Shown: positions 1 through 50,502 of the stretch, piece by piece
Position numbering within the stretch: position 1 is the first letter of the stretch
Layout of the letters: the number at the start of each line of letters is the position of its first letter
IMG/VR virus record: IMGVR_UViG_2806310411_000001
Span: 1-50,502 of that record
Strand: one strand, 5' to 3'
Origin: a virus
Length of the DNA stretch: 50,502 bases
Notes under the pieces: generated by a model
Database searches by the model: none
Seen by the model: the letters and a program-made list of their open reading frames with translations, nothing else
What the model was told of the DNA's origin: nothing
Made by a program: the position numbers and the translations under genes

Positions 1-57
1 TGCCTTGAGGTGGCAGTGGGTAACACCGTGGGGGTTCGAGTCCCTCCGAGCGCACCA
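1..57 (+). tRNA. 3-prime portion of a class II tRNA, probably tRNA-Leu(GAG); attL core
   Basis: Anticodon stem TGCC/GGCA with 7-nt loop TTGAGGT (anticodon GAG, G37). Long variable arm. T-arm GGGGG-TTCGAGT-CCCTC. Acceptor 3-prime strand CGAGCGC plus A plus CCA. The 5-prime half would lie left of the window. Confidence 0.7.
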
Positions 58-58
58 A

Positions 59-70
59 ATTGAAATCATT
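59..70 (+). repeat. ATTGAAATCATT, candidate integrase arm-type site (left arm)
   Basis: The same 12-mer occurs at 50406..50417. Both copies are inside the prophage, next to the att core. Confidence 0.45.
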
Positions 71-165
71 CACAAAATTAGCGATTGTCGGGTCTGTCTG
101 TCGGGTGGGAATCGCGGACAGAAGGCGAACTTGGCGCGAAACCTGGTGCGAAACTCCGAGACTTG

Positions 166-378
166 ATGCCTGGGCCAGAACCGGGCATGCTGCGGCCCAT
201 GGTTGCACTGGATGACGTCCGCAAAGCCCGGGTCGAGAACGCGCACATCGCGCGGCTGGAAGAGCTGGTCGAGAACGTGCGCGCCACGCTGGCCGGGCCG
301 GCGAGCGATCGCGACAAGATCGGCTGGATAACCGAGCTCCTGAACGTCCAGGGCTACCGGATCGACGCTCCGGGCTAA
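166..378 (+). CDS. hypothetical protein (start uncertain; track ORF begins at 85)
   Basis: ORF 85..378. The first ATG is at 166 (MPGPEPGMLRPMVALDD...). It is convergent with the SprT-like gene and their stop codons overlap. Confidence 0.4.
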   Translation: MPGPEPGMLRPMVALDDVRKARVENAHIARLEELVENVRATLAGPASDRDKIGWITELLNVQGYRIDAPG

Positions 379-722
379 AACAGCAACGGATCGAAGCCGT
401 GGTGCTTGCACGCACGCCGGCCGAGCTTGTGGAACTCCGCGTTGTGGCCAGTTGCACGCGGGTTCTTCCGGCGCTGATAGAGGTGGATCATCTCGTGAGC
501 CATCAGCTCCATCAGGCTCAGCGTGCGGCCGATGTAGGCGCTCGACGCCGCGATCACATGCTGGCCGTTCACGATGTTGTACCAGCCGCAATCGTCCTTC
601 GACCTGATGACGACGAACTTGACGTCGCCGCCCGGTGGCAGCTTCCACCGGTTGAACGGCGGCGTGGTGCGGAGATAGTCGTAGGACGTCTCCAGGACCT
701 TGGGGGTGAGACGGAAGGTCAT
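375..722 (-). CDS. SprT-like zinc metalloprotease domain protein
   Basis: HEMIH (HExxH) motif inside a SprT-like context (LMELMAHEMIHLYQ). Its start overlaps the polymerase stop in an ATGA arrangement. Confidence 0.65.
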   Translation of the reverse strand: MTFRLTPKVLETSYDYLRTTPPFNRWKLPPGGDVKFVVIRSKDDCGWYNIVNGQHVIAASSAYIGRTLSLMELMAHEMIHLYQRRKNPRATGHNAEFHKLGRRACKHHGFDPLLF

Positions 723-2788
723 TTCCGATACCTAGAACTTTCGAAGCCTGACGCCGCGATGGGAATGCCGCCGCCCCACGACGGAAGCTCGCACATGATC
801 TCCTCGTACTCAGATGCGGAGCCGAAATCTGCGTCGGCCTCAGACACGTTTTCATCGTGGCAAGTGAGAATGATCGGATAGTTATGCCGTTCGAGGCGCA
901 CCATCGCTTCGGCCAAAAAATCACGCGCGACGGCCTGGGTAGGTCCTTGCGCCAGATCCCCGCCATAGGTCGAGATGCGCGCCCACCGCGACGTGTTACT
1001 CTCGTCGGCCCATACAATCTTGCGGCTGTTGGAGACGTTCGGAACAGTCTTGAAGGTGACGGCGTCCTTCGTCTCACCCCAAGGCGTCTTGACCGGGTAG
1101 ATTTTCGGGTACGGAAAGCACAGCGCTCGCCCCGAAGGCAGTCGGCACCACAAAAAGGAGCCAACGACCTTGTAAGCCAATGGCCCCGCCGTGAAGACAT
1201 GGCCCGGTTTAGAGATCGCCTTAATCGCTGCGTTCTCGCAGTCGTACCAGAACTGCACAATTTCGGGGTTCTCTTGGCGCCAGGCCTTCTTAATCTCGTC
1301 GGCCTCGTCGTCGTCAATTTTGACGTTGTAGGTGTGGGCCATGGTCTGGAAAGCGCCTACACCGCCGCCGAAACCGCAGGCGAGCTCCGGGACCTTCCCG
1401 CGAACCTGTCGCTCGTCCTTTGTCACGTCCTCCGGTCGCTTGCGCAGGATCATCCCGGCCATGACCTTGTAGAGATCAGGCCCTTCGCCTCGGTCATATG
1501 CCCGAAAGGCATCGAGTTTCTTGCGCGCGCCCGCGAGCCAGGCGAGTACGCGTCCTTCGATGTTGCTAAAATCGGCGGCGACGATCTTCTTGCCGGCCGG
1601 CGCCTTTATGAGGCCGCGCAGAATGTACGAGAGGCACGACATCGGGGCATCGTACATGGCGTCGAGCGTATCGATCGCCTTTTGCGTCGGGTATTTGAGT
1701 ATGACTTCGATCGCGCCGTCGCAATCGAAGTCCTCCGGAGGGCGTTTCAGATTCTGAGGCTGGAACCGACGCCCTGCCCACCGCCCGGTGTTCGCCGCGT
1801 TGAACTGCAAGAGGCCCCGAGCTCGGCCGTCCGCGGACATGCCATTAAGAATAGCGTCGATCTTGGCCACAGACGCCTTGCCGGCCTCTTGCCGGAGCTC
1901 GAGCGCGCGCCGCACTGGCGGATCTAAGTGGTCTCGGGCGAGCATCTCTTCGACGAAGGTTTTGTCGAGAGTGTCGACGATCGCCATTGTCTTTTTGTCG
2001 AGCCGCGCTCCGAGAGTGACGCCGCGGCCTTTCAGCCAGACTTTCAACTGGTTCAGGTTGGTGCAGGCGCTCACCTCGTAGTCGGTGAGTTTGGCCATTT
2101 CCCTGTCGAGCTGGCGCTCTTGGTGTTCGACGATTTTCAACGAGCGTTGTGCGAGCTCGACGTCTACGAAAACGCCGCGAGAATTCACCCGTTGATCCAG
2201 GTGCCACAACGACTGCTCGAAAGGCCGGAGCGCCACGAGGCGCGCGCGGATCCCGCGCTCGACCTCGACGTCCGTGCGACAATAGGACCGTAACACCTCG
2301 ATGTCCTTCGGATCCTCTCGCCACAACAACGCCTCCGTCGGCTCGCCCTTCTTTGGCCGCCGCGGCTTCGACATGGCTAGCATGAGCCTTTTGCCGGCCT
2401 GGTCTTTGCCGATGTCCAGGCCGATGGCGCCAGCGGCGTTGTCCAAAGCGCCGGGCAGGGACATGGCGTAAGCCGCGACCATGCTGCAACGCCATTGCTC
2501 CATCTTGGGCATAGGCCAGCCGTACCGGGGGCCCATAATGTAGGTCCAGATCGCGATCTCGAAATTCGCGTTCCACGCTGCAATGATGCTGCCCGCGCGA
2601 ACATGCGCAGCTAGCCGCTCCGGCACCGGGTCTCCGCGGCCCCATACCTGAATGGGCTCGGCGTCGATGGCCCACGCAGCGCACCAGACATCCGTGTCCG
2701 CGTTCTCTGCGTAGGGGTAGACGCCAGTTTTCTTCAAATCGACGGGCGATCTGGTCTCGAAGTCGATCGTGAGGACTGAATTAGACAT
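719..2788 (-). CDS. Family A DNA polymerase with N-terminal 3-5 exonuclease
   Basis: Exo I motif TIDFETRS. Motif A ADFSNIEGRVLAWL. Motif B KVPELACGFGGGVGA. Motif C CHDE. The likely start is MSNSVLT at 2788; the track ORF extends to 2842. Confidence 0.9.
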   Translation of the reverse strand: MSNSVLTIDFETRSPVDLKKTGVYPYAENADTDVWCAAWAIDAEPIQVWGRGDPVPERLAAHVRAGSIIAAWNANFEIAIWTYIMGPRYGWPMPKMEQWRCSMVAAYAMSLPGALDNAAGAIGLDIGKDQAGKRLMLAMSKPRRPKKGEPTEALLWREDPKDIEVLRSYCRTDVEVERGIRARLVALRPFEQSLWHLDQRVNSRGVFVDVELAQRSLKIVEHQERQLDREMAKLTDYEVSACTNLNQLKVWLKGRGVTLGARLDKKTMAIVDTLDKTFVEEMLARDHLDPPVRRALELRQEAGKASVAKIDAILNGMSADGRARGLLQFNAANTGRWAGRRFQPQNLKRPPEDFDCDGAIEVILKYPTQKAIDTLDAMYDAPMSCLSYILRGLIKAPAGKKIVAADFSNIEGRVLAWLAGARKKLDAFRAYDRGEGPDLYKVMAGMILRKRPEDVTKDERQVRGKVPELACGFGGGVGAFQTMAHTYNVKIDDDEADEIKKAWRQENPEIVQFWYDCENAAIKAISKPGHVFTAGPLAYKVVGSFLWCRLPSGRALCFPYPKIYPVKTPWGETKDAVTFKTVPNVSNSRKIVWADESNTSRWARISTYGGDLAQGPTQAVARDFLAEAMVRLERHNYPIILTCHDENVSEADADFGSASEYEEIMCELPSWGGGIPIAASGFESSRYRK

Positions 2789-3320
2789 GGCGCCACGTCC
2801 TTCCGGCGCGCACGCCATTGATGCAGCTCCGCGAAACACCAAACATGTCGCCGAGGTCGTCCGAGCGCATGTGCGGGCGTTGCCGGATCGCGTGGACGTC
2901 AGCCTCGGTCAGAACCGCCATGGGGCATTGCTCACCGGCCAGGTGCGTTCCGTGCCGCTTCTTGTCGGCAATGTTGGCCTGGACTGTTTTGTAGAGCAGG
3001 TTGCTCGCCGCGCAATTCGCGGGACAGCCATCGTCGTGCGCCACCTGCATCCCGGACGGCCGCGGCCCGATGAAAGCAGCCGCAACCAGATTGTGGACCG
3101 TGTCGGCCTTGCGCTTGCCTCCTTTGTAAAGGTGCACGAGCAGATAGCCGTTGACATGCGGATGTTGGCTTAGAATCCGCTCGGGCTGAAACCGCGGCAG
3201 CGGATCGCCGAGTTTCGTCCTCGCGTATACCGTGCGGCCGACGCTCTTGACGCGCCCGAGATTCGACACCTCATAGAGGCCTTCGAAGCCGACAACGGGT
3301 TTCCAGATTTCCTCGGTCAC
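2781..3320 (-). CDS. NUMOD4/HNH homing endonuclease
   Basis: N-terminus WKPVVGFEGLYEVSNLGRVKS (NUMOD4-like), followed by an HNH_3-like core (NGYLLVHL...VHNLVAAAF). GTG start overlaps the upstream stop. Confidence 0.8.
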   Translation of the reverse strand: MTEEIWKPVVGFEGLYEVSNLGRVKSVGRTVYARTKLGDPLPRFQPERILSQHPHVNGYLLVHLYKGGKRKADTVHNLVAAAFIGPRPSGMQVAHDDGCPANCAASNLLYKTVQANIADKKRHGTHLAGEQCPMAVLTEADVHAIRQRPHMRSDDLGDMFGVSRSCINGVRAGRTWRHV

Positions 3321-3469
3321 GCGAACATGTCCTCCAGCGACGGCGCCGAAGTCGGTTCAGCCGACTTCGAACGATCTTCATGCGTCGCGCCGAGCGCGCA
3401 GCGCTTGCCGTCCATCTCAGCTTTTCCGCACGCGCAAACGCCGTTCCACTCGTCAGAAGGGCATGGCAT
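3317..3469 (-). CDS. small Cys-containing hypothetical protein (50 aa)
   Basis: MPCPSDEWNGVCACGKAEMDGKRC... Overlaps its neighbours at both ends, with a GTGA junction to the HNH gene. Confidence 0.4.
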   Translation of the reverse strand: MPCPSDEWNGVCACGKAEMDGKRCALGATHEDRSKSAEPTSAPSLEDMFA

Positions 3470-3641
3470 CTTGCGGCCGCCTCCGGTACCACTCGCGATC
3501 GGTCTTCCCTTCGCGCGCGACGCGCTCGGCCTGCATCGCGAGGATCTGCCGCTGCGCGGCGTGGCGCTCGGTGTAGACACCGACGATGAACGCGGCCGCG
3601 ATCAGGCAGCCGACGATGAATGCGTCGAGGTGGTTTTTCAT
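3453..3641 (-). CDS. small membrane protein (62 aa)
   Basis: MKNHLDAFIVGCLIAAAFIVGVY... has one TM helix. ATGA overlap with the HD gene stop at 3638..3641. Only the 3-prime end of track ORF 3453..4211 is used. Confidence 0.55.
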   Translation of the reverse strand: MKNHLDAFIVGCLIAAAFIVGVYTERHAAQRQILAMQAERVAREGKTDREWYRRRPQDAMPF

Positions 3642-4159
3642 GCGGTGTACTTCCAGAAGGCGTGGAGGAATTCGATCTCGGCCTCGGCCGGCGACCAGCA
3701 CGGCAGCGTGATGCCGAGCGGCGCCTCCGGCAGATTCCAATTGGCTGGCGGCGTGGCCATGATCTGGTCGCGCTCGTCCGCGAGGATCGCGTTGTCGAGC
3801 TGCTTGAGGCGATCCGGCATCGGCCACTGGAAGCCGAAGCGTTTCGAGATCATCAGCATGAGCCGGTTCTCGATCGCGCTGTAGTTCTCCAGGAACGGCT
3901 TCACCGGCCGGATGATGTCGGCCAGGTAGGCCTCGCTGGCGTCGTGGAGCAGCGCGGCGAGCTTGAGCTCGGGCGGCGCGGCCTCGGCGATGTGCACGCT
4001 GTGCTCGGCGACGCTGTAGAAGCGCAGGCAATGGCCGTTGTAGCGGCACATCAGCGAGAGCGCGTGCGCGATGTCGCGGATCTCGACGTCCTCCGCGCGA
4101 GGGTCCGTCGGCCAAAATTGCTTGCCGGTGTAGGTCTGCATCCAGTCGCCGCGTCGCAT
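3638..4159 (-). CDS. HD-domain phosphohydrolase (YfbR-like 5-prime deoxynucleotidase family)
   Basis: Motifs SVAEHSVH and LLHDASEAYLADI. Confidence 0.75.
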   Translation of the reverse strand: MRRGDWMQTYTGKQFWPTDPRAEDVEIRDIAHALSLMCRYNGHCLRFYSVAEHSVHIAEAAPPELKLAALLHDASEAYLADIIRPVKPFLENYSAIENRLMLMISKRFGFQWPMPDRLKQLDNAILADERDQIMATPPANWNLPEAPLGITLPCWSPAEAEIEFLHAFWKYTA

Positions 4160-4179
4160 GTGTGCCTCTTGTGAATGTT

Positions 4180-4226
4180 GAAAATCGCCAAACCAGACAC
4201 GGCGGGCACACGTCTCCCGCCGTGTC
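4180..4226 (-). terminator. 11-bp perfect stem hairpin followed by a U-containing tail, between the GapR-like and HD genes
   Basis: Stem GACACGGCGGG (4196..4206) pairs with CCCGCCGTGTC (4216..4226); the loop is 9 nt. On the transcribed minus strand it is followed by TGGTTTGGCGATTTTC. Confidence 0.5.
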
Positions 4227-4235
4227 TGTCCCCCG

Positions 4236-4520
4236 TCACTCCAAGTAGGAGCTCATCCCGAGCGCCCGGCAGTAGGTCTCCACCACCATCGTGTGGGTGA
4301 GGACTTCCTCGGCGCCCTTCTTGCGCATCTTCAAGGCATCGTTCATGGCCTTGACGTCGAACCCGGCGGATTTCGCTTCCGCCTTGATGTCCTTGATGTC
4401 GTCGGAGAGGCCCTTCTTCTCCGCTTCGAGGTTCTCGATGCGGTCGATGTAGGACTTCAGCCTGGTCGCGGCCTCCTTCGAGATCGCGTTGTTGTGGCCG
4501 ATAGCTGCGCCTTCCGTCAC
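4236..4520 (-). CDS. GapR-like DUF2312 (UPF0335) DNA-binding protein
   Basis: LKSYIDRIENLEAEKKGLSDDIKDIKAEAKSAGFDVKAM matches the GapR/DUF2312 pattern known from Caulobacter. Confidence 0.75.
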   Translation of the reverse strand: MTEGAAIGHNNAISKEAATRLKSYIDRIENLEAEKKGLSDDIKDIKAEAKSAGFDVKAMNDALKMRKKGAEEVLTHTMVVETYCRALGMSSYLE

Positions 4521-4696
4521 GCCGGATCTCCCTCAGGATCGTGTCGGCGCAGGAACATCCTCACGCCGTCGAAGAACTCCCGCTGAGAGCATTGGCGGTC
4601 CCAAAACTCTCGCAGGTATTCGATGGAATCGGCCACCTTGGCCGGGGCGGGCGCCGACGGCGGGCCGCCGGTCTTGGCGAATGCGACCAGGCTCAT
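4517..4696 (-). CDS. hypothetical protein
   Basis: ORF 4517..4720. The probable start is MSLVAF at 4696, just after the SSB stop at 4704. Confidence 0.45.
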   Translation of the reverse strand: MSLVAFAKTGGPPSAPAPAKVADSIEYLREFWDRQCSQREFFDGVRMFLRRHDPEGDPA

Positions 4697-4703
4697 CCGG
4701 TCC

Positions 4704-5336
4704 TCACTCGAACAGAGCATCGGCGCTCTTGCCTTCCTCGCCGGCGCCCTCGACGGCCTCGAACTCGCTCTCGGCCGACACCTTGCCGCCGCCGACCACG
4801 AGTTCGTCGTCGTTGTCGAGAAGCTGCACGTTCTTCAGGCCGAACGACACGCCGGTGTTGCCTTCGGCGTCGTAGCCGAACGCGTCGACCGTCATGCGCG
4901 CCCACCGGCCAGAGTAGACGTGCTCGGGCTCGATGCCCTCGCTCTTGCCGTTCGGGCCGACGATGCCGGGCTTGTCCTTCGAGCGCGCCGCGACATAGAC
5001 CGGGAAGTCCTCGACCTTGATGTCGGCGGCTTCGAGCGCGGCCACCAGCTTGTCGTTGTCGGCGGTGCGCTTGAACGGCGTCGCGATCTTCGCCGGCCAT
5101 TTGCCGTTGGCCTCGCGGAACGCCTTGGCGAACTTGTCCTTGCCGGCCGTGATCGCCTCCTCCTTCGCGACCGACAGATCGGCGGTCTTCGGGAAGAGCA
5201 GGTTCATCTCGTGCTTGCCCTCCTTGCCGCCCTTGCCCTTGCGCGGGGTGAAGAGGGCGTTCCACAGGATGCGCCCCTTCGGCATGACCAGGCTGCCGGT
5301 TTTCGGGTGCAGAAAGGCCTTGTTCTCGTTACTCAT
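4704..5336 (-). CDS. single-stranded DNA-binding protein, DUF2815 / T7 gp2.5-like
   Basis: The N-terminal OB-fold-like pattern and the acidic C-terminal tail (EEGKSADALFE) are typical of gp2.5-type SSBs. The gene sits beside DUF2800 and polymerase genes. Confidence 0.7.
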   Translation of the reverse strand: MSNENKAFLHPKTGSLVMPKGRILWNALFTPRKGKGGKEGKHEMNLLFPKTADLSVAKEEAITAGKDKFAKAFREANGKWPAKIATPFKRTADNDKLVAALEAADIKVEDFPVYVAARSKDKPGIVGPNGKSEGIEPEHVYSGRWARMTVDAFGYDAEGNTGVSFGLKNVQLLDNDDELVVGGGKVSAESEFEAVEGAGEEGKSADALFE

Positions 5337-5357
5337 AGTCTCTCCTTGATCTCGATC

Positions 5358-5570
5358 TCAGCGGCGTCGAGTAGGCCGATTCCTCTCCGCGCGAATGGCC
5401 CCGATGGCCTTGCGCACGGTGTGTCGTGAAAGGTCGAGGTCGAAGGCGACCTCCTTGTCGGTGCAGCCGAGGTTCTTCTCCAGATAGCCGCGGACGCGCT
5501 CGATGTTGTAGCGACGGAGTTCAGCTCCGCGCAGGATGAGCGGGCCGGCGCCTGTCTGGATGACCTTCAT
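5358..5570 (-). CDS. small HTH DNA-binding protein (70 aa)
   Basis: MKVIQTG...DKEVAFDLDLSRHTVRKAIGAI. Its ATG at 5570 forms an ATGA overlap with the stop of the corrected HNH-AP2 reading frame. Confidence 0.55.
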   Translation of the reverse strand: MKVIQTGAGPLILRGAELRRYNIERVRGYLEKNLGCTDKEVAFDLDLSRHTVRKAIGAIRAERNRPTRRR

Positions 5571-6047
5571 GCAGCCCTCGCGAACTCGCCGAAGCGACTT
5601 TGCGCGGCCGCCACGTAGGCGGCGTGAGCCTCTTCTGCGGTGGTAGCGGCCGAGATGCTTCTTTCGGCCGCCCACACAAATCTGCGCTTGGAACTTGCCC
5701 CGGCGCGGGTCAAAGGCGACGCCTTTAAAACCTGACGCGTTGTCGCGATGGCGTTTTACGTTCGCCATATTCAGAAGATGCGTTGCGGGGCGCAGATTCT
5801 CGATCCGGTTGTCCTGCGGATCGCCGTTAATGTGGTCGATATAGACCCAACAATTGTGAGTCAGTAACCACGCCAGACGGTGCGCTCCGTACAAGACGCC
5901 GTTCAACCGAATGCGAATGTATCCGCGACGAAAGCTGCCTGCGACAGCCCCCGCCCGGACGCCGCCCCTGGTTTCCCGCCAGAAGAATAAACCCGTGGCG
6001 GGTTCGTACCTCAACAGATCGTTCGCCTCATCGAAAGATGGCATCAC
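5567..6047 (-). pseudogene. HNH-AP2 homing endonuclease interrupted by a frameshift near 5636..5645
   Basis: The HNH_3 core (IDHINGDPQDNRIENLR) and AP2 start (GFKGVAFDPRRGKFQAQICVGGRKKHLGRY) are in one frame. The AP2 end (AEEAHAAYVAAAQSRFGEFARAA, then stop) is in another. The intact paralogue at 20207..20710 has HDLGHFETAEEASAVYTAAFKAAHGEFAR. Confidence 0.7.
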
Positions 6048-7315
6048 GCGAACTCCGACTCGGCGTCAGGCTTCACGGCGGGCCGCGGATCGTCTTCGGG
6101 AGCGAGAATGATCTTGCCCTTCGGCTTGTAGACGAGCCCCTCGATTTCCTTCTTGCGCTTTGCACCAAGCAGCTTCTCGACTTGGGCGGGCGACCGCAGT
6201 TTTGGCTCGGTCAGAAGCTCCTCGACCGTGATGCCGGTGACGTCGTGTAGAAATTCCGCCGACACCTCATCGCGGAACTTGCGGTGCGATGTTGAATGCA
6301 CAAGTTTCCAGTGAGGTGGTGGGGAGCCCTCCAGCGCGAGCGCGTGCGCGCGCTCTTCGACGCGCTTGATCCAGTCCTTGAGCGTGCCGGCCTTGGCCAG
6401 GACGGTCGCGATCGTCTCGGCTTCCAGCTCCGAGACCGACGGCGGCGTGTCGCCGAATTCGAGCTCGGCCTCGGCGAGCGCGAACCGCTTCAGCGTCGGG
6501 CACGTCGTCGCGGCGCGGCAGAACTTGCAGTGATCGCCGGCGACGGTGAACCGCGCATGGAAGTCAGCAGCGCCGGCCCAGCACTCGGCCTCCCGCGTCT
6601 TGGCCGCGGCCTCGGTGAGGTCGAACCGGAACTCGGCCAGATCCAGCACGTCGATCGTCCAGGAGCGCGCGGTGCCTTCGGGGTTCAGCCAGACGACGTC
6701 GCTGTCCTCCTTCGGCGGCGGGCAGCGCGGCTGCACAATGACCATGGTGATCTTGTCGAGGCCGCGGTTGTGGAAGCGCTTGGCGGTGCCGTCGGCATAG
6801 GTGAGGAGCTGCTCGTTCCGCTTCACCTCGACCGGCACGCCCTTCCCATATTTCAGGTCACAAATGACCAGGTGCTTTTCGCTGCCGCGGTAGCGGAGGA
6901 AGTCACCCGTGCCGAACTCCATGCCCTCGATGTGCGTGAGGTCGAGCTTGCACTCGATTTCGACGTCGTCGCCGGGCGCGATGAACGACCGCACCGTGTC
7001 GACGTAGAGTTGGACGCCCTCGACCATCTCGTCGTCGACCTCGAAGATGCCGTTGCCCTCGCCGGCGGCCTTGTGGACCTTGCCGGTCTTGATGTTGACG
7101 TGGCCGCCGGCAAAGTCGGCGGCGTCGCAGTCGTTGGCGATGCAGTATTCGCCAAGGGTATGCGCGGCGGTGCCGTGGTCGGCGAACTTCGAGCTCTTGT
7201 TCTCGAAGGCGCTCTCCAGCACCGGCGAGCCAGCACATGCGAACCAGCGGTAGGCCGCGGAGGGCGATAGGCGCGCGTGGGCGCGATCGCCGTGGGCTTG
7301 GGGCTTCTTGGCCAC
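6044..7315 (-). CDS. DUF2800 / Cas4-like PD-(D/E)XK nuclease
   Basis: HARLSPSAAYRWFACAGS and HGTAAHTLGE motifs, plus a C-terminal Cys cluster CKFCRAATTCP. The probable GTG start at 7315 overlaps the upstream stop; the track ORF extends to 7378. Confidence 0.7.
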   Translation of the reverse strand: MAKKPQAHGDRAHARLSPSAAYRWFACAGSPVLESAFENKSSKFADHGTAAHTLGEYCIANDCDAADFAGGHVNIKTGKVHKAAGEGNGIFEVDDEMVEGVQLYVDTVRSFIAPGDDVEIECKLDLTHIEGMEFGTGDFLRYRGSEKHLVICDLKYGKGVPVEVKRNEQLLTYADGTAKRFHNRGLDKITMVIVQPRCPPPKEDSDVVWLNPEGTARSWTIDVLDLAEFRFDLTEAAAKTREAECWAGAADFHARFTVAGDHCKFCRAATTCPTLKRFALAEAELEFGDTPPSVSELEAETIATVLAKAGTLKDWIKRVEERAHALALEGSPPPHWKLVHSTSHRKFRDEVSAEFLHDVTGITVEELLTEPKLRSPAQVEKLLGAKRKKEIEGLVYKPKGKIILAPEDDPRPAVKPDAESEFA

Positions 7316-7545
7316 TAGCGCCTCCGGACTGTGTTGGAGATCGCGCCGTGCGCGGCCTCCGGCGAGGAGAGCAGCCAAGCGTGGTGCTTGTCGGCCTCGC
7401 CGTAGCTCTCGAAGCGCCGCGGGCCGTCATTGCCCATCAGGAGCCGCCCCTGGAGGAACACGCCGTAGAACTCCACGACGTGCGCCATACCTCGCCCCGC
7501 TTTAATCAAAGCGGGGCCGTCGAGCTCGTGTGCAGCGGTGCTCAC
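7315..7545 (-). CDS. hypothetical protein (76 aa)
   Basis: ORF with a GTGA overlap to the upstream gene. It lies inside a co-directional operon. Confidence 0.45.
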   Translation of the reverse strand: MSTAAHELDGPALIKAGRGMAHVVEFYGVFLQGRLLMGNDGPRRFESYGEADKHHAWLLSSPEAAHGAISNTVRRR

Positions 7546-8057
7546 TTGGCACCCGCCTTCAGCAGTTCGTCGATCTCCTCGATGCAGTCCGCGCGCTTCT
7601 CCTCCGGCACGGTCGACGCGTTCTTCGCGCCGTACTTGCCGAGCACCTCGAACACCTTGTCGTGGCCGAAGCCCTCGGTGGCGCCGAGCGTCTTCAGGCG
7701 CGCGCGGAGGTCTTCGATGTCAGGGATCGCGTCAGAAGGGGATGCAGTCGTTTCCGACGCAGCACCAGTATCCCCGGCCGCCGAAGTGGTGGCCGTGGAC
7801 GAGGCGGCTTCGGTCGAACTCTCCGCGACAGAAGGTGCATCGTCCTTTTTTCCCGTCTCCTCCTTCGGCGTCCGCGACTTGCACGGCTTCGGCTCGATCT
7901 CCTTGACATTCGATTCCGGCAGCGGCTCGCGGTTCGCAGCCGGCTGCTCCTGCATCGGCGGGAGCTGGCCGCCGCTCACGAGGGCCGGGAAGATGCGTTG
8001 CAGATCGGCCAGGATGCCGTCGGCGCTTTCGTTCGAGAAGGTCATGCTGATGGGCAT
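7542..8057 (-). CDS. hypothetical acidic protein with a low-complexity centre
   Basis: ORF of 171 aa in the operon. An AGGAA ribosome-binding site lies upstream and a TGTCTGGTTTAGCGAA motif lies 30 nt upstream. Confidence 0.5.
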   Translation of the reverse strand: MPISMTFSNESADGILADLQRIFPALVSGGQLPPMQEQPAANREPLPESNVKEIEPKPCKSRTPKEETGKKDDAPSVAESSTEAASSTATTSAAGDTGAASETTASPSDAIPDIEDLRARLKTLGATEGFGHDKVFEVLGKYGAKNASTVPEEKRADCIEEIDELLKAGAK

Positions 8058-8093
8058 TGAGAGTTCCTTTGTTCGCTAAACCAGACAACAGGG

Positions 8094-9437
8094 CTAAGAA
8101 AAAAGACGCGAAAGATCCCGCGCCTTCCGGGCGTTGGTGGATTGAATGTCGCTGTCGATCGACCCCGGCAAGCTGGCGAACCTGGCCAGTGTCGAGACCG
8201 ATTTATTGACATTCACGACGCGGTGCGCGCACTGGTCGTTGTTTCCCGGCACCCAATCGGCCTCAATGAAGATGACCTGGTCGGCTGCGGAGAGGTCGAT
8301 GGCTTCGCCGGTCGCGATGATCTGACCGATGCAGCCGAATACCTTGTGATCCTTCATGAACGCGTCGCGGCGCTCGTCGCGCTGCGCCGGCGAGTTCCGG
8401 CCATCAATGACCACGCATTTGCGCGGGAACGCCTTGGCCAGTGCGTCGATGACCTCGTGATGCCATGCGAAGACGACGACCTTGTCGAGACCGTCCTCGA
8501 ACTGTTCCTTCAGCCACGCGGCGAACGGCGCCACCTTGGCCAGGCCGGTGAGGCGGCGCAGGTGGGGGCCGATGGCCTTCTCGATCTCGGCAAGCACCGC
8601 GTCGTGCTCGTCTTCATTCTCAGCGCGGGCCAGCCGCCCTTTGAACTCGACCATCAACGCGTCGCGCTCAAGCGCCTTCAGCTCGGACAGGTTGTCGGCA
8701 GCGTCGAGTTCCAAGGTGTCGTAGACGATCTCCGGCATCCCGGGCCGCACGTCCTGCAAGGACCGCCGCAACATCCGCGGAGCCAGCCGACGCTTCAGGT
8801 CCTCGGCATTCTTGTTGCCGATGATGGGACCGAGCCCGAAGGGAGTGTTCTTCCGCCGGCAGTATTTGGCCTCGAACGTCGAGCGCGACATCGGCTTGCC
8901 GTTCACACCGAGGATCGTCTCCGGCATCACAGCGCGCATCATCGGCCAGAGCTCGCCGTAATGATTTGGGGCGGGTGTGCCGTCGAGGCAGAACACCAAC
9001 GGAACGCCCTCGACCAAGCCGCCGTCGCCGTCGCACTTCTCGCCGTAGAGCGCCTGGGTCCGGCCACTGTCGTGTTCCTTGGCCCGCTTGCACTCATCGG
9101 GCGCGATCGCGTCCCAGCCGTGCCACTGAAGGCGCTGGCGCAGCGCGCCGGTCGCGAGCGACCAGCTCGTGATGACGACGCCAGAGGTCGGAATATCGTC
9201 GTGCACCGAGTAGATCGGAGTGACCTTGCGCTTGATCTTCTGGAAGCCGCGCCACGCCTTCGCGTGATCGCGCCGCGCCGAACCGGTGGTAATCTCGAGC
9301 ACGTCCTCGGCGCCGGCGACATCGGCCGCGTGAATCATAGATCCGGTCTTCCCGACCCGCGGTTTGTCCGCGAGCAGGCCACGCTTCACGCGCGCCAGGA
9401 AGCGGCCGCCCTCGATCTGGTAATCGAAGAATTCCAC
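8094..9437 (-). CDS. SNF2/DEAD-like family helicase
   Basis: Walker A-like DKPRVGKTG, a DExx box (APDECKRAK), and a C-terminal helicase domain (VVFAWHHEVIDAL...GQIIATGEAIDL). Confidence 0.75.
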   Translation of the reverse strand: MEFFDYQIEGGRFLARVKRGLLADKPRVGKTGSMIHAADVAGAEDVLEITTGSARRDHAKAWRGFQKIKRKVTPIYSVHDDIPTSGVVITSWSLATGALRQRLQWHGWDAIAPDECKRAKEHDSGRTQALYGEKCDGDGGLVEGVPLVFCLDGTPAPNHYGELWPMMRAVMPETILGVNGKPMSRSTFEAKYCRRKNTPFGLGPIIGNKNAEDLKRRLAPRMLRRSLQDVRPGMPEIVYDTLELDAADNLSELKALERDALMVEFKGRLARAENEDEHDAVLAEIEKAIGPHLRRLTGLAKVAPFAAWLKEQFEDGLDKVVVFAWHHEVIDALAKAFPRKCVVIDGRNSPAQRDERRDAFMKDHKVFGCIGQIIATGEAIDLSAADQVIFIEADWVPGNNDQCAHRVVNVNKSVSTLARFASLPGSIDSDIQSTNARKARDLSRLFS

Positions 9438-9679
9438 TAGTCGACCTCCACGCCGAATGTCGCCAGCTTGGCCACGATCGCCTTTTCGCCCTCGGCCATG
9501 GCGTTGAGAACGATCTGGCGGGGCAGGGAGGTGCGAATTTCCAGGTAATCGGGATCGACGACGAGCTCGATGCTCTGCTTCCTGGACGACTTTACCGAGC
9601 TGATCTCCGAGCGGAGATTCTTCAGCTCTTCAGCCGCGGCCTGGATGTCGGTGAGCTTGACGAGAGGAACGAGAGGCAT
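9437..9679 (-). CDS. hypothetical protein (80 aa)
   Basis: ATG at 9679 with GGAG 7 nt upstream. The track ORF extends to 9721. Confidence 0.45.
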   Translation of the reverse strand: MPLVPLVKLTDIQAAAEELKNLRSEISSVKSSRKQSIELVVDPDYLEIRTSLPRQIVLNAMAEGEKAIVAKLATFGVEVD

Positions 9680-9729
9680 GCGAACTCCAACGATGTGCGA
9701 ATCAATACTCTCTAAACCCACAATCTCCG

Positions 9730-10194
9730 CTACAAAAGAGCCGCCGCGAGGGGACCGTCCTCAATGTATAGCAGCAGCGCGATCGCATCGGCCTCGTTGT
9801 CGTCGGCCGGCGAGAACCCGAACTTCCTGACAGCCGCGATCACGGCGCCCTTGCCGGCGTTGCCCTTGCCGGTGACGAATTTCTTGATCTTCTGGACGCC
9901 GACGCCGGCGTAGGGGATGTTGTGGAGCTCGCAGAACGTCATCAGCACGGCGCGGAGCCCGGCATATACCTGGCCTGCGTAATGCCCCTTGTGGGCCTGG
10001 ACGTCCTCGTAGAACACACCGGTGATCGGGCACTTCTCATGCATCTCGTACAGCCACGCGCGGAAGCGTACGAAGCGCATGCCGGCGCCCTCGTGACGGT
10101 CGCCGCTCAGATCAAGCGACCCGCTGACCGTCGCCCCGTTGGCACGCATGCACCAGCCTGTGGTCGTGCCGATGTCGATTGTGAGGATGCCCAT
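9730..10194 (-). CDS. RuvC-like Holliday junction resolvase
   Basis: ILTIDIGTTTGW (first catalytic Asp region) and DDNEADAIALLL (C-terminal acidic motif). Confidence 0.75.
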   Translation of the reverse strand: MGILTIDIGTTTGWCMRANGATVSGSLDLSGDRHEGAGMRFVRFRAWLYEMHEKCPITGVFYEDVQAHKGHYAGQVYAGLRAVLMTFCELHNIPYAGVGVQKIKKFVTGKGNAGKGAVIAAVRKFGFSPADDNEADAIALLLYIEDGPLAAALL

Positions 10195-10241
10195 TGTGTA
10201 CCCGCCCTTCCAATGTGAGACCTGTAAACTGCGATGCTTTG

Positions 10242-10270
10242 ACGATATTCCGAAGATAAGAACGAAGCAA
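10242..10270 (-). promoter_or_regulatory. candidate sigma70-type promoter TTGCTT-N17-TATCGT for the RuvC-to-SprT operon
   Basis: Read on the minus strand in the 107-nt gap between the dNMP kinase and RuvC genes. Confidence 0.3.
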
Positions 10271-10301
10271 GAACAATTTTCGGGCTAGGCGAAAACTTCC
10301 G

Positions 10302-10853
10302 CTAGACCGAAAACCCCAACACGGCCTTCACGGCGTGCTGCAACTCAAAGGGCGTGCCGTTGTTGTCGATCTCGAGGTCGGCAGGCAGCTTGCCGATTCC
10401 CGTTTCAGAAGAATGATTTGAGAAGGTGTCCTCAGGGACGCGTTGAGATGCGTCAACCCGTACAACTTTACCTTCCATCTCGTGGATCTTGGCGCACTCG
10501 TTTTCGAAGCGCACGTCGGGCACCACAACCTTGTCGTGCAGCGAGGCACGGCGCCGGAGGCTGTCCGTCCAGAGGTCCTGGTCGATCAGGTCACGGCCCC
10601 ACTCGGTCCCGAGCGTCTGCATGGCGTGCCGCGGCGTCTTGCCGTTGAGATAGATGCAGGGGTGTTCCTTGAGGTCGCCCTCGAGCCGGCGCTCGATCTC
10701 GGACGGCACCAGGTCGTGCGCCTGGTAGAAGGCGCGCAGCATGGCCTTGAGCGGATCGGCGAAACGGACGATCTTGAAACCGTTGAGCACGAGTTCCCGT
10801 GCGACGGAGTCCTTGCCGTGCCGCTTGCGGCCGGTGATGCCGATGACCTGCAT
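10302..10853 (-). CDS. deoxynucleoside monophosphate kinase-like P-loop protein
   Basis: P-loop GITGRKRHGKDS. The overall pattern resembles phage dNMP kinases (LGTEWGRD, DVRFENE). Confidence 0.65.
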   Translation of the reverse strand: MQVIGITGRKRHGKDSVARELVLNGFKIVRFADPLKAMLRAFYQAHDLVPSEIERRLEGDLKEHPCIYLNGKTPRHAMQTLGTEWGRDLIDQDLWTDSLRRRASLHDKVVVPDVRFENECAKIHEMEGKVVRVDASQRVPEDTFSNHSSETGIGKLPADLEIDNNGTPFELQHAVKAVLGFSV

Positions 10854-10856
10854 TCC

Positions 10857-11048
10857 CTATCCCTGCGATTCCATCCAGGCTCGAACGCGCTCCTCGGTCG
10901 CGAGGCGAACCTTGCGACCCTTGCGGAGCGTGTTCACGAACTTGGTGTCCCCCGCCGCGAGCACGCCAAACCGCGTCGCGGACAGACCGTTCGCCTTCAG
11001 GAAGGCTTCCACGTCGTCCAGCAGGGTTGGCTTTGTTCGGGCGTCCAT
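10857..11048 (-). CDS. small putative DNA-binding protein (63 aa), first gene of the leftward operon
   Basis: MDARTKPTLLDDVEAFLKANGLSATRFGVLAAGDTKFVNTLRKGR... Only the 3-prime end of track ORF 10857..11825 is used. It is divergent from the winged-helix gene. Confidence 0.5.
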   Translation of the reverse strand: MDARTKPTLLDDVEAFLKANGLSATRFGVLAAGDTKFVNTLRKGRKVRLATEERVRAWMESQG

Positions 11049-11068
11049 GAAATCGACATTCTCACAGA

Positions 11069-11138
11069 ACCCGACAATTGACAAGGGGATATTTTTCTGC
11101 GCTTGATGTGTCGGGTTTAGAGATCGCGGCACCAGACA
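11069..11138. promoter_or_regulatory. switch-region operator cluster
   Basis: ACCCGACA (11069..11076), near-palindrome GACAATTGAC (11073..11082), TTGACAAGGGGA (11078..11089), TGTCGGGTTTAGAGAT (11109..11124) and ACCAGACA (11131..11138). The last two form an inverted pair with a 14-nt spacer. Confidence 0.55.
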
Positions 11139-11166
11139 ATGCCGCTTCAACGCAGACGGAGCGCAC

Positions 11167-11580
11167 ATGCAGGAAATCGACCGGACCCCTGTTTTCATAG
11201 AGCGGAGGCCTTCCATCCCGTTCGCCGCGATCGGCGGCCGGATCGGCCGGACAAACCCGACAGCGGGCGAGGGGTGTCCTTGCTGCGGCGCAGCGATGAA
11301 CCGCCCGAAGGCGTTCGTCGACTTCAACAGCCACCACCTGATCCTGGGCAACAAGACAGTCGCGCTGAGCCCGTTCGAGGCACGGCTCGCCGACATCCTC
11401 GTGCGTCGCGCACCCGGCGCCGTGACGTACGACGCCATCATCATGCACGCCTGGGACGAGGAACCCGAGGACGCGCTGGCCGCGCTGAAAACCCACATAG
11501 TCCACCTGAAGCGCAAGGCGGCATTGTTGGGTATAAAGATCGTTAATGTCCACTCCGTTGGATACCGGGTGGTGATCTGA
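11167..11580 (+). CDS. OmpR/PhoB-type winged-helix DNA-binding protein without a receiver domain
   Basis: The C-terminal region LSPFEARLADILVRR...THIVHLKRKA...VHSVGYRVV matches the Trans_reg_C pattern. An alternative start lies at 11299. Confidence 0.65.
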   Translation: MQEIDRTPVFIERRPSIPFAAIGGRIGRTNPTAGEGCPCCGAAMNRPKAFVDFNSHHLILGNKTVALSPFEARLADILVRRAPGAVTYDAIIMHAWDEEPEDALAALKTHIVHLKRKAALLGIKIVNVHSVGYRVVI

Positions 11581-11756
11581 TGGAACGCAACTTCACGGTG
11601 ACGTGCATACGGCCAGACGCAGATGCGGTCGTTGCGCGCGAAGAAACGCTCCATTCCCTCCTCGACGGCCGCGCCAGGTGGCCAGACGGCACGCCGCGAC
11701 AAATTAGCACGCCGTATTACGAGCGCCTCAAGCAGAAGGAGCGCGATCGTGGCTGA
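11580..11756 (+). CDS. hypothetical protein (58 aa, below the track cutoff)
   Basis: ATG overlaps the stop of the upstream gene (TGATG). MERNFTVTCIRPDADAVVAREETLHSLL... Confidence 0.35.
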   Translation: MERNFTVTCIRPDADAVVAREETLHSLLDGRARWPDGTPRQISTPYYERLKQKERDRG

Positions 11757-11910
11757 GCCGGCAATCGCAGACATCGATCGCTGCATCGAAACGATCGAGA
11801 AATCCGAGAAGCGCTGGAGCGGCAACGCGCAGTATCGAAAGTTCCTTGAGACGGAACTGTTCTGCTTGCGCGAGGTGAGGGCGCGGCTAGTCGTCGTTCA
11901 GGGAGAATAG
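11749..11910 (+). CDS. hypothetical protein (53 aa)
   Basis: GTG start overlaps the upstream stop (GTGGCTGA). This is the C-terminal part of track ORF 11623..11910. Confidence 0.35.
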   Translation: MAEPAIADIDRCIETIEKSEKRWSGNAQYRKFLETELFCLREVRARLVVVQGE

Positions 11911-11915
11911 CCGAC

Positions 11916-12107
11916 ATGCCGTTCGGCAAATTCATCTTCGAGTGCGACACCGACAATTTCGATGACGCGGTCTTCGCGGCAAGGGAGCTGATGGAAAGCT
12001 CCGAGAAGAGCTGCATGATCACGTCCAAGGTCGATGGTCGTCCGGCGGTCTGCATGTTCGGCCGGAAGCTCAAGCGCAGCATCAGCGTCAAACAGGTGAA
12101 ACCATGA
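11916..12107 (+). CDS. hypothetical protein (63 aa)
   Basis: Track ORF whose stop overlaps the next start (ATGA). Confidence 0.45.
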   Translation: MPFGKFIFECDTDNFDDAVFAARELMESSEKSCMITSKVDGRPAVCMFGRKLKRSISVKQVKP

Positions 12108-12934
12108 CCGACCGCAACGGAATGGACGAGTGGCAGGATAAAGAAAACGATCGTCTTCGCGCGCTCGGTTCTGCCCAAGATGCGAGCGGGCAACTCCTCG
12201 CGCTTTTCGAGGACCATTACTGGGATAGCCTTGAGAAGGACAAAGATATCGTCCTTCTGCACGTAAAATCAGTTTTAAGGGCCGCTTCGCAAGGAGCATT
12301 TGCTGGAAGTGATATCGCCAGCGACGAACGTGACGTATCGGGTCATGCCGAGATCCAGCGTTCGGAACCGGGCAAAGCCGGTGTGGACGGTTCGATTCCG
12401 TCGCGGTCCACCATTCAAAATGCTGCCGACCTGCTTCAGGTGGAGTTGGATAAGCTCGACGCGCCGATCACCTATACGGCGTGCATGGCACTTTCCGAGA
12501 AGCTGGCCGCAGCCCTTCGCACTCCGGCAGAGAGCAAGCCTCTGTCTTGGGAGCAGGTAGGCTGGCTTCGCGACTATGACGTCGAGGGCGAGGAAGTTAC
12601 AGAAATTTGCGATGAAGGTGACCCCGGAGCATACGCCATCTACCGCCTGACCGAGACGAACACGCAGCTTGTCGAACAGGTCGAGGATGCTTCGGCCTGT
12701 GCTCAGTTTGTGAAGTGGGCTCTGCAAGAGGGCCCATGGCAGGGCGGCGATCTCGACGGCGGCAGCATCCAAGACAAGGCTGAAGAACTCTGCCTTATCC
12801 AGAAGGTGCCATACGACCCCAAGAAGCACGGCGAGAGCGAGTTCGGGGCCGAACCTGGCGACGATTGGTACGTGCTCAGCGACGCTGTCGCCGGGCTGTC
12901 GAACTCATCGACTGTGATCGGAGGTGGGAAGTGA
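12104..12934 (+). CDS. hypothetical protein (276 aa), lower-GC region
   Basis: Long ORF with normal amino-acid composition. I recognise no motif. Confidence 0.6.
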   Translation: MTDRNGMDEWQDKENDRLRALGSAQDASGQLLALFEDHYWDSLEKDKDIVLLHVKSVLRAASQGAFAGSDIASDERDVSGHAEIQRSEPGKAGVDGSIPSRSTIQNAADLLQVELDKLDAPITYTACMALSEKLAAALRTPAESKPLSWEQVGWLRDYDVEGEEVTEICDEGDPGAYAIYRLTETNTQLVEQVEDASACAQFVKWALQEGPWQGGDLDGGSIQDKAEELCLIQKVPYDPKKHGESEFGAEPGDDWYVLSDAVAGLSNSSTVIGGGK

Positions 12935-13284
12935 CTTGGAAGCTAAAGCGCACCGCGCAGTGTGAGAAATGCCCATGGCGCGTTGACGTGGACCCGCACG
13001 ATATTCCGAACGGGTATTGCGAGCGGAAGCACGCCGCGCTGGCAGAAACAATTGCGATTCCTGGCGACTTCCGCGGCTCCGGCAAGGCAATGGCCTGTCA
13101 TGAGACGCATGATGCACACTGTATCGGCTGGCTGATGAACCAGCTTGGCGCCGGCAACAACATCGGCCTGCGACTCCGAATGATCACTTGCGAAAATGCC
13201 GGGAAAATCCGCCTTAAGGGCGAGCAGCACCCCACGTTTGAGGACACGCTGCCGCTTTCTTCAACTGAACGCGAGGCAAAATGA
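12931..13284 (+). CDS. Cys/His-rich hypothetical protein
   Basis: GTGA overlap with the upstream stop, preceded by GGAGG. CEKCPWR...CERKH...CHETHDAHC suggests metal binding. Confidence 0.55.
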   Translation: MTWKLKRTAQCEKCPWRVDVDPHDIPNGYCERKHAALAETIAIPGDFRGSGKAMACHETHDAHCIGWLMNQLGAGNNIGLRLRMITCENAGKIRLKGEQHPTFEDTLPLSSTEREAK

Positions 13285-13535
13285 CCCAGATCCAAACGGG
13301 ACAGATTTGGCGCCACAAGAAGCGCGGTCATCTTTACGAGATCGTAGCCATTGACGCCATGATCCAGTTGTCTTCGATCGGCGACGATGAAGTCGCGGAG
13401 GTCTTGGAAGGCGAAGACTGGATCGCCTATCGGCCGGTCGATGGCTACCGCCTGTTCTTTCGAATGCGAGATGAGTTTTTAGACGGCAGATTTGAGCACT
13501 CTCCGCATATACGGCAGCCAGGCGAGGCCGAATGA
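13281..13535 (+). CDS. DUF1653-like protein
   Basis: GQIWRHKKRGHLYEIVAI...IAYRPVDGYRLFFRMRDEF resembles the DUF1653 pattern. Confidence 0.5.
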   Translation: MTQIQTGQIWRHKKRGHLYEIVAIDAMIQLSSIGDDEVAEVLEGEDWIAYRPVDGYRLFFRMRDEFLDGRFEHSPHIRQPGEAE

Positions 13536-14353
13536 ATGTCCTCGACCTCTTCAGCGGAATCGGCGGATTTAGTCTCGGGCTCGAAAGAGCCGGAATGCGA
13601 ACAGTCGCCTTTTGCGAGATCAAGCCATTTTGCCGAGCGTTGCTCCGAGAGCGATGGCCACATGTACCATGCTTCGACGATATCACCCGGCTCCGCGAGC
13701 TCAACATCGGTGATATCGACGTCATCTGCGGTGGCTTCCCCTGCCAAGACGTCTCGATCGCAGGAGACCGGGCCGGTCTCGCCGGCGAGCGATCTGGCCT
13801 ATGGGTCGAGATGCGAAGATGCGTTCGCACATTTCGACCCCGCTTCGTCATCGTGGAAAACACAACAGGCCTGCTTAATCTCGGAATGGAAACCGTTATC
13901 GGGGACTTGGCCTCGCTCGGGTATGATGCTGTCTGGCATTGCATCCCGGCTGCCGCCGTTGGTGCAGCGCATCCGCGCGACCGGGTCTGGATTATTGCCC
14001 ACTATCGTGGCCTCGGATGGCCTTACGGCAAGATCGATCACATCGAACACTCGCGCCAAGTCCTTTCGGACATCAACCGGCAGTTGGCGCTATCGCTCGA
14101 ACGGCAGGGAGAGCAGCAATCTAATGCTGACCCGCTCGCTTGCTTTGGAGCTCGAATACCTGACGGGGGTCCAGCAAGGGCCGCTTATGTTGGCGCGGCC
14201 CTTTGCGGAAAACTACATGGGCTTCCCGATCACCTGGACGCTCTTGAAGCACTCGGCAACGCGGTCGTCCCGCAAATCCCGGAAATCATCGGACGGGCAA
14301 TCATGAGCCGTTCGCACATTCCCCACAACCGAGAGCCAGACCCATGTTCGTAA
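13532..14353 (+). CDS. DNA (cytosine-5)-methyltransferase, short phage type
   Basis: Motif I DLFSGIGG. Motif IV GGFPCQDVS. ENT motif. Motif VIII HPRDRVWIIA. Motif X LGNAVVPQIPEIIGRAI. Confidence 0.85.
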   Translation: MNVLDLFSGIGGFSLGLERAGMRTVAFCEIKPFCRALLRERWPHVPCFDDITRLRELNIGDIDVICGGFPCQDVSIAGDRAGLAGERSGLWVEMRRCVRTFRPRFVIVENTTGLLNLGMETVIGDLASLGYDAVWHCIPAAAVGAAHPRDRVWIIAHYRGLGWPYGKIDHIEHSRQVLSDINRQLALSLERQGEQQSNADPLACFGARIPDGGPARAAYVGAALCGKLHGLPDHLDALEALGNAVVPQIPEIIGRAIMSRSHIPHNREPDPCS

Positions 14354-14580
14354 CCGTCGTCGCGGTCCTCTGCCGCTTGAGCTTCCCAACCGACGCCTGC
14401 GTCGAGGAGATCGTCACCGATTCCCACCTCGACAGCACCGTCACGTTCCAGAGCTGCATGATCCACGGCCAGCTCGGCGTCGCCGACTGGATGCAGCACC
14501 ACCCGATCTATCGCGCCAACTGGCGCTTGGATCGCCTCAAATGCGCGCCCGGCCATTACGAGATCAAGGGCCGGGCGTAG
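14344..14580 (+). CDS. hypothetical protein (78 aa) with a hydrophobic N-terminus
   Basis: Track ORF that overlaps the methyltransferase end by 10 nt. Confidence 0.4.
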   Translation: MFVTVVAVLCRLSFPTDACVEEIVTDSHLDSTVTFQSCMIHGQLGVADWMQHHPIYRANWRLDRLKCAPGHYEIKGRA

Positions 14581-14637
14581 CCAACTTTCGATTCTCGTGT
14601 AGACTTTAGCGACCATGTGAACTCCAAGGACCAGACA

Positions 14638-15102
14638 ATGGAGAGCTACAAGCACCGGTTCGCGAAAGAGACGCTGGCCCGGTGGCTCGCCGACCCCGAG
14701 CAGGATCTTGTCGACTTTAGGAACGCGACAGGCGGCGGACATTTTGGTGGCGGCGTTTTCATGGAATACCCGTTCTGCGTCACCGCGAACGACGAATTGC
14801 GGGGGGAGGAATCCTGGCATGAGATCGAAGAACGGTGGGACCCTGATCCGCCTTCTTACGAGGAATGCCTTCGCCTCAATTGGCGGCCGCTCGTGATTTT
14901 CGACGTCGCGCTGCACCACAAAGGTTTTATCTCTGACGCCTTCGAGGTCGTGCACAAGCACGACATTCACGACGACAAGCTGATGTGGATCCACCGCATC
15001 AAGCACGAGACCGGCCTGCGTGCTGTCCGCGGCCTTAGCGCCGACTGGATTTTGAATCAGGTCGGCCGCCCCTCGAAACTCAAAACAATCTGGACGATTT
15101 AG
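14638..15102 (+). CDS. hypothetical protein, possibly a PD-(D/E)XK (CoiA-like) nuclease fold
   Basis: The pattern EYPF...IFDVAL...AFEVVHKH is a weak match only. The track ORF starts at 14617. Confidence 0.4.
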   Translation: MESYKHRFAKETLARWLADPEQDLVDFRNATGGGHFGGGVFMEYPFCVTANDELRGEESWHEIEERWDPDPPSYEECLRLNWRPLVIFDVALHHKGFISDAFEVVHKHDIHDDKLMWIHRIKHETGLRAVRGLSADWILNQVGRPSKLKTIWTI

Positions 15103-15105
15103 CGC

Positions 15106-17196
15106 ATGCGTGAGCAAGCCGTTGAACTCGCGCGCCGCGGGTTTCCCGTATTCCGTGCCCGTGGCAAATACCCTCTCGAAGAAGGCTGGCAAGACGAGGC
15201 CACCACCGACCCCGACAAGGTCTATAGCCGATGGACTTGTCCTGTCTTCGGCAACGACCAGGGCTGGAACATCGGCATAGCCACCGGCCGGCGCCTGCCC
15301 AACGGTCTCTTCCTCGCGGCCATCGATGAGGACAACAAGGACGGTAAGACCGGCGCGGCGTCACTTGAAATGCTGGCCGCAATCTATGACGAGCCTATGC
15401 CGGACACGTTCCGGACACGCACGCCGACCGCGGGCAGGCATCATCTCGTCGGCACGCCACGCCCAATCCCCAACAGCGTCGAATCGCTCGCACCCGGTAT
15501 CGACGTGCGCGGCGAGGGTGGTTATGTCATCGGCCCTGGCAGCGTGCGCGAGATTGGTGTTTACGAGATCGACAACGACGCCGACATTGCGCCTGCGCCG
15601 AAATATCTGACGAAGTTGGCTTTCCAGCCGAAACCCAAACTAGAAGCCAAAGCGAACATAGAGCTTGACACGACAGCCGCGATCGAGCGCGCGACCGATT
15701 ACCTTCTCAACCGCGCGCCTTCGGCCCTCGAATTCCACGGTGGAAATAACACCACCTACAAGGTGTTCGCAAAGCTCCGCGAGATCGGCGTCTCCGAGCA
15801 AACCGCCATCGAGCTGGCGGCCGAGCACTGGAATGAAACCAAGGCCGATCCGCCGTGGTCAATCGATGAGCTCGCGACCATCTGCGCCAACGCGTTCAAG
15901 CACGGTCAGAACGCCCCTGGCAGCGCGATGCCGGAGAACGAATTCGAGGCCGTCGCCGTCAAGGACGTGCTCCGCGGCGGCATCGAGATCGAGCCCGTCG
16001 TTAAGTTCGACGCCCTCGACATCCCGAAGCGCCAATGGGTGCTCGGCACGTTCGCGGCCAAGCAATACCTGTCGGGCCTCGTGTCGCCTCCAGGCGTGGG
16101 CAAGACGACATTCCTGCTCATGCTCGCCGTTGCGATCGCAACCGGCCGGGATGACATCGTAAAGCTCAAGGTGCACCAGCGCGGCCGCGTGCTGCTCTGG
16201 AACCAAGAAGACGAAACCAACGAGCTCAAACGCCGCTTGCTCGCGGTAATGGTCGCTTTCGACGTTAAATGGTCCGACATCGAGGACGAGAAAGGCAAGC
16301 CGCGAATCGTCCTCGGTTCCGGCGTCGATAGGCGCCTTATGTTCGCCAAGCGCAACGCGGCCGGTTATGTGCAGCCCGCGCCTGACGCGAAGGCCATCGA
16401 GGACTATCTGGCTTCCGAGCAAATCGACCTGGCCATATTCGATCCGTTCGTTGAAATGCACGAGGCCAACGAAAACGACAACCCCGAGGTGGCCGTTGTC
16501 GGCGCCGTGTTCCGCCGTGTTGCGGTCAAGGCCAATTGTGCGGTGATCCTCGCGCACCACACCAGGAAGCCCCCAGCGGCCTCCGCAAGCGACGCGTACG
16601 CCGGCAATATGGACACGGCCCGCGGCGCCGGATCGCTCGCCGGCGTGGCCCGTATGGTCGCCACGCTGTACACAATCGATAAGGAGACCGGGAAGCGCTA
16701 CGGCATCCCGGAAGACGAATGCCGGCGCTATGTGCGTTTCGATGACGCCAAGGCCAACATGTCCCTTGTGTCGGGCGAGCCGATGTTCTTCCGGCGCGAG
16801 GGGGTGGTGATCGGGGGAGAGGGCGGGGAAGAAGTCGGCGTGTTGCGCCCAGCCGATTTGAAGCGGGGCAAAGACGCCAAGACGGCGGCCCGCGACGACC
16901 TCGTGACCGACGCACTGGAGATCATGGGGGCGCGCGTCGCCATGCCGATCGGGGACATCGCGAAGGATCTCACCGGTCTGCCAATGTACGCGGACAAGAC
17001 GGCGCACGCGTTGCGTTTGGCTTTAAAGCGCGCATTCGAGAAAAAGCAGCAAATCAACGAAAACGAACAAATCGGAATAATCGTGCAAGGCATCCCGGGC
17101 CGCCCCGGCGCTACGGCGTGTCTAGTCCGCTCAGCGCTCACATCGCAAAAAGACAGTGAGCGGACTAGAAATAAACCTGAAACATCAAGCTCTTAG
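15106..17196 (+). CDS. Bifunctional primase-polymerase (prim-pol) fused to a RecA-like AAA_25 helicase/ATPase domain
   Basis: N-terminal prim-pol motifs (AAIDEDNKDG, GRHHL, DVRGEGGYVIGPGS). Central PriCT-like region. Walker A SPPGVGKTTFLL and Walker B LAIFDPF. Confidence 0.8.
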   Translation: MREQAVELARRGFPVFRARGKYPLEEGWQDEATTDPDKVYSRWTCPVFGNDQGWNIGIATGRRLPNGLFLAAIDEDNKDGKTGAASLEMLAAIYDEPMPDTFRTRTPTAGRHHLVGTPRPIPNSVESLAPGIDVRGEGGYVIGPGSVREIGVYEIDNDADIAPAPKYLTKLAFQPKPKLEAKANIELDTTAAIERATDYLLNRAPSALEFHGGNNTTYKVFAKLREIGVSEQTAIELAAEHWNETKADPPWSIDELATICANAFKHGQNAPGSAMPENEFEAVAVKDVLRGGIEIEPVVKFDALDIPKRQWVLGTFAAKQYLSGLVSPPGVGKTTFLLMLAVAIATGRDDIVKLKVHQRGRVLLWNQEDETNELKRRLLAVMVAFDVKWSDIEDEKGKPRIVLGSGVDRRLMFAKRNAAGYVQPAPDAKAIEDYLASEQIDLAIFDPFVEMHEANENDNPEVAVVGAVFRRVAVKANCAVILAHHTRKPPAASASDAYAGNMDTARGAGSLAGVARMVATLYTIDKETGKRYGIPEDECRRYVRFDDAKANMSLVSGEPMFFRREGVVIGGEGGEEVGVLRPADLKRGKDAKTAARDDLVTDALEIMGARVAMPIGDIAKDLTGLPMYADKTAHALRLALKRAFEKKQQINENEQIGIIVQGIPGRPGATACLVRSALTSQKDSERTRNKPETSSS

Positions 17197-17348
17197 CGAC
17201 AGTGAAATTTAGTCCGCTCACGTCGAGTCCGCTCAACGTGAGCGCAAGGGAGTTAAGTCGTTGAAATCACAAAGGAAGCTAGTCCGCTCATCCGCTCCTA
17301 TTATAAATAGCGCTGCGCTGAGCGCACTGCGCGCTCGCGCTATTTATA
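17122..17348. repeat. candidate replication origin: five AGTCCGCTCA iterons plus an AT-rich 12-bp-arm palindrome
   Basis: Iterons at 17124..17133, 17211..17220, 17226..17235 and 17281..17290 on the plus strand, and at 17157..17166 inverted. Palindrome arms TATAAATAGCGC (17302..17313) and GCGCTATTTATA (17337..17348). Confidence 0.5.
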
Positions 17349-17388
17349 CCGCTGGCCGAAGCGGAGTTTTACAAGGGGATTCCCCGCG

Positions 17389-17865
17389 ATGAGTTGGCGG
17401 GACCGGTTCGCGCAGCCGATCGACTTCGCGGCGCTCGCGGTTGAGCGATCGAAAAAAGGTTGGCGCCCGACGCCGGCGCAAAAGGCGGCCTGGGCGAAGA
17501 AGCGGGCGGCTGCGAAGCGTAAGGCGGTTGCGGCAGCGGCGGCCCGGCTGAAGGAGGAGCGCAAGGCGGCGCGCGCGGAGAAGCACGGCGCGGCCACGCC
17601 GGGCGCCAGCGAGAAGCTTCTCGAGGCGATGCGGCTTGGCCGGGGCTGGTACGGTGTCGGAGACCTCGAGGCGCTGACCGGCCTGAAGCGCGGCACGGTG
17701 CACGGGCTGGTGCACAAGTTCCACAAGCGGGGCGATCTGGAGCGAACAAAAAACCCCGCCTTTGTGAGGGCGGGGTTTCAGGAGCCGGAGTGGCTGTATC
17801 GACTACGGCCGGAGATGCAGGACGAAGTACGAGATCAGGCAGAGGGCGGCGCCGGCGCGGAATAG
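17389..17865 (+). CDS. hypothetical protein, Lys/Ala-rich N-terminus
   Basis: Track ORF preceded by TTTTACAAGGGGATTCCCC. Confidence 0.5.
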   Translation: MSWRDRFAQPIDFAALAVERSKKGWRPTPAQKAAWAKKRAAAKRKAVAAAAARLKEERKAARAEKHGAATPGASEKLLEAMRLGRGWYGVGDLEALTGLKRGTVHGLVHKFHKRGDLERTKNPAFVRAGFQEPEWLYRLRPEMQDEVRDQAEGGAGAE

Positions 17866-17882
17866 CAGCAGGGTGGCGTGGA

Positions 17883-18782
17883 TCATGCGCGGGCCTCAAG
17901 GCTGCTTTCGGAGAACGTGTCGCGTTGGGCGACCAGTCCACCGGAGATGCGGCTTTCGTAATGATACTCGACAGAATAGCCGCGAGGTGTGAGGCGTACC
18001 ACCTTGCCTTCCAGCCTAGAGAAGCCACGCGATGCGGTAACGAGATCGCCGACCTTGAATTTGCGTTCCACCTTTGCAGCTTCCGGCGTGCCTTTCTCTA
18101 GCAACGACACGTGGCTTTTGTCGCATTTTCCGATGAACCCCCTCGCGGTGAAATTGATGGTGAATGTGTTTTTGTTGGCTTTGGTCACGACGCCGTCGCC
18201 GTACACGATCGACCGTACCTTGTCGCCAGGCTCGATGATCGCGGCGGCGGCGTCTCGCGCGGCCTGACGCTCGCGCTCGGCGTCACCGGCGACGCGTGCG
18301 GGCGCCATGCACTCGGCGCGCTCGCGCAGCTTCCGCGCGTCGCTGTATTCGCGGCCGGCGTCCATGAACGATTTCTGAGCGCGAGCTAAAAGCTTTTCGT
18401 GCCGACGTTGGCTGTGATGACCGCGCTTGACCGGCTCCATAAGCGCTAGGAAGTCCCGTTCATGCGGCGAGATCCGGGCGCGGGCGGCGTCGCCTCGCTT
18501 CTCGGCGTTGGCGGCTTGGTTCAACAGACGTTCACGGCGGCGGTCAAGCCGCGCTTGGCGAAGCTCGCGCAAGCGTTCGCCTGTCGCTGGCGTCACGTCC
18601 TGGTCGGTTGCCTCAAAATCGGCGACGTCCAAGCCGTCATGCGAGTTTGCATAGGCGCGGATTGCGTCGACATGCGCCGACGGAGCGACGTAGCCTTTCG
18701 CGTCGGTGTTCCATAAGGCGCCGAGCCGGCGCAGCTCGCGGCGGTGCGCGTAGGTGTTGCCGGTAATGATGATGGTTCGCAT
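17883..18782 (-). CDS. DUF3560-like protein
   Basis: MRTIIITGNTY... start at 18782. The central segment EPVKRGHHSQRRHEKLL resembles the DUF3560 signature. Confidence 0.5.
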   Translation of the reverse strand: MRTIIITGNTYAHRRELRRLGALWNTDAKGYVAPSAHVDAIRAYANSHDGLDVADFEATDQDVTPATGERLRELRQARLDRRRERLLNQAANAEKRGDAARARISPHERDFLALMEPVKRGHHSQRRHEKLLARAQKSFMDAGREYSDARKLRERAECMAPARVAGDAERERQAARDAAAAIIEPGDKVRSIVYGDGVVTKANKNTFTINFTARGFIGKCDKSHVSLLEKGTPEAAKVERKFKVGDLVTASRGFSRLEGKVVRLTPRGYSVEYHYESRISGGLVAQRDTFSESSLEARA

Positions 18783-18915
18783 GTCGGTTCCTTGTCTGGT
18801 TTTGGTTCGCAAAAGTCACACTAGAGGGCGTGAGAAAACAGGCCGGCCCAAACGGCGAGCATGGCCAGGAAGAGCGCGAGGGCGGCGAGCGCGGGAAGCT
18901 CGGAGAGGAAGGTTT

Positions 18916-19074
18916 TCACCACAAGCCCTCCGCAGCGTAGCGCGACCAGGCGTTCCAACCTTCCTCGCAGTTGGGGTAGAGCGCGGCCATGATCGCGGCG
19001 AGGGCAAGCTCGGCGGGGTCGGGCGGGTTCTGGAAGGCGTGCAGCCGTTCCAGGGTTTCGAGGATGGTGTTCAC
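18916..19074 (-). CDS. hypothetical protein (52 aa, below the track cutoff)
   Basis: GTG start with GGAGG 8 nt upstream. VNTILETLERLHAFQNPPDP... Confidence 0.3.
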   Translation of the reverse strand: MNTILETLERLHAFQNPPDPAELALAAIMAALYPNCEEGWNAWSRYAAEGLW

Positions 19075-19122
19075 GTGGCGGCCTCCGTGTTCCTCTCTAA
19101 AATCGACAAGGTGGGCGCGGGG

Positions 19123-19425
19123 CTAGGGGGCGAAAAGACGGCCGTTGGACGCGACGCGATGGCCGCGAAGCTCGGGATTGTGCGGCCAAGTCGGCGAGCT
19201 GTGACAGCGCGCGACGCGGCGATCCAAGCGGCCGTTGGCGCGCACCGCGAAGCGCGTATGGGCGAGCCAGTCTTGATCGTCGGCGAATTGCACGGCGTTA
19301 TCGGGCTTTGCCCATTTCGGTCTATGCGAGCCGGTGAACCGGTGCACATACGCTGAAAGGACGAAACGTTGATCGGCGGGGTGCAAGTCGGTTCCGAGCT
19401 TGCCGTCCATTGGGTCGCGGTGCAT
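19123..19425 (-). CDS. hypothetical protein (100 aa)
   Basis: ATG at 19425 with GGGAG upstream. The track ORF extends to 19485. Confidence 0.5.
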   Translation of the reverse strand: MHRDPMDGKLGTDLHPADQRFVLSAYVHRFTGSHRPKWAKPDNAVQFADDQDWLAHTRFAVRANGRLDRRVARCHSSPTWPHNPELRGHRVASNGRLFAP

Positions 19426-19529
19426 GTGAGCTCCCGTTGTTTGTCTGGTATTGCGACCATACGCTCTCGCATTTCCCCTTGTCAACGGCTTTTTGTCGAT
19501 TTTGTTGATTTTAGCGAATTGACGTTTTC

Positions 19530-20054
19530 GTGAGCGAAGGGGATTTGTTCGATATGGGGGAAGTGTCCGTTTCCGTCGGTTTGACCGAACAACAACGCGA
19601 TTTTGTGCGTTTCATCGTATCGGGCGGCCGCTCGCCGGAGGAGGCGGGGGCACTTTGCGGCTATCATCCGAAGTCGGTTTATCGACTGTTGAAAATGCCC
19701 GCCGTAGCTGGCGCGATACACGAGGCGATTCAACAGGACCTCGTTTCGGTCGGGGCGCCGGCCGCGTATCGCGTCGCGAAAGCCTTGATGCTTGATGAGA
19801 AGGTATCGGCGCGCGTGCGAGCTGACATATCATTCAAGCTGATGGATCGCGCGGGGCACATTGTGCCGACTCGCAAGGATCTGGCGCCAGGCAAGGCGCT
19901 TTCCGAGATGTCTCGAGACGAGCTCGCCTCGTTCATCAAGCGCAACCAAGCGGAAATCGATCGCGCCGAACAAGAAGCCGCGGGGCGCGCAATCGACATT
20001 ACGCCCCAGCATGCCGCGCCAGTAGACGCTAAGCCGTTGAACTTCCTTGATTGA
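19530..20054 (+). CDS. terS: terminase small subunit
   Basis: N-terminal HTH segment LTEQQRDFVRFIVSGGRSPEEAGALCGY is typical of small terminases, and a coiled-coil C-terminus follows. Confidence 0.7.
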   Translation: MSEGDLFDMGEVSVSVGLTEQQRDFVRFIVSGGRSPEEAGALCGYHPKSVYRLLKMPAVAGAIHEAIQQDLVSVGAPAAYRVAKALMLDEKVSARVRADISFKLMDRAGHIVPTRKDLAPGKALSEMSRDELASFIKRNQAEIDRAEQEAAGRAIDITPQHAAPVDAKPLNFLD

Positions 20055-20206
20055 TACTGCCTTAATCAGGCAGTGAGATCAGGGAGGGGGCGCCCGCGAG
20101 CCGCCCCTGACCCCCGGGGGCGGGGCGCCGGCTTGGTGTCCGAAGGTCGCAAGGCGCATTCGCTAATTCCGTAAATTTTAAAACTTCAGGGTATACCCTT
20201 GGGGCC

Positions 20207-20710
20207 ATGAGCCTGAAAGAAACACCTGAAATGATCGAGCTGCTGCGCGCCGCGTATGACTACGACGCCGCCACAGGCCACGTCACACACCGAGCGCGGT
20301 CAGGCGTCATCGCCGGGGCGCGGGCCGGCACCTTGAAGGACGACGGCTACAGGATCGTGCACTTCAAGGGACGGCGCTTTCAGGAACACCGGCTGATTTT
20401 CGCGCTGATGACAGGCCGATGGCCTGCGCACCAGATCGATCACGAGAACACGATCCGCGATGACAACCGCTGGACGAATTTGCGGGAGGCGACGCCAACT
20501 CAAAACAACGCCAACGTCTGTTCGCGAGCGCTCAAAGGCGTTGATTTTCACAAATACCGCAACCAGTGGCGGGCGCGCATCCGCCTAAATGGTAAAAGGC
20601 ACGATCTTGGGCACTTCGAAACTGCGGAAGAGGCATCGGCCGTCTACACCGCGGCTTTCAAAGCCGCGCACGGCGAATTTGCGCGCACGGAACCGGCATA
20701 CCTCGACTGA
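20207..20710 (+). CDS. HNH-AP2 homing endonuclease (intact)
   Basis: HNH_3 core QIDHENTIRDDNRWTNLR, then an AP2 domain GVDFHKYRNQWRARIRLNGKRHDLGHFETAEEASAVYTAAFKAAHGEFA. Confidence 0.8.
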   Translation: MSLKETPEMIELLRAAYDYDAATGHVTHRARSGVIAGARAGTLKDDGYRIVHFKGRRFQEHRLIFALMTGRWPAHQIDHENTIRDDNRWTNLREATPTQNNANVCSRALKGVDFHKYRNQWRARIRLNGKRHDLGHFETAEEASAVYTAAFKAAHGEFARTEPAYLD

Positions 20711-20848
20711 TGGCTTTGTCGGCTTGACAAAATCTCAAAACCAGACAATCCTAGCCCTCGCTCGAACGCAACGAGCTCCATGTGTGCACCTCAGGGGCGG
20801 GTCTTTGTCTGGTGTGGCCCGCCCCAACACCTGACCGGGGGAATAACC

Positions 20849-21040
20849 ATGACTGAAGATACCGCCGTCGAAGCCACCGAAACCGTCGAGCAGTCGACCG
20901 AAGCCGCTCCGGCACCGAAGCACAGCGACACGCTGCTCGATCTCGTCAAGCGCCTGGCGCACGATGCCTCCGACGAGGTCGTCGACGCGATCCGCCACAT
21001 CGAATCCGCCGCCGCAACCCTCGCCTCGAAGGCACTGTGA
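20849..21040 (+). CDS. hypothetical acidic protein (63 aa)
   Basis: ATG at 20849 within track ORF 20780..21040. Overlaps the next gene start. Confidence 0.4.
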   Translation: MTEDTAVEATETVEQSTEAAPAPKHSDTLLDLVKRLAHDASDEVVDAIRHIESAAATLASKAL

Positions 21041-21285
21041 TGCCCCTCGTCACCGTCACGGCCGCCGAAGGCGAGCGCCTCCAGATCCGGCTCCAGAAGC
21101 GCGTCGAGAAAGCCAGCATCGTGCAGACGCATGGCTTCGACGAGCAGGGCAACCCGACCCTCGTCAGTGCGTTCGGCGCCAAGGTCACCACCTGGCCGGA
21201 CCAGGGCGTCGACACGATCGCCTCCGAGAGCCGCTCCTACACCGTGGACGCCGACAACCGCATCGTGGTCGAGCCCGCGGCCTGA
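21037..21285 (+). CDS. hypothetical protein (82 aa)
   Basis: Track ORF, followed by an 8-bp-stem hairpin (21295..21318). Confidence 0.45.
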   Translation: MMPLVTVTAAEGERLQIRLQKRVEKASIVQTHGFDEQGNPTLVSAFGAKVTTWPDQGVDTIASESRSYTVDADNRIVVEPAA

Positions 21286-21389
21286 CTGTCTGGTATTGCG
21301 ATCTTGTGAAATCGCAATTATCGCGCTACTATCGCTTCCGGTCGACCACAGCCGCTTCGCCAACGGCGTTCCAGCGTCCCTAAAGCGTC

Positions 21390-22535
21390 ATGTCGTCAAC
21401 CCCTTACGATCGGCAAACCAGTTTCGCGCTTTTCAGCGCGGAAAACCCGACCTCCCAGCAGTCCGGCACCGACCTCGACGCCGAGTTCAACGCCGTCAAG
21501 CTGGCGATGGACGACACGCAACAGAACCTGGCCAAGATTCAGGACGACGACGGCGCGCTGAAGCGCGGCTCGGTCGGCCAGGCGCAGTTCGACAGCAGCG
21601 TGACGCTCGGTTTCGCCGCGCCGGCGCAGTGGGAGAGCGGCGTCCTTTACGACGCGAACATCAGCACCGTCTTCTACAACTCGATTTTCTACATCGCGAA
21701 CACCACCCACACGTCTGGCGTCAGCTTCGACGCCTCGAAGTGGGATGAGATCGCGGATTTCACCGCGGCGGCCGCCATTCCGGACGGTTCGATCACGTCG
21801 GTGAAGTTGGCTTCCGGCGCGGTCGCCGGCGACAAGCTGGCAGACGGCGTGGTCGCGAATTCGAAGATCGCCACGGGCGCGGTGACCAACACCAAGCTGG
21901 CCGACGCCAACGTGACGTACAACAAACTGGATGCTGCGAACGTTGCGGTGCCCCTGGCCAACCTGCTGTTCCCGGCCGGCGCGCTGATGCCGTACGCCGG
22001 AGCGGCGGCGCCGACCGGCTGGCTGTTGTGTTACGGCCAATCGCTTCTCCGAAGCGATTACCCGACGCTCTTCGCCGCGATCGGCACGACCTACGGCTCG
22101 GCCGACGGCACGCATTTCAATCTGCCGGACCTGCGCGGGCGCGTGATCCCCGGCGCCGACAACATGGGCGGCTCGCCCGCAGGGCGCATCACCGACGCCG
22201 TCGCGGGCATGGACAGCCTTGGCGATTCCGGCGGTGCGCAGTCCCGAACGCTGGTCACCGCGAACCTGCCTCCTTACACGCCTGCCGGCTCGAACGGATC
22301 GATTAGCGTCACGTCGACCAACTACACCGCGCAGTCGACTTCGCCGATTAGCGGCTCTGCGGTTGGCGGCGGGGCGCAAGTCAGCGTTCCGGTCTCCCCC
22401 GGTGGACTTTACGGGCAGCTCACGTCAACGGGCTCGGGACCGACGTTCACCGGCACTCCGCAGGGCGGCACGAGCACGCCTATCGTGACGGTGCAGCCGT
22501 CGTTGGTCCTCAACTACATCATCAAGGCGCACTGA
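21390..22535 (+). CDS. tail fibre protein with phage tail-collar domain
   Basis: Collar motif GWLLCYGQSLLRSDYPTLFAAIGTTYGSADGTHFNLPDLRGR. Confidence 0.8.
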   Translation: MSSTPYDRQTSFALFSAENPTSQQSGTDLDAEFNAVKLAMDDTQQNLAKIQDDDGALKRGSVGQAQFDSSVTLGFAAPAQWESGVLYDANISTVFYNSIFYIANTTHTSGVSFDASKWDEIADFTAAAAIPDGSITSVKLASGAVAGDKLADGVVANSKIATGAVTNTKLADANVTYNKLDAANVAVPLANLLFPAGALMPYAGAAAPTGWLLCYGQSLLRSDYPTLFAAIGTTYGSADGTHFNLPDLRGRVIPGADNMGGSPAGRITDAVAGMDSLGDSGGAQSRTLVTANLPPYTPAGSNGSISVTSTNYTAQSTSPISGSAVGGGAQVSVPVSPGGLYGQLTSTGSGPTFTGTPQGGTSTPIVTVQPSLVLNYIIKAH

Positions 22536-23596
22536 TGGCCTATCCGACCAAATACCAGCGCCAATATGATTACGTCGCATACCAAAATGCGAACCCCAGC
22601 CGGCCGCTGCCGGCGACGTCGGTTCACGCCGACCTCAACGCAGTGGCCCAGTCGCTCCAGGAGACCATCGACTTCCTGAAGACTGCGCTCCGCGACGACG
22701 GGCAGATCCAGAACAACGCCGTCGGCTTTGACCAATTGAGCTTGAGCGTCCAGGCGATCACAGGCGATCCCGATGCGGTCGAACAGATCATCGCCGATGC
22801 CTCGGCGAGCGCGTCCGCGGCGGCGACGAGCGCGGCTGCGGCGTCGTCGTCGGCAGCGAGCGCATCGTCTTCGGCCAGCAACGCGACGACGTCCGCGAAC
22901 GCGGCTGCGTCGAGCGCGACGTCGGCCGGCACGTCGGCTACGAACGCATCCAACAGCGCGAGCGCGGCTTCGACGTCGGCATCGGCTGCCGCGACGTCCG
23001 CGTCCAACGCAGCAGCGACACTGGCTGCGGCAATCACGGGGCCGGGGTCCTCGACGGACAAGACCGCCGTGCGCTTCAGCGGCACGGGCGGCAAGACTGG
23101 CCAGGCAAGCGCGCTCGCCATCGCCGACACCACCGGGGCCCTGTCGCGCGTGGGCAACGGCGGCATTCCCCTCCAAGGCACCAACACGAACGACAACGCC
23201 GCGGCCGGCTACGTTGGCGAATACCTCGAAAACAACGTCACGGTGGCCGTCAACGTCGTCACGAACACCGTGACCGCGATCGCCAGCATCACGCTGACGC
23301 CCGGTGATTGGGACGTTCACGCCGGCTTCACGGTATTCCCGAACGGCAACAACACGCTCACCGAGATCCATTGCTGCCTGTCGAACGCCAACAACGCGTT
23401 AACGGGGTTCCCCTTCGGCGCCCCGAACGCAATGCACGTCGCGTTCCAGGATAACCAGGCCGCGATCGTGCCGACAGGCATGGCGCGCTGGAGTGTCGCC
23501 GTGAACACCACGGTCTACGCGGTCATCAACCTCAAATACACCACGGGCAGCACGATGTCGGCCACAGCGTGCCTGTGGGCGCGGCGACGCCGATGA
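22535..23596 (+). CDS. second tail fibre protein with an Ala/Ser-rich repeat shaft
   Basis: The N-terminus is paralogous to the preceding fibre (xRQ...NP...L(D/N)AV...DDG...VG). An 80-aa SASAA-type repeat follows. Confidence 0.65.
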   Translation: MAYPTKYQRQYDYVAYQNANPSRPLPATSVHADLNAVAQSLQETIDFLKTALRDDGQIQNNAVGFDQLSLSVQAITGDPDAVEQIIADASASASAAATSAAAASSSAASASSSASNATTSANAAASSATSAGTSATNASNSASAASTSASAAATSASNAAATLAAAITGPGSSTDKTAVRFSGTGGKTGQASALAIADTTGALSRVGNGGIPLQGTNTNDNAAAGYVGEYLENNVTVAVNVVTNTVTAIASITLTPGDWDVHAGFTVFPNGNNTLTEIHCCLSNANNALTGFPFGAPNAMHVAFQDNQAAIVPTGMARWSVAVNTTVYAVINLKYTTGSTMSATACLWARRRR

Positions 23597-23892
23597 GTGG
23601 CGAGATCCATCCCGTTTCCGAGACGCTCGGTGCGCTCAAGACCGACGTGAAATATCTGCGCGAGCGCGCCGACGTGCGCGATCGCGAGCAGGCCGAAATG
23701 AAGAAGATGCTGGAATCCATCAGCACGAAGCTCGATCCGGTGGTCACCGACCACACCTGGATGAAGCCGCATGTCGAAAGCTATGCGGCTGTCCGCGGAC
23801 GGGTCGGTTGGGCAGGGGCGTTCATCGTGGGTATCGCCAGCATTTTTGGCGGCACCGTGGGGAATTGGTTGCTTAGAAAATACGGGGGATAG
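23593..23892 (+). CDS. C-terminally membrane-anchored coiled-coil protein (99 aa)
   Basis: ATGA overlap with the fibre stop. TM helix WAGAFIVGIASIFGGTVGNWLL. Confidence 0.5.
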   Translation: MSGEIHPVSETLGALKTDVKYLRERADVRDREQAEMKKMLESISTKLDPVVTDHTWMKPHVESYAAVRGRVGWAGAFIVGIASIFGGTVGNWLLRKYGG

Positions 23893-24936
23893 ATGCCAGC
23901 AGCACCGATCAAGGATGACGTCGTGCGCAAGCGCATGGCGGCGTACGACGCGAACGGGAAGAACGCCGATGCCGCAGCGCGCGAGCTGGGAATCGCGCAC
24001 GGGACGATGCAGCACACCATCAAGGTGGCGAAGCAACGCGGGATCGGCGTCGACGTCGAGACCGAGGACCTGATCTTCCCCGAGCTGCCGTCTAGCGAGT
24101 TGTCGGCCGAGGAGCTCATCGAGCAGGCCGCGGTTCGCTTCGAGCGGCACCGCGACGCGCGCGACGCGCGGCGATGGATGGAGATCAAGGTCAAGTCCAA
24201 CAAGCCGATCGGCGTCTGCTTCATGGGCGACCCGCACATCGACAACAACGGCTGCAACTGGCCGCTCCTCCGGCGCGACATCAAGCTGCTCGAGGACACG
24301 CCGGGCCTGTTCGCGGTCAACATTGGCGACCTCACCGACAATTGGGTCGGCCGGCTGGTGCGGCTCTACGCCGATCAGGAGATGTCGAAGAAGCAGGCGT
24401 GGAAGCTGGCGAAGTACTTGCTCCGCGACTGCAAGATCCGGTGGCTGTGCCACCTGCTGGGTAATCACGATGCCTGGAACGACGGGCCGTACCTCATCAA
24501 GGCCAACGCGCAGCCGATGGTGCCGGTCGAGGACTGGCAATCGCGCTTCCAGATCGTGTTTCCCAACGGCAAGCGCGTGAAGGTGCACGCCGCGCACGAC
24601 TTCCCGGGTAATTCGATCTGGAACCCGCAGCACGGCCCGCAGAAGGCCGCGATGCTGCTGGAGCAGGCCGACATCTTCGCGTGCGGCCACAAGCACACCT
24701 GGGCCGTCAACGAGGGCGAAAACGCGCAGCGCGACTTCGTCTACTGGCTGATCCGCGCCCGGGGCTACAAGGCAATCGACAGTTATGCCGACCAGCTCGG
24801 CTACGGCAGCCAGAAGTTCGGCGCGTCGATCACGGCCGTCATCGACCCCGCCGTCGAAGGTCCGCGACGCATTCGCTGTTTCCCGGACCTCGAAGAGGCC
24901 GCGGAGTTCCTGACGTGGAAGAGGGAACGCGCATGA
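23893..24936 (+). CDS. calcineurin-like metallophosphoesterase with an N-terminal HTH-like segment
   Basis: Motifs GDPHID, GDLTDNW, GNHD and GHKH. The N-terminus AAARELGIAHGTMQHTIKVAKQRG is HTH-like. Confidence 0.75.
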   Translation: MPAAPIKDDVVRKRMAAYDANGKNADAAARELGIAHGTMQHTIKVAKQRGIGVDVETEDLIFPELPSSELSAEELIEQAAVRFERHRDARDARRWMEIKVKSNKPIGVCFMGDPHIDNNGCNWPLLRRDIKLLEDTPGLFAVNIGDLTDNWVGRLVRLYADQEMSKKQAWKLAKYLLRDCKIRWLCHLLGNHDAWNDGPYLIKANAQPMVPVEDWQSRFQIVFPNGKRVKVHAAHDFPGNSIWNPQHGPQKAAMLLEQADIFACGHKHTWAVNEGENAQRDFVYWLIRARGYKAIDSYADQLGYGSQKFGASITAVIDPAVEGPRRIRCFPDLEEAAEFLTWKRERA

Positions 24937-25067
24937 AGACCTGGCTGCTCGTGGGTGTCGTCGCGGCATTCTATAGCTGCGCTGTGTTGGCGGTGATGGG
25001 GTCCGTCATCGCCCGCTACTATCCGCCTGTTTGCGCTCCGATCGGTGGCGGGTGCTCGCCGCAATGA
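24933..25067 (+). CDS. small membrane peptide (44 aa)
   Basis: ATGA overlaps at both ends. MKTWLLVGVVAAFYSCAVLAVMG... Confidence 0.35.
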   Translation: MKTWLLVGVVAAFYSCAVLAVMGSVIARYYPPVCAPIGGGCSPQ

Positions 25068-26704
25068 ATGAACGAGTCCGCATGCAGGAAGAGCTCGTCA
25101 AGGCGCGCAAGCGCTTCGACGCGGCTGCCGGCGCGCGCGACACGCTTCTCGAATACGTCAAGCTCACGATGCCGGACCCGCAGGATCCGGACGACGTCAC
25201 GCGCAGCGCCTACCAGGTCACGCCGCAGGCGCGGTTGCTCTGCCAGATCATGGAGAAGGTCGAGCAGCGGCACCCCGATTACAAGCGGGTAGGCGTCTCG
25301 ATCGGCCCGCAGACCGGCAAGAGCGAGATCATCTCGCGGCGCGCGCCGTCGTGGATGACCGGGCGCAATCCGCGCCTGAACATGATCCTCGGCAGCTACA
25401 ATCAGGACTTCGCCAACGAGTTCGGCGACGATGTGCGCGCGATCGTGAACTCGCAGGCGCACAAGCTGGTGTTTCCCGAGCACGAGCTGCGCGTCGGCGG
25501 CGCCGCGAAGTCACTGCTCATCACCGAGAAGGGCGGCAAAGCGGCCTTTGTCGGCGTCGGCGGCTCCGGCACCGGCAAGCCGGCCGACATCTTCCTCGTT
25601 GACGATCCGATCCGCAACGACGACGACGCTCAATCGGAGGTCCACCGGCAGCGTGTCTGGAACTGGTTTACGAAGGTGGCTAACACCCGCATTCACAACG
25701 ATAGCGCGGTCGTTGTGGTGCACACCCGATGGCATGAAGATGATCTCCTTGGTCGTCTATGCGATCCCGACCACCCGCTGCGCAATAAGGACTACGCCGG
25801 CATCGCCGACGAGTGGACCTACATCAACATCCCGGCCGTCGTGGACGACCCGAAGCTGGCGAAAGCGCTCGGCCTGACGCTCGAGGTGCAGGACGACCCG
25901 CTGGTGCGCGCGCAATTCGGCACCAAGCCGATCGCGGCCCTCTGGCCGCAGCGCTTTTCGTTGAACTTCCTGGCAAAGCAGAAGCGGCTTGACAAGCGCG
26001 GCTTCACCGCACTGCGCATGGGCAAGCCGGCGCCGGACGACGGCGACTATTTCAAGGCCACCGACATCGTGCCATACCACTCGATGGATGAGCTGCCGAA
26101 GAACCTGCGCAAATACGGCGCGTCCGACCACGCCGTCACCGAGAAGCAGAAGAACGACGCGTCCGTGATGGGCTGCGTCGGCATTGACGACAACGATGAT
26201 ATTTGGGTGCTCCCCGATATCGTGTGGGACCGGATGGAGACCGACGGCATCGTCGAGACGCTGCTCGCGCAGTTCAAGGCGCACAAGCCGCAGCTCTGGT
26301 GGATGGAATCGGAGCTCATCTCGAAGTCGTTCGGGCCGTTCCTGCGCAAGCGGATGGTCGAGGAGCAGATTTACACCACGATCGATCCGGTGACGGTCGC
26401 GAAGGACAAGAAGGCCCGCGCGCGCTCGATCCAAGGCCGCATGCGGATGCACAAGGTGCACTTCCCGGTGTTCGCGACGTGGTGGTCGGCGGCCGAGAAG
26501 CAGCTTTTGACCTTTCCATACGCGACGCACGACGACTTCATCGACTGGCTGGCGCACATCGGCCTCGGTCTGACGAAGGAAGTCGGCGCGGCCGCGCCCA
26601 AGAGCGACAAGGTCGTGAAGGTCGGTAGCGTCCAGTGGATGCTTGCGCAGACGAAGCGTCGCGCGATGAAGGAACAGCGAGAAAAGGTAGCAGCGTCATG
26701 GTAG
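25064..26704 (+). CDS. terL: terminase large subunit
   Basis: Walker A GPQTGKSE, Walker B FLVDDP and nuclease region HTRWHEDDL. The start MNERV at 25064 overlaps the upstream stop. Confidence 0.85.
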   Translation: MNERVRMQEELVKARKRFDAAAGARDTLLEYVKLTMPDPQDPDDVTRSAYQVTPQARLLCQIMEKVEQRHPDYKRVGVSIGPQTGKSEIISRRAPSWMTGRNPRLNMILGSYNQDFANEFGDDVRAIVNSQAHKLVFPEHELRVGGAAKSLLITEKGGKAAFVGVGGSGTGKPADIFLVDDPIRNDDDAQSEVHRQRVWNWFTKVANTRIHNDSAVVVVHTRWHEDDLLGRLCDPDHPLRNKDYAGIADEWTYINIPAVVDDPKLAKALGLTLEVQDDPLVRAQFGTKPIAALWPQRFSLNFLAKQKRLDKRGFTALRMGKPAPDDGDYFKATDIVPYHSMDELPKNLRKYGASDHAVTEKQKNDASVMGCVGIDDNDDIWVLPDIVWDRMETDGIVETLLAQFKAHKPQLWWMESELISKSFGPFLRKRMVEEQIYTTIDPVTVAKDKKARARSIQGRMRMHKVHFPVFATWWSAAEKQLLTFPYATHDDFIDWLAHIGLGLTKEVGAAAPKSDKVVKVGSVQWMLAQTKRRAMKEQREKVAASW

Positions 26705-28869
26705 AGAGCGGCGATATTGTGGAAGGCGGGCAGGGCGAGGGCTCCCCGCAGCCGGTGAACGTCGGAGCGGCGAACGACAAGCCGGCGGTCGACCCTGCGC
26801 GCGCGGCGCGCGTCGCGAGCATCCTCAAGGAGATCAAGGCCGACAAGGAGCATTGGGGCAAGGACTTCAAGCGCATGCGGACCTGCATGAAGCTTGCGGC
26901 CCACGGCACCACCAACAAGGAAGAGGCCGAAGCCGAGAATGGCGCCTACGTCGTGCCGATCACGAACCGGCTGATCGGCGTGGCGGTCGCGACGCTCTAC
27001 GCGAAGAACCCCAAGGCGGTCGCGCGGCGCAAGCAAAAGCTGATGTACAAGCTTTGGGACGGCGATCCGGCGACGCTGATGGCCGCGGTCCAGCAGGTGC
27101 AGATGGCCCCGCCGGCGGCGATGGATCCGACCACCGGCGTTCCGGTCGGCGGCCCCGATCCGAACGCGGTCGCCCTCCTGGCCGAAGTCGCGGCTGCCAA
27201 GACCGAGTTCATCCAGTACGACCGCATGGCCAAAACCATGGAGTTGCTGTTCGCCTACTTCCTCCAGGAGCAGGACAGCGGCTACAAGGAGATGTTCAAG
27301 GCGCTGGTGCGACGCACGAAGGTCTGCGGCGTCGGCTATGTCGAGCTCGGCTTTCAGCGTCAGCTCCGCAAGAACCCCGACATCTCGGCGCAGATTGCCG
27401 ACGTCACCAGCCAGATCGCGGCGATCGAGGCACAGATCGAGATCGCGCAGAAGGACGGCGTGGAGCCCGACACCGCCACAGCGCAGCGGCTCAAGGAGAT
27501 GCTCGAGGTGCTTCAGGCCAAGGAGGAGATCCTTGTCCGCGAAGGACCGACGCTGAGCTTCCCGCGCGCGGTCGACATCATCCCGGATCGCAAGTGCAAG
27601 CACCTGAAGACGTTCGCCGGCGGCCGTTGGCTGCATCGCGAATACCTCATGGACCGCGAGGAGATTCTTGCAACCTGGGGCGTCGATGTCGGTACGAATT
27701 TCACGGCGTATAAGTCGATCACCGACGCGCAGGGCAACGTCACGCAGATCAAGGACACGCCGAGCGACGCGGCGTCCGCACGCGTCTATTGCGGCTGGAA
27801 CAAGGTCGACCAGGTCTATTACGTCGTCTGCGACGGGTACAACGACTACATCGTCGCGCCGGCTGAGCCCGACGTGAAGATCGAACGGTTCTGGCCGGTC
27901 TTTCCGCTCGTGTTCAACGAGGTCGAGGCCGAGAACGAGGACGGGTCCGTTTCCATCTTCCCGCCGTCGGACGTCTGGAACTCGCGCCACATGCAGCGTG
28001 AGTACAACTCGTCGCGCCAGGGCAAGCGCGAGCACAAGATCGCCGGGCGGCCGCGATGGGCGTCCCCGCGCGGCGCGCTCGAGAAGGAGGACAAGGAGAA
28101 CCTTGCGGCGGCTGCACCGTTCAGCGTCACCGAGGTCAACGCGCTTGCCACCGGCGAGAAGCTCACCGACAAGCTGATGCCGGTTCCCGTGCCCGGCCTC
28201 GACCCGAACCTCTACGAGACCGAGACGGTGTTCGCCGACATCCAGCGCACCGTCGGCGTGCAGGCGGCGAACCTCGGGGGCACGTCGGGCGACACCGCGA
28301 CCGAGAGCTCGATCGCCGAGCACAGCCGCGACACGTCGAACGCGAGCGATGTCGACGACCTCGACACCATGCTGTCGGCCTTGGCGCGCGCCATGGGCCA
28401 ACTCATGCTCACCGAGCTGTCCAAGGAGACCGTGCTGGAGATCGCCGGCCCCGGGGCCGTCTGGCCAGACCTGCCGCCGACCCGCGAGCAGATCGTCAAG
28501 GACCTCATCCTCGAAGTCGAGGCCGGCTCCAGCGGTCGCCCGAACAACGCCGCCGTGCTCGCCAATTACGAGCGCGCGATGCCGTGGCTGTCGCTTCTGC
28601 CGGGCGTCAATCCCGCCCCGCTCGCCAAGAAGGGGCTCCAGGCGCTCGACATCGACACCGACGACATGTTCGTCGAGGGCGCTCCGTCGATCACCGCGCT
28701 CAACCAGATGGCCCGGCCGCAGCCCGGCGGCGCCGGCCCGAACGCCCCGGATCAACAAGGGGACAAGGGCGGTGACAACGCCAAGCAGCCCGAGCAGCCC
28801 AATGAGCCGGGAGCGCAGCCGAGCTATCAAGGTCCCGGCGCCGTCCAAGGCGCACCTCTGGCCCATTGA
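26698..28869 (+). CDS. portal protein (putative)
   Basis: A 723-aa ORF immediately after terL, with overlapping ATGGTAG. Called on position and size only. Confidence 0.6.
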   Translation: MVESGDIVEGGQGEGSPQPVNVGAANDKPAVDPARAARVASILKEIKADKEHWGKDFKRMRTCMKLAAHGTTNKEEAEAENGAYVVPITNRLIGVAVATLYAKNPKAVARRKQKLMYKLWDGDPATLMAAVQQVQMAPPAAMDPTTGVPVGGPDPNAVALLAEVAAAKTEFIQYDRMAKTMELLFAYFLQEQDSGYKEMFKALVRRTKVCGVGYVELGFQRQLRKNPDISAQIADVTSQIAAIEAQIEIAQKDGVEPDTATAQRLKEMLEVLQAKEEILVREGPTLSFPRAVDIIPDRKCKHLKTFAGGRWLHREYLMDREEILATWGVDVGTNFTAYKSITDAQGNVTQIKDTPSDAASARVYCGWNKVDQVYYVVCDGYNDYIVAPAEPDVKIERFWPVFPLVFNEVEAENEDGSVSIFPPSDVWNSRHMQREYNSSRQGKREHKIAGRPRWASPRGALEKEDKENLAAAAPFSVTEVNALATGEKLTDKLMPVPVPGLDPNLYETETVFADIQRTVGVQAANLGGTSGDTATESSIAEHSRDTSNASDVDDLDTMLSALARAMGQLMLTELSKETVLEIAGPGAVWPDLPPTREQIVKDLILEVEAGSSGRPNNAAVLANYERAMPWLSLLPGVNPAPLAKKGLQALDIDTDDMFVEGAPSITALNQMARPQPGGAGPNAPDQQGDKGGDNAKQPEQPNEPGAQPSYQGPGAVQGAPLAH

Positions 28870-28895
28870 CAATTTGTCTGGTTTAGAGATATTGT
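28866..28895 (+). promoter_or_regulatory. candidate promoter TTGACA-N18-TATTGT containing TGTCTGGTTTAGAGAT
   Basis: Lies in the gap between the portal and scaffold genes. The palindrome GACAATTTGTC is at 28868..28878. Confidence 0.4.
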
Positions 28896-28926
28896 GGCAT
28901 CGTTATTATCTCAGGGGGAAGACGTA

Positions 28927-29982
28927 GTGGATCCGAAGTCGTCAGCGGACAACGAGATCGAGACTGAAATCGAGAAGCCCGACACCCCCGTCGAAGCTGC
29001 TCAAACGGACGCAGAGCCCGCGGAGTCGTCCAACGCGGAGGGTGAAAAAGGTGACTTGCTGACGCGCGTGAAAGACGCGCTCAACAAGACCAAGGAGAAG
29101 TCGCCCACCTCCGATGAACCCGGATCGTCGTCTGAAGAGCCGCCGGCTCCCGCCGCCAAAAAGGAAGGCGAGGGAGAGGAGGGCAAATCAGGTGATTTGA
29201 CTGAGGAGGAACTCGCTCGGCTCAAGCCGAAGACCCGTGAGCGCATCGAAACTCTCACCCGCGAAGTCAGGGAGCGCGACACCAAGCTCGCCGACCTGAC
29301 GCCGAAGGCCGAGAAGTTCGAACAAATTCAGCGCTTCGTCGACGATGCTGGCTTGTCGAAAGACGATGTCAACACCGGTTTCGACGTGATGCGGAACCTC
29401 AAGACAGACCCGTTCAAGGCCTACGAGCAACTGCGCCCGATCATGGATCAACTCGAATCCATCGTCGGTGTCAGGCTCCCGGACGAACTCCAAGCGGAGG
29501 TAAGCCAGGGGCGTATCACGGAGGCCCATGCCCGCGAACTCGCGCGGTCCCGAGGTCAAGCGACTGTCACTCGACAGCAGCTCGACCGGACCACGCAGGT
29601 GCAGGAGGCGAACCAGCGGCGTCAGGCCATTGAGACCCAAGTCAACGATGTCGCCAGTGCTGTGACCGCGTGGGAGAATTCCACAGGCAAAAACGATCCT
29701 GACTGGAAACTGAAGCAGCCACGGATCACGGAGCTCGTCGAGCTCGAGGTCATGCGGCGCCAGGCCAAGGATCCCACCTACTTCCCCTCGAAAGAGGAGG
29801 CGATCGCGATCTCCAAGGACGCGCTCAAGAAGGTGGAAGCCGATCTCAAGGCCCTGCGACCCGCGCGACGTTCGGTCTCAACTACCCCGTCGGCCGATGC
29901 TGGTTCAACCCGCAACGCAGCGGCGGCCCCGAAGAACATGCTGGAAGCAGCGAAACTCGGGTTGCAGCGCGCGGCGGGCTAA
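28927..29982 (+). CDS. scaffolding protein (putative)
   Basis: Acidic, Glu/Lys-rich, coiled-coil-like protein located between portal and capsid genes. GTG start with GGGGGA upstream. Confidence 0.5.
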   Translation: MDPKSSADNEIETEIEKPDTPVEAAQTDAEPAESSNAEGEKGDLLTRVKDALNKTKEKSPTSDEPGSSSEEPPAPAAKKEGEGEEGKSGDLTEEELARLKPKTRERIETLTREVRERDTKLADLTPKAEKFEQIQRFVDDAGLSKDDVNTGFDVMRNLKTDPFKAYEQLRPIMDQLESIVGVRLPDELQAEVSQGRITEAHARELARSRGQATVTRQQLDRTTQVQEANQRRQAIETQVNDVASAVTAWENSTGKNDPDWKLKQPRITELVELEVMRRQAKDPTYFPSKEEAIAISKDALKKVEADLKALRPARRSVSTTPSADAGSTRNAAAAPKNMLEAAKLGLQRAAG

Positions 29983-30000
29983 GGCACCGCAGGAACCAAA

Positions 30001-31044
30001 ATGCCTTTCACTGTTGCGGAAGTCGAGAACATCGCAAACTCGACTCTGGACTACTTCATCGACAAGGGACGTGCTGAATCGCAGCACATCCAGGACAAGC
30101 CGCTGCTCAAGGCCATGGACGCGGCGAAGACGACGTTCCCGGGTGGCAAGGAGTTCATCTCCGGCGCCGTCAAGGGCAACACCACGTCGTCCATCCAGGG
30201 CTTCCAGCACGACGACGAAGTCGGGTACAGCAACCCGGCGAACGCGAAGCGCTACAACTACCCCTGGAAGCTGATCCATCTCGGCATCGAGTTCTCGATG
30301 CACGAAGCGGCCAAGGACGGCATCTCGATCGTCGACACCACGAACGGCAAGGGCGAGACCGAGCACAGCGAGCGTGAGCTCACCGCGCTGGTCAACATCC
30401 TGAACGAGAAGTTCGAGGACATGGCCGAGGGCTGGGACCGCGGCTTCAACAACATGTTCTGGCAGGACGGCTCGCAGGACCCGAACCTCGTGCCCGGCAT
30501 CAAGTCGTTCATTGTCGACGCTCCGACCTCCGGCCTCGTCGTCGGCGGCATCGACCAGTCGGCGAACACCTGGTGGCGCAACCGTGCCGTGCTCGGCATC
30601 GACGCGTCGACCCCGTCGAACCTGAACGTCACGAACACCCTCCAGAAGGAGTATCGGCAGCTCCGTCGTTACGGCGGCAACCCGAAGCTCTGGCTGGCCG
30701 GCTCGGACCTCATCGAAGCCATGGAGAAGGAGCTCCGCTCGAAGGGCAACTTCACCCAGGATGGCTGGATGAGCCAGGGCAAGACCGACAGCGGCATGGC
30801 CGACATTTCGTTCAAGGGCAACAAGATCCAGTACGATCCGACCCTGGACGACCTCGGCATGTCGAAGCGGCTCTACGTCCTCGACACCCGCTTCATCAAG
30901 CCCCGCGTCATGGACGGCGAGGACAAGAAGAAGCATTACCCCGCCCGTCCGGAGAACAAGTACATGTTCTACCGTGCGATGACCTGGATCGGCGGCCTCA
31001 CCTGCAACAAGCGTAACGCCCACGGCGTTTACTCGATCGCGTAA
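30001..31044 (+). CDS. major capsid protein (T7 gp10-like size and position)
   Basis: A 347-aa ORF after the scaffold gene. A strong terminator lies after the following gene. Confidence 0.65.
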   Translation: MPFTVAEVENIANSTLDYFIDKGRAESQHIQDKPLLKAMDAAKTTFPGGKEFISGAVKGNTTSSIQGFQHDDEVGYSNPANAKRYNYPWKLIHLGIEFSMHEAAKDGISIVDTTNGKGETEHSERELTALVNILNEKFEDMAEGWDRGFNNMFWQDGSQDPNLVPGIKSFIVDAPTSGLVVGGIDQSANTWWRNRAVLGIDASTPSNLNVTNTLQKEYRQLRRYGGNPKLWLAGSDLIEAMEKELRSKGNFTQDGWMSQGKTDSGMADISFKGNKIQYDPTLDDLGMSKRLYVLDTRFIKPRVMDGEDKKKHYPARPENKYMFYRAMTWIGGLTCNKRNAHGVYSIA

Positions 31045-31056
31045 GGAGAACAGCCA

Positions 31057-31971
31057 ATGTCCTTCAAAACTGCATCGGTCGTTCTCGCTGCCGCCGTCGC
31101 GACCAGCGGCACGATCACCGTCAGCTACCCGGCTGGCACCAACAAGGGCACCTACACGGGCGCCTACAAGCACAAGGCGTTCGCCGAAGGCTTGCAGGCG
31201 AACTTGTCGGCGCCCACCGACTTCACTGTGTCGTTCGGCGCGTCCAACATCACCGTGACGTACCTGGGCACGACTTCGATCCCGGCGAACTCGAAGATCA
31301 TGTTCCAGTTCGACGTCATCGGCAAGGATCGGCCGTACACGTACAGCTCCGACCCGGTCAACAACCAGTCGAAGCTTGCGCCGAACACGCAGCGCATGTC
31401 GGGCCTGATGTACATCCGGGAGATCAATCTCGGATCGCCGATCGCCGGCGCGGCCAACAACATCTGCACCTCGCAGGCGATCACCGCGGCGTCCCCGACC
31501 GGTGGCACTCTCAACGGCACCACCGCAGGCGTGGCCGATGTGCCCCGCAATGTCGTGGCGGCGTGGACCAACTCCGCGGTCATCACCGTCCGCGGTACCG
31601 ACGAGTACGGCAACGCGATGACCGAGAGCTCCGCTTCCGGCACCTCGTTCACCGGTAAGAAGGCGTTCGCGACTGTCACTTCGGTGAAGGTCTCGGCCGA
31701 CGTCACCGGCGCCACCGTCGGTTTCGGCAACGTGCTCGGCCTGCCGATCGCGCTGCCCGAAGCCAACCTGATCGTCAAGGAACTCCAGGACGGCGCCGCG
31801 CCGACGGCCGGCACCACCGTGGCGCAGGACCAGGCGACCGCGACGGCGACCACCGGCGACGTTCGTGGCACCTACACCCCGAACGCCACCCCGGACGCTT
31901 CCAAGTCGTTCCAGCTCCTCGTGGCTGTGCCCGACCTGAACGACATCGGCAACGCTCAGTTCGCCGGTTAA
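31057..31971 (+). CDS. virion-associated protein (capsid decoration?)
   Basis: AGGAG ribosome-binding site. Thr/Ala/Gly-rich, beta-rich composition. Located next to the capsid gene. Confidence 0.45.
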   Translation: MSFKTASVVLAAAVATSGTITVSYPAGTNKGTYTGAYKHKAFAEGLQANLSAPTDFTVSFGASNITVTYLGTTSIPANSKIMFQFDVIGKDRPYTYSSDPVNNQSKLAPNTQRMSGLMYIREINLGSPIAGAANNICTSQAITAASPTGGTLNGTTAGVADVPRNVVAAWTNSAVITVRGTDEYGNAMTESSASGTSFTGKKAFATVTSVKVSADVTGATVGFGNVLGLPIALPEANLIVKELQDGAAPTAGTTVAQDQATATATTGDVRGTYTPNATPDASKSFQLLVAVPDLNDIGNAQFAG

Positions 31972-31979
31972 GCAATCTG

Positions 31980-32012
31980 CCCCCTCTCCCTGAAACGGAG
32001 AGGGGGTTTCTT
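31980..32012 (+). terminator. rho-independent terminator
   Basis: Stem CCCCCTCTCC (31980..31989) pairs with GGAGAGGGGG (31997..32006). The loop is 7 nt and is followed by TTTCTT. Confidence 0.75.
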
Positions 32013-32032
32013 CCACCTGAAAGGGACCAAGA

Positions 32033-32434
32033 ATGAAGCTGTATTCGTGCAAGCTGCGTCTGGCGGGGGCCACGACCAACGAGATTTTCAAGGGCGAAGT
32101 CACCGCGGCCGAGATCGAGGTGCTCCGCGAGCTGCACGGCATCGACGCCGTGCTCGACATCAAGGAAGCCGGCGAGAACAGCAAGACGAGCGCGGAAGAG
32201 CGCGTTCGGCTGAAGCAGCTCTACGCCAACCCGGAATCGCTGAACACGCAGATGGCCGCGCGGCGGCTCACCCTGCTGCGCAACCTGTTCGGCCACGATC
32301 GCCTGCCGCTGCCCGACGAGGTCATGGATCCCGTCGTTGCGTCGGATGACGACTTCGAGGAGCCGACCGCCGTGGAGGCGCCGGTTCGGCGCACGCGCGT
32401 CAAGAAGGCCGAACCCGAAGCGGCGTTCGAGTAA
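32033..32434 (+). CDS. hypothetical virion-module protein (133 aa)
   Basis: Track ORF within the structural operon. Confidence 0.5.
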   Translation: MKLYSCKLRLAGATTNEIFKGEVTAAEIEVLRELHGIDAVLDIKEAGENSKTSAEERVRLKQLYANPESLNTQMAARRLTLLRNLFGHDRLPLPDEVMDPVVASDDDFEEPTAVEAPVRRTRVKKAEPEAAFE

Positions 32435-32440
32435 GCGCCA

Positions 32441-33133
32441 ATGCGGCGTCGTCAGCTCGGCCAACTCCTCACGATGCTGCGCGACGAGCTGTCCATCAGC
32501 TCGGAGCCCAGCGTCGGCGTGTCGGCGACGCCCAACCTCAAGCAGGTCCTCACCCGCCATTACGAGACCCTGTTCGAGGAATACGACTGGCCGTTCCTGC
32601 GGAAGATTTTCGACCGCATTACGCTCAACGCCGGCCAGCGCTATTACGACTTCCCCGAGGACATGGACTTCGAGAGCCTCGAGCGCGTGACGTGCTGGTG
32701 GAGCAACCTGCCGCACACGCTCACGCGCGGCATCGATTTCGAGCAATACGCCGTCTACAGCTCCGACGACAACGTCCGCGCCGATCCCGTGCAGCGCTGG
32801 GACGTCCGCGACGTCGACGGCAAGGAGATGATCGAAGTCTGGCCGATCCCCGCTGGCGCCGGCCAGGCGCTCCAGTTCCGCGGCCGCATCAAGTTCGCCC
32901 GTCTCGTCGACGAGAGCGATCTGTGCCTGCTGGACGACCAGCTCGTGGTCCTGCATGCGGCGGCTGAGCTCTCGCCCCCGAAGAAGCGCACCGACATCAA
33001 CGCCAAGCTGGTGGCCGCACAGCGGCGCCTCGGCACGCTCAAGGCGCGCACCCAGGGCGGATCGCGCACCTTCCGCATGGGTCTTGGCGGCGAACCGAAG
33101 CCCCATCACGGTCTCACGATTCGGGTGCGGTAG
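32441..33133 (+). CDS. tail tubular protein A / adaptor-like (T7 gp11 position)
   Basis: A 230-aa ORF directly before the large nozzle-like protein. Called on position and size only. Confidence 0.4.
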   Translation: MRRRQLGQLLTMLRDELSISSEPSVGVSATPNLKQVLTRHYETLFEEYDWPFLRKIFDRITLNAGQRYYDFPEDMDFESLERVTCWWSNLPHTLTRGIDFEQYAVYSSDDNVRADPVQRWDVRDVDGKEMIEVWPIPAGAGQALQFRGRIKFARLVDESDLCLLDDQLVVLHAAAELSPPKKRTDINAKLVAAQRRLGTLKARTQGGSRTFRMGLGGEPKPHHGLTIRVR

Positions 33134-35220
33134 TGCCGTACCTGACCATCAACGACTTCAAATTCGGCATGGACAGGCGGCGCAAGCGCGTCGCCGGCAC
33201 GCCCGGCACGCTCTGGCTCGGCAAGAACATCCACATCACGCGCGGCGGCGACATCGAGCGCCGTCTCAAGTTCGTCCCGGAATATAACGTGGCCGGCACG
33301 TTCGGCGCGGCGTCGCTGCGCGGCCAGCTCTACGTCTTTGGCAGCGAGGTGCTGACGGTCCCGCTCGGGGTCCAGTACCAGCGCCTCCAGGACCCGCTCG
33401 CGTCGCTGATGACGAAGATCCTCGACGTCAAGACCTTCGCCGGCAAGTTCTACGTGATCGCGGAATACGCAAGCGGCAACGTCTGCCACTTCTACGACGG
33501 CGCGCGCGTCACCAGTTGGGACACCGTCGTCGCCAGCTCCGGCGCCGACTTCACGACCATGGCCGATCTCATGGCGGCCAAGATCGAAAACGATCCGGCT
33601 GTCACTGCGACGTCGATGGGGAGCCTCGTCACCATCACCGCGCTGACGCCCGGCACCGCGTATTCCATCTCGACGGCGACCGTTAACGGAGGCGGTGTCA
33701 ACGACCAGACGGCCGTTCTGGCCACCGTCCAGGCCAACGTCGTTGGCGTCGACGAGGTGCGTGCGACCGCGACCCTCACGGTAAACGGCGGCACGCTATC
33801 CGCCGGCGTCAACCAGATCGCTGCCGTCACGATTGACGGTGTCGACGTGCTCGGCAAGGCCATCGACTGGTCGGGCTCGAACGAATCCACCGCGCTGCGC
33901 GTCGCGCAACAGATCACGTCCGGCTTCACGACGCATGGCTATTCCGCCGCAGTCGTCGGCGCCACGATCACCGTCACCGCGGCGCCCGGCACCGGCGCGA
34001 CGCCGAACGGTTTCGACTTCCTCGCCACGGCGGCCGGCAACGTGTCCCTCTCGGCGTCCGCGCAGATGTCCGGCGGCGTGACGGCGGTGTCGCCGGTCGC
34101 GCAGGTCTGCACGGTGACTTTCGGCGGCACGTTCGAAGTGGCCGACCGGTTCACCGTCACCATCAACGGGACCGACTACAAGGCGACCGGCGGTGCGTCC
34201 GGAATGGGCCGCACGGCCTACGTTGACAAGAACCGTGTCTGGACGCCGATCGGGAGCCTGTGGCGCTACTGCAAGCTGAACGACCCGACGGTTTGGGATC
34301 CGGCCGCGGTCGGCAGCGACGCCGGCTTCATCAACATCGCAACGGCCACCGAGGGCAACGAGCGCCTGGTCGCCGCGGCGCGCTACCAGAACCTCGCCGG
34401 CGTCTTCAGCTCCGAGAACATCACGCTATACCAGCTCGACCAGGACCCCGCGAATTTCGCGTTCTCGGACACGCTCGAGCACACCGGCACGAAGGCCCCG
34501 AAGTCGGTCCTCCGCTACGGCAACAACGACGTCTTCTACCTCGACATCACCGGCGTGCGCAGTTTGCGCGCCCGCGACGCGTCGAATGCGCCGTTCGTGT
34601 CGGACATCGGCAACGCGATCGACAGCTACGTGCAGGAGCTCGTCAAGGCGCTCTCCAAGCAGCAAGAGGCCGATTCGCTCGCCGCGATCGAGCCGAAGGA
34701 CGGGCGCTACTGGCTGATCCTCGGGGACACGATGATCGTGCTGAGCTTCTTCCCCGGGGCAAAGATCAGCGCGTGGACGACTTACGAGCCCACCGAGTTC
34801 GGCGGCGCGCCCGTGCAGGCGTTCGTGCGCGTTGCAGGGCAGCTCGTCGCGCGGGCCGGGGACTACCTCTATTTTTATGGCGGCTTGACCGGCGACGTGG
34901 AGCCGGAAGACGGCGAGGTGATCGCCGAGGTGCATTGCCCGTTCTTTAGCGGGCAGACGCCGGCGACGATCAAGTTCATCAAGGGCTTCGACGTCGCGCT
35001 GACGAACTCGTGGACCTGCGAACTCGCGTTCGATCCGAACGACGAGGCGCGCACCATGAATGTCGGGGTTTTGTCCACGATCACCTTCGCCAACCAGGGG
35101 CGTATTCCGGTCCCGGGCGAGACCTCCATGGTCGCGCCGATCCTGACGTGCAGCAAGGGCGGGGCGGCCAGCATCTCGATGATGGCCATCCACTACGAGA
35201 GCGAGGAAGATCCAAGTTGA
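33133..35220 (+). CDS. tail tubular protein B / nozzle-like (T7 gp12 position)
   Basis: A 695-aa ORF. GTG start overlaps the upstream stop (TAGTG). Confidence 0.45.
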   Translation: MPYLTINDFKFGMDRRRKRVAGTPGTLWLGKNIHITRGGDIERRLKFVPEYNVAGTFGAASLRGQLYVFGSEVLTVPLGVQYQRLQDPLASLMTKILDVKTFAGKFYVIAEYASGNVCHFYDGARVTSWDTVVASSGADFTTMADLMAAKIENDPAVTATSMGSLVTITALTPGTAYSISTATVNGGGVNDQTAVLATVQANVVGVDEVRATATLTVNGGTLSAGVNQIAAVTIDGVDVLGKAIDWSGSNESTALRVAQQITSGFTTHGYSAAVVGATITVTAAPGTGATPNGFDFLATAAGNVSLSASAQMSGGVTAVSPVAQVCTVTFGGTFEVADRFTVTINGTDYKATGGASGMGRTAYVDKNRVWTPIGSLWRYCKLNDPTVWDPAAVGSDAGFINIATATEGNERLVAAARYQNLAGVFSSENITLYQLDQDPANFAFSDTLEHTGTKAPKSVLRYGNNDVFYLDITGVRSLRARDASNAPFVSDIGNAIDSYVQELVKALSKQQEADSLAAIEPKDGRYWLILGDTMIVLSFFPGAKISAWTTYEPTEFGGAPVQAFVRVAGQLVARAGDYLYFYGGLTGDVEPEDGEVIAEVHCPFFSGQTPATIKFIKGFDVALTNSWTCELAFDPNDEARTMNVGVLSTITFANQGRIPVPGETSMVAPILTCSKGGAASISMMAIHYESEEDPS

Positions 35221-35702
35221 GGCTAACCGAGCTCGACTACGGCGTCGTCCTGGAGATCGTGAAGCAGGCGCACGATCTCGAGCAGATTTACGTCCTGAAC
35301 GGACATCGCGACCCTGGCGTCCTCGCCAAGGTCATCATGGCCGCGGCGAATTTCTCGTGGGTGGCATGGGGCGAGGGGAAACCTATCGCGGTGTTCGGCG
35401 CGGTCGAGCAGCACAAGGGCGTCTGGCAAATCTACATGCTGACGACGCCCGACTTCCGCAAGATCGCGATTCCGCTCACGCGGTTCCTGAAGCGGACGAT
35501 GGTGCCGATCCTGTTCGACGAACTCGGCTGTCGCCGGCTCGAGGGCTTCTTCCACGAGGACAACGTCTTCATCCACCGGTGGGTGGAGGGGTTCGGCGCG
35601 AAGCGCGAATACGTCAAGGAAGGGTACGCCCCCGACGGCAAGGCATATTTTGGTTATGCGATTTGCAAGGGGACTCTTGACTCTCAAAACCAGACTCGAT
35701 AG
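35217..35702 (+). CDS. T7 gp13-position protein with a GNAT-like pattern
   Basis: Probable TTG start overlapping the upstream TGA. The C-terminal pattern FHEDNVFIHRWVEGFGAKRE is acetyltransferase-like. Confidence 0.4.
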   Translation: MRLTELDYGVVLEIVKQAHDLEQIYVLNGHRDPGVLAKVIMAAANFSWVAWGEGKPIAVFGAVEQHKGVWQIYMLTTPDFRKIAIPLTRFLKRTMVPILFDELGCRRLEGFFHEDNVFIHRWVEGFGAKREYVKEGYAPDGKAYFGYAICKGTLDSQNQTR

Positions 35703-35705
35703 TGT
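35677..35705 (+). promoter_or_regulatory. candidate sigma70 promoter TTGACT-N17-TAGTGT
   Basis: The -35 element is at 35677..35682 and the -10 at 35700..35705. The spacer contains CTCAAAACCAGAC. Confidence 0.45.
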
Positions 35706-35711
35706 GGCGAC

Positions 35712-35864
35712 ACTGTTGCTTCGCAAAGTGTTGCGCAACGCGGGAGAGAGCCAATGAAGCTGTAATTCGCTTTCAAATGTAGCTCTGTGCTTTTTAGATG
35801 AAAATCGGACGTTTTGAGATCGAAACCTCACCCTAGACGCAACGGGGTGGGGTTTCGTGTTTTT
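35712..35864 (+). ncRNA. candidate small RNA (about 150 nt) between a promoter and an intrinsic terminator
   Basis: No ORF longer than 11 codons. Contains local hairpins (ACACT...AGTGT, GTTGCGCAAC). Ends at a terminator. Confidence 0.35.
35823..35864 (+). terminator. rho-independent terminator
   Basis: Stem AAACCTCACCC pairs with GGGTGGGGTTT with one G-U pair. It is followed by CGTGTTTTT. Confidence 0.6.
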
Positions 35865-35971
35865 GGGTATCGACAAACTCGACAAACCCGCACAAACCCT
35901 CTATAGTCCGCTCCTGCGGACGCAGAACCGGAGCTCGCCGCGCCGGAACCATTCGATCGACATGCCCACGA

Positions 35972-36598
35972 ATGTGCCTTTCCGGCGGCTCGCCCCCAAA
36001 AGATAATTCAGCGGAGATCGCGCGCCAGCAGGCGCAGGACCGCGAGAACAAGGTCAATCAAGGCAAGGCCTCGATCGACAGCGCGTTCTCGGTTTTCGAT
36101 CCCGCCTATTACGACAAGTACAAGCAGACCTATCTCGACAATTACAATCCCGAGGTGGATCGGCAGTTCGGCGTCGCCAAACAACAGACGCAGTACAATC
36201 TCGCGCGCGCCGGCACGACTGACGCCACGATCGGCCAGAAGCAGTTCGGCGACCTGGTGCGTAATTACGGCCAGCAGAAGCAGAACATCGCTTCGCAGGC
36301 GATCGACGCGACCAACAAGCTGCGCACCGACGTCGAGAACCAGAAGACGGCCCTCTACGGCCAGAACAGCGCGTCGGCCGATCCGTCGCTGGCGTCGATT
36401 AGCGCGCTCAGCAACGCGAATTCGCTGTCCCAGCCGGCGCAGCTCAGCCCGCTCGGTTCGGTCTTCGCCGGCCTGACGAACGGCATTGCCTACGGCGTCG
36501 CCGGGGCCAACAACAAGCTGCCGGCCGGCTACGCGAATGCCTTCGCGCCCGGTGCCACGCTGCCCGGCGGTAACGGCTCCGGAAGGGTGGTGGGCTGA
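35972..36598 (+). CDS. internal virion protein (T7 gp14 position)
   Basis: A 208-aa Gln/Asn/Ala-rich ORF. No obvious ribosome-binding site. Confidence 0.45.
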   Translation: MCLSGGSPPKDNSAEIARQQAQDRENKVNQGKASIDSAFSVFDPAYYDKYKQTYLDNYNPEVDRQFGVAKQQTQYNLARAGTTDATIGQKQFGDLVRNYGQQKQNIASQAIDATNKLRTDVENQKTALYGQNSASADPSLASISALSNANSLSQPAQLSPLGSVFAGLTNGIAYGVAGANNKLPAGYANAFAPGATLPGGNGSGRVVG

Positions 36599-37281
36599 TG
36601 TGTGATCCGATTACGCTTGCAGTAGCGTCCACCGCCGCTTCAGCAGGTGGTTCGCTGCTCTCGGCGAATGAAGCCAACGAGAATGCCCAGAACGTCGCGG
36701 CAGCGCGCAATCGCGCCACCTTGGCCGAGCTCGAGCGGCAGAAGGCATACGGCGCGCAGGCACGCGGCGAGTTCGACAAGTCGCTAAACCTGTTCGGCCC
36801 CGGCGCGCAGGAAGCCTCGCTCTCCAAGGCGCAGGGCGACGTCGGGTCGCTCCTGACGCACAACACGCCCGACGCGGCAAGCGTCGGCACTATCACGACC
36901 GCGAACGCGCCGGCGGCTGTCAGAGCCGGCGAGAGCAAGAAGCTCGGCGACGTCTTCTCGTATCTCGGCGACAGCGCGAAGAATCTCGGCAACCTCAAGG
37001 GCTACGACCAGAACACGTTCAACACGAACCAGGCCGTCACCGCGAACAACCGAAACATCGGCGTCATCACCGATAATTCGAAGGTGAGCGCGGACGTCAA
37101 CAAAATGGAACAGAACGCCGCCGCGACGAATGCCTACACGCCGCCATCCGGCATGGGCGATCTGCTGTCGTTCGCCGGCAACATGGGATCGTATTACGCC
37201 GGAGGCGGCAAACTCGGACTGCCGAAGTTCTCCGGCTCCACCACCATTCCAGGGCTCAACCCGGGGGGACCGTACGTCTGA
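36598..37281 (+). CDS. internal virion protein
   Basis: ATG overlaps the upstream TGA. 227 aa. Confidence 0.45.
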   Translation: MCDPITLAVASTAASAGGSLLSANEANENAQNVAAARNRATLAELERQKAYGAQARGEFDKSLNLFGPGAQEASLSKAQGDVGSLLTHNTPDAASVGTITTANAPAAVRAGESKKLGDVFSYLGDSAKNLGNLKGYDQNTFNTNQAVTANNRNIGVITDNSKVSADVNKMEQNAAATNAYTPPSGMGDLLSFAGNMGSYYAGGGKLGLPKFSGSTTIPGLNPGGPYV

Positions 37282-38747
37282 TGCCCGATACACTGGCCAA
37301 TCCGTACGCCTATCAGTCGCCGATCGGCGCCGCGCTGAAGAACCTGTCCGGCGTGCTCACAAAGAAGAGCACCGAGGCAACCGACATCGCGCACCTAGAG
37401 ACCGCGCTTGCGCTGAAGCAGAAGCGCGAGAACACCGCTGCGCTCGGCGACGCCCTCCGCGCGCTCGGCACTGCGCAGTTCGATCGTCGCGCCGCAATCG
37501 ACAACGCTGTGCGCGCCGGAGTCTCGCCGGAGGCCGTCGGCGGCTTCGAGCGCTACAACTCCGCGAACCAGTACGGAGCGGCTGATCCGCGCACGACGAA
37601 CGCTTTCGTCGGGGCGGGCGGCTCTTACGGCTCCACGGCCGCCGGTGAGCGCGAGCAGATCGCCGCTGCGAACCAGCGCAATGCCGCGGCGATCGCGGAG
37701 CAGGGGCGCCAGTTCGACAGCAAGCCCACCACCATCAACACGCCCACCGGCCCGCAGATTGTCCGGCAGAGCGAGGCCTACGGCCAGCCCGCGGTCGAGG
37801 ACATCGGCAAGGTCAAGGGCGCCGTCGCGCGCAACGCCTATGCTAGCCCGGCGGGTCTCGCCGGCGCGGACGATGCGACGAAGCAGTTCATCGGCGTCGA
37901 CAGCAAGGCCACGCCGACGCCGCACAATTACGTCTCGAACGGCCAGAACTTCATCACCTATGACGGCACCACGGACGCTAACAGCGGCAAGCCGCTGCCG
38001 CCCGGCGGCTACATGGCCAACGCGGTCGGTCCCGCCGAAGCGGTCGGCCTGCCGGCGCCCGTGCGCAACGACCTGGCCAAGCAGGACGTCTCCAACCAGC
38101 GTTTCCGCGGCCTGCTCAACTACACCAAGGAACTGGCCAAGCAGGACCCGAACAATTTCGGCATCACCGGCCTGGTCAAGGGGACCGTCCAGGACACCGC
38201 CGCGGCCGCTGACAACATTGCGCGCGGCCTCGGCTACAGCGGCATCCAGGATGGCCTCGCCAACGCGCGGACGCGCGCCGTGGCGAGCGGCGTGAACCCG
38301 AGCGTGATCTCGGGCGTCTTCGATCCCAAGTTGCCCGCGCTGCATTCCGCAGCCGATCTGATGGTGTTCTCGGCGGCCGAGGCGCTCGCCGGACAGTCCG
38401 GCCGGTCGGTGACCGACAAGGACGTCAAGATCATCAAGAACATCGTCGGCGATCCGACCGAATGGTCGGCGAACCAGCAGAAGTTCCTCTCGAAGCTCGA
38501 CACCGTCGGGCAGATTCTCGACCTGCAACAGCAGGTGATCGACAATAACTTGCGGCGCGGCTCCCCCGCTGCGCCGCCGGCCGCGCCCGGGGCTGCCTCG
38601 CCCCCCACGTCCCCGGCTCCGGGCGCGCAGCCGGCCGCTCAACCAGACCCGTTGGCGCAGGCGCGCGACGCGATCGCGCGCGGCGCTCCGCGTGATGCCG
38701 TCATCCAGCGCTTGCAGCAAAGCGGCGTCGACCCGGCGGGCCTCTGA
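37281..38747 (+). CDS. internal virion protein (T7 gp15 position)
   Basis: A 488-aa ORF that is start/stop coupled at both ends. Confidence 0.5.
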   Translation: MPDTLANPYAYQSPIGAALKNLSGVLTKKSTEATDIAHLETALALKQKRENTAALGDALRALGTAQFDRRAAIDNAVRAGVSPEAVGGFERYNSANQYGAADPRTTNAFVGAGGSYGSTAAGEREQIAAANQRNAAAIAEQGRQFDSKPTTINTPTGPQIVRQSEAYGQPAVEDIGKVKGAVARNAYASPAGLAGADDATKQFIGVDSKATPTPHNYVSNGQNFITYDGTTDANSGKPLPPGGYMANAVGPAEAVGLPAPVRNDLAKQDVSNQRFRGLLNYTKELAKQDPNNFGITGLVKGTVQDTAAAADNIARGLGYSGIQDGLANARTRAVASGVNPSVISGVFDPKLPALHSAADLMVFSAAEALAGQSGRSVTDKDVKIIKNIVGDPTEWSANQQKFLSKLDTVGQILDLQQQVIDNNLRRGSPAAPPAAPGAASPPTSPAPGAQPAAQPDPLAQARDAIARGAPRDAVIQRLQQSGVDPAGL

Positions 38748-41656
38748 TGGGGATGTTCGACGATCTCATTCCGCAGAAGCCGGCGCAGGCTCCCGCGCCG
38801 ACGGTTTCGTTTGACGATTTGATTCCGCAGCAAGGCGCTCCCGCCGCGCCGCCAGTCGCGACGGAGCCGGTCGTCATCCGCAACGGTCGCATCGTCGTTA
38901 CGCCGGCCGGCGTCGAGCAGAAACCCCAGCCCATCGATCGCCCCGTCTCGTTGCTTCCGAGCAGCGTAGGCGGCGCCGTGCGCGACTTCCAGGTCGGCGC
39001 CCAAGGCGTTGGCAAGGGGCTCACTGACATCGTCACCGGGCCGTTCGACCTCGTGGCTGGTGCGCAGAACGCGATCGTCTCCGGCATCAACAAAGTGGCC
39101 GGAACGAACATTCCGTTGGCCACGCCGGCGTCCAAGCTGGTCGAGAAGGCAGTCGACGCCACCGGCATTCCGGTCATCGATCCGGCGACGATGTCGCGGA
39201 GCGAGAAGCTCGCCTACGACGCCAACCGCTTCGGCACTCAAGCCGTCGGCACCGGAGCCATGCTCGCGCAGCGCGCCCCCCAGGTGGCCGAGGCCGTCGT
39301 GCCGTCGGAGACGTTCCTCGGTCGTGTCGGCGATGCCTTCGCGCGTCCCTACATCGAGACGCCCACCCGCGCGCATGTTGGCGACGCGATCGGCGGCCTC
39401 GGTGCCGGTGTCGGCGTGAACGCAGCCGATAACTATGTCCCGGATAACGCCGCGGTCGGCGGCACGGTGCCGAAGCAGGTGGCCAACGCGCTCGCCCCCG
39501 TGGCCGGCGCTGTCGGCGCCACGACGCTGCAAGGCCTCGTCGAAGGCCTCGTCGGCGCGTTCAAGAACGCCGCGATCCGTGCGACGCAGTCCGCGCCGGC
39601 GCCGATCCCGCTTAATCCAGCCACCAAGGCGCCTTACAGCATGCCGGAGGTCGACCAGGCCGCCCGCAAGTTCCAGGCCGCCGCGACCGACAATCCGCGC
39701 CTGCTCGCGCGCAACATCGAAGAGAACGCCTCCGAGCTCGCGAACCCCGCAGAGGCCGGCGCCATTCCCGTCGAAAAGTCGCAGCTCCCGACGTCCGGCC
39801 TCCTGTCGCAGGATCCCGGCCTCGTGACGCTGGAGCAAGGCGCGCGCACCAAGCGCTCACCGGACTTCACCCAGCGCGACCAGAACGTCAAGGAAGCCGC
39901 CGCCGAGCGAGTGGCAAGCGTCCGCGATCCCGAAGCCGATCTCGGCAGCGTTATGCGCCGCGCCGGCGAAGCGCGCACCGAGCGGCTCGCGCCGGCCGAG
40001 CAGCGCGTCAACCAGTTCGAGGACCTCGGCAACCGCGTCACCGCGGCTCGCCAGCAGGAAGGCGCCACGTTCTCCCCCTTGGCCAATTCCGAGGCCAAGG
40101 CCAACGCGTCCCGCCGGCTCGACAACGCCGTGGTCGAGGGTAACTACATTCCCGCGCGCCAGCAGAAGAACGAGCTCTTCGACACCGCGCCGGGCCGCAA
40201 CGAGCAGCTTCCGGCCGACGACGTCTTTGGCGCGATCGACCGGATCCGTCGCGGCGCGAACGACCTCGCCCCCGGCACTCTTCCGGAAGACTTCGTGCGG
40301 CGCCTCGACGCGCTGCGTCCCGTCATCGATCCCGAGACGGGAGCCAACCTCGGCGGCCCCGGCACCGCGCTCGGCGGCGACCTGGCCGACCTGCGCAAGT
40401 TCATCGCCCCCGCTATCGAGCGCGCGCAGCGCTCCGGCAACTTCGACCTGGCCGACAACCTGTCCGCGCTCCGGCGCGCGGTCAATCGCACGATCGGCGA
40501 CGCCGAGGGCTACACCGAAGCCAACGCCAACTACCAGCGGTTCGCCGATCGCTTCCGGCCGGAGCCGAACGACCCCGGCGCCAAGTTCACGCGCGCCATC
40601 GACCGCGGCGGCCAGAATGCCGACGGCGAGCTCAATCGCGGCAGCACGCCGCCCAGCGAGACCGCCGGCAAGTTCCTCGGCAACGCGGAGGAGGCGGCAG
40701 CTCTCCGTCGCATCCAGGAGGGCGCACCGTCCCAGCAGGCCGGCGAAACCGCTGTGCGCGACTATCTGCGCTCCGACTTCGCCAGCTCCGCGCTCAATGC
40801 CGACGGCACGCTGAATCCAGCGCGCGCGTCCGCATGGCGTCGCAACATGGCCGACGTGCTCAGCCAGTTCCCGGCCGTCCGCAGCGAGTTCGACAACATC
40901 GTGGCCTCCGCGCAGCGCGGCGAGAATCTCTCGCTCGAGGCAAAGCGTGGCCTCGACGCCGCGCGCGCCAACCGCAAGCAGACCGAGGCAGACGTCGAGC
41001 GGGGAGCGATCGGCACGCTGCTCAAAAAAGATCCGCGCAGCGTCGCGCAGAGCGTCCTCAACGACAAGTACGGCGGGCCGAAGCAGCTCGACGATATCAA
41101 CGCGCTCGTGAAGAACGACGAGCAGGCCGCCCGCGGCTGGAAGGCGTCCGTCGCCGAGGTGCTCACCGACAAGGTCCAGAGCACCCGCCAGACTGGCGAG
41201 ACCTTCGAGGTGCAGTACGCGCGGCTCGCGAAGGAATTCAAGGACAACGAGCAGCTTCTCGCGAAGGTCTTCACGCCCGAGGAGATGAACACCCTGCGCC
41301 AGGGCCACAAGCTGCTGTCCTACTTCAAGGAGGCCGAGAAGCGCGCCACCACCGGCAGCCAGACGGCCGAGCGGCTCAACATCCCCGGCTGGGTGCAGCT
41401 CGCGGTTCGCCACTTCAAGGGCGATCTCGCCGGCGGCGGCCTCATCAAGCGGTTCAAGCTTCTGATGGAGCAGCTTCCGAACAGCAACAGCGGGGCCGAG
41501 GACATCGTCCACATGGCCTTCTTCGATCCGGCCGTTGCCGCCTATCTGCTCAAGCGGCCGCTGCCGTCTGCCAATTCGTCGCTCTACAACATCAACCTGC
41601 GGCGCCTGCTCGCGGCCGCAAACGCATCCCGCGAGAGCGGGGACAACGGAGACTGA
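38747..41656 (+). CDS. large internal virion / ejection protein (T7 gp16 position)
   Basis: A 969-aa ORF, translationally coupled to its upstream neighbour. Confidence 0.55.
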   Translation: MGMFDDLIPQKPAQAPAPTVSFDDLIPQQGAPAAPPVATEPVVIRNGRIVVTPAGVEQKPQPIDRPVSLLPSSVGGAVRDFQVGAQGVGKGLTDIVTGPFDLVAGAQNAIVSGINKVAGTNIPLATPASKLVEKAVDATGIPVIDPATMSRSEKLAYDANRFGTQAVGTGAMLAQRAPQVAEAVVPSETFLGRVGDAFARPYIETPTRAHVGDAIGGLGAGVGVNAADNYVPDNAAVGGTVPKQVANALAPVAGAVGATTLQGLVEGLVGAFKNAAIRATQSAPAPIPLNPATKAPYSMPEVDQAARKFQAAATDNPRLLARNIEENASELANPAEAGAIPVEKSQLPTSGLLSQDPGLVTLEQGARTKRSPDFTQRDQNVKEAAAERVASVRDPEADLGSVMRRAGEARTERLAPAEQRVNQFEDLGNRVTAARQQEGATFSPLANSEAKANASRRLDNAVVEGNYIPARQQKNELFDTAPGRNEQLPADDVFGAIDRIRRGANDLAPGTLPEDFVRRLDALRPVIDPETGANLGGPGTALGGDLADLRKFIAPAIERAQRSGNFDLADNLSALRRAVNRTIGDAEGYTEANANYQRFADRFRPEPNDPGAKFTRAIDRGGQNADGELNRGSTPPSETAGKFLGNAEEAAALRRIQEGAPSQQAGETAVRDYLRSDFASSALNADGTLNPARASAWRRNMADVLSQFPAVRSEFDNIVASAQRGENLSLEAKRGLDAARANRKQTEADVERGAIGTLLKKDPRSVAQSVLNDKYGGPKQLDDINALVKNDEQAARGWKASVAEVLTDKVQSTRQTGETFEVQYARLAKEFKDNEQLLAKVFTPEEMNTLRQGHKLLSYFKEAEKRATTGSQTAERLNIPGWVQLAVRHFKGDLAGGGLIKRFKLLMEQLPNSNSGAEDIVHMAFFDPAVAAYLLKRPLPSANSSLYNINLRRLLAAANASRESGDNGD

Positions 41657-41659
41657 TCC

Positions 41660-41968
41660 ATGGGAATCCCGACGCCGTACCAGTTCGCCCGGTTCACCGC
41701 CGATGGCCAGTCCAGCGCGATCTCGTGGCCGGGCGGCCGCGGCGTGTTCGCGGCATTCGGCACGTTCGGCAGCGGCACGATCAAGTTGCAGGCGTCCTAC
41801 GACGACGGCACGACCTGGATTGACGTCGACCGCTCCGGCGACACCTACGTCACGTTCACGGCCAACGGCGCCGGCGGCTTCGAACTGCCGAAGTGCCAGT
41901 TGCGGGTGTCGCTGTCCGGCTCGACCAGCCCGTCGATCAACTCCGGCGTGGAGCACGCAAACCAGTGA
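41660..41968 (+). CDS. hypothetical virion-module protein (102 aa)
   Basis: Track ORF. Confidence 0.45.
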   Translation: MGIPTPYQFARFTADGQSSAISWPGGRGVFAAFGTFGSGTIKLQASYDDGTTWIDVDRSGDTYVTFTANGAGGFELPKCQLRVSLSGSTSPSINSGVEHANQ

Positions 41969-42153
41969 AGAGCTATCCGCTCTCATATCCGGTCGCCCGG
42001 CCAAACTCCTTCGGGGAGACCTCCGCGTATCTCTCGGGAGCGGGGCCTTTTGGCTCGCCTCCTGCGGGCGCACCGACGAACGCAAAACCGCTTATCGGCG
42101 CCGATGGCGCTCCTCTCCGCGGCGCCGACGGCGCCCAATTATGGGGCTCGTAA
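41965..42153 (+). CDS. hypothetical protein (62 aa)
   Basis: GTGA overlap with the upstream stop. This is the C-terminal part of track ORF 41893..42153. Confidence 0.35.
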   Translation: MKSYPLSYPVARPNSFGETSAYLSGAGPFGSPPAGAPTNAKPLIGADGAPLRGADGAQLWGS

Positions 42154-42156
42154 GAC

Positions 42157-43251
42157 ATGGCCGCACCTCGCATGATCCCGGACCTGAACCCGGCGTTGCT
42201 GATGAACTACCGGGCGGCGCGCTCGCTGAAGACGCGCAACACCCGCATCGGCTTCAACGGCGACAGCACCTTCGCCGGTGTCGAAACCGGTGGCACGACC
42301 GCTCAGGTCCTCCACTCTGTCCCGATGCAGGTTGCCGCGAAGCTTCAGGCCCGCGGCATCAACGCTGGGGCCAACAACCGCTTCGGCTGTGCCTCCGGCA
42401 CGTTCGCAACCCTTCTGACGATGGACAGCCGTGTCACGGCGACCGGCGCCTGGACGCAGGGCGCAACGACCGCCCAAGGCGGTCAGGCCTTCGCCTGCTC
42501 GGCGGCCGGCACTCTGAACATCGTCCCGCAGGGCAACGTCACCAAGGCCGACATTTACTGGCGCGACGGCGCTGCCGGTCGAAGCTTCAACTGGTCGGTC
42601 GACGGCGGTGCCACGACGCAAATCGACAGTACGGGCACGACGGCCATCAAGAAGACGACGGTGTCGCTTGGATCTTCCGCCCTGCACACGTTCTCGCTCG
42701 CGTGGGTCGCGGGCGCCGTGACGATCTTTGGCGTCGATTTCTACGACGACACGTCCAGCCGACGGGAGCTCTCGATCCAGCAGTGGGGCATCTCCGGCGC
42801 CACGTCGGCCAACGCGATCGACGACACGGACACGGTGACCGGCCGGCTGGCTCAGATCAAGTCCGGCAAGGCGTTGATGACCCCCGACCTGATGATTATT
42901 CGCTTGGGCGTCAACGACTGGCGCACTTCTGTTTCCGCGCTCTCGATGGTCGGCAACCTGACCACGCTCGTCACCACCTGCCAGGCGAACGCCTGCGACG
43001 TCATCCTCGTTACGCCCCGCTACGACGGCGGCTCGACTGGCCTGGCCGCTCAGCAGGAAGACTACGCCAATGCGATTCGCGCGCTCGGGCCAGTGTTGAA
43101 CGTCAACGTGCTCGACGCGCGTGCATACTTCGGTTCCTACGCGCTCGGCAACGCGGCGGGTTGGTACAGCGACACGGTTCACGGCGATACGGGCGGCGCA
43201 GGCTATGGCGAGGAAGCCGAGTTCTTCGTCAGGGCGCTGCTGACGGTATAG
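42157..43251 (+). CDS. SGNH/GDSL hydrolase (probable tail-associated polysaccharide esterase)
   Basis: Block I GFNGDSTFAG, block III-like GVNDW, and block V DTVHGD. Confidence 0.7.
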   Translation: MAAPRMIPDLNPALLMNYRAARSLKTRNTRIGFNGDSTFAGVETGGTTAQVLHSVPMQVAAKLQARGINAGANNRFGCASGTFATLLTMDSRVTATGAWTQGATTAQGGQAFACSAAGTLNIVPQGNVTKADIYWRDGAAGRSFNWSVDGGATTQIDSTGTTAIKKTTVSLGSSALHTFSLAWVAGAVTIFGVDFYDDTSSRRELSIQQWGISGATSANAIDDTDTVTGRLAQIKSGKALMTPDLMIIRLGVNDWRTSVSALSMVGNLTTLVTTCQANACDVILVTPRYDGGSTGLAAQQEDYANAIRALGPVLNVNVLDARAYFGSYALGNAAGWYSDTVHGDTGGAGYGEEAEFFVRALLTV

Positions 43252-43266
43252 CCAGGAGCATTTGGC

Positions 43267-43554
43267 TTACGACTGAGGGGCCGTTTCCGGCAACGTGATC
43301 GGGGTGAACGGTCCCATGTGCTTGAAGTAACCATCGGCCTCGCTCTGCCGATAGATGAAGCCGTCCTTGCTCTGCACAAATCCCTCGGCCAATCGCTGAG
43401 GAAAATCGCCGTGCCACTTACCGATCTCTGGATAGCAGGCTGAGCACAGCGGCTTGAAGTCCTCGGCGTAGTTGGCGTCCCTTTGCTGGCGCCAATAGCC
43501 GCCACACGCGGTGTTTTCAACAGAGCCGCATTTCGAGCACATATAGAGCGGCAT
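43267..43554 (-). CDS. zinc-ribbon-like Cys-rich protein (95 aa)
   Basis: Two CxxC pairs, CSKCG...CGG and CSAC. GGGAA ribosome-binding site. Confidence 0.5.
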   Translation of the reverse strand: MPLYMCSKCGSVENTACGGYWRQQRDANYAEDFKPLCSACYPEIGKWHGDFPQRLAEGFVQSKDGFIYRQSEADGYFKHMGPFTPITLPETAPQS

Positions 43555-43572
43555 CGGCCATTCCCTTTCTAT

Positions 43573-43776
43573 TTATGTGCGCGCGGCTGCCACGTCGCCT
43601 ACCGTGATCTTGCCGGCGAGCATCAGCCGCAGAATGATTGCCACGGGCTCGGGTACGGAGCGCTCTCCGGCCACCCAACGGCGGGCGGTGCGCGGATCAG
43701 CTCCCACAAGTCTAGCCGCCCCGACCTGTGAAAGGCCGAGGCGGTCAATGGCGGCTTGAAATTGCTTAGGCGTCAT
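43573..43776 (-). CDS. small HTH DNA-binding protein (67 aa), Aca/antitoxin-like
   Basis: LGLSQVGAARLVGADPRTARRWVAGERSVPEP is a classic short HTH regulator pattern. It overlaps the upstream ORF by 11 nt. Confidence 0.6.
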   Translation of the reverse strand: MTPKQFQAAIDRLGLSQVGAARLVGADPRTARRWVAGERSVPEPVAIILRLMLAGKITVGDVAAART

Positions 43777-43951
43777 TGGTCGATTTCAGGATGTCGCGGA
43801 GACGATCGAAAGAGTCGGACGGAAGGTCAATCCGCTGGCCCTTCTCAGGGTTCCGAACAGTGGCGAATGCCCGCTCGCGCTGATCGTGGGCTTCGAAGAT
43901 GTTGATGAACCAGCCTTGTCCGAGATCATGGGTCTGCATTGCTCTCTCCAT
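43766..43951 (-). CDS. small hypothetical protein (57-61 aa), first gene behind the operator pair
   Basis: Track ORF. The alternative ATG at 43939 has a better GGAGAG site upstream. Confidence 0.5.
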   Translation of the reverse strand: MERAMQTHDLGQGWFINIFEAHDQRERAFATVRNPEKGQRIDLPSDSFDRLRDILKSTNDA

Positions 43952-43986
43952 CGCCGGGCAGGATTGCCCTTGCTGATGAACCTAAG

Positions 43987-44026
43987 ATAGGGCCAAACGT
44001 CCTATAGGGCAAGCGGTCCTATTATC
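43987..44026 (-). promoter_or_regulatory. two tandem palindromic operators ATAGG-N9-CCTAT abutting a GATAAT -10 box
   Basis: Operators at 43987..44005 and 44004..44022. The -10 box lies at 44021..44026, read on the minus strand. Confidence 0.55.
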
Positions 44027-44201
44027 ACGTATTGTTACATCTGGCCGTCATATCCTGCTCACGAGCGGCAGCCTGAACGAGGCTCGGCGGTATGCGCAGG
44101 TCACGACAGAGACCGGCGTGGTGCTTGGGGTCGGCCCCGGCGATCAGCTTGGCCAGCGCCTTGATGAACTCTCGGCGCCCGTCTTCTGTGTTCAGGTCCA
44201 T
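44025..44201 (-). CDS. hypothetical protein (58 aa, below the track cutoff)
   Basis: ATG at 44201 with GGAGG 7 nt upstream. MDLNTEDGRREFIKALAKLIAG... Confidence 0.4.
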   Translation of the reverse strand: MDLNTEDGRREFIKALAKLIAGADPKHHAGLCRDLRIPPSLVQAAAREQDMTARCNNT

Positions 44202-44204
44202 CGT

Positions 44205-44540
44205 CTATCCTCCGGTCTCACGAACACCATTCGGGACCGGCAGGGCACTCCCCTCCGCGTCGCAGTGGTCCTCGTCTGGCTCCAGCTTTTGCGGATTCTC
44301 CCGCCAGTATTCGTAGGTCCGCTGATCAGCCTTGCGGGGCTTGAGATAGTGCGGCATCTCCCAGACCGCGCCGCAGTGCTGGCACTTCACCGTGTAGGCG
44401 AAGTATCCGTCGAAGTGGTTGTGGGCGCCGCATTCGCAATGGAAGTCCATGCACACGTCGGTGCCTTTCCACTGGATAAAGGCGTGGGTTTCCTCTGGGC
44501 TGCCCTCGTCGATAAAATCTGGCATGTTCTCATCTTTCAT
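44205..44540 (-). CDS. Cys/His-rich hypothetical protein (111 aa)
   Basis: ATGA overlap with the upstream peptide gene. DVCMDFHCECGAHNHF...CQHCG. Confidence 0.5.
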   Translation of the reverse strand: MKDENMPDFIDEGSPEETHAFIQWKGTDVCMDFHCECGAHNHFDGYFAYTVKCQHCGAVWEMPHYLKPRKADQRTYEYWRENPQKLEPDEDHCDAEGSALPVPNGVRETGG

Positions 44541-44629
44541 GAGCGGCGGGCTGTATTGCCGGCGACCCAGCCAAGGGCAAACATCACAAAGCACGCGAAC
44601 AGCAAAAGCACGATTTGATCTATAGACAT
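44537..44629 (-). CDS. 30-aa transmembrane peptide
   Basis: MSIDQIVLLLFACFVMFALGWVAGNTARRS. AGGAA ribosome-binding site. Confidence 0.35.
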   Translation of the reverse strand: MSIDQIVLLLFACFVMFALGWVAGNTARRS

Positions 44630-44651
44630 CTTCGGTTCCTTGTCATGTGCT

Positions 44652-44873
44652 TCAGTCTGTTGGATCTTGATATGGCTCCAACGGAGCCATGCTGCCTGGC
44701 TCACGGCCTCCCCACATGTCGAAATATGCGTTCCCGACAAAGCCAGCGACGTGGGCTAGGGCGTAGAACAGCTTGCGTTGTTCTTGGTCGGTCTGCCTCT
44801 CCGCGTGCTCCTTGATCATGCGGCCGGCGCCAAGCCAAGCCTTGGCGTGCATGCCCAAATCATCTCGATTCAT
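44652..44873 (-). CDS. hypothetical protein (73 aa)
   Basis: Track ORF with GGGAG upstream. Confidence 0.5.
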   Translation of the reverse strand: MNRDDLGMHAKAWLGAGRMIKEHAERQTDQEQRKLFYALAHVAGFVGNAYFDMWGGREPGSMAPLEPYQDPTD

Positions 44874-45108
44874 TTTCGTCTCCCGTTTTCATTGCCCGGA
44901 TTGTAGCCGCGATCTTTTTGCGGGCCTCCTCGCGCCCGGTGTGCCGCGCATGAGTGCCATACGCCGGTAGCGACGCTAGCTCTGCGGCTCTCGCGCACCT
45001 CTCGATGATCTCGTTTCGGTGCCTTTCCTGTTCCTCGCAATAGCGCTCGTATGCAGCGCCGCCCTCAAAGGACGGGTCCCCGGGCTGTTCATATCCAGTG
45101 GTAGTCAT
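44860..45108 (-). CDS. hypothetical protein (82 aa)
   Basis: Track ORF with AGGAG upstream. Confidence 0.5.
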   Translation of the reverse strand: MTTTGYEQPGDPSFEGGAAYERYCEEQERHRNEIIERCARAAELASLPAYGTHARHTGREEARKKIAATIRAMKTGDENESR

Positions 45109-45260
45109 TTCCGTCTCCTGATGGCATTGCGGCTGGTTATCATCTTGTAGCCGTCCTCAAATTCGACGCAGCAACTGTTCATTCTTCCGCGCGCCGTGAC
45201 CCGGCAAAAATGGCCTTTGCGCCCTTGTCGATTCCAGAAGTAGACATAGGGGAAATCCAT
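45105..45260 (-). CDS. small basic Cys-containing protein (51 aa, below the track cutoff)
   Basis: MDFPYVYFWNRQGRKGHFCRVTARGRMNSCCVEFEDGY... ATGA overlap with the next gene. AGGAAG ribosome-binding site. Confidence 0.4.
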   Translation of the reverse strand: MDFPYVYFWNRQGRKGHFCRVTARGRMNSCCVEFEDGYKMITSRNAIRRRK

Positions 45261-45295
45261 GGGCGTAAGCACTTCCTATAGAACCGGCTGTCCGG

Positions 45296-45490
45296 TTACG
45301 GCCGCCAGGTTCCTTCGACGAGCTCGAACTGTCGCGCGATGTATTCCTTCGGCGCGTCGTTCTCGAGCATATCCAGCGTGAAGAACAGCCGCATGCGCGC
45401 GGTCGGGTCCTTCTCGGCGCGCGCCTGAGAATCGAGCGCGCGAGCGCCCGCGGAACGTGGTTTCGCCCTTCGTGAACTCAAGGTTCCCAC
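45296..45490 (-). CDS. hypothetical protein (start uncertain)
   Basis: Track ORF with a GTG start next to the divergent control region. An internal ATG would give a 32-aa product. Confidence 0.3.
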   Translation of the reverse strand: MGTLSSRRAKPRSAGARALDSQARAEKDPTARMRLFFTLDMLENDAPKEYIARQFELVEGTWRP

Positions 45491-45501
45491 CTTGTCGAAA
45501 A

Positions 45502-45550
45502 TGTCTGGTTATGAGATGATAGTGACCAGACAACGTATTTGCAAGGGGAC
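45502..45550. promoter_or_regulatory. inverted repeat TGTCTGGT-N15-ACCAGACA followed by ATTTGCAAGGGGAC, upstream of the lysis cassette
   Basis: Arms at 45502..45509 and 45525..45532. The second motif is at 45537..45550. It sits between divergent gene sets. Confidence 0.55.
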
Positions 45551-45554
45551 TTTC

Positions 45555-45785
45555 GTGAAGCTGATCGAAAACGCGTGGGAGGACCTCCACCGCCTATGGT
45601 CGATCCGCGCCTCGATCATGCTCAGCGTGTTCCTCGGCGTGTCCGGCCTCCTGGCCGCCTTCGTCGACACCGTGAACCCATGGGTGCTGGTCGGCGTCTC
45701 GATGGTCCTCAACGGCCTCGTCATTCCGATCCTGCGCCTCATCAAGCAGCGTGAGCCGGCGCCAGCCGCGGAGCCCGAAGCATGA
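45555..45785 (+). CDS. putative holin
   Basis: GTG start. Hydrophobic segments follow LHRLWSIRASIMLSVFLGVSGLLAAF. ATGA junction with the endolysin gene. Confidence 0.55.
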   Translation: MKLIENAWEDLHRLWSIRASIMLSVFLGVSGLLAAFVDTVNPWVLVGVSMVLNGLVIPILRLIKQREPAPAAEPEA

Positions 45786-46360
45786 GCGTCAAAAAGACAG
45801 CCGGCTATACCGGCTCGGCGGCCGTGATCGCCGCCACGGTGGCTTTCCTTCCGGCCTGGGAGGGCATGGACGCCGTCGCCAAAAAGGACATGATCGGCAC
45901 CGGCCACCCCGTGACCTACTGCTATGGCCAGACGGCCGAGTTCGGCAAGGTCAAGGAAGGCACGCGGTTCACCAAGGCCGAGTGCGACCAGAAGCTGGCC
46001 GAGAGCCTGCCGAAATATCTCGAGCAGATCCAGCCGTGCATCAAGGTCCCACTGCCGGTGAAGACGGAAGCGTCGCTCGTCGATGCCGCCTACAACGCCG
46101 GCCCGCGCGCGGTTTGCCGCTCCCCGATGCTGGCCAAGATGAACGCGGGCGATCTCGCTGGCGGCTGCCGTGCCTTCAGGGGCTGGTACACGCGCTCCGA
46201 CGGGCAGGAGCGGCGAGGGCTCATCGCGCGCCGTAGCGGCATCGGCGACGGCCGCAAGAGCGAGATGGCGCTTTGCCTCGAGGGCGTTGCGGAGGGGCTG
46301 CCGAAGCCGCCCGCGCCGGCAAAGCGGTCGTGGTTCGCATGGCTCTGGAAGCAGAAATGA
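45782..46360 (+). CDS. GH24-type lysozyme with an N-terminal SAR-like anchor
   Basis: Weakly hydrophobic N-terminus GSAAVIAATVAFLPAW, followed by an EG...D...T catalytic pattern. Confidence 0.75.
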   Translation: MSVKKTAGYTGSAAVIAATVAFLPAWEGMDAVAKKDMIGTGHPVTYCYGQTAEFGKVKEGTRFTKAECDQKLAESLPKYLEQIQPCIKVPLPVKTEASLVDAAYNAGPRAVCRSPMLAKMNAGDLAGGCRAFRGWYTRSDGQERRGLIARRSGIGDGRKSEMALCLEGVAEGLPKPPAPAKRSWFAWLWKQK

Positions 46361-46749
46361 TCGAAGCGATCCTCAAACAAGCACTGGCCGGCGTGTGGGG
46401 CGAAGTCTGGCGCTTTGGCCTCGGCTACGGCATCTGCATTTGCCTGGCGATCGCCGCCTATGTCTCGCCGGTCTTCAAGAAGCAACTGGCGTATGCGGCG
46501 CTCGCCGTCTTCATCTTCATGGTCGCCTTCACAAGCGGAGTTATCACCGGTGAAAAACGTGTTCGAGCTCAGTGGGCAGCCGCGGACGAGCTCACCCTCA
46601 AGGCCAACGAAGCGGCGCGCGCTCGCGCTGAGCGCAGTGTTGGCCGCAAGCCTGCTGGCCGGGTGCGCGACGACCGGAATGGCCCCGACTGCCGGGACTG
46701 CGAAGACGCAGTGCGCAGCGTGGCGCCGCATCACCTATTCCAAAGATGA
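46357..46749 (+). CDS. membrane coiled-coil protein, i-spanin-like
   Basis: ATGA overlap with the endolysin stop. Hydrophobic N-terminal segments, then EKRVRAQWAAADELTLKANEAARARAE. Confidence 0.5.
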   Translation: MIEAILKQALAGVWGEVWRFGLGYGICICLAIAAYVSPVFKKQLAYAALAVFIFMVAFTSGVITGEKRVRAQWAAADELTLKANEAARARAERSVGRKPAGRVRDDRNGPDCRDCEDAVRSVAPHHLFQR

Positions 46750-46819
46750 CACGTTCGAGACCGTCTGGCAGTTGCGGATCCACAACCAGACGGGCCGGAA
46801 CTTGCGATGCTGGAAGTAG
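46550..46819 (+). CDS. o-spanin-like lipoprotein overlapping the i-spanin gene in another frame
   Basis: Lipobox LLAGC after a basic N-terminus. Candidate GTG starts lie at 46550 and 46559. Confidence 0.55.
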   Translation: MKNVFELSGQPRTSSPSRPTKRRALALSAVLAASLLAGCATTGMAPTAGTAKTQCAAWRRITYSKDDTFETVWQLRIHNQTGRNLRCWK

Positions 46820-47145
46820 GGTTCGCGGAGCGGCTGGCAGCGAGCCTGCCGCGCGCGACCGACATCATTCGATCCCAACGGATCATCACTGCGGCGCTGC
46901 TTCGCGCCAGGAAGGAAGACGAAATGGCACTCGCCGATAAGGCCAGCTTGCTCGCCGAACGCATCAAGAGCATTCCCGACACGTTCGGCAAGGCCATGGA
47001 CGTGCAGCTCGCACGCCTCGACACGATCGAGCAGCGCGGCGCCGCGGCCGCCAAGCGTATGACCACGGTGGTCGACGACGTCGACGCGGCGGTGACCTCG
47101 ACCGAGAACGTCATCAACCAGATCACCAACGGGGCGCCCGACTGA
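46807..47145 (+). CDS. hypothetical coiled-coil protein (112 aa)
   Basis: Track ORF. Confidence 0.45.
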   Translation: MLEVGFAERLAASLPRATDIIRSQRIITAALLRARKEDEMALADKASLLAERIKSIPDTFGKAMDVQLARLDTIEQRGAAAAKRMTTVVDDVDAAVTSTENVINQITNGAPD

Positions 47146-47252
47146 TGCACTGGCGCCAGAAACGCGAGAGGATTAGCGGGACCGACTATTTCGTCGGCTT
47201 CGTCCTCCTGCTTCTGGCGCTTGCGCTCGTGTTGCACAAGGTCTTTCGCTGA
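47145..47252 (+). CDS. 35-aa transmembrane peptide
   Basis: TGATG overlaps at both ends. FVGFVLLLLALALVL. Confidence 0.3.
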   Translation: MHWRQKRERISGTDYFVGFVLLLLALALVLHKVFR

Positions 47253-47905
47253 TGGCCGGCGTCGATGACATCATCGCGCGCGAGAGCGCCGGCGACCCGA
47301 ACGCCACGAACAGCCGCTCGAGCGCGGGTGGCCTTGGCCAATTCATCGATTCGACGTGGCTGGACATGCTCCAGCGACATCGGCCGGACCTGCTTCAGGG
47401 GCGCTCACGCGCGGACCTGCTCCAGCTCAAATTCGACCCGCAATTGTCGAAAGACATGACCGCGGCATACGCTGCCGACAACAACGCGGTGCTCTCAAAA
47501 GCAGGCATACCCATCACGCCTGGCGCCACCTACCTGGCCCATTTCGCCGGCCCCCAGGGCGCCGTGAACGTGATGAACGCCGACCCTGCAACGCCGGTTT
47601 CGGCCATCCTGGATCGCTCCGCGATCACGTCGAATCCGTTCCTCCGGAACATGTCGGCTGCCGACCTGAGGGCCTGGGCTGACGGGAAAAAGTCGCAAAA
47701 AGGCACAAAACCGACACAAGGGCCGGTTCCCGATACCGTTCCAACACCGGAACTGGGGAATATTTTCGCACAACTTGCGCCTGTGTCACTTCCCGCATTG
47801 ACAGTTCCGTCGGCGCAACCCCAACTGGCTACGCCTTTAGTCGGTAGCGGTCCAACATTCAGCTATATCCCTGAATTGTTGAAGCGACAGAAGGCTTTGT
47901 CTTAA
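47252..47905 (+). CDS. lytic transglycosylase (SLT domain) protein
   Basis: ARESAGDPNATNSRSSAGGLGQFIDSTW matches the SLT catalytic Glu-Ser and GLxQ motifs. Confidence 0.7.
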   Translation: MAGVDDIIARESAGDPNATNSRSSAGGLGQFIDSTWLDMLQRHRPDLLQGRSRADLLQLKFDPQLSKDMTAAYAADNNAVLSKAGIPITPGATYLAHFAGPQGAVNVMNADPATPVSAILDRSAITSNPFLRNMSAADLRAWADGKKSQKGTKPTQGPVPDTVPTPELGNIFAQLAPVSLPALTVPSAQPQLATPLVGSGPTFSYIPELLKRQKALS

Positions 47906-47969
47906 CTTCGGGGTCGGCGTAGCCGCGCGTCGATGGGAATATTTTAATTCTCCGTAAATGTGCGGAGAA

Positions 47970-48015
47970 CTCCCCTTGCAAATCCACAATTGTCTGGTAT
48001 TGTCGGGTTTGTCGG
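47970..48015 (+). promoter_or_regulatory. repressor-gene control region: candidate promoter TTGCAA-N16-TATTGT overlapped by three tandem TGTC(T/G)GG repeats
   Basis: CTCCCCTTGCAAAT (47970..47983). CACAATTGTC near-palindrome (47985..47994). Repeats at 47991, 48001 and 48010. Confidence 0.5.
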
Positions 48016-48031
48016 ATTTAGGAGTTCTCTC

Positions 48032-48505
48032 ATGTCGACGATGCCCGATAAGCACCAGGATACGGACGTGGTTCGCAGACGATTTATCAATCCGCCCCCA
48101 TCGGCGGATGACGCCGGCACAGCCGCGAGCATTCAGGCAGCGAAGCGAGAATTCGCAAAACGGCTTCAGCAGTTCATGACCGACAAGGGCTGGAATCAGT
48201 CCGATCTCGCGCGAGCTGCGGCCAAGTTCATGCCCGACAAGAAGTTCAACCGCGACAACGTTTCGCTCTACGTTCGAGCGCAGCAGTTGCCCGGCCCGGT
48301 GCGCCTGCGCGCCATGGCCAAGGCGTTGAACATCGAGGAGACCAAGCTGATCCCGCCTGGCGCGACGGCGAGCGTCGACGAGGACGCACCGCCCCTGGCC
48401 ATGCGGCCGCTCGGGAGCGGCAACGTCTGGCTTCAGATCAACCAGGCGGTCCCGCAAGACATCGCTCTCAAGATCATCACGCTGCTCGGCTCGGTGTCGA
48501 AATGA
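48032..48505 (+). CDS. XRE-family HTH repressor (CI-like)
   Basis: FAKRLQQFMTDKGWNQSDLARAAAKF is an XRE-type HTH. AGGAG ribosome-binding site. Located next to the xis-like and int genes. Confidence 0.7.
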   Translation: MSTMPDKHQDTDVVRRRFINPPPSADDAGTAASIQAAKREFAKRLQQFMTDKGWNQSDLARAAAKFMPDKKFNRDNVSLYVRAQQLPGPVRLRAMAKALNIEETKLIPPGATASVDEDAPPLAMRPLGSGNVWLQINQAVPQDIALKIITLLGSVSK

Positions 48506-49077
48506 ACGGCCTAAAGGCGCCTCCGAATGGGTGCGAGGAGGCATCAATCCTCTCCACGGTTAGCTACATACCGTGTGGCGCGCCCGCAGTGGCGGTTGTC
48601 GGATGGAAGGGACGAAGCGATTCACCCATCCGTATGTGCGAGCAATGCGAATGGCACAACGTAAAGAACCGCGGCGGGTATCGAGTGGAAGCTTTTCTCG
48701 CACCGACCAATGAACCCAAGGCCGACCCGCTCCGCACTCCCGGCTACGTCGCCAAGAAATTCGGCGTAGCCGTCCCCACCGTCCGCTATTGGATCGCGGT
48801 GGAATTGTTGACAGTTGAGACCAGGACGCCGGGCGGCCACGCCCGCTTCCGTGACAGCGAAGTGGAGCGGTTATGGCGAGACCTCGACGCGAAGAACCGG
48901 TGCTCAAAAAGCGGGAAAACGGCATCTGGTACGCTACCTGGTACGACGGCGGCCTCAAGAGAGAACGCCGTCAAAGTCTGGACACCCGCGACCACGCCGC
49001 CGCGGCCATCAAGTTCGCCGAGTTCCTCGTCAAAGGACCCGACGATCCCCGCGTCCGTCCCAGCGTTCCTGGACTGA
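48502..49077 (+). CDS. Cys-rich N-terminal domain plus MerR/excisionase-type HTH (Xis-like); the 3-prime 205 nt overlap int
   Basis: PGYVAKKFGVAVPTVRYWIAVELL...GGHARFRDSEVERLW is an HTH_17-like pattern. The N-terminus carries CEQCEW. Confidence 0.55.
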   Translation: MNGLKAPPNGCEEASILSTVSYIPCGAPAVAVVGWKGRSDSPIRMCEQCEWHNVKNRGGYRVEAFLAPTNEPKADPLRTPGYVAKKFGVAVPTVRYWIAVELLTVETRTPGGHARFRDSEVERLWRDLDAKNRCSKSGKTASGTLPGTTAASRENAVKVWTPATTPPRPSSSPSSSSKDPTIPASVPAFLD

Positions 49078-49979
49078 GCAAGCCGACGGTCGAGCAGGTG
49101 CTCGACTGGTACGAGAAGGACCACGTCAACGCAGCCGAGGGGCCAGTGGCCAAGGAGCGCCAGCGCTATGCGATCGCGGCCCTCAAATCCTTCTTTCGAG
49201 ATCGTCAAATCGCCGACGTCGACATCGAGCTCTCCCGTTCTTATCGAGTTGCCCGCCTCAAAGGTCTGGTCGGTGAACGTGGGCGTTGTGTCGGAGTTGC
49301 CACCGTTCGGCGCGAGCTTGGTGTCCTGGTTGCCGCCGCCAACCACGCCCGCGCGTGGAAGCGCATTGGCCATGACGAAATGCCGTCGGTCGAGCTCCCG
49401 ACCGAGGCCGGCGCGCACGAGAAGAAGCCGTGGCTGACGAAGGCCTCGATTCGCCTGGCGCTCGAGAAGGCCGAGGGCGACCTGCGCGACTTCATCCTGT
49501 TCGCCTATTATTGGGGATCCCGCCGGCAGGCCATCGAGCAGCTTCGGAAGGGCCAGATTGACCTCCAGCACGGAACGGTCGATCTGCACCCGCCCGGAGC
49601 CCGCCGGACGAAGAAGCGCAAGCCGGTCGTCCCGATCTACCCCGAGGTCCGGCCCGCGCTGGAGCGCCGCCTGACGGCCGCGAAGGACTATCTGTTCCCG
49701 GCGCGCAGCCACCAGGCCGGCCGCGACTACGCCGACTTCTACGACGCGTTCAAGACCCTTTGCGACCGGCACGAGATCAAGGCGGTGGACGCCGTGGACG
49801 ACGTCCCATGGCCGCACCTCCTGCGGCACTCCCGGGCCACCCACATGCTCATGGACGGCGAGAGCCTCTACAAGGTGGCCAAGCTGCTCGGCGACACCGT
49901 GGCGACCGTCGAGCGCGTCTACGGGCATCACAGCGTCGAATTCCTGGCGACGCAGTCGAACGTGGAGGAGGTGGCCTAG
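48873..49979 (+). CDS. int: tyrosine recombinase / phage integrase
   Basis: N-terminal ENGIWYATWYDGG, a HLLRHSRATHM box and a VERVYGHH box containing the catalytic Tyr. Confidence 0.9.
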   Translation: MARPRREEPVLKKRENGIWYATWYDGGLKRERRQSLDTRDHAAAAIKFAEFLVKGPDDPRVRPSVPGLSKPTVEQVLDWYEKDHVNAAEGPVAKERQRYAIAALKSFFRDRQIADVDIELSRSYRVARLKGLVGERGRCVGVATVRRELGVLVAAANHARAWKRIGHDEMPSVELPTEAGAHEKKPWLTKASIRLALEKAEGDLRDFILFAYYWGSRRQAIEQLRKGQIDLQHGTVDLHPPGARRTKKRKPVVPIYPEVRPALERRLTAAKDYLFPARSHQAGRDYADFYDAFKTLCDRHEIKAVDAVDDVPWPHLLRHSRATHMLMDGESLYKVAKLLGDTVATVERVYGHHSVEFLATQSNVEEVA

Positions 49980-50107
49980 CGCCACTCCCGGCCGAACTCG
50001 CGGCGCATGGCCTCGTAGGCCCGCTCGATCCTGTTTCGGATGACGGCCCGGTAAACCATGCACACCGCTGCGACTACCCAAATCCCCAAAAGCAGGTAAA
50101 AGAGCAT
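49976..50107 (-). CDS. 43-aa transmembrane peptide
   Basis: GGAGGAACC ribosome-binding site. MLFYLLLGIWVVAAVCMVY... Its stop overlaps the int stop from the opposite strand. Confidence 0.35.
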   Translation of the reverse strand: MLFYLLLGIWVVAAVCMVYRAVIRNRIERAYEAMRREFGREWR

Positions 50108-50160
50108 CACGAGGGTTCCTCCACCTTCGCGAGCGTACAACTTCCAGACGAGCAATTCCA

Positions 50161-50364
50161 GTGACAGATACCCCTACTAAAGACGAGGTCGGCACCGTCC
50201 GCGTGGCTGCGACGGGTGCCGTGCTGCTGTTGACCTGCGCGCTCGCGCTGGCGGGATGGCAGCGCGTTTACCTGTTGAACGAACAGGTCGAGAGCTACAA
50301 GCGGGCCGGTTGCAAGCCTGTTTCCCTCTGGCGTAAAACACCAACTGGCGATGTCGTGTTTTAA
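50161..50364 (+). CDS. small membrane or lipoprotein-like protein (67 aa) next to attR
   Basis: Track ORF with a GTG start and a hydrophobic segment GAVLLLTCALALAGW. Confidence 0.35.
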   Translation: MTDTPTKDEVGTVRVAATGAVLLLTCALALAGWQRVYLLNEQVESYKRAGCKPVSLWRKTPTGDVVF

Positions 50365-50405
50365 GTGGTTTGTAGATTTTTGTGTCTATTTGGGACGCGT
50401 AACCC

Positions 50406-50417
50406 ATTGAAATCATT
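50406..50417 (+). repeat. ATTGAAATCATT, candidate integrase arm-type site (right arm)
   Basis: Identical to 59..70 and lies 28 nt upstream of the attR core. Confidence 0.45.
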
Positions 50418-50445
50418 AATTCTCAAAACTCGCGAAACAAGACAG

Positions 50446-50502
50446 TGCCTTGAGGTGGCAGTGGGTAACACCGTGGGGGTTCGAGTCCCTCCGAGCGCAC
50501 CA
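50446..50502 (+). repeat. attR core: second copy of the 57-bp tRNA 3-prime segment
   Basis: Identical to 1..57. The upstream 40 nt contains no GCGCTCG acceptor strand or D-arm, so this copy is a tRNA fragment and not a gene. Confidence 0.85.

Follow-up and report, generated by a model that had tools for sequence, protein, structure and literature searches.

Control of phage genomes from dispersed operators is already known, and the system proposed here would place it in a new phage group. The C1 repressor of P1 has 22 operators with an asymmetric 17-bp consensus, some of which overlap the promoters of otherwise unlinked operons (PMC8546580). Genomes of cluster A mycobacteriophages (L5 gp71, TipsytheTRex) contain over 20 asymmetric sites, placed in promoters and in the short gaps between genes near gene starts, and the orientation of the L5 sites is strikingly correlated with transcription and needed for function (PMC9283540). 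In the lactococcal phage TP901-1, oligomers of CI bind several separated operators, OR, OL and OD (PMC7250872).

The 50,502-nucleotide stretch of viral DNA analysed here (the window) corresponds to an entire Bradyrhizobium stylosanthis prophage of about 50.4 kb. It has a 57-bp direct repeat (att) at both ends, which is the 3' end of a tRNA gene and which terminates at attL in GGTTCGAGTCCCTCCGAGCGCACCA. Like P1 with its C1, the window is proposed to have a single immunity repressor with operators scattered genome-wide. It differs from P1, which we compared by description and not by sequence, in its host group, in the XRE-type helix-turn-helix (HTH) of the proposed repressor, in a motif core of only 8 bp and in its tandem and inverted-pair arrangements; furthermore, P1 is a plasmid prophage, whereas the window prophage integrates at a tRNA gene. 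As with the L5 stoperators, more than 20 asymmetric sites are present, which could silence both initiation and read-through. However, the orientation of the copies relative to transcription is mixed in the window (about 12 with and 7 against), which gives no support to a directional roadblock of the L5 kind. The L5-type repressor is also a monomer that combines an HTH with a 'stoperator domain', whereas the XRE protein of the window combines an HTH with a short, poorly modelled C-terminal part. Among solved structures, the one most closely related to the XRE DNA-binding domain is TP901-1 CI (E 1.5e-5), the likeness being an HTH with an insertion between helices. The intragenic copy at 11255 in the window has its parallel in TP901-1 in an operator that lies downstream of the early promoter. 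In TP901-1, however, a single switch region shorter than 1 kb holds three palindromic operators, with cI divergent from mor, whereas the window has about 20 dispersed copies, and its XRE gene is separated from the early divergent region by about 37 kb as integrated and by about 13 kb, measured across att, as a circle.

A conserved motif family

The TGTC(T/G)GGT family is genuine and under selection. We found 20 exact matches to TGTCKGGT on both strands, compared with 2.35 +/- 1.77 (maximum 9) in dinucleotide-preserving shuffles, which bears out the at least 19 copies claimed in an earlier, sequence-only reading. The exact copies comprise 14 of TGTCTGGT, for which that reading had counted 13, and 6 of TGTCGGGT. 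The most over-represented 9-mer of the window is TTGTCTGGT (10 copies against 0.21 expected), and the 16-mer TGTCTGGTTTAGAGAT has 9 matches at three or fewer mismatches against 0.10 expected; about half of the copies extend to TGTCKGGT-TWDGMGAW. One-mismatch variants beyond T/G at position 5 are at background (36 in total against 22 expected). According to a curated gene map, 17 of the 20 exact copies are fully non-coding in a window of which non-coding DNA makes up 10.6% (binomial 2e-14), and the count becomes 18 if the gene at 20780 truly starts at ATG 20850, which has a Shine-Dalgarno sequence. The claimed concentration in intergenic control regions therefore stands, but two exact copies are intragenic rather than the single one reported at 2683 (in polA), the other being at 11255 in the Trans_reg_C gene. 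All of the listed coordinates were correct, although the copies at 11255(-) and 14630(-) had been missed; the entry at 35689(-) is rightly placed but is a one-mismatch variant, AGTCTGGT, and the variant reported at 9715..9722 is present as a one-base-deletion form at 9708-9722(-). The inverted pairs with N14 (11109/11131) and N15 (45502/45525) and the tandem at 47991/48001/48010, the third copy of which is TGTCGGAT, were likewise found when we read the sequence.

The motif is unchanged at syntenic positions in at least seven related prophage contigs, in which flanking DNA and proteins fall to 50-85% identity. The relatives that keep the exact motif at syntenic sites are L042, L043, L048, L126, L049/L176, L050/L177 and L179; relatives include prophages of different Bradyrhizobium species and metagenome contigs, and L051 and L141 are partial contigs only. 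Each close relative fetched is itself enriched, with 5-10 copies against 0.5-1.0 expected, and enrichment was thus seen both over a shuffled background and in related prophages, the two comparisons that the sequence-only reading had suggested.

Placement of the copies

The sigma-70-like promoters named in Table 1 are putative and consist of hexamer matches. Copies lie in the -35/-10 spacers of P_L, the 28866 promoter and both lysis promoters, and at about +1 of the 19485(-) promoter and the lysis promoters. Within the inverted pair 45502-45509(+)/45525-45532(-), each copy occupies the spacer of one putative lysis promoter and is at about +1 of the other, an arrangement that is the same in L049 and L050 and modified in L051. 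The tandem copies at 47991, 48001 and 48010 (10/9-bp spacing) span about -19 to +8 of the putative XRE promoter and are conserved in L049 and L050. In the early control region, the stretch from the left gene's ATG through ACCAGACA is near-invariant in five relatives. The counterpart of the 28866 promoter in L179 reads TTGACA-att-TGTCGGGT-ttagc-GATATA. The 19442..19457 copy is conserved in L042 and L177; the terS promoter has only degenerate copies in the window and full-consensus tandem copies in L180. The palindrome arms at 21287..21332 covary in L126 (TTAGCGAA...TTCGCTAA). Because their -35 boxes are near-consensus (TTGACA, TTGCAA), the motif-bearing promoters should need no activator, and the placement of the copies fits repression, not promoter recognition.

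Table 1. Motif copies, putative promoters and genes discussed in the text (window coordinates).
Feature	Position	Strand	Basis or remarks
attL copy of 57-bp direct repeat (tRNA gene 3' end)	1..57	+	identical to 50446-50502
two direct TGTCGGGT copies just inside attL	86-93, 99-106	+	conserved in L043
exact copy within DNA polymerase gene (polA)	2683..2690	-	exact-match scan
16-mer copy TGTCTGGTTTGGCGAT	4184..4199	-	between GC hairpin and ribosome-binding site of HD-hydrolase gene
16-mer copy TGTCTGGTTTAGCGAA	8072..8087	-	after terminator-like hairpin and T-run ending SNF2 gene; ATG 14 nt downstream
variant copy TGTGGGTTTAGAGAG	9708..9722	-	one base missing
divergent early control region	11049..11166	.	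copies 11069-11076(-), 11109-11116(+), 11131-11138(-)
putative leftward early promoter P_L	TTGTCA 11084-11079, 17 nt, GAATGT 11061-11056	-	hexamers
stand-alone OmpR/PhoB-type winged-helix protein, 137 aa	11167..11580	+	Pfam Trans_reg_C E 7.5e-9
copy inside 5' part of Trans_reg_C gene	11255..11262	-	also in L043, L048, L126, L176, L177
copy between Shine-Dalgarno sequence and ATG of gene at 14638	14630..14637	-	exact-match scan
winged-helix protein, 158 aa, end of early rightward operon	17389..17865	+	weak IclR/MarR HTH matches
copy abutting ribosome-binding site of leftward DUF3560 gene, antisense to gene	18793..18800	+	conserved in L042, L048
16-mer copy at +1 of leftward putative promoter TTGACA-18-TATGGT (19485-19456)	19442..19457	+	also upstream of terS promoter region
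16-mer copy TGTCTGGTTTTGAGAT after HNH gene	20732..20747	-	conserved in L042
hairpin GGGGCGGG...CCCGCCCC	20794..20825	+	copy 20806-20813 in its 16-nt loop
copy 21287-21294, then palindrome ATTGCGAT-N8-ATCGCAAT	21287..21332	+	palindrome brackets -35 of TTGTGA-17-TACTAT
putative promoter TTGACA-16-GATATT, portal/scaffold junction	28866..28893	+	16-mer copy 28875-28890 in spacer
variant copy AGTCTGGTTTTGAGAG in spacer of promoter-like TTGACT-17-TAGTGT	35681..35696	-	16-mer scan
overlapping divergent putative promoters upstream of holin gene (lysis)	45492..45548	.	TTGTCG-17-GATGAT rightward; CCCCTTGCAA-17-TATCAT leftward
putative promoter of XRE gene	47976..48017	+	TTGCAA 47976-47981, 16 nt, TATTGT 47998-48003
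XRE / CI-type repressor gene, 157 aa, proposed motif binder	48032..48505	+	HTH_31, PHROG repressor matches
tyrosine integrase	48873..49979	+	translation; directly 3' of XRE gene
degenerate copy TGTCTTGT abutting attR core	50437..50444	-	orthologous to exact TGTCTGGT in L049, L050
attR copy of 57-bp direct repeat	50446..50502	+	identical to 1-57

Several conserved copies lie no more than 14-24 nt away from a start codon with a Shine-Dalgarno sequence of its own, and copies also fill short gaps immediately before ribosome-binding sites. The 8072..8087 copy keeps its spacing to the ATG in L042, L043, L126, L176 and L177, and the syntenic counterpart of the 4184..4199 copy is upstream of a DUF7220 gene in L042, L043 and L176. 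At 11255, the DNA rather than the protein is conserved, because L177 reads the site in another frame (TRQ, not NPT). The hairpin of 20794..20825, with the copy in its loop, is identical in L042 and occurs twice in L126. The copies at 86..106 face transcription arriving from the tRNA or int side, and exact motif copies flank att in L049 and L050. No copy was present inside the polA genes of L042, L043 and L176, and the 2683..2690 copy is probably a chance match.

Candidate binding proteins

We propose that the prophage's own immunity repressor recognises TGTC(T/G)GGT as its operator word and that this repressor is most likely the XRE protein at 48032-48505, a reading towards which we lean at a little better than even. 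The sequence-only reading had named this protein as a candidate; its XRE-type HTH is confirmed, and the evidence favours it over the OmpR-like protein. The best PDB match of its profile is the N-terminal domain of TP901-1 CI (E 1.5e-5), and a Foldseek search with the XRE model matched that domain in complex with an operator half-site; the model is of low confidence in its C-terminal part. The HTH (QSDLARAA...NRDNVSLYVR) is near-invariant in phages that keep the motif. The pairing of the XRE and integrase genes is kept in about 45 related loci, and in the isolated Rhizobium phage RHph_N65 the XRE homologue is divergent from the early operon, the classical CI position. In L051, the XRE homologue (50% identical) has TGTCGG-N9-CCGACA over its own start region, and the lysis promoter has a TGTCTGAT/CCCGACA pair. 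In RHph_N65, whose XRE homologue is 41% identical, the switch region contains a TTGACA box framed by TTGTCCG-N15-CGGACAA, and a search of this phage detected no Trans_reg_C or wHTH homologue. Among 41 non-redundant distant XRE loci, TGTC[CGT]G is enriched in the 210 nt upstream, at rank 1 of 256 cores (59 against 28.6 expected), in a test that is partly confounded by intergenic composition, TTGT, TGTA and TTTT being enriched too, and by the likeness of TTGTCG to a -35 box.

The motif, its enrichment and conservation, and its position with respect to promoter-like hexamers and start codons are observed directly, whereas the identity of the binder, the reality of the promoters and repression itself are inferred. 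Each XRE HTH domain would read one asymmetric 8-mer, and oligomerisation through the C-terminal part would make copies usable singly, in 10-bp tandem or as inverted pairs used two helical turns apart. In a lysogen, XRE would occupy the copies inside nearly all strong sigma-70-like promoter cores and block initiation, which would silence the early divergent, leftward 19456-19485 (beside terS), portal/scaffold and lysis promoters; through the three tandem copies it would also repress its own promoter. Copies without a promoter, between cistrons and beside att, may hold back read-through, as a roadblock or insulator, or may assist looping as auxiliary sites. If this is true, one CI-type repressor silences almost every viral promoter at once. 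As counter-evidence, a simple HTH dimer would not usually bind half-sites whose centres are 22-23 bp apart, nor copies in both direct and inverted arrangement, and binding by XRE therefore requires a flexible oligomer. XRE alone accounts neither for the conserved 3' half TWDGMGAW nor for the palindrome at 21295-21318.

It is unlikely, in our judgement, that the OmpR/PhoB-type protein binds the motif instead, acting in a Cro-like manner at the early and XRE promoters and perhaps activating weak 16-mer promoters. The Trans_reg_C domain that the sequence-only reading had assigned to it is confirmed, and its gene, the first of the rightward early operon, adjoins three copies, contains a fourth and accompanies the motif in every close relative that keeps it. 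However, these relatives all carry the wHTH gene as well, and co-occurrence therefore cannot separate the three proteins inside this family. The Pho-box core, TGTCA, has TGTC in common with the motif, and the 10/9-bp triple at 47991-48017 resembles head-to-tail OmpR/PhoB binding, but the tandem phasing from which this binder had been argued is clear at that one place only; elsewhere, multiple copies form inverted pairs spaced by 22-23 bp, which are atypical of the OmpR family, and most remaining copies are single. Unlike Pho boxes, the copies occupy repressor-type rather than -35-replacing positions, and unlike PhoB and OmpR, the protein is without a receiver domain. P_R, the rightward early promoter, has poor -35 and -10 hexamers and could thus need an activator, yet copies at core-promoter positions are typical of repression, and those close to start codons cannot be activator-dependent promoters of the genes concerned. 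In an AlphaFold2 model of residues 46-137 (pLDDT about 88), the recognition helix comprises residues 103-119 and is hypervariable across seven orthologues (THIVH / VRLCY / VVLHR / VKVYA / VGMCK), with 0 invariant residues between P100 and K117, whereas all seven phages keep TGTCKGGT exactly. Furthermore, RHph_N65 has TGTC-type operators and no detected homologue of this protein.

Binding by the winged-helix protein of 17389-17865, as a middle or late regulator, appears improbable. Its gene is at the early/late boundary, as late regulators are, the protein was found in the relatives checked (L042, L048, L126, L176 and L177), and five orthologues share a conserved putative recognition segment, G-L-K-R-G-T-V. 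However, its HTH matches are below Pfam thresholds, early-operon copies do not suit a late activator, and the copies in strong core promoters and over the XRE promoter argue against it, as does the fact that no homologue was detected in RHph_N65 or in the partial contigs L051 and L141, all of which have TGTC-type sites. We find it just as hard to credit that the 16-mer is a phage-specific promoter or promoter element that RNA polymerase recognises with the help of an alternative sigma factor or a phage factor. Long-form copies are mostly co-oriented with downstream genes, two copies come after terminator-like hairpins, at points where transcription could begin anew, and by sequence reading a GAnnnT hexamer is fixed 5 nt after TGTCKGGT in 7 of 10 long copies. 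This option, also raised in the sequence-only reading, fared poorly: the gap between the motif and the -35-like box ranges between 2 and 9 nt, some copies are 14-24 nt from start codons, and others are found in reverse orientation at +1, as a 10-bp tandem, in the loop of a hairpin, within a gene and beside att. For the copies upstream of the genes after SNF2 and GapR, a start set by the motif falls inside or beyond the Shine-Dalgarno sequence, and neither an RNA polymerase gene nor a sigma factor gene was recognised when 10 proteins were scanned against Pfam and PHROGs and the other translations were read. The least probable reading is that the phage family exploits a host (Bradyrhizobium) DNA-binding protein, whose site the motif would be. 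The motif is identical across prophages of different Bradyrhizobium species and metagenomes, and the Irr ICE half-site is loosely similar to its 3' half, TTTAGA.... To our knowledge, however, the motif is unlike the alphaproteobacterial consensuses of LexA, CtrA, FixK, NifA UAS, Pho box and ICE, and phages of other hosts have related but shifted words (TGTCGGR, TGTCCG), which travel with the XRE homologue.

Distribution of the TGTCKGGT family in the prophage

The two copies of a 57-bp direct repeat, at 1-57 and 50446-50502, are identical; the repeat is the 3' part of a tRNA gene and finishes with ...GGTTCGAGTCCCTCCGAGCGCACCA. ARAGORN called no tRNA on the window because only this part of the gene is present. 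The identical repeats at both ends, together with the Bradyrhizobium stylosanthis source, indicate that the window is exactly one complete integrated prophage including its att repeats. When half the window was compared with isolated phages by Megablast, only two short matches were returned, both to Rhizobium phages, which indicates that there is no close relative among isolated phages. Terminase identity, at 36-38%, places Rhizobium phage RHph_N65 and Microcystis phage Mae-Yong1326-1 nearest.

The sequence-only reading had described a family of TGTC(T/G)GGT copies concentrated in control regions, and our counts bear this out. The motif TGTCKGGT has 20 exact matches in the window, where 2.35 are expected, and the coordinates proposed for it needed only small corrections. 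By the curated gene map, 17 of the 20 exact copies are non-coding, in a window that is 10.6% non-coding (P = 2e-14), and the tally becomes 18 of 20 if the gene at 20780 begins at the ATG at 20850, which carries a Shine-Dalgarno sequence. The copies range from 86 to 50444 and comprise the exact matches and at least four degenerate ones. The motif word is non-palindromic, and its position 5 accepts T or G only, the remaining one-mismatch variants being at background level; TTGTCTGGT tops the 9-mers of the window in over-representation. About half of the copies extend to the 16-mer TGTCKGGT-TWDGMGAW, which with up to three mismatches has nine matches in the window against 0.1 expected.

Other candidate families were discarded. 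The 3' half alone (WTDGMGAW) gave 41 matches against 27 expected, which is too weak for an independent motif family. Copies of TTGTCGAT(T), considered as a second family, are mostly coding (GTC-GAT / ATC-GAC codons), and the few intergenic ones resemble weak versions of the main motif. The exact 16-mer was found at 41 loci in IMG/VR, with one match each and no enrichment of the 8-mer, which points to chance matches.

Gene blocks of the prophage and promoter-like sequences (hexamer matches) that carry the motif
Feature	Position	Hexamers and spacer	Content or motif copies
Leftward replication operon	375-11048		DNA polymerase A, HD hydrolase, Enc34-type ssDNA-binding protein, DUF2800, SNF2 helicase, dNMP kinase
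P_L, leftward early promoter	within 11049-11166	TTGTCA-17-GAATGT	spacer copy
Divergent rightward early operon	11167-17865		Trans_reg_C protein, C5-methyltransferase, primase-helicase, winged-helix protein
Short leftward block	17883-19424
Leftward promoter	19485	TTGACA-18-TATGGT	reversed copy at +1; also picked by promoter scan
Rightward late operon	19530-43251		terS through tail genes
Portal/scaffold promoter		TTGACA-16-GATATT	spacer copy; kept in L179
Lysis promoter, leftward		CCCCTTGCAA-17-TATCAT	one copy in spacer, reversed partner at +1
Lysis promoter, rightward		TTGTCG-17-GATGAT	mirror of leftward arrangement
Lysis genes	45556-47905
P_xre, XRE gene promoter		TTGCAA-16-TATTGT	three tandem copies, about -19 to +8
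XRE-type gene	48032-48505		near right-hand repeat; after lysis genes, before int, same strand
Tyrosine integrase gene (int)	48873-49979		adjoins right-hand repeat

Conservation in related prophages

Relatives were reached through the Trans_reg_C protein, the XRE protein and the neighbouring dNMP kinase, and through the portal protein in a further search. Those fetched were L042 (a 49-kb contig), L043, L048, L126, L049 and L176 (two pieces of one B. neotropicale contig), L050 and L177, and L179. Few Trans_reg_C homologues were obtained by direct search, and the orthologues in L176 and L177 came via the dNMP kinase. A motif scan of related prophages had been suggested as a check on the family, and when run on these contigs it showed TGTCKGGT to be enriched 8-17-fold in every one, at matching places. 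The early divergent region has three of the shared copies, the lysis promoters have a pair and the XRE promoter has a tandem set; further copies lie beside att, and single ones are found inside the Trans_reg_C gene, upstream of the genes after SNF2 and after GapR, in the loop of a GC hairpin, before a tail-fibre-like gene and at the portal/scaffold junction. Between orthologous copies, position 5 swaps between T and G, e.g., 28875 versus its counterpart in L179. The copy within the Trans_reg_C gene encodes N-P-T in most phages and T-R-Q, in another frame, in L177, and both patterns indicate selection on the DNA rather than on the protein.

The GC-rich hairpin, GGGGCGGG-N16-CCCGCCCC at 20794-20825, is conserved with its motif-bearing loop at ~18443-18474 in L042 and twice in L126, near 15358 and 15474. 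No T-run follows it on either strand, and an Rfam scan of the whole window found nothing, which leaves a known RNA element unsupported.

The 3' half also contributes to an 8-bp palindrome at 21295-21318, whose arms bracket the -35 of a conserved promoter-like sequence, TTGTGA-17-TACTAT. Palindrome and promoter-like sequence together span 21295-21332 in the window, ~18907-18945 in L042 and ~15953-15990 in L126. The palindrome arms covary, reading ATTGCGAT/ATCGCAAT in the window versus TTAGCGAA/TTCGCTAA in L126, which hints at an additional protein or at a longer contact. The palindrome may serve as operator for another dimeric regulator, or it may form a hairpin.

Placement of the copies and candidate binders

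Reading of the flanks placed the motif inside the core of near-consensus sigma-70-like promoter sequences, listed in the table; the rightward early promoter, P_R, has poor hexamers. Other conserved copies have promoter-free surroundings and lie 14-24 nt upstream of start codons with good Shine-Dalgarno sequences, and two of them come after terminator-like hairpins. Any start site positioned by the motif would lie within or past the ribosome-binding site, so these inter-cistronic copies cannot serve the downstream genes as promoters. Orientation relative to local transcription is mixed, with about 12 copies running with it and seven against it (11131, 11255, 14630, 18793, 19442, 20740 and 35689v). 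A phage-specific promoter element had also been proposed. Such an element, like a sigma-70 one, would be expected at a fixed position and in a single orientation, whereas the distance from motif to -35 varies from 2 to 9 nt and copies are found reversed at +1, in a hairpin loop, within a gene and beside att. We did not retain 'TTGTCT' as a -35, nor the 16-mer as a -10 of the plain or extended type, given that the downstream hexamers at 16-18 nt do not fit and that, at the conserved inter-cistronic copies, the Shine-Dalgarno sequence would be destroyed by the start site, and by inspection the spacing and upstream conservation do not fit an ECF-sigma or sigma-54 element. Overall, the copies are placed like operators at which RNA polymerase would be occluded, and the promoter-less ones could serve as roadblocks, insulators or looping partners. 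We also observed an extended -35-like box, CCCCTTG(C/T)(A/C)A, at six intergenic sites, 11082(-), 17372(-), 19475(+), 35666(-), 45542(-) and 47972(+), five of which have a motif copy within 30 nt.

Three phage DNA-binding proteins accompany the motif in close relatives, namely the XRE protein, the Trans_reg_C protein (11167-11580) and a winged-helix (wHTH) protein (17389-17865). We rank the XRE protein first because of its gene context, the conservation of its HTH and the TGTC-type sites near its homologues, and because its rivals are weaker; on balance, these features make it the probable binder. The gene adjoins the integrase gene in ~45 related loci, and in the isolated phage RHph_N65 the homologous gene diverges from the early operon, as is classical for CI. 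An XRE family profile matched PDB entries 3zhm, 3zhi, 6tri and 5a7l with E-values between 1.5e-5 and 2.1e-5, the best solved relative being the TP901-1 CI N-terminal domain (E 1.5e-5), which is remote at 27-28% identity. Foldseek with the AlphaFold2 model gave target-normalised TM-scores of 0.72-0.82, and the modelled HTH resembles C-proteins as well as the TP901-1 CI domain in its complex with an operator half-site. The only Pfam match was HTH_31. The XRE protein has 157 residues versus 180 in TP901-1 CI, and its C-terminal beta-hairpin and helix (pLDDT 47-74) have no fold match. Among the phages that keep the motif, there is hardly any variation in helix 2 or in the recognition helix. Near more distant homologues, the L051 contig (XRE identity 50%) has TGTCGG-N9-CCGACA and a TGTCTGAT/CCCGACA pair at its lysis promoter, and in RHph_N65 (41%) a TTGACA box is enclosed by TTGTCCG-N15-CGGACAA. 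In 41 non-redundant loci at <60% identity, TGTC[CGT]G ranked first of 256 cores in the region upstream of the XRE gene, with 59 occurrences against 28.6 expected.

Additional features of the XRE family were noted. An insertion of 0, 7 or ~12 residues lies between helix 2 and the recognition helix, with nearly invariant flanks, WNQSDLAR ... RDxxSxY. A profile search of genome contigs with the XRE alignment returned no Bradyrhizobium relatives and only homologues of at most 45% identity. TGTCTG is 4-6-fold over-represented in eight IMG/VR contigs with distant XRE homologues (L141, L146, L147, L154, L155, L157, L158 and L161), where its rank among the 4096 hexamers is 3-39. It recurs about once every 350 bp in these contigs, on both strands and within genes as well. 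We set this enrichment aside as evidence for the XRE protein: although real, it extends to coding DNA and does not follow the sequence of the recognition helix. Like the window, L141 shows a tandem triple and an inverted pair.

The sequence-only reading had pointed to an OmpR/PhoB-type protein as binder, and the domain it assigned is real: the Trans_reg_C match (Pfam E 7.5e-9) exceeds the family cut-off, the AlphaFold2 model has a beta-sheet, three helices and a wing, and weak PDB matches include RpaA, KdpE and PhoB-family proteins. A recognition helix that tracks the motif did not emerge, however. Among seven orthologues whose phages all keep the same TGTCKGGT, no residue from P100 to K117 is invariant, across a recognition helix at residues 103-119 whose variable positions read THIVH, THMVH, VRLCY, VVLHR, VKVYA or VGMCK, and RHph_N65 has no Trans_reg_C homologue, so we consider this protein an unlikely binder. 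No N-terminal receiver domain was identified, residues 1-45 being unmodelled and without a Pfam match. The N-terminus instead contains a segment that is invariant in the window, L042, L043, L048, L126, L176 and L177, RRPSIPF..IG..GCPCCGA, and that AlphaFold2 leaves unmodelled; an invariant N-terminus with a fast-evolving recognition helix is an unusual pattern for a DNA-binding protein. The conservation argument spares the wHTH protein, which keeps G-L-K-R-G-T-V, but strong early, late and lysogenic promoters all have the motif in their core, which is not where one expects a late regulator to bind, and we regard this candidate as very unlikely. To our knowledge, no host-factor consensus among LexA, CtrA, FixK, NifA UAS, Pho box and ICE matches the motif.

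It is also conceivable, albeit improbable, that the copies are composite sites of a genome-wide two-protein switch in which the XRE protein reads the 5' box (TGTCKGGT) and a second phage protein the 3' box (TWDGMGAW). The second reader would be fast-evolving, e.g., the Trans_reg_C protein with its hypervariable helix, acting as an anti-repressor or co-repressor at each site. Such a switch would represent a genome-wide version of the TP901-1 CI:MOR operator, setting immunity specificity within the prophage family.

Proposed repression, known systems and neighbouring features

With the XRE protein as the putative repressor, we propose that in the lysogen it would be expressed from its own promoter and limit itself via the tandem triple, each HTH domain reading one asymmetric 8-mer. 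Because sites occur singly, in 10-bp phase and as inverted pairs with 22-23 bp between them, only a flexibly tethered protein that oligomerises would be able to use them all. Its occupancy would shut all sigma-70-type prophage promoters directly, without a cascade. The copies beside att (86/99 here; also in L049 and L050) face transcription arriving from the tRNA or integrase side and could insulate the prophage.

Judged by its site layout, the prophage family appears best filed with dispersed-operator immunity regulons of the P1 C1 / L5 gp71 type, not with L5-type stoperators. Phage P1 has 22 dispersed asymmetric C1 operators (PMC8546580), and cluster A mycobacteriophages have >20 asymmetric sites, with operators in promoters, stoperators in short intergenic gaps, orientation tied to transcription and a two-domain monomeric repressor (PMC9283540). 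The prophage likewise has many asymmetric sites genome-wide, at promoters and in short intergenic gaps, and shares with both systems this dispersal and the two types of location. It differs in its 8-bp core, its varied arrangements and its repressor type, the last judged without sequence comparison to P1 C1 or gp71, and the mixed orientation of its copies departs from the strict rule of L5-type stoperators. TP901-1 CI shows the tethering and oligomerisation that the proposal calls for, combining a linker with domains for dimerisation and multimerisation and acting on operators that lie apart (OR, OL and OD; PMC7250872); the XRE protein has an N-terminal HTH remotely homologous to that of CI. 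TP901-1 cI is divergent from the early lytic operon and shares an operator-bearing region with it, whereas the XRE gene follows the lysis genes on the strand of int; the distant relative RHph_N65 does have the TP901-1-like arrangement.

If confirmed, the family would be a third unrelated lineage, beside P1 and cluster A, in which one repressor silences the genome via ~20 dispersed sites, here an ordinary XRE/CI-type protein on an 8-bp asymmetric word in prophages of nitrogen-fixing Bradyrhizobium. In a prophage group that is uncharacterised, the motif would mark promoters and the limits of operons; it would also predict immunity sharing among prophages and offer a compact repressor/operator pair for rhizobial genetic tools. 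It raises the tractable question of how sites that are single, in tandem or inverted at wide spacing could all be used by one small HTH protein.

Several neighbouring features were observed. The first leftward early gene (10857-11048) lacks a Shine-Dalgarno sequence and has its ATG 7 nt past the -10-like GAATGT (11046-11061, minus strand), and its mRNA may be leaderless. The last SNF2 helicase codons, inside the leftward replication operon, are overlapped by a hairpin and T-run of terminator-like form at 8099-8129 (minus strand), with a motif copy ~10 nt past them; expression of the replication genes downstream would depend on read-through or antitermination. A ~2.2-kb block of small leftward genes (43267-45490, minus strand) separates the tail genes from the lysis genes; it includes a 67-aa HTH protein at 43573-43776 (minus strand) and has a strong leftward promoter-like sequence upstream at 45516-45548. 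The B. neotropicale relative (L049 7689-7874) keeps this promoter and lacks the block of small genes.

Follow-up and report, generated by a model that had tools for sequence, protein, structure and literature searches.

The window analysed here, a stretch of 50,502 nucleotides of viral DNA, carries on its minus strand a compact module in which tandem inverted repeats precede a tiny cargo gene and a gene for a 67-aa helix-turn-helix (HTH) protein. We read this module as an autoregulated accessory operon of the acr-aca type, whose regulator would belong to a previously undescribed Aca-like HTH family and whose cargo most likely inhibits a host defence, and we put the probability of this reading at about 0.6. 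The aca-type layout, with an autorepressed promoter and an HTH gene around small genes, is used by phages to deploy anti-CRISPR and other anti-defence proteins. An acr/aca-like architecture had been proposed in an earlier note made from the DNA letters alone, and the proposal is now strengthened by operators and an HTH gene that are conserved across loci, by hypervariable cargo, by a recognition helix that changes together with the operator half-site, and by Aca10 as the nearest characterised relative. The features of the module and its neighbours are collected in Table 1.

Table 1. Positions of the module's features and of neighbouring genes in the window.
Feature	Position	Strand	Remarks
Conserved upstream element TGTAACAATACGTGAT	44024..44039	-	overlaps stop codon of an upstream 58-aa ORF
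O1, predicted operator TAGGACCGCTTGCCCTA	44005..44021	-	inverted repeat, 6-bp arms, 5-bp spacer
Predicted -35, TTGCCC	44007..44012	-	in right arm of O1; predicted from conservation
O2, predicted operator TAGGACGTTTGGCCCTA	43988..44004	-	fills promoter spacer, overlaps -10
Predicted -10, TATCTT	43984..43989	-	predicted from locus alignment
5'-UTR leader element GCAAGGGCAATCCTGCCCGGC	43953..43973	-	conserved across loci
Ribosome-binding site GGAGAG	43944..43949	-	serves cargo gene
Cargo gene, 57 aa	43766..43939	-	ATG at 43939 after GGAGAG
HTH gene, 67 aa	43573..43776	-	stand-alone Xre/Cro-type HTH, predicted autorepressor
Zinc-ribbon gene, 95 aa	43267..43554	-	CxxC...CxxC; 18 nt past HTH stop
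GDSL esterase gene	42157..43251		neighbour of module
Holin gene	45492..45785		neighbour of module
Lysozyme gene	45782..46360		neighbour of module

The two repeats are abutting 17-bp inverted repeats that share the pattern TAGGRC-N5-GYCCTA. The window contains this pattern at these two places only, against an expectation of 0.04 from shuffled sequence, and none of 100 shuffles contained two sites; the tandem repeats are not a product of chance. They form the cores of the two 19-bp palindromes that the earlier note had described, which we find at 43987..44005 and 44004..44022. In the window O1 and O2 each have one imperfect arm pair (TAGGAC against GCCCTA), and the perfect form, TAGGGC-N5-GCCCTA, is present in homologous loci. 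Across loci O1 appears either as TAGGGCC-N4-GCCCTA or, in what we call type B modules, as a half-site plus TTGACA. The full palindrome of O2 is kept in both promoter subtypes as well as in distant HTH lineages (L072, L002, L079, L054 and L083).

Alignment of the loci points to a promoter lying inside the repeats. In the aligned modules the -35 hexamer is TTGCCC, TTGACC or TTGACA, with a constant 17 nt between it and a TAnnnT, and the -10 position elsewhere reads TATATT, TATAGT, TACATT, TAGTTT or TATGTT, with T1, A2 and T6 kept in most loci. Some loci have a near-consensus promoter at this place, such as TTGACA-17-TATAGT. The hexamers of the window match at four of six positions each (8 of 12 in total), and it is for this low score that a consensus scan did not report the promoter. 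We infer that the promoter of the window is TTGCCC-N17-TATCTT, which would leave the -35 covered by O1 and both the spacer and the -10 by O2. The earlier note had chosen a different -10 box, GATAAT. This hexamer is present (44026..44021, minus strand) but is probably not the -10, judging from its surroundings and from the locus alignment, which favours TTGCCC-N17-TATCTT: there is no -35 at a usable spacing, the sole conserved hexamer upstream, TGTAAC, being 8-9 nt off, and the position of GATAAT is poorly conserved, with GATGAT, GATTGA, TTACTA or GATACT in other loci.

Conserved sequence also flanks the operators on both sides. The upstream element reads TGTAACAwTwCGTGAT in the type A modules of many loci, and the sequence beyond it is not conserved. 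It occurs once in the window and forms a perfect palindrome, GTAAC-N5-GTTAC, in three loci (L006, L048 and L057). Downstream, the leader element is found in 24 of the 44 unique modules, ahead of unrelated cargo genes, and occurs once in the window where none would be expected. It contains a hairpin, GGGCA-AUCC-UGCCC (43956..43969), whose stem arms echo the operator half-site core AGGGC/GCCC, and the leader RNA has a predicted folding energy of -14.8 kcal/mol (z = -2.2). The inner stem of the hairpin is invariant and the outer stem just 80% paired; the hairpin shows no informative covariation that would tell a role in RNA from a role in DNA. An Rfam hammerhead match was dismissed, as it lies on the opposite strand and scores below threshold (18.8 bits against 34 required). 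Finally, GGAGAG followed after 4-7 nt by ATG is conserved over loci with unrelated cargo, and as a result of this shared leader many naively called cargo ORFs start with MExxM.

The same effect bears on the length of the cargo in the window. The small ORF that the earlier note had read as 61 aa (43766..43951) is present, but its MERAM prefix reflects the leader and ribosome-binding site that are conserved before unrelated genes, and a product of 57 aa from the internal ATG, which is also the collection's gene call, is the more likely one. Only three homologues of this protein were found among 5.8 billion proteins, with the common motif TxDLGxGW...TVRNPxKGQRIDLP; one of them (from locus L086) is 63% identical and stands in the same kind of module. 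The AF2 model of the cargo (pLDDT 80) predicts four beta strands and a C-terminal helix, and returned no fold match (best Foldseek E 0.8), just as sequence searches of Pfam, PHROG, NCBIfam, PADLOC and the PDB returned none for it. Weak PDB matches of cargo proteins to HU and GFP were judged spurious.

As the earlier note had observed, the HTH gene overlaps the cargo gene by 11 nt. This overlap, together with the lack of a Shine-Dalgarno sequence of its own, makes it likely that translation of the HTH is coupled to that of the cargo. The zinc-ribbon gene does follow, again as described, with no terminator predicted between the two genes, and is probably co-transcribed with the HTH. The comparison of loci speaks against a conserved three-gene unit: the gene follows the HTH in none of the related loci, and the 15 homologues of its product, which itself matches phrog_11861, sit in other small-gene arrays that lack this HTH. 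It is simply the next variable gene. The genes downstream of the HTH vary by locus, and the small genes neighbouring the module in the window recur in no related locus, as judged also from the collection's own gene calls. No terminator is predicted ahead of the module, so that transcription from upstream may read through into it.

The argument for an acr-aca-type operon depends above all on what is conserved between loci and what is not. Across about 105 related loci conservation is limited to the promoter/operator block and the HTH gene, with one to three small genes between them. Of 85 sequences searched with an nhmmer profile of the promoter/operator block (the window and 84 fetched loci), 55 have the block ahead of the HTH gene in the same orientation, and these 55 represent 44 unique modules; many of the others are truncated at a contig end or encode an HTH that has diverged. 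Compared with the window, the 50-nt operator/promoter core has a mean identity of 69% (maximum 82%, shuffled 55%) and the HTH gene a mean DNA identity of 73%, and the cargo region between them averages 51%, at or below the shuffled level. The 44 modules hold 56 cargo ORFs, one to three per module, which fall into 51 BLASTP families, an upper estimate in that some of these ORFs are probably false frames in high-GC DNA. The same regulator is found beside different and unrelated small genes, the property on which guilt-by-association discovery, suggested by the earlier note with the HTH as bait, relies.

What these small genes do was approached through 39 cargo proteins scanned against Pfam, PHROGs and PADLOC. 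A GIY-YIG endonuclease domain was recognised in one of them, and another matches DUF4926 weakly (E 0.006); no toxin family (RelE/HigB, MqsR, PemK and others) or defence family was found among the 39 in Pfam or PADLOC, and no known Acr was found in the same scans, in PDB sequence searches with three families or in the fold search with the cargo of the window. Since no cargo resembles a known Acr or anti-defence protein, the anti-defence role is conjectured from the architecture and from the neighbourhood. The same-strand small-gene arrays of related phages include an Acb2/Tad1-hairpin protein (E 9.7e-17), a SLOG/YAcAr protein and DNA methyltransferases.

Another way to view the conserved frame is through the fit between regulator and operator. 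Where a site is detectable, HTHs whose recognition helix is of the RRW type (mostly ..RT.RRW) nearly all go with TAGGGC or TAGGAC half-sites, the two exceptions being TAGGCC and TATCGA. In the two lineages with RTSQGW or RTSHGY the scaffold is unchanged and the half-sites read TACGCA; a KAARNW lineage has TAGGCA half-sites. This joint change of helix (RRW to QGW, HGY or RNW) and half-site shows, at the level of co-variation and for only three lineages of altered specificity, that the HTH and the repeats are a cognate pair.

The HTH protein itself is modelled with high confidence (AF2, pLDDT 96) as five helices over essentially all of its 67 residues, which leaves no room for an extra domain. 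It has 159 close homologues (67-89% identity), and its family comprises 659 clusters at 50% identity (E <= 1e-10). Foldseek matches include the C-terminal domain of HigA2, Aca2 (34% identity), Aca10 (33%), MqsA and Aca1; the fold therefore matches antitoxin HTH domains as well as Aca proteins. Matches to MqsA and HigA in NCBIfam are sub-threshold, and Pfam gives Xre-like-HTH at E 0.015. The top PDB match is Aca10, both by sequence (phmmer E 0.0046) and by profile (E 9.8e-4, 22 bits, over residues 11-41 only), with a Foldseek superposition at TM 0.72-0.83, rmsd 1.2 and 33% identity over 52 columns. Three residues shown by experiment to contact DNA in Aca10, Q22, Q37 and R44, align with the invariant Q17 and R32 and the near-invariant R39 of the HTH. 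The HTH is related to Aca10, Aca2 and HigA-type HTH proteins, and Aca10 is the closest characterised protein, through a remote and borderline homology confined to the HTH core.

Aca proteins as a class are small HTH or ribbon-helix-helix proteins encoded in an operon with small accessory genes, usually downstream of them, on a mobile element. The HTH family described here is found in small-gene operons of phages and prophages, has repeats over its own promoter and is joined to unrelated partners in different elements; among the cargo proteins scanned as above, none is a validated or homology-supported Acr. We regard it as a candidate for a previously undescribed Aca-like family.

The phage that carries the module is temperate, with an integrase gene at 48873..49979, and probably infects a soil bacterium of the Bradyrhizobium group. 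The HTH family is almost wholly phage-borne, being found in IMG/VR contigs and in a single GenBank phage, Bradyrhizobium phage ppBeUSDA76-2, which is also a resident prophage of B. elkanii; matches on plasmids reach just 35% identity. The evidence on host range comes from ppBeUSDA76-2 and the B. elkanii prophage, with one MAG from the Bradyrhizobiaceae. Our literature search found no paper on the HTH module or on phage ppBeUSDA76(-2), and nothing usable on the prevalence of CRISPR in Bradyrhizobium. The earlier note had placed the module in a lower-GC accessory slot between tail and lysis genes, and this agrees with a GC content of 59-61% over 43-46 kb against 65-70% in the upstream tail genes, and with the GDSL esterase, holin and lysozyme genes on its flanks. 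The module sits inside this accessory island, remote from any immunity or early-regulatory region.

We envisage the operon working as follows, with the exact promoter hexamers, the transcription start, dimer binding and repression all as predicted from this arrangement. A sigma-70-type promoter (44012..44007, 17-nt spacer, 43989..43984) would fire when the phage genome enters the cell, yielding a transcript that would begin near 43977 and cover the 57-aa cargo, the coupled 67-aa HTH and probably the zinc-ribbon gene. The accumulating HTH would then bind as a dimer to O1, over the -35, and to O2, over the spacer and the -10, and by blocking RNA polymerase would keep the operon at a low level, in the prophage state included. 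Phages would trade unrelated small genes through a slot whose conserved frame is formed by the promoter block together with the HTH gene, and the cargo would most likely inhibit a host defence system, not necessarily CRISPR-Cas.

A bolder version of this model, which we think unlikely, adds a second layer of control and a route of capture. The HTH would also bind the leader GCAAGGGCAATCCTGCCCGGC, either as RNA or as a third DNA site, and the frame would supply homology arms by which Bradyrhizobiaceae phages have captured more than 50 families of inhibitors into a plug-in slot, largely against targets other than CRISPR. To our knowledge, combined transcriptional and translational repression has so far been shown for Aca2 and Aca1 only.

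The alternative that survives best, although we consider it unlikely, keeps the same regulatory design and changes the nature of the cargo: the small genes would be ordinary phage morons, concerned with lysogenic conversion, superinfection exclusion or host takeover and kept low in the lysogen. Such genes would be at home in a temperate phage with an integrase, in a module that is also present in a resident B. elkanii prophage, and in a lower-GC island of small genes, which is typical of moron loci; the cargo proteins, moreover, have no detectable function, and Feussner et al. 2026 (PMC13551039) remark that the genes under Aca control may extend to other competitive factors. However, no cargo matches any PADLOC model for defence or exclusion, a turnover as extreme as about one family per locus, behind a strong promoter and a repressor that are both tightly conserved, is what has been documented for anti-defence loci, and the known anti-defence genes for Acb2/Tad1 and methyltransferases share the same arrays.

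Very unlikely, in our view, is that the HTH serves the phage as a general transcription factor (Cro/Ner-like or C-protein-like) with other phage genes as its main targets, the variable upstream gene being incidental. The fold is also like that of restriction-modification C-proteins and of the 434 and P22 repressors, the family with its 659 clusters is large, and in one related locus a second operator pair lies 1.2 kb distant. Yet the operator pattern is absent from the rest of the 50.5-kb window and stands at the HTH's own promoter alone; in the loci searched, L083 excepted, it was found no further than 800 nt ahead of the HTH gene, and always on that gene's strand. The module is also far from any immunity or early-regulatory region, and restriction endonuclease and methyltransferase genes are absent from the operon of the window and its immediate neighbours, with none following the HTH.

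A type II toxin-antitoxin pair in the HigBA/MqsRA order, a form of the earlier note's toxin-antitoxin-like option in which the small ORF would be the toxin and the HTH both its antitoxin and the repressor of the promoter, is highly improbable, for although higBA and mqsRA operons typically show this gene order, overlap, palindromic operators and autoregulation, and although the best fold matches include the C-terminal domains of HigA2 (TM 0.79) and MqsA alongside the sub-threshold matches to MqsA and HigA and the Xre-like-HTH match given above, one conserved HTH lineage (67-89% identical) is combined with about 50 unrelated partners at one to three genes per locus, which is incompatible with specific neutralisation, the 67-aa HTH is a DNA-binding domain alone with no toxin-binding segment, none of the 39 cargo proteins matches a toxin family, and homologues of the window's cargo also occur without this HTH.

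If the acr-aca-type reading is correct, the HTH and its operator would constitute a new anchor family of the Aca type for phages that infect soil bacteria of the Bradyrhizobium group. This anchor points to about 50 families of tiny proteins swapped through a single, tightly regulated slot, and these families would form a candidate list for anti-defence screens in agriculturally important hosts. The natural variants of helix and half-site in one scaffold offer material for studying how HTH proteins are retargeted, and the leader hairpin would be a further test case for the recent proposal that Aca proteins act on RNA hairpins. The module would extend a known design conceptually without revealing a new one.

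Among known systems, the restriction-modification C-proteins (C.Kpn2I, C.EcoT38IS) are, as is predicted for the HTH here, small dimeric Xre-type HTHs on tandem palindromes over their own promoter. C genes, however, precede the endonuclease gene that they control, whereas here the regulated tiny genes lie upstream and no restriction-modification genes are linked in the window. HigB2-HigA2 and MqsR-MqsA share with the module a small gene in first place and an overlapping HTH gene in second, palindromic operators and an autorepression that is predicted here. The HTH domain of HigA2 gives the best Foldseek E-value for our HTH, but identity to HigA2 and MqsA is only 18-20%; the N-terminus of HigA2 and the zinc domain of MqsA bind the toxin, an extension that the HTH here lacks, and their partner is a recognised toxin, whereas the partner here is not conserved and comes from about 50 unrelated families that include no toxin family.

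The Aca systems come closer. Aca2 (acrIF8-aca2 of phage ZF40) has a similar HTH core (34% identity, rmsd 1.0 over 55 columns), and Aca1 of JBD30 is a fold match at TM of about 0.65-0.72. In both operons, as here, two inverted repeats (IR1 and IR2) overlap the promoter, a 5'-UTR hairpin that resembles the DNA site lies just past the predicted transcription start, and unrelated upstream genes are swapped among mobile elements. Within the module the spacing of the motif differs between the hairpin arms (GGGC-N6-GCCC) and the DNA operators (GGGC-N5-GCCC). Aca2 is a longer protein of about 116-125 aa, of the DUF1870 family, with a C-terminal dimerisation domain, whereas the HTH here has 67 aa, gives no match to DUF1870 at E <= 1 and covers just the N-terminal half of Aca2 chains (TMt 0.42).

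Aca10, from acrIC7-acrIC6-aca10 of Pseudomonas citronellolis (PDB 7XI5), is likewise a stand-alone HTH, of 65 aa against 67 aa here, and acts as a dimer on a 19-bp palindrome over the acr promoter (PMC9410881). The HTH model here carries a fifth, C-terminal helix, unlike Aca10; no validated Acr is linked to the present family, and the hosts are Pseudomonas for Aca10 elements and alphaproteobacterial soil bacteria for the phages here. The operators are unrelated in sequence, that of Aca10 being a 19-21-bp palindrome, ATACGCTCATTGAGCGTAT (PMC9410881), and that of the module ATAGGGCC-N3-GGCCCTAT. In both systems the regulator gene comes last, after one or two small genes, and two inverted repeats lie over the promoter, the functional one of Aca10 being a 19-bp ATA...TAT palindrome. 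A 5'-UTR hairpin has been predicted for the Aca10 operon too, and a hairpin with a fixed position of the start codon has been described for the operons of Aca1, Aca2, Aca10 and Aca12 (PMC13551039), a leader layout that is matched here by the conserved 5'-UTR hairpin and the fixed position of the start codon.

The module is best read as an acr-aca-type autoregulated accessory operon (Acr, anti-CRISPR protein; Aca, anti-CRISPR-associated regulator) with a new candidate family of Aca-like HTH regulators. Its regulatory half is well supported, on the basis of conservation, geometry and protein-DNA co-variation. For the cargo, the variable small gene or genes between the promoter block and the HTH gene, we infer an anti-defence role, while an anti-CRISPR role specifically is unsupported. 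Reading the window directly, we found every feature of the earlier note at its coordinates, including the ORFs and the 11-nt overlap between the small ORF and the HTH gene (module region, minus strand, ...TGTAACAATACGTGATAATAGGACCGCTTGCCCTATAGGACGTTTGGCCCTATCTTAGGTTCATCAGCAAGGGCAATCCTGCCCGGCGATGGAGAGAGCAATG...). The island has a GC content of 59-61%, against 65-70% in the adjoining tail genes, and is flanked by a GDSL esterase gene and by holin and lysozyme genes. The presence of an integrase gene marks the element as a temperate phage or prophage, and against the nearest sequenced phage its large terminase reaches just 38% identity.

Coordinates of features in the window and in related loci (L-numbers)
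Feature	Locus	Coordinates	Strand
16-nt element TGTAACAwTwCGTGAT	window	44024..44039	minus
O1, 17-bp core TAGGRC-N5-GYCCTA of one 19-bp palindrome	window	44005..44021	minus
Predicted -35, TTGCCC (positional conservation in alignment)	window	44012..44007	minus
O2, 17-bp core TAGGRC-N5-GYCCTA of other 19-bp palindrome	window	43988..44004	minus
Predicted -10, TATCTT (positional conservation in alignment)	window	43989..43984	minus
Predicted transcription start	window	near 43977	
GDSL esterase	window	42157..43251	
Holin and lysozyme	window	45492..46360	
Integrase	window	48873..49979	
Six small ORFs upstream of module	window	45296..44025	minus
129-aa cysteine-rich protein	window	44205..44594	minus
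Promoter-like site TTGCAA-17-TATCAT	window	45544..45516	
GIY-YIG-like ORF	L017	about 1995..2330	
GIY-YIG-like ORF (HTH on +)	L027	about 45..350	
TAGGGC-N5-GCCCTA sites	L083	1759..1790 and 2924..2940	
Short leader type at window-cargo homologue	L088	100..165	
Array genes (Acb2/Tad1, SLOG/YAcAr, methyltransferases)	L096	4027..4272	
	L094	5430..5807	
	L095	7595..8293	
	L098	6800..7378	
	L103	1031..1939	

The 67-aa HTH protein has 159 close homologues (67-89% identity), nearly all from soil and freshwater metagenomes, and a profile search returned 659 clusters at 50% identity (E <= 1e-10). A single GenBank phage among 50,697 records carries it, Bradyrhizobium phage ppBeUSDA76-2, whose record labels it hypothetical and leaves the preceding gene without annotation; this element is also a resident prophage of B. 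elkanii. Plasmid matches reach 35% identity at best. We found no paper on the module or on ppBeUSDA76-2, the sole sequenced phage carrying it.

Comparison with 56 metagenome and 26 IMG/VR loci, plus more obtained via exact-protein look-ups, showed that the frame is conserved and the slot within it variable. Immediately 5' of the HTH gene, nearly every locus has a gene for a different protein, its end usually overlapping the HTH start as ATGA, and 5' of the cargo lies a conserved block, TGTAACAwTTCGTGATnATAGGGCCnnTTGcCCTATAGGgCnnnTgnCCTAtnTT...CATCAgCAA. When 85 sequences (84 fetched loci and the window) were searched with an nhmmer profile, 55 had this block on the strand of the HTH gene, and these yield 44 unique modules. 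Many of the remaining loci are truncated at a contig end or encode a diverged HTH. Between block and HTH gene each module holds 1-3 small ORFs, and the 56 ORFs fall into 51 BLASTP families, an upper estimate since some are probably false frames in high-GC DNA. Mean identity to the window is 69% (maximum 82%) for the 50-nt operator/promoter core, against 55% when shuffled, and 51% for the cargo region, against 57% when shuffled; the HTH gene averages 73% (no shuffled control). Genes 3' of the HTH gene vary from locus to locus. The 95-aa CxxC...CxxC zinc-ribbon protein, which starts 18 nt after the HTH stop, has 15 homologues in other small-gene arrays lacking this HTH, and is therefore simply the next variable gene, outside any conserved unit.

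Six more small ORFs (64, 55, 82, 73, 129 and 58 aa) lie upstream on the same strand, none with a family assignment, and neither these nor the 95-aa gene have a homologue in any related locus. The cysteine-rich 129-aa protein, encoded two genes upstream of the module, matches only the Lar restriction-alleviation family, and that weakly (PF14354; its E of 0.099 falls far short of the threshold). A promoter-like site diverges from the holin gene, and no terminator is predicted ahead of the module in the window, so that read-through into it is possible.

Within 50.5 kb the TAGGRC-N5-GYCCTA pattern is confined to the tandem operators O1 and O2 (0.04 expected from shuffles). Modules align as two promoter subtypes: in type A the TGTAACA element is followed by a complete O1, with TTGCCC or TTGACC in its right arm, and by O2, and type B has a TAGGGCC half-site, TTGACA, a full O2 palindrome and TATAnT. 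In both, exactly 17 nt separate the TTG hexamer from the TAnnnT hexamer, the spacer being filled by O2, and some loci have near-consensus promoters (e.g. TTGACA-17-TATAGT). The GATAAT proposed earlier as the -10 box lacks a suitably spaced partner hexamer and varies among loci; we therefore rejected it for TTGCCC-17-TATCTT, which the alignment supports and which a consensus scan misses because each hexamer scores 4/6. Transcription is predicted to start where the conserved CATCAGCAA begins. A repressor occupying O1 and O2 would sit on both hexamers and on the spacer between them.

The 16-nt element abuts O1 upstream in the window and in other type A modules, and is kept at the DNA level while flanking sequence is not. 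In the window it extends over the final codons and the stop of the 58-aa ORF, and in L006, L048 and L057 it forms a perfect palindrome (GTAAC-AATTC-GTTAC). A second regulator might bind it, or it might act as an UP-like element. Two loci (L017, L027) carry a GIY-YIG homing-endonuclease-like ORF inside the conserved promoter, at the identical point right after the O1 left arm and TTG, with a second -35, O2, -10 and leader 3' of the insertion; the conserved operator seems to be used as a homing site. In L083, a distant member (45% identity), a second TAGGGC-N5-GCCCTA pair 1.2 kb upstream of the promoter-proximal site suggests control of an additional operon, an arrangement put forward lately for several Aca families.

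The HTH is modelled by AF2 with five helices (pLDDT 96), and its fold matches the HigA2 and MqsA C-terminal domains, Aca2 (34% identity, rmsd 1.0), Aca10 (33%, rmsd 1.2), Aca1 and C-proteins. The top PDB match is Aca10 (7XI5; PMC9410881), with E 0.0046 by sequence and 9.8e-4 by profile, whose experimentally defined DNA contacts Q22, Q37 and R44 align with Q17, R32 (invariant) and R39 (near-invariant). Where a site is detectable, RRW-type recognition helices (mostly ..RT.RRW) go with half-sites TAGGGC or TAGGAC in all cases but two, which have TAGGCC and TATCGA; the pairing persists even where overall HTH identity is 45-60%. The RTSQGW and RTSHGY lineages (n=2) instead have TACGCA-N5-TGCGTA and TTGCGTATACGCAA in an unchanged scaffold, retaining the TGTAACA element and CATCAACAACGGAG leader, and the KAARNW lineage (n=1) has TAGGCA-N5-TGCCTA. 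These variant lineages are few, but their changed residues align with Aca10 contact positions. Judged from these sequences, HTH and repeats are a cognate pair.

Whatever gene comes next, 24 of the 44 unique modules have the leader GCAAGGGCrATyCTGCCCGGC followed by GGAGAG, 4-7 nt and ATG, which accounts for the 'MExxM' prefixes of naive ORF calls. This arrangement places the true start of the window cargo at 43939, giving 57 aa, as does the public collection's own gene call. The leader folds as GGGCA-AUCC-UGCCC, lengthened by GC/GC and CAUC/GAUG pairs (-14.8 kcal/mol, z = -2.2), and its arms repeat the operator core AGGGC/GCCC. Three A-U to G-U changes are the only variation in the inner stem, and the outer one is just 80% paired, so that covariation does not separate an RNA from a DNA role. 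In the remaining 20 modules the leader, CATCAACAACGGAGC, is shorter and lacks the hairpin. The sole Rfam match, to Hammerhead_1 at 43967..44007 (+), overlaps operator and leader on the other strand and is sub-threshold (18.8 bits, E 0.2; gathering score 34); the palindromes almost certainly produce it by chance.

The window cargo has three homologues among 5.8 billion proteins, sharing TxDLGxGW...TVRNPxKGQRIDLP. The nearest (63% identity) sits in a like module in L086, with TTGACT-cATAGGGCGGTTGGCCCTATCGT, then a second cargo gene and a divergent HTH; the other two have different contexts. One of these, in L088 (53% identity), lies behind the short leader type TTCATCAACAATGGAGC with different upstream repeats (TTTGATC...), which hints that promoters whose operators differ can exchange cargo together with its leader. 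The cargo is modelled as four beta strands and a helix (pLDDT 80), with no family, PDB or fold match (best Foldseek E-value 0.8), and the PDB contains no relatives of two further cargo families. Among 39 cargo proteins of other loci, one has a GIY-YIG domain, one matches DUF4926 weakly (E 0.006), a few match PHROGs of unknown function and none matched in PADLOC. The same-strand small-gene arrays around the module in related phages hold an Acb2/Tad1-hairpin protein (PF24729, E 9.7e-17), a SLOG/YAcAr protein (PF10686, E 1.3e-20), and N6/N4 DNA and SAM-dependent methyltransferases; such neighbours are consistent with anti-defence islands, through guilt by association and nothing more.

The main rival to an anti-defence operon is a 'regulated moron', with the same control and cargo not aimed at immunity. 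A toxin-antitoxin pair is disfavoured, since about 50 unrelated partners are beyond neutralisation by one HTH lineage, the HTH has no neutralising domain and the cargo includes no recognisable toxin. Read as an acr-aca-type operon, the module offers an anchor for finding anti-defence proteins in Bradyrhizobiaceae phages and a natural series of HTH/operator specificity variants.

The module lacks the link to a validated Acr that defines an Aca, and membership in the Aca10, Aca2 or Aca1 families is not demonstrable: the lack of a DUF1870 match rules out Aca2, and homology to Aca10 is borderline, with a different operator. The module nevertheless appears to work like the operons of all three. Its leader layout matches that of the Aca1, Aca2, Aca10 and Aca12 operons as set out by Feussner et al. 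(NAR 2026, PMC13551039), in which a DNA motif overlies the promoter, a hairpin follows shortly after the transcription start and the start codon keeps a fixed position; of these regulators, Aca2 and Aca1 alone have been shown to bind RNA.
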